In this document: one piece after another, positions 1 through 20,000 of the stretch | Numbering within the stretch: the stretch's first letter is position 1 | Layout of the letters: each line of letters begins with the position of its first letter | Assembly: GCA_023515795.1 (NCBI GenBank) | Contig: JALGPX010000050.1 | Span: 53,508-73,507, forward strand | DNA from: Amoeboaphelidium occidentale | Lineage: Eukaryota | Direction: 5' to 3' | Length of the DNA: 20,000 bases | Notes under the pieces: generated by a model | Seen by the model: the letters and a program-made list of their open reading frames with translations, nothing else | Databases searched by the model: none | What the model was told of the DNA's origin: nothing | Position numbers and translations under genes: made by a program

Positions 1-1341
1 GTCGGCCATCTTGCAGTAGTAAACTCCTTGCTGGTGGCGGATGGATCGTTGTTTTCAGCATCGGACGATAAGTCAATAATTCAATGGTCGCTGGAGAGAC
101 GCGATATTGTGAGAACATACAAAAGGTATTCGGCCGCTGCACTGGGTCATACTGGCCCTGTTAATGCGATTACTTTTTGCTCTGGACTTTTACTATCTGT
201 CGGAAAAGATGACACGCTTAGAGTTTGGAACATTGACACTGGAAACCAAGTGGATCAATTTCGATACTTTAAGTCTGCTACAGCTGTTATTTGTCATAAC
301 AATATTTCATACGCAGGTAGTGAGGATTTCTCCGTATTAATGTTTGATTTGGAGAAAATCAATGTGCAAAGTGGACCAGAAACGTCCAGAATTAAAACAA
401 TAAGTACCAAAAAGAGGAAACGGTCCAAAAATGTTCGAGCAACCAGGGAAAGCGAAGACTTATCTCAACGCTGGATCGTTCTGATTATTGCTAGCTCGTC
501 AGTATTAGTAATACTCATTACTGGTTTTGTTTTCTACGTATGGAGGTCCAAAATAGCATCCAAGTCCGCCTCGCCTACTGTTAGCAGTACAGCAGATTCA
601 ACTTTTACAGAAATGGATCTTCAAACTGTCGTTAATTCTGTAATGGGTATTTCAAAACACGCGGAGTATATTATTGACAATTCAGTGGTTGCAAAAGTAA
701 AGAAGATTGCAACTGGCGGAGGCGGAGATCTTTTTCTGTGCAAAGTTATGGATCCGCGTCTTGTTAAGACAACTGGTGACTTTGTGGTTCAAAAGTTGGT
801 GTTTGTTAACAACAAGTTAAAGGAAGAGGCTTTTTATCAGGAGGTTGGAATTATGGTTATGCTTTCGTCATTCCCACACTTTTGCAAAATTCTTGGCTAC
901 ACTGAGAAACCGTTATCGATTATTATGCGCTATTACTTAGAAGGATCTCTATTCGATTGGATCAGAAACAGAAGCCTTAGCAGGTCAATCGCAATTCAAA
1001 TTCTACTGGAAGTGTCTAGAGCATTGAAAGTAATGCATTCTAATTATCTGGCTCATTGTGATTTAAAGTCCCAAAATATTCTTGTTGAGATCGTGAATGG
1101 CATTCCAGCTTTCCGTTTGACGGATTTCGGCATCACAGAAATCCTTTCGGATAGAATAATCGCATCGAAGGCTTTTCGTGTTGTCAATTTGCGTGGTCTA
1201 TCAATTCTATATTCTTCACCAGAAGCCTTCGTTTGTTACAAAACGAAACATTACGTAGGTGTTGATTTTAAGAAGTTTGATGTCTACTCTCTTGCATGCC
1301 TGTCGTATGAGGTTCTGACACAAAAATCGCCATGGAACTGA
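1..1341 (+). CDS. WD40-ectodomain receptor-like kinase A (5'-partial): last WD40 repeats, basic linker, TM helix, C-terminally truncated non-RD kinase
   Basis: Frame is open from base 1 (VGHLAVVNSL...), so the TTG at 28 is not the start. WD40 motifs (GHTGPVNAI...DDTLRVWN). Hydrophobic helix WIVLIIASSSVLVILITGFVFYVW at about 472-543. Kinase motifs GGGGDLF, VVQK, FYQEVGIM, HCDLKSQN (1054-1077), TDFG, YSSPE, DVYS. Ends SPWN-TGA. Colinear with the last exons of genes B and C. Confidence 0.92.
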   Translation, partial: VGHLAVVNSLLVADGSLFSASDDKSIIQWSLERRDIVRTYKRYSAAALGHTGPVNAITFCSGLLLSVGKDDTLRVWNIDTGNQVDQFRYFKSATAVICHNNISYAGSEDFSVLMFDLEKINVQSGPETSRIKTISTKKRKRSKNVRATRESEDLSQRWIVLIIASSSVLVILITGFVFYVWRSKIASKSASPTVSSTADSTFTEMDLQTVVNSVMGISKHAEYIIDNSVVAKVKKIATGGGGDLFLCKVMDPRLVKTTGDFVVQKLVFVNNKLKEEAFYQEVGIMVMLSSFPHFCKILGYTEKPLSIIMRYYLEGSLFDWIRNRSLSRSIAIQILLEVSRALKVMHSNYLAHCDLKSQNILVEIVNGIPAFRLTDFGITEILSDRIIASKAFRVVNLRGLSILYSSPEAFVCYKTKHYVGVDFKKFDVYSLACLSYEVLTQKSPWN

Positions 1342-1387
1342 ATTAATAAAACACTACTAAAACGCATTGTCAATGCCTTCAATTAAT
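1342..1387. terminator. 46-bp shared 3' region between convergent kinase genes, with candidate poly(A) signal
   Basis: AATAAA at 1345-1350 just after the gene A stop. Palindrome GCATTG-T-CAATGC at 1364-1376. ATTAAT follows the stop codon on both strands. Confidence 0.35.
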
Positions 1388-4132
1388 CTATTTGAATTTT
1401 GACCACGGTGTTCGTCTGGAAATCATCTCGTAAAGTAAGGATGCCCAAGAGTAAACATCTCCCGCTTTGAAGGTATCCGCACTATCGCTAAAAACAGTTT
1501 TAGCTCTTTGTCTTTTAAATGTCTCAGGTGAAGCATAGGCAAACGATAATCCTCTAATGTTTGAAACATTGAAACCGTTAACCACCAAACTCATAGAAAG
1601 AACTTGAGTGATACCGAAATCAGTCAGAACACAAAATGCAAAACCATCCTTATCAGTATCAATTAAAACATTAGCACTCTTGATGTCTGAATGCGACAAA
1701 TCGTGCTGATGAAGAGCACTTATTCCAGAAGCAATATCGGAGATGAAATGCAGCATGATTCTTTTTGTGATTCTTTTCTCGTTCTTTATGAATTTATCCA
1801 ATGGTCCAAGGCGATAATGCTTCATAAGGATACTCAGAGGCTCTGATCTACAATAACCAATTATCTTTGCAATGTTTTTATGGTTCTTCAGCATTGCCAT
1901 AATGCTCAACTCTTGTTCAAACAGTTTAGCTTGTCTAGCGTTCAAGTTCTGGTTACTTGAATTGGAAATCAATCGCTTTACAACTATGACATTTCCAAAA
2001 ATACTGGTCTTTTCATCCAAAGCATCGGCCAGGTACACCTCACCTCCCCCTCCTTGTGAAAGTTTTGACGTTACTCGAAAGCTTGTATCTGGTACTTCCA
2101 TGTAAGCTGGGACCGAAAGCACTTCCTGGCTAAAGGAAACAAGAGTGGCTGTCTCTGTTGAATACGAATCAGGTCTAGCAGGAGTTACCTTATAGACCGG
2201 CGGAACAGATGGGAGGTAGATTGCTGACTTGAATTGAGCGTAATCACGTCTTTGCCAATATCTTTTATAAAAGAAATAGGCTGCCAATAATATTAAAAGT
2301 AGTGCGAAACCAGCGCCACCAATTATTATATAGATTAAAGTAGACAAATCTAGGAGATTTTCTAATGTCACTGAATTGTCCGGACTAACGCTAGGATTAA
2401 CCGATCGAGAAATCAATGCTCTTCTTGAGGATCTGTTGTCGTCAACATCACTAACAGAAGTTTTGTTAGAGTAAGTAGAACTCGGATGAAAAGTTGTTAA
2501 TGCTGATGCAACAGAAGAAGTTATTTGACTCTCATCCCTTATTGCTGAAGTTTGGTATTCCCCAATCCTTGTTTCCGCTGCTGTTGTTAATATTTCTGTT
2601 GATATTGCTTTCTCTGAAGCAGTTGTCGTGGAAGTTTCTTCTAATTTCGTAGTTGGTGTAGAAACAGGCGGTACCTCTGAGGCAGTTGAAGTAGAAGAAA
2701 ATTCAGACGTAATTTCGGTTGTGCTCGTAGTTTGTGATGTTGTGGTTGTGCTACTTGTAGATCCCACGACTAGTTCTGGTGCAGCAAATTGAAGTTTCCA
2801 AAGATCGCCATTATCTTGCCCGCCGAAAATGTATGACGCGTTCATGCTACTAAAAAATGCAGAACCACCTCTCCATCCTGGTCGATTTTGACTGCTTTGT
2901 ACACGATAGGTCCCGTATTTTGGTGCAATCTTGGAGCAAGTATCATTAATGACAAGGTCCCATGTAAAGGTTTGAACATCAAACAGCCACTCGTCTGAAC
3001 ATTCATAGAAATCAATATTGGCATCCGTATAATCACCTCCTTGAAGCAAAATCTGATTCCTTCCCGCATCGTACAACCAATTTGGAGATATCTTTGCTGC
3101 TGGATAAGCATAGCGAGAGTCAACCGTATAATTCCCAGGATCGTATGCATATGGTGACCCTCCAACAAATGCCCACATACCAGCTGTGATATTGTACATC
3201 CAAGTCTCTGATGTGCAAGCCCAGGTAGTATCCATAGATCCTCTAATTGGGAGAGGTCCACAACCTCCTGTAACAAAAAGGAGGTTGTCATGTGTTACAA
3301 TCATGGATGCTGTTCTTCGTAAACCTGGCTTATTTCCACTACTCAATGCACCATAAGACTCGATTATTGAGAACTCATTGGTGCTTGAGCTCCACAGGGC
3401 AGTAAATCGGTTGTTCGACACGCGATACCTCCAAAGAGTATTGGAAGTATATCCAGAGCCGTCGCCACCAAATATGTAAAGAAGTTTATCATTATGGCTG
3501 TATGCAAATGCAGCGACTTGAAGACCGCCGATATTTGTAGTGTCAGACTCTTCCATGGGAACAAATACAGGCATCTCATCAAGCTCTGTTGTTCCCCCTA
3601 TCCACGTAAACATGTTTGTATCAACATCATAAGACCAAAGGTCATTCAAATAACCAAAGTAGGGGTAAATTGTTTTTCCTATGCCTCCAATTATGAAGAA
3701 CTTTCTCAAATCAGAATCATAGAAGTATATAAACTCCCCACGAGAACCCGGATAAATACTACTGTTTGTATCTCCAATAGAAGTATAAACTCCAACTGCT
3801 TCTACCTGATTGCTTCCGTGAATCCATGTCCAAGCAGAGGAAGCATCTCTTGAGAAATCGCATTTCCACAAATCATTAGTTCTATCATACCCCAATTCAT
3901 AGTCTGAGTATGTATAACCCCCAAATACATATGCAGCGTTTTTTAGATCATCAACGAACATGCCTGAGTAATGCCGTGACCCGACTTTATTTGATGCTAG
4001 ATAGACACCTCTCGATGGCGGATACACTGCGCCTGTTCTATAAGTTTCACCTCCCCACCAGGTCCAATTGTACGGGATAGACTGTGTAAAGACTGAGGAT
4101 GCTAATAGTGGCGCCAACAGTTGAATGATCAT
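1388..4132 (-). CDS. Kelch/galactose-oxidase-type beta-propeller receptor-like kinase, 914 aa, intronless
   Basis: Signal peptide MIIQLLAPLLASSVFTQ. Kelch-like repeats (YVFGG...NDLW, FIIGG...NDLWSYD...W, LYIFGG...NTLWRY, LFVTGG, LLQGG, YIFGG). Ser/Thr-rich stalk. TM LIYIIIGGAGFALLLILLAAYFFY-KR at about 2267-2338. Kinase motifs GGGGEVY, VVKR, FEQELSIM, HSDIKSAN (1670-1693), TDFG, YASPE, DVYSW. Ends TPWSKFK-TAG. Confidence 0.93.
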   Translation of the reverse strand: MIIQLLAPLLASSVFTQSIPYNWTWWGGETYRTGAVYPPSRGVYLASNKVGSRHYSGMFVDDLKNAAYVFGGYTYSDYELGYDRTNDLWKCDFSRDASSAWTWIHGSNQVEAVGVYTSIGDTNSSIYPGSRGEFIYFYDSDLRKFFIIGGIGKTIYPYFGYLNDLWSYDVDTNMFTWIGGTTELDEMPVFVPMEESDTTNIGGLQVAAFAYSHNDKLLYIFGGDGSGYTSNTLWRYRVSNNRFTALWSSSTNEFSIIESYGALSSGNKPGLRRTASMIVTHDNLLFVTGGCGPLPIRGSMDTTWACTSETWMYNITAGMWAFVGGSPYAYDPGNYTVDSRYAYPAAKISPNWLYDAGRNQILLQGGDYTDANIDFYECSDEWLFDVQTFTWDLVINDTCSKIAPKYGTYRVQSSQNRPGWRGGSAFFSSMNASYIFGGQDNGDLWKLQFAAPELVVGSTSSTTTTSQTTSTTEITSEFSSTSTASEVPPVSTPTTKLEETSTTTASEKAISTEILTTAAETRIGEYQTSAIRDESQITSSVASALTTFHPSSTYSNKTSVSDVDDNRSSRRALISRSVNPSVSPDNSVTLENLLDLSTLIYIIIGGAGFALLLILLAAYFFYKRYWQRRDYAQFKSAIYLPSVPPVYKVTPARPDSYSTETATLVSFSQEVLSVPAYMEVPDTSFRVTSKLSQGGGGEVYLADALDEKTSIFGNVIVVKRLISNSSNQNLNARQAKLFEQELSIMAMLKNHKNIAKIIGYCRSEPLSILMKHYRLGPLDKFIKNEKRITKRIMLHFISDIASGISALHQHDLSHSDIKSANVLIDTDKDGFAFCVLTDFGITQVLSMSLVVNGFNVSNIRGLSFAYASPETFKRQRAKTVFSDSADTFKAGDVYSWASLLYEMISRRTPWSKFK

Positions 4133-4333
4133 TTGTTGAAAGTACCATTCGAAGCGCTAATCAGTAAGCTTGCAAATCATGACACCAGCGGATTGGTTGA
4201 AATGTAAACTGAGCATAACTAAAACTTTGCTTGTTTAGCATGTTCAGGATGCATTATGAAAATATGGTTACAATTGAGTGTTCAAGGACTGTGCTATAAT
4301 ATATCGGAAAAGATAAATTGCTAATGTTTATTC

Positions 4334-4816
4334 TCATGATCCACGACCGCCTCCATTGCCATATCCACGACGAGGTTGCGGCGGTGGTGGAGGTGGGCGA
4401 CGTGGTGAAGGTGGACGAGGAGGTGGTGGAGGAGGCATGCGCGGTGGAGGTGGGGGTACATGTGGTGGCGAAGTTGTCATTGGTGGTGGCGGAGGCACAA
4501 CAGTAGAAGTTTCAGGCCGTGACAGGGTGCTGCTCGTTGGTTGAGGAGGTGGAGTACTGCTTGTTTGAGTTGGTGGAACTGGTGGAACCAAAGTTGTTTC
4601 TTGTGCTGGATATGATATAGATACAGTTGTTGTCGGACCTACTGGTGGAAGAGGCGTCATGTACGTGACAGCTGGTGGAGATGGAATATGTGTCGACAGA
4701 TCAGGAAGAGCAGACGTTTTTCGTGCTGAACCAGAACAAGGCGCAGCTCCATTCGCGTCGGGAGCAGCAAATGTTGTCAGTGAAAGCAAAGTTGAAACAA
4801 TCAGGATGATCTTCAT
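4334..4816 (-). CDS. Small secreted proline/threonine-rich (extensin-like) protein, 160 aa
   Basis: ATG start and clear signal peptide MKIILIVSTLLSLTTFA. Pro/Thr/Ser-rich body, poly-Pro runs with Arg, and C-terminal RRGYGNGGGRGS. No TM or GPI-like hydrophobic tail. Confidence 0.8.
   Translation of the reverse strand: MKIILIVSTLLSLTTFAAPDANGAAPCSGSARKTSALPDLSTHIPSPPAVTYMTPLPPVGPTTTVSISYPAQETTLVPPVPPTQTSSTPPPQPTSSTLSRPETSTVVPPPPPMTTSPPHVPPPPPRMPPPPPPRPPSPRRPPPPPPQPRRGYGNGGGRGS
4375..4497. repeat. Low-complexity (GGN)n tract encoding poly-proline on the minus strand
   Basis: Runs of ggt/gga/ggc triplets, GC-rich relative to the rest of the window. Confidence 0.75.
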
Positions 4817-5756
4817 AATACAATGTCGATTGCCAAAACAATAGATTTAGAAATGACATTGACAGTTACGGCCGCTTTTTATGCGATGCTTGTGTTAGTC
4901 GCACATCTTTTTATTGGCTAGGGAGTTACACAATTTAGATCTCATGTCGCACAATTACATGAATCCACGTTACACAGGTTTGACAGGTGATTTAGAAGAA
5001 AACCTGTACGATTTTCCTTAAAATAATCACCGTTTATGAAAACAAAATTAAGCTCTTCTTTTTGCTCATTATAGCGGCAAAATTCTATCACCTCTTGAAC
5101 ATAACGTTGAAACAAAGGGTTCAAAATGCAGATGATAGAGGTGTGCTCATTAATGGACCATTCAAGATACACTTCATTAAGGTGAAATTGGAACGACCAC
5201 GTTTGAAGGCACTAGAGTAATGCTAAATAAAGTGATTATCATTGTTTTCAGAGTGATTATATCTCGGTTTAAAACGTCGCAATATTCCTTATTGGCAACG
5301 GCTCGCACTTTCATGCTAAGAGATAATTGAGTTAGTCAAAGCCCTATCATTCTTTTTTTGTAGAAAATGTTTCATAGCAATGTATGCGCGTTATTATGAC
5401 AAATAGTTATTTCAAGCTTTATCCCGTTGCTGCCGACAAGACTCACGAAAAGAAATTTGATTATAACTTTTCATCACATTCCATCTGGGCTAGGGCCCCG
5501 ATGTGTAGCAGATTCTCTTGATGATGTCTTTGTATAGTGTAAGTCAATGCCTGAATGAGCGGTCTTCGCCATGAGCCCAGCAAGGAAATTTGCGTACCTA
5601 TCAACAATGATATTGCTGTATTTCAAGGTATATTGATTTTTATCAACGGAGCTATGTTTCATGAAAAGAGCTGTCAGACAAGCCGATGTTTGAAATTCTT
5701 TGAGAGTACATTCTAGTTGTTTCCCTGCGATATCCGTTTGAAAAACAGCCTTTTTT

Positions 5757-8700
5757 ATGATGATCATCCGAATGTTCATATCTTTACTGTCATTACTAAG
5801 CTTAGTCTCTTTGGTTTCAACGCTGCAGCATGAGAAGAGCTTTGTTTTTGATAGTTCTGCCTCTAATGTTGTAGACATAGCGCTGTACAATCGGTCATTG
5901 CTCATAACAGCTTCAAATGCAGTAGTCCAGAAGGATATTGAAACAGGCATTTTTCTTAGAAAATTTTCTGCGCATTCAGGCAAAATTCGTAGTTTTTTGG
6001 TTGTCAATGGCTCTATAATGATAACCTCAGCTTGGGACGATATGATCATCGTTTGGGACTTGGCTACTGGCTCAATTCTGAGGAGAATATGGCTGGAAGC
6101 CTTAAATACATATCCTTCGAGCATAAAGTTAGAGAGCAATAGTTTGTTTGTATGTGGACTTGATGGTAGGGTAAGGATTGTGAATATGATGTCTGGTAGA
6201 GTTGTTCAAACAACCTGTAATTTCTTTCTTGATTTCTTATGATTTCTTTAGCCCTGAACGAAGAAGTAAATGTAATTGCTGTTAAAGATGATAATTTTTA
6301 TGTCGGAAAACGAGGAATATCATCTCAGTTGGAAAAATATTCTACAACTTCCAGATCTTTACAACTGATGTATGTGGGCCATAAAGATTCTGTCTTCAGT
6401 TTGTCTCTGCAAGAGGGGTTGCTTTTTTCTGGCTCATATGATACCAACATTGTCTGTTGGGATGAAATGAATGGACAAATAATCCGTATATATGAAGGCC
6501 ATCCGGCACCAATTCAGGTTATTTCTATTTTTGAAAATTATTTGTATTCCAGTGGTGAACAAGGTATTATATTGAAATGGAATATTGATTCCGGAATCAT
6601 TGAAACAAGCTTTCCGGCTCTTCATGGAAGCACCATTTGGTGTTTGGCGTTTGAGAGCGGAAGTTTGTTCTCAGGGTCTATTGATACAACTGTTGTCCGG
6701 TGGGATGTAAACTCTTCATCCGCACTTTTTTCATATGAGGGTCGCATAATCAAGCTTGGCTGTCTTGTTTTGTGGAAAAATGCCGTTATAGCTGGAGGTA
6801 ATAATCCACTATTGTCGATTCAGGACAAGTCGCAAGATTCTGTTTCACCAGTCGAAATTACGTCTGGGCATTTCGGTGATGTTATCTGTATGATATTACT
6901 CGATGACACTCTTTTTTCAGGAAGTACCGATACGACCATTCGCCGCCGAAGTTTGATCGACTACGCTGATTTGAAAATTTATTACGGTAAGAATTTGCCC
7001 ATCAGGATTTAAATTTTATAGGCCATTCCAATATTGTTAGTTCGTTGGCTTTAGACGAAAATTACATGTATTCTGGTTCTTATGATTCTGTGATTAAACG
7101 TTGGAATATATCAACCGGATCTGTGGATAAAGAGTATATTGGTCATACAGATTTAGTCTGCGGTATTCAAGTGAAAAGAGAGTTTCTTTATTCTGCTTCT
7201 TTTAATAATGATTTGAGAGTTTGGGATAAAGAATTGGAGATCACGATCAATGCTTTTCAGTGTAAGTTTGTACCGCGAATTAACAGTTTAGATTTCAAAG
7301 AAGTGTTCTGCATCTTCGTTTATGATGATTTTCTTATTGTGGGAACATTTGGTATCGACATTATTTCGACCTCCACTGGTGTACTGTTGGCTGGACAAAA
7401 AGGTTTAACACGGAAGTCTTCACCACTAATTTTATAGAAAATACTATTTGCTTTACAATTATAGCTACAAAGTTGCTTGTTTATTCAGGGCACGGCGATG
7501 GTGTGATAAGAGGAAGAGATCTGATGACTTTAAATGTTTTGCAATCGTTTCAGGGCCACAAAGATAATGTGATGTCACTTTGTTTGGATGAGGCTGGTAT
7601 CTTATTTTCGACGGGGTTTGATGGCTCTATTAAGAAATGGAACATGGCTTCCAGAAGAGTTTCTTTTTCATATGAAAATCGAAATGGTTCTGTAACAGCA
7701 TTGGTTGCAACGAGTGGACTCTTGGTGGTCGGAACAAGGCAAGGATTAATCAACTCGTTTGACATACGAACTGCGTACATAATCAAGTCCACAGCTCACC
7801 ATCAAAGTTCTGTGACATCCTTGACTATATATGATGGGATGATCTACTCAACTGGGAGGGACGGGATTGTTCTTGCATTTCGTCCGGCTGATACCTCGAT
7901 CTCGGATGTTTTGTACGATACAGAGACTCTCCCTATCGCAAGCGCGACTCTCAACATGTTAAATTTGATAATAGTCAGAGGTGAGAACGAGGTTATTTTT
8001 TTACCCAGGACGAACTCAAGTAGTTCAGTGAGAAGTCTTAATTATGCTTTGCCAATTGTGAGTATCGCAGCCAATGATGATATGATATTTGCTGGCACAA
8101 AGGCTGGGTCGATTGTCGTTTGGAGCGCCACATCTTTGCAGACTTTGTTTTATATGGAAGAACACACTTCTCAAGTCAATTATCTTTTGCTGACAGATTC
8201 TTCGCTCTATTCCGCATCAAATGACAAAACCGTCATCAAATGGTCTGTAGAGCAAAGACGAAAGATGATTGTGTTTAAAAGATTTTCTTCGACGGCACTT
8301 GGACACTTGGGCCCCGTGAATTCTTTATCTTTGTCCGGCGATACTTTGTTTTCTGCTGGTTCAGATTTATCAACTCGGCGATGGAATGCACAAACAGGCC
8401 GCCATGAAGATGTGTACTTTGGAGCCACAAAGTCTGTAATGTCTGTTTTTTGCTTCAACGGATCTGTTTTTGCTGGTAGTGAAGATTTCTCGGTGCTGAT
8501 GTATTCACGTAACCTTCCGTTGAATGCCGCAACTCGAAATGCGATTAGCCTTTCAACAAAAACTAAGCGAGGGGTCAGAAGAAAGATTGTTTCGAGAACT
8601 AATTACTCTGGCTCTGAAAATTCACAAACTGTATTTTTAGTTGGTGGAATCGTTGCCTTATTGATAATTGCCGTTACCGCTATTTGGGCATTATTCTATT

Positions 8701-9500
8701 GTTCATCGAAACCAAGTATTAAGCAGATTGAGAAACATGGGTTGTTTATACAGGAATTATCAGAAATTACTACTGATTTGGAAACGGTTGTTAACACCGT
8801 TGTCGGCTTATCGAAACATGCTGCTTACATGGTGGCGAACTCAAACGTTGCAACTATTAAGAAGCTTGCATCTGGTGGTGGAGGAGAGATATTTTTGGCT
8901 CGAGTTATGAACGCCTTTTTAACAGAAAAGACCGGAAATCTGGTGATACAGAAGATAGTTTTCATCAAGAACTCCAAATCAGAGGAAGCTTTCTACCAAG
9001 AAGTCGGGATAATGATCATGTTATCTCCGTTTCCGAACTTCTGTCGTATAATCGGACTAACAGAAAAACCTGCGTCGATGATCTTGCAGTATTATCCTGA
9101 CGGTTCATTGCAAAGCTGGATTCAAGGAAACAGGTATGACCGAGGTGCTATCGCAAAAATTTCAAAAGAAATTTCTTCTGCTTTGAAAATTATGCATTCG
9201 CATTACTTGGCTCACTGTGATATTAAACCTCAGAATGTTCTGATTGAAATTGTGGAGGGAATTCCCACATGTTTTGTAACCGATTTCGGTATTACTCAAG
9301 TACTATCTGATAAGATCCTGGCATCTCGTGATTTTCAAGTGACTAATCTTAGGGGATTATCAGTACCTTATGCTGCCCCAGAAGCATTTTCCTGTTTCAT
9401 AAAAAGAGAGTTTTTTGGAGTTGACTTGAAGAAATTTGATATTTACTCGTTCGCTTGTGTAGTACTAGAACTTCTAACTAGAAAGATTCCGTGGTGCTGA
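5757..9500 (+). CDS. WD40-ectodomain receptor-like kinase B, join(5757..6216,6252..6986,7022..7261,7292..7402,7438..9500), about 1202 aa
   Basis: Four consecutive ORF-track pieces join in frame after removing GT-AG introns (exon sum 3609 nt = 1203 codons). Signal peptide (MMIIR)MFISLLSLLSLVSLVST; the start could be a slightly later Met. Long WD40 array. TM VFLVGGIVALLIIAVTAIWALFY at about 8631-8699. Kinase with HCDIKPQN (9213-9236), TDFG, YAAPE, DIYS. Ends IPWC-TGA. Confidence 0.9.
6217..6251 (+). other. Spliceosomal intron B1, 35 nt, phase 1
   Basis: GTAATT...TTTAG. Removal fuses ORF 5757 to ORF 6239 in frame (T|CC = Ser). Same position as intron C1. Confidence 0.88.
6987..7021 (+). other. 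Spliceosomal intron B2, 35 nt, phase 1
   Basis: GTAAGA...TATAG. Removal restores the WD40 GH dipeptide (KIYYG|HSNIVSSL). Confidence 0.9.
7262..7291 (+). other. Spliceosomal intron B3, 30 nt, phase 1, in-frame and stop-free
   Basis: GTAAGT...AATTAAC...TTTAG. Hidden inside ORF 7045-7437, but at the same position as the obligatory 32-nt intron of gene C. Confidence 0.75.
7403..7437 (+). other. Spliceosomal intron B4, 35 nt, phase 1
   Basis: GTTTAA...CACTAAT...TATAG. Removal joins to the frame of ORF 7473 (G|AA = Glu). Same position as intron C3. Confidence 0.85.
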
Positions 9501-9993
9501 TTAATCTTTTGGAATAGGAATGTGGTCAAAATGACAATAAAATGAAGATTTTCCGAGTGCGGGAAATGCTATTGGGTTGCATTACCCTGTCCTTGGTTAA
9601 GTTTAACCTGACCCATTCAACCCGTTTATTACAGGTTAAACTTTACATATTGTATTATCTCGATAGTCTGACCAGATCAGTACCTGAAGAAAAAGCTCTC
9701 TATGACCGAACGCTAGTTGCTTGAAATGTTAAATAGTCTTTTGCGATGGCAGATAATATTGGGAAATTGTAAACACTGCTAGCCCAATGAGCCAAAACCT
9801 CAGTTTTTCTGGAAGAGTAGGACTGTCAAAGTATCTTGTTCTTTCGACTTGAGCAGCAACAGAGGTGACATCCGTTTTGGAGCGTTTTCTCTTCATAAAG
9901 TTTTCATACGCGCTTATTGGGTTATAAGAACCTGTTAGAGTAGGGTTTTCTTCTAGCGGCTTTTATCTTCCTTCGTTAAATTGTCGCTAACTA

Positions 9994-11265
9994 TTAATCC
10001 TTTGACAATTTTGGCCACTTTAACCGTGCCGTTGGAGTCTTGGCTGCTGCATCAGAATCACTTGCATATTCCCTTAAAGTTAAAAACTTTTTGCAAGCTC
10101 TGCGGAATTTAGTCGAACACTGTGGTTTGAGCAGCTTCTCAATATCTTTTCGAAGGGCATCATTCCGAACAAGCCCTTTGGGAAATAAAATATCACGAAG
10201 TGTTTCATCAATGATACCAAGAATTAGATAGTCATTTTCGTCACATCGGTATCGCCAGTCCCTAGAAGGAACATAGAACCTCCATTCTAAACAATTCTTC
10301 AGAATATCTACTTGTCCCTGAAAGAATTCATCATATTGCACGAAACAACTGAACGAACTGATCAAATCGCTCACAAAGTCGTTAAAGAATAAGTCGTAGT
10401 TAAACCTTCTTTTACCAATAATCTCTTTAAACAGGAACTTGTAAAGTTTGGCTAGTCTCGGAAGATTCTTTGGGCAACAGTATTGATTGATGAAACTGTG
10501 ACATTCGATAATGTTGGGTGTCCTGAGTTGCGGAATTAGACACGAGAGATTTTTGATTCCAATATCGTAATCAAGGCAACCATCAACAACCATGTCCATA
10601 GTCCTAGAAACAACTTGTATAATCACCTTTTGTTGAAAACAAGCATAATTATTCTTGCGAGCAAAATCCAAGTATGAGAGCCACCGCTCAATATCTTCCA
10701 GATTTTCAATACAGCGCCGCCCGAACGTAAGATACCGATTTATATCTCTGTAGAAAAGGTCTTCAAAGACATGCCAATACACTGTTTTTGTTAACTCTGG
10801 GTTTTCCTCTCTTAGCTTATGTACACGGTCTTGCAAATCTTGAATCGTAATGAAATCTGAAACTTTGATTTGTTTGAGGTGAAGGGTAGAAAATACGCGT
10901 CCCAGTTCATTTCCAAGGCATTCATGTTCGCAATTAGTTAAATCACTTGTAAATGATTCAGGTTTTTGACTTACATGCTTGTTCTGTTTATAGAAGAATC
11001 TAGCGTTATGCAACGGATCTTTATACAACCTCTTCACGACGTTTCCCCAGTTTGGAATATTTTCCCAATTATCGTGGACATTTTGGATAGCGTAATTTGG
11101 AGAATGTCTGGTAAAGTACGCTTAGTAGAATGAAACGTCAGAGGTAAGCACCAACACTGTTGCGCTCGACTTTTGAAATGATACCAAATCATAGAAGCCG
11201 AGGAACAACGCGATTAGTCGTAGTATCTCTGGTGGCAGGCTTAATAGCGACAAGTTTCTGAACAT
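9994..11265 (-). pseudogene. F-box protein gene with one in-frame TAA at 11122-11124 (nonsense allele, sequence error or unrecognised intron)
   Basis: ATG at 11265 is in frame with ORF 9994-11037 and reads MFRNLSLLSLPPEILRLIALFLGFYDLVSFQKSSATVLVLTSDVSFY*AYFTRHSPNY...WGNVVKRLY. LLSLPPEILRLIALFL..DL matches the F-box consensus. The C-terminal 347 aa are not recognised. Ends TAA TAG. Confidence 0.65.
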
Positions 11266-11494
11266 TCAGTATGAATTCTTTACTTGTGAGCAATGTAAGT
11301 AAGAAGATAATGTTTACGCACTTTTATGAGTCATGTCTTTCTAAGTGAACTATCCTAAATATAAGCCATGAAGCAAGCTTTCCCATATCATGATCAACGC
11401 AAATCTTGATGAAGTTCAAAAGCTTCGGCTGATGGTTCGACTGTGTCAAACTTCTCTTGGCAACCTGTTGTTTCATAAAAATCAACTCCATAGT

Positions 11495-14400
11495 ATGAGA
11501 CTTCAGGTTTTGTATGGATGTATGATCATGCTATGCTCTTTCATAGTAGGAAGTTTAGAACATGAAAAGAGCTTCTTTCTTCAAGATGGAGCTTCTAATG
11601 TGCTTGCCATTGGTATTTACAGAGACTCACTGCTGGTGACTGCATCAAACGATGTTGTTCAGAAGGACATTGAAACTGGAATCCTCCAAAGAACCTTTAG
11701 AGCTCATGATAAAACTGTGTATTCCTTCGTTGTTACAAATGATTCCAGGATGATATCATCTGGTTATGATGACATGATGGTCGTTTGGGATCTTGTTACA
11801 GGATCGATTCTCAAAAGGATTTGGTTAAGAGTACCAGATACAAGGATAGAGAGCTTAGCTGTAAAGAATAATATTGTCAATGCTGGTGGCCTTGATAACA
11901 AAGTAAGACAAGTTGATTTGGTCAGTGGAAGGATCATCAGAACAATAGGTACTTCCATAACTTTGCGATAGCTTAATAGTTTTGTAGAGCTCGATGGTTA
12001 CGTATACAGCATTGCCGTTGGTAATGAGCACTTCTTTGTTGGAAAGCAAACCTCTCCGAATGTTTTAAGATACTTGATTCAAGGAGGAACTGCAAGAATG
12101 AGCTTGGATGGTCATACCAACACTGTCTTCACACTCTTCTGGTCTAACGATATCCTTCTATCGGGATCTGCTGACAAGAATGTTATTTGCTGGAATGCAA
12201 GGAGCGGAAATATCATAAGAATCTTAACAGGCCACTCTGACGGTATTTACGCAGTTGGTCTGTTTGAAGGATTTGTTTATTCAGCAGGATTCAATCGAAT
12301 TGTATTCAAGTGGAATATCGATAATGGAGAGATTGTAAAGAAGTTTGATGATCTCCATGCTATTGTGATCAAGTGTTTCGCGTACAGACCATCAGAACTT
12401 TTTACAGGCTCTATTGATACTACAGTGATAAGATGGAATGCAATATCTGGTGAATCAATATTCCGTTATATAATGAGAATTAAGAAATTAAGGGCCGTTG
12501 CTGCATGGAAGAACTACGTCATGAGTGCAGGTGAAGATATTGAAATCAATATTTGGGATGTAGCAATCGATAGCATTGAGCCTATTGCGGTGATAGTCGA
12601 TCATATTCTTGCTATTAACTGCCTCTCAGTTTATGACGATTTTCTCTATTCGGGAAGCTCTGACACAACGGTGAAGCAATGGAACCTCACTCAATTTGCT
12701 CTGAATAAGATTTATGAGGGATATCCTCTAACAATCATTTCTCTAACAGCAGACCAATCTTATGTTTATGCATCAGGATTTGCGAGACTTATCTATCAAT
12801 GGAATTCTTCATCGAGTGTACTAGCCGGCCGTTTTGAGGGCCACAGTGGTGATGTGAGTACCTTGAAACTTAGCAGCAGTTTGCTTTTCTCTGGATCGAA
12901 TGATCAAACTGTCAGAGTTTGGAATGTACACTCGAAACAAACTGAGAAAGTTTTTAATTGTAAGCCTTTACCAGATACTAACCTTCGGTAGCGGTTGATC
13001 CTATTAATGATATTATAATTGACGGAGACTTACTTGTTTCAGCCACGGTTGATGGCATAGAATCATTTTCACTTGCTTCCGGCGAATCTTTGGTTTATCT
13101 AGAAGGTTTTGATAATTTAAAATTTGAAGCTCATTTTTAGAGTTCATTGTCTGCGGCTGCGTTGTATCTCTGCGAAATCGCTTGTTCACCGGTCATCCAG
13201 ACGGTATCATCAGAGTTAGAGATTTGAGCACTCTAACAGTCCTTGAATTATATCAAGGTCATTCGGATTTCGTGTTTGCACTTTGCTTTGATTCCTCATT
13301 TAACCTTTACTCAACAGGGTTCGATGGGAGCATCAAAAAGTGGAACATGGCAACAAGAAGGGTTGCGTATTCTTTTGAGAGTCGCTTCTCTTCGGTAACC
13401 ACTCTGGCCGCTGATGGGCCGATCCTGCTGGTAGGTTTAAGAGGCGGTAGTATTAACGCCTACAACATCAATGATGCCTCAGCTTTATATACCATTTCGA
13501 TTAATAAGCAGGCTGTTTCATCATTATTGGCTTTAAATGGATCAGTTTACGGAACAGGCCTGGACGGGCTTTTGGTGAAATTCCCGGCGTTCCTTCTGAG
13601 AAATATCTTTACAGTTTACAGCTCTAAAGATGAACAATTACGAAGTGTCTTATTTAATAGCCTTTATTTGGTTGTGTTATTAGGCGAAAGCAAAGCTTTA
13701 TTTTTCTCAAATGACCAAGTTGTGAAGACTGTTGATTTGCAAATAGCTTTGATTTGTATGACTTCAACCGAAAGTTTCCTTTTGGGAGGTTCGAGATCTG
13801 GAGCAATTTACTCTTGGAACATGGATACTTTTAAATTGGAATTTGAGTTGAAAGGTCATTTAGCTCAGGTTAATGATATTCTTGTTGTTGGACAACGGCT
13901 TTTCTCGGGTTCAGATGATAAAACTATCATTCAATGGTCTTTAGATGACAGAATCGTTGGAAATGTCTATCAAAGACTTTCCGCAAATGCTCTAGGGCAT
14001 CTTGGCCCTGTGAATGCATTATCATACTGTTACGGAACGCTGTTCACTGCGGGCGCAGATTTGTCTGCTCGTCGATGGAACACTCAAACAGGAAGGCATG
14101 AAGATGTTTATTTTGGGTTCTCAAAAGCTGTAACCACGGTATTATGTCATAACAGTTCGATTTTCGCCGGGAGCGAGGATTTCGCAGTGCTAATGTTTCA
14201 GCCCTCTTTCAATGATTTATCACAAGATTCAACCATTTCACGGACCCTTATTTCTACTAGAAAAAACAGAGTAACAAGACTCGTTCAAAGATCTCAGTCT
14301 ATTGGGTCCAGCGATTCCCCTATTTTGTCGATTATTATTGGGGCAATTGTTTTAATTATTTCATTACTTTCTTTGACTTTCTTTTTATTTTATTGGAACT

Positions 14401-15194
14401 CAACTAACAGAAAACAGGCCCCTGATATTAATTCTAGCTCTGCGTTCGACTCAAGCATAACAACAACCGATTTACGTACGATCGTTAATTCCGTCATGGG
14501 AATTTCAAAGCATGCATCTTATTTAATTCCTTCTTCGATGATTGCCGGAATCCGGAAACTAACAAGCGGTGGTGGTGGTGAGCTTTTAATCGCTAAAATT
14601 ATGGATCCAACCTTGCAAAAGAAATTCGGAGACACAGTAATTCAGAAAATTGTATTTATTAGGAACAAAGCGAATGAACAGGCATTCTTTCAAGAAGTCG
14701 GAATTATGATCATGCTGTCTTCTTTTCCTCATTTTTGTCGAATCATTGGATATACTGAGAATCCATTATCCTTAATTTTGAAGCTTTACCCTCAAGGTTC
14801 TCTTTCAGAATGGTTACACAAACTCCAAGGTGCATCAAAATTTGATGTGAAGCTCTTAAGAGAACTTGCTGAAGCTATACGTATAATGCACTCGCATTAT
14901 TTGGCACATTGCGATATTAAGCCTCAAAATGTCTTGATGCAAGTTGATAACAGCGTACCGTCGTGCTACTTGACAGATTTCGGTATTACACAAATATTGT
15001 CAGACGAGATTCTCGCATCCAAAACTTTCAACATAATCAACTTGAGAGGCCTTTCTGTATTCTATGCGTCGCCCGAGGCTTTTACCAATTTTAAATCAAA
15101 GATGTATTTGCAGACCGATTTCAAGATGTATGACATTTACTCTTTTGCTTGCGTCATATTCGAAGTTATAACACGCAAGGTTCCATGGAGTTAA
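11495..15194 (+). CDS. WD40-ectodomain receptor-like kinase C, join(11495..11948,11988..12959,12992..13105,13141..15194), about 1197 aa
   Basis: ATG 11495 gives signal peptide MRLQVLYGCMIMLCSFIVGS followed by LEHEKSF (gene B has LQHEKSF). Exon sum 3594 nt = 1198 codons. WD40 array. TM ILSIIIGAIVLIISLLSLTFFLFYW at about 14322-14396. Kinase with HCDIKPQN (14907-14930), TDFG, YASPE, DIYS. Ends VPWS-TAA. Confidence 0.9.
11949..11987 (+). other. Spliceosomal intron C1, 39 nt, phase 1
   Basis: GTACTT...GCTTAAT...TGTAG. Contains the in-frame TAG at 11969-11971. Removal gives RTIE|LDGYVYSIAV, aligning to QTTS|LNEEVNVIAV of gene B. Confidence 0.85.
12960..12991 (+). other. Spliceosomal intron C2, 32 nt, phase 1
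   Basis: GTAAGC, a perfect TACTAAC branch site (12976-12982), then GGTAG. Opens a 114-nt exon (VDPINDIIIDGDLLVSATVDGIESFSLASGESLVYLE) absent from the ORF track. Confidence 0.9.
13106..13140 (+). other. Spliceosomal intron C3, 35 nt, phase 1
   Basis: GTTTTG...AGCTCAT-TTTTAG. Removal joins to the frame of ORF 13182. Confidence 0.85.
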
Positions 15195-15362
15195 ACTATC
15201 TGGTTGTTCTAATCGTTTCCTCGTTGAAATAAAAGAAATTTCTGACCATAGGTTATAATCAAACAGATTCTCTTCTAACTTGTAAGATCGCGAATGGAGC
15301 TTCATTTCCCAACAATAGACCAGAGTTCTGATATAAACTCGGCACAGAAAGCGCAACTGTAA

Positions 15363-16043
15363 ATCGGCTTTCTTATTGAGAGTTCTTCCATCGCAAAAGT
15401 CAAGAAGATTGCTTCTGGTGGTGGCGGAGAGTTGTTCTTATCGAAAATCATGAATCTTTCTTTAGCCGGAAAGGTTGGCGATGCAGTAATCCAGAAGATT
15501 GTCTATACCAAAAACACAGCCGCGGAAGACGCGTTCTATCAAGAAGTTGGTATTATGATCACTCTGTCAAAATTTCCACATTTCTGTCAAGTTATCGGAT
15601 ACACAGAGAAGCCTCTTTCCATGATTTTGAAGTATTACTCCGAAGGCTCCTTTTTTGACAGGTTGCATAAGAATACAAGTGGCAAAACGATTAGGATTAA
15701 GATCTTGAAAGAAATTGCGCAGGCTCTGAATACCATGCATTCCCACTATTTAGCACATTTTTGTCTAAAGTCCCAGAATGTACTTATTGAAGTTTTTCAG
15801 GGTATCCCTTGTTGTTATTTAACAGATTTCGGAATTACACAGATTCTTTCAATGAACATTGTGGCTTCCAAAATGTTCAATGTGACTAATTTACGCGGGT
15901 TGTCTGTCCATTATGCTTCTCCAGAGGCGTTCACTAATTTCAGGGCAAAGTTTTATGAAAGAGTTGATTTCAAGAAGTATGACATGTACTCTTTTGGTTG
16001 TGTCTTGTATGAAGTACTGATTAGACGATCCTCATGGTCCTAA
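15363..16043 (+). pseudogene. Orphan kinase-domain paralog without ectodomain or TM and lacking the catalytic Asp (pseudogene fragment or pseudokinase)
   Basis: Homology begins just after an in-frame TAA (15360): IGFLIESSSIAKVKKIASGGGGELF. No ATG between that stop and the G-loop. Catalytic loop reads HFCLKSQN (15756-15779) instead of HCDLKSQN. Ends SSWS-TAA at the same truncation point as the other kinases. Confidence 0.75.
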
Positions 16044-17519
16044 AGCAGGTTGCTGCAAGATAAGATAAGGCAAGCTTTTCTCAACAATTAATGTTGCATA
16101 TTGATATTACTAAATGATCGTTCATTTCCGTAATATATCCCTCTGCTGAGATGTTCTGCAAATCGACATTATTTTTTAGGGCTGCAGCTCTTTCTCCTTA
16201 AAACGTCTGCCATGCTAGCATGTTTTTCTGCAATGACTGTCTTTAGAACTGTTACTGTTACACTCTCACACTCTTATGCTTTCATGCTCTGGACAGTTTT
16301 ACTATGCGTACACTTCTTTTCTTTTGTCACGTAATCATTTGCTCGTCTTATTCGAGCGCGTCAAGCGGGGTGATCGTGTATTTGCGCATTTGGAGGATGT
16401 TGACTTGTTTGATCGTTATCACTGGTTGCAAAGGCAATCTCGCCGCATTTATTGAAAATATAGAGTCAGATAATGTTACCGTATGAGTGTACTAAGGATA
16501 GTCCCTTGATCAAGGTTGACAAAGGCTATTCACTGAAATCCATCACCAACGCCTGCTCGTTAGCACGCTGAATATCGAATATCTCTTTATGATAAATGCT
16601 ATGAGATTTAAGAATACACCGATAAATCGTTAAGTTCTTGTCTCTAAACTGGAGAGTACCCACAGCGTCATTTTTTCTAAATGACGTGAAACGCTGATTC
16701 CCGACATGCTGGGGATCTTTATCTCTCACAGGAAGTTCTATCATGCTAGGCTTGTCAACTGGCTCCTTTAGACGATATTTTACCACCTAATTATGATTCT
16801 TATCACTCTAGTTTCACCAAAGGTCTGGTTTGGATCACTGCAAGCTTCTAAACGCCGTAACCGCTCAATAGAGCCTCCTATCCCGTACCATAGTCGATTC
16901 TGTACTCACTGTTCATTTTTGTATAGTCTTATAGCGTGAAACTTAAACTAGCTTGCAGCATCTGAACCTCGCACTTCTCAAAATTTGCAGAGGCAGCACG
17001 AGAACAATGTATCATACCAAAAAGAACATAAACGAAAAGCATCATCACTCTGAAATTATCGAACCTAAATGTTCCCATGGGATGTTGTATTAATTTGGCG
17101 AATCATGTTAGTTCAGGGGCAGAATTGCCTGATTTAAAGAGATTGTTGAAAAACGATATATACTTCTCACCAAGGATGTCACACTCCATAAATATCTAGC
17201 CGGTGCAATGTGCTCAACAAGAAAGAATCAAAAATTGATTGTCGATAAGTGCTAAGGGCCTTCTGTATTGCACTCGCCAACAAGCTAGCGTGCGATTGTC
17301 TGGCTTGGTCAACCATTAAATAACCGCTGCGGGAAACTTCATCAAAGTGAATTTTTTAAGCAATCATTTCACGCCGCCTGTAAAAATCGAACGAAGTCTT
17401 CTGCTAGTCCAAACAACTCATTCAGCGCCGCTGATCGGTTTCAAACAGAAAGGCTATAGTTTCGAGACTTAAGTTCCTTTTCTTCTTGAACTTGAACAAG
17501 TCAACAACTCATTTCTTCA

Positions 17520-20000
17520 ATGATCATACTTGTCTGGATTACTTTAGCCATTCTGGTTGCTGGCAACAGTGATAATTCTCTTGCAAAGTATCTCACAGCT
17601 AAGAAGCCTTCTTTCCAAATCAATGAGTTGTATAAACATGGAATGTACGAAAACTTGTTGATCGGCTCCATCGCTGGTAACATCTACATGGTTGATATTG
17701 ATACTGGTATTCTGGTCAAAACTATCACAGGTATATTTTGAAGTTCCTACTGACACCATAGCCTCTTTCACATCCACTGGCGGGACCGGCATAATGTCAT
17801 CTGTTCAAGTTATTGGAAAACACTTGATCATCTTCTATTCAGACAGTGCTATTCAGCAATGGAATCTTGATACTGGAGAGATCGTAAGAGAAATCAAGCC
17901 TTCAAGGAGTAGCATTCTCAGCGGGGAATGCGTTTGGCATTTTGATTTAGACCTTGTCTTCTGTAGCTTGGCAAACGGCTTTGTAAGAAAAATCAACATG
18001 GCCACCAAAAGAATTGAGACTGAGTTCGATGCCCATGATAACTATTGTAATGTTCTTGTCAATGGATCTCTTCTGTACACAGCAAGTTTTGATGGTCTGG
18101 TCAAGAAGTTTGACTTGTTTGGAAATTTGTTGAGAACGTATGAAGTGGCACTTGGATATGCTAATCTTGCAGCGTTTGAAGGTGATTACTTGTTCGTTTA
18201 TTACTACAATATTGAATTCGACCGAAAGGTTCGCATAGTCAGATGGAACCATATAACAGGAATCCCTGAAGAATTTCCAGTACCCGTATCGTACATTCTA
18301 GATCCAGTGAGGGCCTCTAAAGACTCTTATATTTGTTTTGGCTTAGGATCCTTAGGTTTGAATTTTATTCAGTTGTCCAAATCGGATTTGTCAATTATAA
18401 GATCAGATCTCCGCGACCAGCTCCATTCATTTGCAGCGCCCTACTTCAGCAATGGTGAACGATTTTTCTTTTTACCAAACTCTACTATTTATGAAATCAA
18501 CATTTCAAGCGAAGGAGTCAATTTGAGAAACACACTGGATGTGGAAGTATTCAGTTTCCCGTTCGCTGATCTTGTTGTCATCAACGACACAACAGTTCTT
18601 GTGGTTTTTTCTCAGTCCAGTTCAGTTAACTTTCAGGCAAAGTTTCTTGATACCCGCTCAGGGATTTTCTCCGATGGTATTGAAATTTTCAATGATCATC
18701 ATCAATTCCAGAAATCAGGAGACGTTCTTATAGCTGCCGTTGGACAAAAAGTTGCAGCGTACAACATTGCTGATTTGACATTGCTTTGGAAATCTCCAAC
18801 AATCGCTCCGCAAACGATTACTACATTGCGCTATCAAGAAGGCTTAATTTACTTTACCACCCTAAACTACGCTGGTTGCTATAATGCTTCGACATTTGAA
18901 AAGATTGGCTTACTTTACTTTGATGATGGCCTCTACGGAACACCAGCATTTCTTGATCAGGTATTCTACAGATTATATACAGAGTTTTCGATGTTTGCAT
19001 ACGATTTCACTGATGGGCGTATGTTGATTAAATATGATCGAATGCCGAACTTCTTTATTCATGCTTTAATTTACGAAGGGTATCTTTACGTCGCAAATAC
19101 AGACAGTTTTATCTATAAGTACGATATTTCTAGTCCGGATATTGTTCTTGTTTTTTCCGGCCACACATTTGAGGTCTCAGTCATACTAATTGATGGCTTG
19201 TTTATGTACTCTGGATCTGCAGATCAAAAAATCCGTAAGTGGAACATCGAAAATGGTGAATCCCTCTTCATCTATCATGGACACAGTGAAAGGATTGATA
19301 AGTTATATCTTCATGACAGAAAACTCTTTTCGCTGACAAGAACAGAAATCAAGATTTGGGATCTGACTAGAGATCGTTTGTTGGCGACACAATTTGAAAA
19401 ATCATCTGTTCTGATTTCACTGTCCGTTTTTCAGAACGGGCTATTTTCTTGTTCTGTAGATGGAACTATTACGTCCTGGAATATTGATCAAGGTCGCAAA
19501 TATTCTGAACTCAAGAAGAAGACACCAGGGAAGTTTTTTGTTACAGTACAAAGTTTGAATAACTCTTTGGCCGTAAGTTATAACGATGGTTCTATCGTGC
19601 AATACTTCCTTGAAGAGAACGCAACCTCTAAGATAATTTCAAACCCCGCGGTGGTCGAATTATCGAACTTTGTTTTATTTAAAGATTTACTTTTCCTATT
19701 TGGAGCTGCAGAGGGTCTTGCTATTAAGAATTTAACGAGCGACATTGTACGTAGAATCGAGATTAAGAATTACGTCTCAAATTCTCTCCTAGTTACCGAT
19801 CAGTTCATTTTCAGCGGGAACAATGATACTTCAATCACTAAGTATGATGCTAGCTCTCTCGGTTTGCTCAGAACTATTAAAGCCCATACCGGATCTGTCA
19901 CAGTTCTAGGACAGTTTGAAAATGAGCTCATATCAGGTAGCGAAGATAATTCCTTAAGAACATGGAACCTCGACAATTTGAATCTGATTTCGGATCTAAA
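17520..20000 (+). CDS. Divergent secreted/ectodomain WD40-repeat protein D, join(17520..17730,17762..>20000), 3'-partial; probably another receptor-like kinase
   Basis: Signal peptide MIILVWITLAILVAG. After a 31-nt intron the frame is open without a stop from 17762 to the window end (read by hand). WD40 repeats GHTFEVSVILIDGLFMYSGSADQKIRKWN, GHSERIDKL...IKIWD, AHTGSVTVL...SGSEDNSLRTWN. TM and kinase are not within the window. Confidence 0.85.
17731..17761 (+). other. Spliceosomal intron D1, 31 nt, phase 1
   Basis: CAG|GTATAT, branch-like TACTGAC (17748-17754), then CATAG. Removal joins the signal-peptide exon to the long open frame (G|CC = Ala). Confidence 0.88.

What the first reader, a model, noticed from the sequence alone, without database searches (positions are those of the whole stretch)
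1..20000. Tandem cluster of receptor-like kinases with extracellular WD40 and Kelch beta-propellers: a candidate variable sensing/recognition system
Seen: four genes with propeller-TM-kinase architecture (three WD40, one Kelch; signal peptides visible in the three complete ones), a kinase-only fragment and a fifth signal-peptide WD40 gene in 20 kb. Established: WD40 domains are overwhelmingly intracellular, well-known receptor kinases use LRR, lectin, LysM, Ig or Cys-rich ectodomains, and Dikarya fungi lack such single-pass receptor kinase families. Inference: a birth-and-death receptor family with divergent ectodomains and a shared kinase module, perhaps for host, prey or non-self recognition. 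I recall receptor-like kinase expansions being reported in aphelid genomes, so the family may be partly catalogued; this needs checking.
Basis: partly seen in the sequence, partly recalled or inferred. Interest (0 to 1): 0.88.

Follow-up and report, generated by a model that had tools for sequence, protein, structure and literature searches.

The report
Aphelid receptor kinases missing three helices
This is a cluster of predicted cell-surface receptor genes from an alga-parasitising relative of fungi; their kinase stops three helices short of the standard fold yet keeps the catalytic residues, so it likely signals in a way ordinary receptor kinases do not.

Summary
The cluster is real. It holds three WD40-TM-kinase genes, one Kelch-TM-kinase gene, a kinase-only relic, and a WD40 gene whose closest relatives are TM-kinases. 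Spliced contigs of a related strain confirm all 7 introns of genes B and C, and one contig joins WD40 exons, TM and kinase. Every named relative is an aphelid, where a receptor-like kinase expansion is already reported.

All five kinases stop just after helix alphaF and lack the alphaG-alphaH-alphaI (GHI) subdomain, whose Arg pairs with the APE Glu and defines eukaryotic protein kinases. This holds for 193 of 198 complete family kinases across three aphelid species, yet 188 of those 193 keep all six catalytic residues and 185 keep the APE Glu. A missed exon is very unlikely: two genes end tail to tail 46 nt apart, and a contig from a spliced run crosses one stop unspliced.

Best reading: type I receptors with swappable propeller ectodomains and an active, non-RD, GHI-less kinase. 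Activity, ligand and localisation are untested. The aphelid genome paper could not be read and may already note the truncation.

The parts
1..1341 (+). Gene A, 3' part: last WD40 blades, stalk, TM (about 460-543), Ser/Thr-rich juxtamembrane segment, kinase ending after alphaF (stop 1339-1341)
   Evidence: whole product P0051; AF2 model of P0051 with 79 ectodomain strands, TM helix 879-906 and last helix alphaF
1388..4132 (-). Gene K: leader, Kelch propeller, Ser/Thr-rich stalk, TM (about 2267-2356), GHI-less kinase; no intron; its stop lies 46 nt from gene A's stop, tail to tail
   Evidence: Kelch clade of the family in the tree (P0093)
5760..9500 (+). Gene B: exons 5760-6216, 6252-6986, 7022-7261, 7292-7402, 7438-9500; leader, WD40 array, TM, GHI-less kinase; 1201 aa
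   Evidence: model; all 4 introns skipped in contigs and one contig spanning 6273-9483; kinase model m5e75c8d4970a
11495..15194 (+). Gene C: exons 11495-11948, 11988-12959, 12992-13105, 13141-15194; same architecture as B; 1197 aa
   Evidence: all 3 introns skipped in contigs; X5 record 16 crosses the stop unspliced, 14913-15400
15363..16043 (+). Relic D: kinase-only open frame, no ATG before the Gly loop, decayed juxtamembrane remnant with a stop upstream, HCD read as HFC in the window; also ends after alphaF
   Evidence: other contigs laid at 15760-15763 read HCD, so the lost Asp may be copy- or assembly-specific
17520..20000 (+). Gene E: leader plus WD40/propeller array (predicted intron 17731-17761), runs off the window; probably a further TM-kinase of a second WD40 subfamily
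   Evidence: 42-46% identical to P0098, P0072, P0101 and P0099; P0098 carries a kinase ending at Pkinase position 198; intron not tested with reads

Best explanation
These genes encode predicted single-pass receptors of an aphelid family whose kinase domain ends just after helix alphaF, without the alphaG-alphaH-alphaI subdomain, and which likely remains an active Ser/Thr kinase that would signal when its outer propeller binds a ligand. Shown: gene structures, one transcript from WD40 to kinase, the truncation and its family-wide spread, retention of the catalytic residues, ectodomain swapping. Inferred: (1) the leader is cleaved, so the propellers face the outside or a lumen and the kinase the cytosol; (2) different WD40, Kelch and NHL ectodomains bind different cues, most plausibly algal or other surfaces met by zoospore or cyst; (3) ligand binding clusters receptors; (4) the non-RD kinase is switched by proximity or a bound partner rather than by classic activation-loop phosphorylation, and phosphorylates nearby Ser/Thr sites; (5) the lost alphaG docking site and Glu-Arg pair are offset by a longer alphaEF helix with an Arg six residues after the APE Glu, and/or by a partner protein.
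For: Truncation: all 5 window kinases end at Pkinase 197-198/263. The profile ends at residue 222 of a 288-residue B-Raf chain. The AF2 model (pLDDT 87.5) ends with alphaF at 225-241 and aligns to BRAF 449-657 and Csk 188-388 at Z 21, rmsd 1.8. 193 of 198 complete family kinases lack GHI; 141 of 198 stop within 3 residues of the PW motif, against 24% expected for read-through into non-coding DNA. Not a missed exon: A and K stops are 46 nt apart, a GHI profile finds nothing in six frames of the window, X5 record 16 crosses C's stop unspliced, and all 5 Paraphelidium proteins that reach alphaF lack GHI. Activity: beta3 Lys, alphaC Glu, catalytic Asp, Lys, Asn and DFG Asp are all intact in 188 of 193, and in 117 of 121 among the 50%-cluster representatives; kinase pN 0.26-0.28 against pS 0.79-0.89 between paralogues; only 3 of 193 are RD. 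Topology: TM in 64 of 64 WD40-core members and 84 of 88 others with room before the kinase; kinase side more positive in 63 of 64 and 77 of 80. Ectodomains of 46 long members: 9 WD40, 6 Kelch, 7 NHL, 24 without a Pfam match. Arg at APE-Glu+6 in 142 of 193 truncated and 0 of 5 GHI-bearing members. OspG autophosphorylates without subdomains VIII-XI (passage).
Against: No activity, ligand or localisation data exist. In PKA, mutating Glu208 or Arg280 strongly lowers catalysis (section 4), and a stop removing subdomains X-XI of the Raf-like kinase HT1 is a recessive allele (passage). Family members were selected by a kinase profile, which favours intact motifs. N-glycosylation sequons are not enriched in the ectodomains (69 seen, 100 expected by shuffling). 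The WD40-core stalk is strongly basic 13-40 residues before the TM (419 K/R against 95 D/E), unusual for an outer face. Signal peptides were judged by hydropathy only. The spliced contigs come from one study and from runs whose kind is not on record. Two Paraphelidium proteins (P0112, P0114) end earlier still, so such ORFs can be 3'-partial. The Arg+6 contact was not measured on the model, and the 5 GHI-bearing members are probably close kin, so 0 of 5 is weak.
Confidence: 0.6

Rival explanations
1. The receptors are real, but the truncated domain is an ATP-binding pseudokinase or scaffold that signals by conformation and by recruiting a full-length kinase.
For: Loss of GHI removes a substrate-docking surface and the Glu-Arg pair; a similar truncation is a recessive HT1 allele; 5 GHI-bearing relatives exist in the same clade and could be active partners.
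Against: The catalytic Asp and catalytic-loop Lys are kept in 193 of 193 and Asn in 192 of 193; pseudokinase families usually let these drift (established knowledge, recalled).
Confidence: 0.2
2. The kinase is split or completed in trans: a separate protein (a free GHI-like module, or a common adaptor) docks on alphaF and supplies the Arg, acting as an obligatory activating subunit shared by all the receptors.
For: The APE Glu is kept in 185 of 193 without its usual partner; the terminal Trp is kept in 167 of 193; OspG needs bound E2 and ubiquitin for activation (passage).
Against: No GHI-like frame in the window; the Arg at Glu+6 offers an internal alternative. No genome was held and no search for a stand-alone GHI protein was run.
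Confidence: 0.14
3. The propellers are cytosolic or are cut off, so these are membrane-anchored WD40/Kelch scaffold kinases rather than surface receptors.
For: Basic stalk with [KR]R in 46 of 64 WD40-core members; no sequon enrichment; the nearest solved folds are intracellular multi-propeller proteins at 12-16% identity.
Against: Variable hydrophobic leaders precede a conserved mature start; positive-inside bias points to the kinase side in 140 of 144; the same kinase carries NHL and Cys-rich ephrin-receptor-like modules typical of ectodomains.
Confidence: 0.04
4. The truncation is an annotation artefact (a missed 3' exon) or these are decaying pseudogenes.
For: Many family sequences are ORF calls on unannotated contigs; relic D is decayed; P0002 is a fused model.
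Against: Tail-to-tail stops 46 nt apart; contig unspliced across C's stop; stops pile up at one position; strong purifying selection; shared by three named species.
Confidence: 0.02

Closest known systems
Aphelid receptor-like protein kinase expansion (Mikhailov et al. 2022, Curr Biol 32:4607; seen only through a citing passage in PMC10608142; abstract wording recalled)
   Same: Same lineage and very probably the same genes: 30 distinct A. occidentale loci, 1 A. protococcarum and 7 Paraphelidium proteins among the hits.
   Different: The paper was not held, so I cannot tell whether it lists WD40/Kelch/NHL ectodomains or the loss of GHI.
Plant CRINKLY4/ACR4 receptor kinases (bioRxiv 10.1101/2020.08.10.245050, abstract)
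   Same: Extracellular WD40 propeller, TM and cytoplasmic kinase; P0153 and P0161 even add a Cys-rich TNFR/ephrin-like module.
   Different: CR4 has one disulfide-stabilised seven-bladed propeller; here about 20 blades. CR4 is IRAK/Pelle-type with a complete kinase (recalled); the aphelid family is a separate clade from the one plant receptor kinase included, P0090.
TKL/TK kinases (B-Raf, RIPK2, JAK2, Csk)
   Same: Best sequence and fold matches; long activation segment with DFG and APE, alphaF Asp, HxDxKxxN loop.
   Different: Only about 20-26% identical; no alphaG, alphaH, alphaI or subdomain-XI Arg; HCD instead of HRD; longer alphaEF helix.
Minimal bacterial kinases OspG and NleH (review PMC12756638, passages)
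   Same: Lack the C-terminal subdomains; OspG is still active and is switched on by a bound partner.
   Different: They lack subdomains VIII-XI, activation segment included, and are soluble effectors. The aphelid kinase keeps VIII-IX, lacks only X-XI, and sits in a receptor. No sequences were compared.

Membership tests
Typical eukaryotic protein kinase (EPK) | Two-lobed fold with Gly loop, beta3 Lys-alphaC Glu, catalytic Asp/Asn, DFG | tested here: met
   188 of 193 intact; model Z 21 to BRAF and Csk
Typical eukaryotic protein kinase (EPK) | Extended activation segment ending in APE | tested here: met
   Pro 191 of 193, Glu 185 of 193
Typical eukaryotic protein kinase (EPK) | GHI helical subdomain with the Arg that pairs with the APE Glu | tested here: not met
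   Absent in 5 of 5 window kinases and 193 of 198 family members; definition from PMC3415842 section 4
Typical eukaryotic protein kinase (EPK) | Protein phosphotransfer activity | not testable with these tools
   needs an assay
Type I single-pass receptor kinase | Ectodomain, one TM and kinase on one transcript | tested here: met
   X4 record 7 joins 6273-9483 of gene B; in A and K the propeller, TM and kinase lie in one open frame
Type I single-pass receptor kinase | Cleaved signal peptide, N-out/C-in topology | tested here: inconclusive
   hydrophobic leaders and positive-inside bias in 140 of 144 agree; sequons not enriched; no SignalP or DeepTMHMM
Type I single-pass receptor kinase | Ligand-controlled signalling at the cell surface | not testable with these tools
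   no ligand or localisation data
TKL group | Kinase domain branches within TKL | tested here: inconclusive
   B-Raf and RIPK2 are among the best PDB hits together with EGFR, TYK2 and JAK2; the trees had only 6-10 incidental outgroups and no curated TKL set
IRAK/Pelle RLKs including CRINKLY4 | Kinase in the IRAK/Pelle clade | tested here: inconclusive
   family is one clade (100/99) apart from plant P0090, but long branches meet there and only one named plant receptor kinase was included
Receptor tyrosine kinases | HRDLAARN-type catalytic loop (motif as in the EGFR alignment) | tested here: not met
   HxDxKxxN with Lys in 193 of 193, the Ser/Thr-type loop
OspG/NleH minimal kinases | Loss of subdomains VIII-XI, including the activation segment | tested here: not met
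   VIII and IX are present
Aphelid receptor-like kinases of Mikhailov 2022 | Listed among that paper's receptor-like kinases | not testable with these tools
   paper not held

The most novel reading that the evidence does not exclude
Aphelids run their main receptor repertoire, hundreds of sequence clusters with interchangeable propeller ectodomains, on an active eukaryotic kinase that kept the activation segment but discarded the GHI subdomain in one early loss. This uncouples the two elements held to define eukaryotic protein kinases, and the gap is filled by an internal Arg or by a shared subunit acting in trans.
Probability: 0.45. Interest if true: 0.88.

Novelty: new variant of a known kind. 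Interest (0 to 1): 0.77.

Why it matters
The activation segment and the GHI subdomain, joined by the Glu-Arg pair, are described as co-evolved and defining for eukaryotic protein kinases. A large natural family that keeps one and drops the other, with catalytic residues nearly invariant, is a ready-made test of what GHI is for, and a small (about 230 aa) domain that can be expressed and assayed. The family also gives candidate host-recognition receptors for parasites that infect cultured algae, and shows what surface signalling looked like in the sister group of fungi.

Tried and rejected
No whole genome was held, so there is no genome-wide count and no proteome search for a free GHI module. 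The run search listed no holder on record as RNA; I rely only on what laid contigs bridge. The homodimer prediction for the kinase gave no answer (score 0.01) and is used neither way. The metagenome locus scan gave 2 distant loci (27% identity) with a GHI-like stretch, not family members. The search with GHI-bearing P0176 gave only 3 hits and no named relative. ESM Atlas gave generic kinase clusters only. The fold search of the full-length model gave only generic multi-propeller proteins. OspG, NleH, RIO and Bud32 are not among the 50 listed rows of the wide fold search, which excludes nothing. Sequon enrichment was tested and not found. dN/dS could not be computed for most pairs because synonymous sites are saturated, so positive selection is untested. 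GHI-bearing members looked nested among truncated ones, but a single loss is not rejected (AU p 0.438, 42-row subset); the test of GHI members as one clade did not finish. Pfam found no F-box in the 11125-11235 exon. Earlier scan findings: none in 3 look-ups. Nine paper searches listed no paper on this family's truncation, judged from listings except for the papers opened; the key paper is outside the library, and no supplements were read.
Full report
1. Observation. The window is about 39% GC eukaryotic DNA read with the standard code. No whole genome was held. I built six models (C start set): A (1-1341 +, 3' part), K (1388-4132 -, 914 aa), B (5760-9500 +, 1201 aa, four introns), C (11495-15194 +, 1197 aa, three introns), D (15363-16043 +, kinase only) and E (17520 to the window end, +). 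Pfam gives WD40 plus kinase for A, B and C, Kelch plus kinase for K, kinase only for D and WD40 only for E. A, B, C and K each have one strong hydrophobic segment between propeller and kinase.

Contigs from runs X3, X4, X5 and X8 (one study, kind not on record, about 92-97% alike) skip all seven predicted introns of B and C at GT..AG, so I infer that they are RNA. X4 record 7 (3111 nt) joins 6273-9483, from WD40 exon 2 through the TM to 17 nt before the stop. An AF2 model of A's whole product (P0051) shows an N-terminal helix, 79 ectodomain strands (about 20 blades, probably three propellers; my count and inference), a TM helix at 879-906 and the kinase. E is 42-46% identical to four family TM-kinases, so it is probably a sixth member whose kinase lies beyond the window.

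2. Origin and family. All named family hits are aphelid: 30 distinct A. occidentale loci, some partial, one A. protococcarum protein and seven Paraphelidium proteins. Of 20 representatives looked up, 7 clusters carried an organism name and all 7 were aphelids; 13 had none, so a wider range is not excluded. The profile search found 458 clusters at 50% identity with E up to 1e-30 and listed 150; a few of those listed are unrelated multi-kinase proteins. In a tree of 153 rows the family is one clade against 10 incidental outgroups (SH-aLRT 100). Among 46 long members chosen for a Pfam scan, 9 carry WD40, 6 Kelch, 7 NHL and 24 no recognised ectodomain; 8 add Cys-rich ephrin-receptor-like repeats. 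Among 12 full-length paralogues the ectodomain thirds average 35-44% identity and the kinase 59%.

3. Topology. A TM precedes the kinase in 64 of 64 WD40-core members and 84 of 88 others that have at least 90 residues before it. The kinase side is the more positive in 63 of 64 and 77 of 80 (4 left out for lack of upstream sequence). Leaders are hydrophobic and variable and, in the WD40-core genes, precede a conserved mature start. Against this, sequons are not enriched (69 seen, 100 by shuffling) and the WD40-core stalk is strongly basic (419 K/R against 95 D/E), which is unexplained and could be a processing site. Type I topology is likely, not shown.

4. The unexpected feature. All five window kinases end at Pkinase position 197-198 of 263, one to four residues after the PW motif (SW in D) that follows alphaF. 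The profile ends at residue 222 of a 288-residue B-Raf chain. The AF2 kinase model (pLDDT 87.5) has alphaF at 225-241 as its last element and aligns to BRAF 449-657 and Csk 188-388 with Z 21 and rmsd 1.8.

Of 247 proteins fetched by then, 198 passed the filter for a complete family kinase (score at least 150, profile covered from position 40 or before to 236 or after). 193 lack GHI and 5 keep it; 141 of 198 stop within 3 residues of the Trp and 174 within 10. Read-through into non-coding DNA would give 24% and 53%. The three long tails without GHI are a fused gene model (P0002) and two low-complexity tails; a GHI profile scores none of the 193.

A missed exon is very unlikely. A and K end tail to tail with 46 nt between their stops. 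The GHI profile finds nothing in six frames of the window. X5 record 16 runs unspliced over 14913-15400, across C's stop. All five Paraphelidium proteins that reach alphaF lack GHI, although two others end earlier and look 3'-partial.

5. Is it alive? Among the 193, beta3 Lys is kept in 190, alphaC Glu 193, catalytic Asp 193, loop Lys 193, Asn 192, DFG Asp 192, APE Glu 185 and alphaF Asp 193; all six catalytic positions are intact in 188. Among the less redundant representatives the figure is 117 of 121. Selection by a kinase profile inflates this somewhat. Between window paralogues the kinase has pN 0.26-0.28 and pS 0.79-0.89: old duplicates under purifying selection. Only 3 of 193 are RD kinases. 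An Arg six residues after the APE Glu, on a longer alphaEF helix (208-216 in the model), occurs in 142 of 193 truncated and 0 of 5 GHI-bearing members; it is a candidate substitute for the lost Arg, but the contact was not measured. A single loss of GHI is not rejected (AU p 0.438 on 42 rows), and not shown either.

6. Mechanism. I commit (0.6) to active, GHI-less, non-RD Ser/Thr receptor kinases: the ectodomain binds a surface cue, receptors cluster, and the kinase acts on nearby sites, with proximity, a partner or the alphaEF Arg making up for GHI. Gene structure, truncation and conservation are shown; topology, ligand, clustering and catalysis are inferred. Rivals: ATP-binding pseudokinase (0.2), completion in trans (0.14), non-receptor topology (0.04), artefact (0.02).

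7. Comparison with what is known. PMC3415842 (passages and section 4) names the activation segment and GHI, linked by Glu208-Arg280, as the co-evolved features that define eukaryotic protein kinases, and says mutating either residue strongly lowers activity. PMC4892718 (passage) lists a stop removing subdomains X-XI of Raf-like HT1 as a recessive allele. PMC12756638 (passages) says OspG and NleH lack VIII-XI and that OspG is active, switched on by bound partners; they have lost the activation segment too, unlike this family. The CRINKLY4 preprint (abstract) shows that WD40 ectodomains on receptor kinases are known. PMC10608142 (passages) cites Mikhailov 2022 for differences in receptor-like kinase sets between aphelids and fungi. 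That paper was not held; its report of an expansion is recalled, and it or its supplements may mention the truncation. PMC8657485 and PMC5217372 (passages) had nothing on this family. Nine searches listed no paper on the truncation.

8. Verdict. The surprising part is the family-wide loss of the GHI subdomain with the catalytic machinery intact. New variant of a known kind; interest 0.77.

Noticed in passing
window 4334-4819 (-): Small ORF (161 aa from ATG) with a hydrophobic leader and a Pro/Thr-rich body ending in Pro-Arg repeats; looks like a secreted extensin- or mucin-like protein; no Pfam match.
   Followed up: partly
window 9994-11235 (-): 375-aa frame with no Pfam match, preceded by a short frame resembling an F-box start (resemblance recalled; no Pfam hit) with possible introns near 11108-11157. 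Runs X2, X3 and X9 give no cover over 9901-11000.
   Followed up: partly
window 16100-16350: Summed contig depth is far above the flanks in run X1 (one contig at about 1000 against 104), suggesting a multi-copy repeat just after relic D.
   Followed up: no
window 15760-15763: The window reads HFC at relic D's catalytic loop, while contigs laid there in four runs read HCD; these may be paralogue contigs, or the window copy may be specifically mutated or mis-assembled.
   Followed up: partly
stalk of genes A, B, C (13-40 residues before the TM): Basic stretch shared by the WD40-core clade ([KR]R in 46 of 64, RxxR in 29 of 64); a possible convertase site for ectodomain shedding; no chance control run.
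   Followed up: partly
P0115, P0176, P0193, P0197, P0206: The five GHI-bearing family members are unnamed; four read HND rather than HCD. They are the natural controls for the truncated kinases.
   Followed up: partly
P0202 (A. protococcarum): Has a 50-residue Gln-rich tail after PW without GHI, which could reflect former stops read as Gln in that species (code reassignment recalled, not tested).
   Followed up: no
P0002, P0074: Public gene models that fuse a kinase to the next gene's ectodomain or to unrelated sequence, a sign of tandem arrays and of unreliable annotation in this family.
   Followed up: no
window 14913-15400: An X5 contig runs from gene C's kinase into relic D, so D may lie in C's 3' UTR; a contig does not prove one transcript.
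   Followed up: no

Follow-up and report, generated by a model that had tools for sequence, protein, structure and literature searches.

Receptor kinases of the window end after helix F

The DNA studied here is a stretch of 20,000 nucleotides from the aphelid Amoeboaphelidium occidentale (contig JALGPX010000050.1), referred to below as the window. The question that it raises is whether its receptor-like kinases, which all seem to stop just after subdomain IX, are truly truncated and, if so, how a kinase could work in this form. Aphelids are algal parasites and relatives of fungi. The features of the window are as follows.

1..1341, + strand: last exon of gene A, with the end of a WD40 ectodomain; the gene starts upstream of the window
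475-531 and 715-1341, + strand: transmembrane helix and truncated kinase of gene A (Pfam, hydropathy)
1279..1341, + strand: gene A from helix F (DVYS) to the stop, 20 residues, with the R/K-x-x-P-W motif at the end
1342..1387, no strand: gap of 46 bases between the convergent stops of gene A and the Kelch gene; AATAAA at 1345-1350
1388..4132, - strand: Kelch gene (K), 914 aa in a single exon; Kelch propeller and Thr/Ser-rich stalk behind a hydrophobic N-terminus (read by eye as a signal peptide)
2282-2338, - strand: transmembrane helix of the Kelch gene, followed by the truncated kinase (Pfam, hydropathy)
5757..9500, + strand: gene B, WD40 receptor kinase, 1202 aa; introns 6217-6251, 6987-7021, 7262-7291, and 7403-7437 (frame open once spliced)
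11495..15194, + strand: gene C, WD40 receptor kinase, 1197 aa; predicted introns 11949-11987, 12960-12991, and 13106-13140 (from GT..AG and frame; no joints seen)
14331-14387, + strand: transmembrane helix of gene C; AATAAA 34 bases 3' of the stop
15297..16043, + strand: fragment D, copy lacking its 5' part; in-frame stop ahead of 15363
17520..20000, + strand: 5' part of gene E, a WD40 ectodomain that continues beyond the window end

A single-pass receptor layout, with an ectodomain, one membrane helix, and a cytoplasmic kinase, was found for genes A, K, and C (Pfam, hydropathy); the membrane helix of gene B was called by eye, as were the signal peptides of all window genes. The 446 residues of gene A in the window are 100% identical to a stored protein of 1170 aa (P0043), and the kinase of the Kelch gene belongs to another subfamily (about 33% identity to gene A). 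The introns of gene B were skipped by contigs of runs X3, X4, and X7 and retained in the DNA run X2; an AATAAA lies 36 bases 3' of its stop. Fragment D has neither ectodomain nor membrane helix, reads HFC where HCD is expected, and terminates at the same Trp+1 position; it is likely, from these features, a decaying duplicate. Gene E shares 42-44% identity over 724 residues with P0072 and P0074 and, because both of these end in a truncated kinase, it is likely the sixth member of the family.

The Pfam Pkinase matches stopped at position 198 (A, K, B, and C) or 197 (D) of 263. The original prediction had described the same end for every kinase, and its termini were all read again in the sequence: QKSPWN with TGA at 1339-1341 (+ strand) for gene A, RRTPWSKFK with TAG at 1390-1388 (minus strand) for the Kelch gene, RKIPWC with TGA at 9498-9500 for gene B, RKVPWS with TAA at 15192-15194 for gene C, and RRSSWS with TAA at 16041-16043 for fragment D. 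The predicted spacing of 46 bases between the stops of gene A and the Kelch gene was also read from the sequence. Nothing in gene A beyond the helix F segment is equivalent to alphaG, alphaH, or alphaI. The kinases are truncated one turn after helix F, without helices G, H, and I, and the GHI helical subdomain, including the Arg that partners the APE Glu, is absent, as seen from the Pkinase end, the lack of an alphaG-alphaI match, and the end of the structural model (see below).

The truncation is found across the family

At 50% identity, the family falls into more than 100 clusters. Of 91 cluster representatives, 79 ended at most 10 residues past the terminal Trp, and the loss, with a Pkinase end at 197-198 in the window, is therefore real and family-wide, as had been proposed. 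By comparison, 86 loci were fetched as controls (6 metagenome loci whose kinase, at 31% over 113 residues, is unrelated, and 80 distant viral kinases); of the 75 unrelated kinases scored among them, none stopped within 10 residues of that site, the shortest tail being 39. An end at most 3 residues past the terminal Trp was found in 59 of the 91 representatives, which as relatives are non-independent draws, against about 21% expected from the stop frequency in the non-coding DNA of the window; Trp+1 was the exact end in 81 of 158 proteins. From the first matches (n = 78), 8 were left out as partial, fused, or earlier-ending models. From the new representatives (n = 139), we excluded 7 multi-domain unrelated kinases, 4 full-length proteins, and 10 without helix F, and among the 118 that were counted, 27 had no Trp in the span searched. 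The closest named homologues of the window kinases were A. occidentale MP638 proteins, and the family appears so far to have been named from aphelids only.

A few full-length family members are present in two aphelids, A. protococcarum and Paraphelidium. The statement that every kinase is truncated thus held for the family within the window and failed for the lineage. Word-limited searches retrieved no full-length member among the named A. occidentale proteins, and none could be linked to the organism of the window. The full-length proteins P0235 and P0236 have an N-terminal membrane helix with about 25 outer residues. The motifs G-x-R-P, C-W, and R-P, which are TKL motifs of subdomains X-XI, were present in nine full-length relatives and missing from the truncated members. 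Against solved structures, the family profile matched BRAF, CTR1, IRAK4, and RIPK1 in 59 of the best 60 matches listed (E 8e-32 to 8e-30 for the TKL structures), rank 1 being an EGFR fusion with two domains, scored by their sum. The family formed one branch (97-98) in a tree with only a few outgroup kinases and no curated TKL set. Concerning the number of losses, free trees required 2 to 5 changes, and a single clade of truncated members was not rejected (AU p 0.57). The likely ancestor was a full-length receptor kinase of TKL-like type in early aphelids, and the family then expanded, with many ectodomains.

Catalytic and activation-segment residues are retained

The original prediction that the beta3 Lys, alphaC Glu, catalytic Asp, DFG, and xPE motifs are kept in the four intact window genes was borne out, fragment D being the sole departure from catalytic-residue conservation in the window. 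Across 126 truncated sequences, mostly 25-35% identical to gene A beyond its own subfamily, all six catalytic residues (Lys, Glu, Asp, Lys, Asn, Asp) were present in 123. Taken singly, the beta3 Lys (125/126), the catalytic Asp (125/126), and the DFG Asp (126/126) were kept, which is not the pattern of pseudokinases, and the catalytic-loop Lys was found in all 126. The activation segment is complete, with about 33 residues from DFG to xPE; the P+1 Ser/Thr, the Tyr/Phe, and the Pro of xPE were each retained in 125 of 126 sequences and the APE Glu in 119. An RD motif was found in only 4 of 126, the family being non-RD (HCD). As judged by sequence, these are TKL-like, non-RD receptor kinases that have kept the activation segment and lost the GHI subdomain.

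The cut probably bares a hydrophobic face

The monomer model of the gene A kinase had a pLDDT of 92, including the last residues, and aligned to BRAF 449-657 with a Z of 21.2 and an rmsd of 1.8 over 189 residues. It ended at BRAF residue 657, versus 720 for a full-length relative, about 63 residues being missing with nothing aligned in their place. The positions of alphaE and alphaF that presumably touch the GHI subdomain were assigned by analogy with PKA. In alphaF (248-256, 258-259), a charged residue was found in 0-3 of the 126 truncated sequences; in alphaE, positions 152, 155, and 159 were charged in 0-2 of 126, versus 29-43 for the neighbours 149, 153, 156, 160, and 163. Because helix F stayed uncharged all round, something likely still covers it. 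The idea that a partner or dimer covers the cut face is in this way indirectly supported by the residue pattern.

Comparison with known systems

The likeness to TKL kinases (BRAF, CTR1, IRAK4, RIPK1) comprises a fold that aligns from the N-lobe to helix F and the HxD[LI]KxxN catalytic loop; unlike them, the aphelid family is non-RD (HCD), with a GGGG loop and a long alphaEF insert, and ends at BRAF 657. Plant receptor kinases have a complete C-lobe, unlike the truncated aphelid kinases. The plant non-RD kinase EFR with BAK1 resembles the aphelid family in that there are many ectodomains per kinase type and signalling is paired (PMC10317173, excerpt); by analogy, we propose that the full-length aphelid members might serve as a co-receptor. 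Bud32/PRPK, RIO, and ELKs also have no canonical GHI, and in PRPK helix F is partly exposed, on one side, and binds a partner, this side being important for OSGEP binding (PMC7864929, excerpt). These kinases have no activation segment and no APE, and they carry their own helices after helix F, whereas in the aphelid kinases the activation segment, APE included, is retained in full and nothing follows helix F. SteC and OspG have a depleted C-lobe yet are active, OspG requiring a bound partner (from part of PMC13395416), but they are bacterial and soluble and are not receptors, and SteC has no APE-like motif.

The activation segment and the GHI are described, in an excerpt of PMC3415842, as co-evolved elements that define ePKs and are joined by a buried Glu-Arg pair. 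The known trimmed kinases have neither element; in the aphelid family the activation segment is kept and the GHI is gone. With the full-length sister proteins as natural controls, what the GHI is needed for, a question of long standing, becomes directly testable. The question bears on host sensing by the closest fungal relatives, which are pests of algal cultures. It is very likely that we are dealing with the same gene family as the aphelid receptor-like kinase expansion (Mikhailov et al. 2022, Curr Biol 32:4607), the paper to which differences in receptor-like kinase sets are credited in an excerpt of PMC10608142. We found no description of the truncation in the literature searched, which was covered at the level of listings and abstracts and mostly without subscription papers, among them the aphelid genome paper; the latter may already mention it.

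How the truncated kinases could work

The retained residues suggest that these proteins are likely active Ser/Thr kinases, whose bared, hydrophobic helix E/F face is probably covered by a partner on receptor clustering; to this explanation as a whole we give about an even chance. The beta-propeller ectodomain would take a ligand, probably a cue from the host alga or the environment, and the receptors would pair, the candidate partner on the bared face being another receptor copy or a co-receptor. Because the alphaG docking site is missing, proximity would have to bring the substrate to the kinase; candidates are the juxtamembrane linker, which is rich in Ser/Thr and has a conserved Thr, or a full-length family member, almost devoid of an ectodomain, in the role of shared co-receptor. 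Because the kinase is non-RD, assembly would control it more than phosphorylation of the activation loop. Since single mutation of Glu208 or Arg280 strongly lowers the activity of PKA (PMC3415842, in the part consulted), loss of the whole GHI could leave a weak enzyme. Against a partner, the monomer model is confident without one, and part of helix F could be shielded by the long alphaEF helix together with the P-W tail.

Ligand-driven pairing might also complete the fold, the partner filling the empty G-H-I groove with helices and restoring the Glu-Arg pair in trans, so that completion itself would be the on-switch; we regard this as rather doubtful. The partner in such a switch could be a full-length co-receptor that is shared, a second copy, or a small, separate protein.

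It is unlikely, in our view, that the monomer is a self-contained minimal kinase, stable and active alone, with the alphaEF helix and the R/K-x-x-P-W tail lying over helix F. The confidence of the monomer model up to its last residues speaks for this, as does an Arg/Lys six residues after the APE Glu, present in 94 of 121 truncated versus 2 of 8 full-length sequences (Fisher 0.004, not phylogenetically independent) and in 97 of 119 sequences with the APE Glu kept versus 3 of 7 without it (p 0.03). The basic residue would perhaps replace the lost Arg of subdomain XI, but Glu and Glu+6 sit on different faces of one helix. The long alphaEF helix was rejected as a compensation because the full-length relative has it too (helix 204-215), and the lost residues have no aligned replacement, although trimmed bacterial kinases such as SteC do work as monomers (PMC13395416, same excerpt).

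We consider it quite unlikely that the proteins are ATP-driven switches or ATPases that act on no protein substrate, a role that has been proposed for Bud32/PRPK (KEOPS) and RIO. The catalytic residues would then be retained for ATP turnover driving a conformational signal. Such a role would fit the loss of the main substrate-docking subdomain (PMC3415842, excerpt) and the ATPase activity of PRPK and Rio2, also devoid of a canonical GHI (PMC7864929, excerpt), but the full activation segment is kept, unlike in PRPK and Rio2, and so are the P+1 Ser/Thr that positions the peptide and the catalytic-loop Lys.

Completion of the fold in trans, by a separate alphaG-alphaI protein or by the C-lobe of a full-length member giving the helices and the Arg, appears improbable. 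It would account for the APE Glu being retained though its usual partner is gone, the groove remaining uncharged, and the very exact cut at Trp+1, and full-length relatives do exist in two aphelid genera. Yet no alphaG-alphaI-like sequence was found in the 20-kb window (best score -1.5 bits), the truncated proteins analysed showed none above 5 bits in their N-terminal parts, and a full-length kinase occupies its own GHI helices, so that a swap would be needed.

Transcripts across the stop codons

That a conserved intron, trans-splicing, or stop read-through supplies subdomains X-XI is highly improbable and already largely refuted. In its favour, most homologues are DNA gene calls, which would stop inside an intron, a GT stands immediately before the gene C stop, and one RNA-type contig departs from the window at 1247. 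Against it, 1840 splice products with a new tail of at least 35 residues were enumerated and none scored above 5.7 bits (14-41 bits for held-out true tails), read-through with stops set to X gave at best -1.5 bits, 31 of the 81 Trp+1 proteins have Asn, His, Asp, or Tyr as the last residue, none of whose codons can contain a GT donor, three different stop codons are used, and the stop is retained in spliced-run contigs and in Paraphelidium transcript-type proteins. The original prediction that the truncation is not a missed cis-intron thus stood, no splice product or frame in the window encoding alphaG-alphaI and a spliced-run contig crossing the gene A stop.

This contig, X7 record 20 (3197 letters, depth 56), aligned without gaps on 1-1366, through the Trp codon and the stop of gene A; it runs 25 letters beyond the stop, under the 31-letter threshold, and ends in the gap between gene A and the Kelch gene, which fits a 3' end. 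X7 is a run whose contigs skip GT..AG introns, the RNA nature of the runs, all from one study, being deduced from splicing. The Paraphelidium proteins P0121, P0126, P0130, and P0239, which bear Trinity-type names, terminate 1-37 residues past the Trp, with no alphaG-alphaI match where scored. An altered genetic code was discarded in view of the long genes without in-frame stops, the use of three stop codons, and a read-through that matches nothing. A contig across the gene B stop had a depth of 2.4 and may derive from a convergent neighbour or from DNA. The contig departing at 1247 is X3 record 8, which carries 101 unaligned letters.

Kinase domains ending after helix F

Four intact receptor kinase genes (A, the Kelch gene K, B and C) lie in the window, together with a kinase fragment (D) and the 5' part of a probable sixth gene (E). 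Among named proteins, the closest homologues come from Amoeboaphelidium occidentale, with up to 75% identity. All five window kinase domains stop 1-4 residues past the Trp that follows helix F, and the Pfam Pkinase match is partial in each of them, ending at position 197-198 of 263. The original prediction had listed the termini, the stop codons and a 46-base gap between A and K, all of which were found in the window sequence; its statement that every kinase ends early holds for the five window domains, but full-length family members exist elsewhere. AATAAA lies 4, 36 and 34 bases past the stops of A, B and C, respectively, and none was found within 120 bases after the stop of K or D. The window introns (6217-17761) are tiny (30-39 bases) and none interrupts a kinase domain. 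Fragment D is likely a pseudogene. The glycine-rich loop is GGGG, without an aromatic residue at its tip, in most of the kinase family.

Features of the window kinases
715-726 (A), 8873-8884 (B), 14568-14579 (C), 2042-2053 (K): GGGG of the glycine-rich loop
625-627: juxtamembrane Thr, residue 29 of alignment A2
15297-16043, plus strand: fragment D, a 5'-truncated copy immediately following gene C, carrying an in-frame stop and lacking the catalytic Asp

Modelled as a monomer, the cytoplasmic part of gene A gave a confident fold (mean pLDDT 92) without alphaG-alphaI, whose last elements are helix F (243-260) and a short tail. This model aligned with BRAF over 449-657 (Z 21.2, rmsd 1.8, 189 residues), while that of P0179, a full-length relative with helices G, H and I, aligned over 449-720 (Z 29.9, rmsd 2.2, 255 residues). 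Thus, about 63 residues are missing in A, with nothing aligned instead. Both models contain the long helix that follows the APE motif; this helix is therefore older than the loss.

Spread and origin of the truncation

Among the 78 first matches, 70 end 70-84 residues past DFG, the other 8 being partial, fused or ending earlier. The best 150 representatives of 50% clusters included 7 unrelated multi-domain kinases and 4 full-length family members. The Trp was present in 91 of 118 further representatives bearing helix F; the protein ended within 10 residues of it in 79 of these 91 (within 3 in 59), as compared with none of 75 unrelated kinases taken from 86 loci, which confirmed that the loss is family-wide. 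The 4 post-Trp tails of at least 40 residues in the Trp-bearing representatives had no alphaG-alphaI match. P0167, from A. protococcarum, has a longer, Gln-rich post-Trp tail without such similarity; such a tail would be expected if this species reads TAA and TAG as Gln. The ectodomains comprise, among others, WD40, Kelch, NHL and ephrin-receptor-like repeats. All named members are aphelid (A. occidentale, A. protococcarum and P. tribonemae), but of the 30 clusters that were looked up, most lack an organism name, so that the family may extend beyond aphelids.

Nine full-length relatives were found. Two of them, P0235 (A. protococcarum) and P0236 (Paraphelidium), have a membrane helix close to the N-terminus and, by eye, about 25 outer residues, hence almost no ectodomain; they might serve the truncated receptors as a shared co-receptor or be their substrate. 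Truncated and full-length members formed one branch against the outgroup (support 98 and 97), and a single loss was not rejected (AU p 0.57). The best solved-structure relatives of the family profile were BRAF, CTR1, IRAK4 and RIPK1.

Search for a hidden exon

We built an alphaG-alphaI profile from 21 true tails, with which held-out full-length relatives score 14-41 bits. The best score in the window, in six frames with stops as X, was -1.5 bits, and the best of 1840 enumerated splice products (GT/GC-AG and AT-AC, new tail of at least 35 residues) reached 5.7 bits. Furthermore, among 81 proteins ending at Trp+1, the last residue is Asn, His, Asp or Tyr in 31 and Val in none; these 31 ends cannot hide a GT donor, because the codons concerned leave no room for GT. 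The earlier view that no intron had been missed is thus supported for cis-introns.

Contigs of X3, X4 and X7, three sequencing runs of a single study, are about 96% identical to the window and skip the gene B introns at GT..AG, unlike those of the DNA run X2; we therefore took the three as RNA. Record 20 of X7, gapless on 1-1366, crosses the Trp codon and stop of gene A and ends 25 bases later. Record 13 of X3 is gapless on 9374-9617 across the gene B stop (depth 2.4), though it may have another origin. The same truncation occurs in four Paraphelidium tribonemae entries whose Trinity-type names point to a transcriptome. Two signals weigh against this transcript evidence: record 8 of X3 departs from the window at 1247, its last 101 letters unaligned (gene A contigs of X4 and X7 continue), and contigs on K terminate at or ahead of its last codon. 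We consider an artefact of gene structure very improbable, and the truncation itself almost certainly real.

Conservation and possible function

The beta3 Lys, alphaC Glu, catalytic Asp, Lys and Asn, and DFG Asp are jointly kept in 123 of 126 truncated sequences; the P+1 Ser/Thr is found in 125 and the APE Glu in 119, while only 4 are RD kinases. Such near invariance speaks against decay and favours a role in phosphorylating peptides. Helix F positions 248-256 and 258-259 are charged in at most 3 of the 126 sequences, and alphaE 152, 155 and 159 are likewise uncharged among neighbours that are often charged. Going by the contacts in PKA, several of these positions would lie against helices G, H and I, so the bared face is likely kept buried by something. 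At APE Glu+6, a basic residue is enriched in truncated members (94 of 121 versus 2 of 8 full-length sequences); it might substitute for the lost Arg, although the helix geometry is unfavourable. Of 147 aligned sequences, 76% have the juxtamembrane Thr about 30 residues ahead of the glycine-rich loop; it is a candidate phosphorylation site, possibly a target of the kinase.

We give an even chance to the proposal that these are putatively active non-RD receptor kinases that would have lost their docking subdomain, would receive substrates through receptor pairing and may use the bared helix E/F face to bind a partner. A self-contained monomer is unlikely, a switch based on ATPase activity slightly more so, and true completion of the fold in trans the least probable of these three. 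The original interpretation is supported in part: it holds for a family-wide truncation without hidden exon and for the conserved catalytic motifs, while the bared face lends indirect support to a partner or dimer.

The activation segment and GHI (alphaG-alphaI) are presented as two co-evolved hallmarks of eukaryotic protein kinases in PMC3415842. Neither the activation loop nor a canonical GHI is present in PRPK and Rio2 (PMC7864929), whereas the present family has kept the activation segment; SteC has a depleted C-lobe without an APE-like motif (PMC13395416), while the present kinases mostly retain the APE Glu. Titles and abstract openings yielded no description of a kinase family that retains the activation segment but lacks GHI; Mikhailov et al. 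2022, cited on aphelid receptor-like kinases in PMC10608142, may note the truncation. Some non-RD receptor kinases still require activation-loop phosphorylation, according to PMC10317173.

Other features of the window

4334-4816, minus strand: small protein (about 160 residues) lacking a Pfam match; its N-terminus is hydrophobic and it contains long proline runs
9994-11270, minus strand: 375-residue open frame that has no Pfam match

Short contigs of the spliced runs map to the small-protein gene. Upstream in the open frame, a piece near 11200-11265 may, judged by eye, be the start of an F-box. The non-coding-looking stretch 16100-16680, with several contigs per RNA-type run and high summed depth, is possibly a repeated element.
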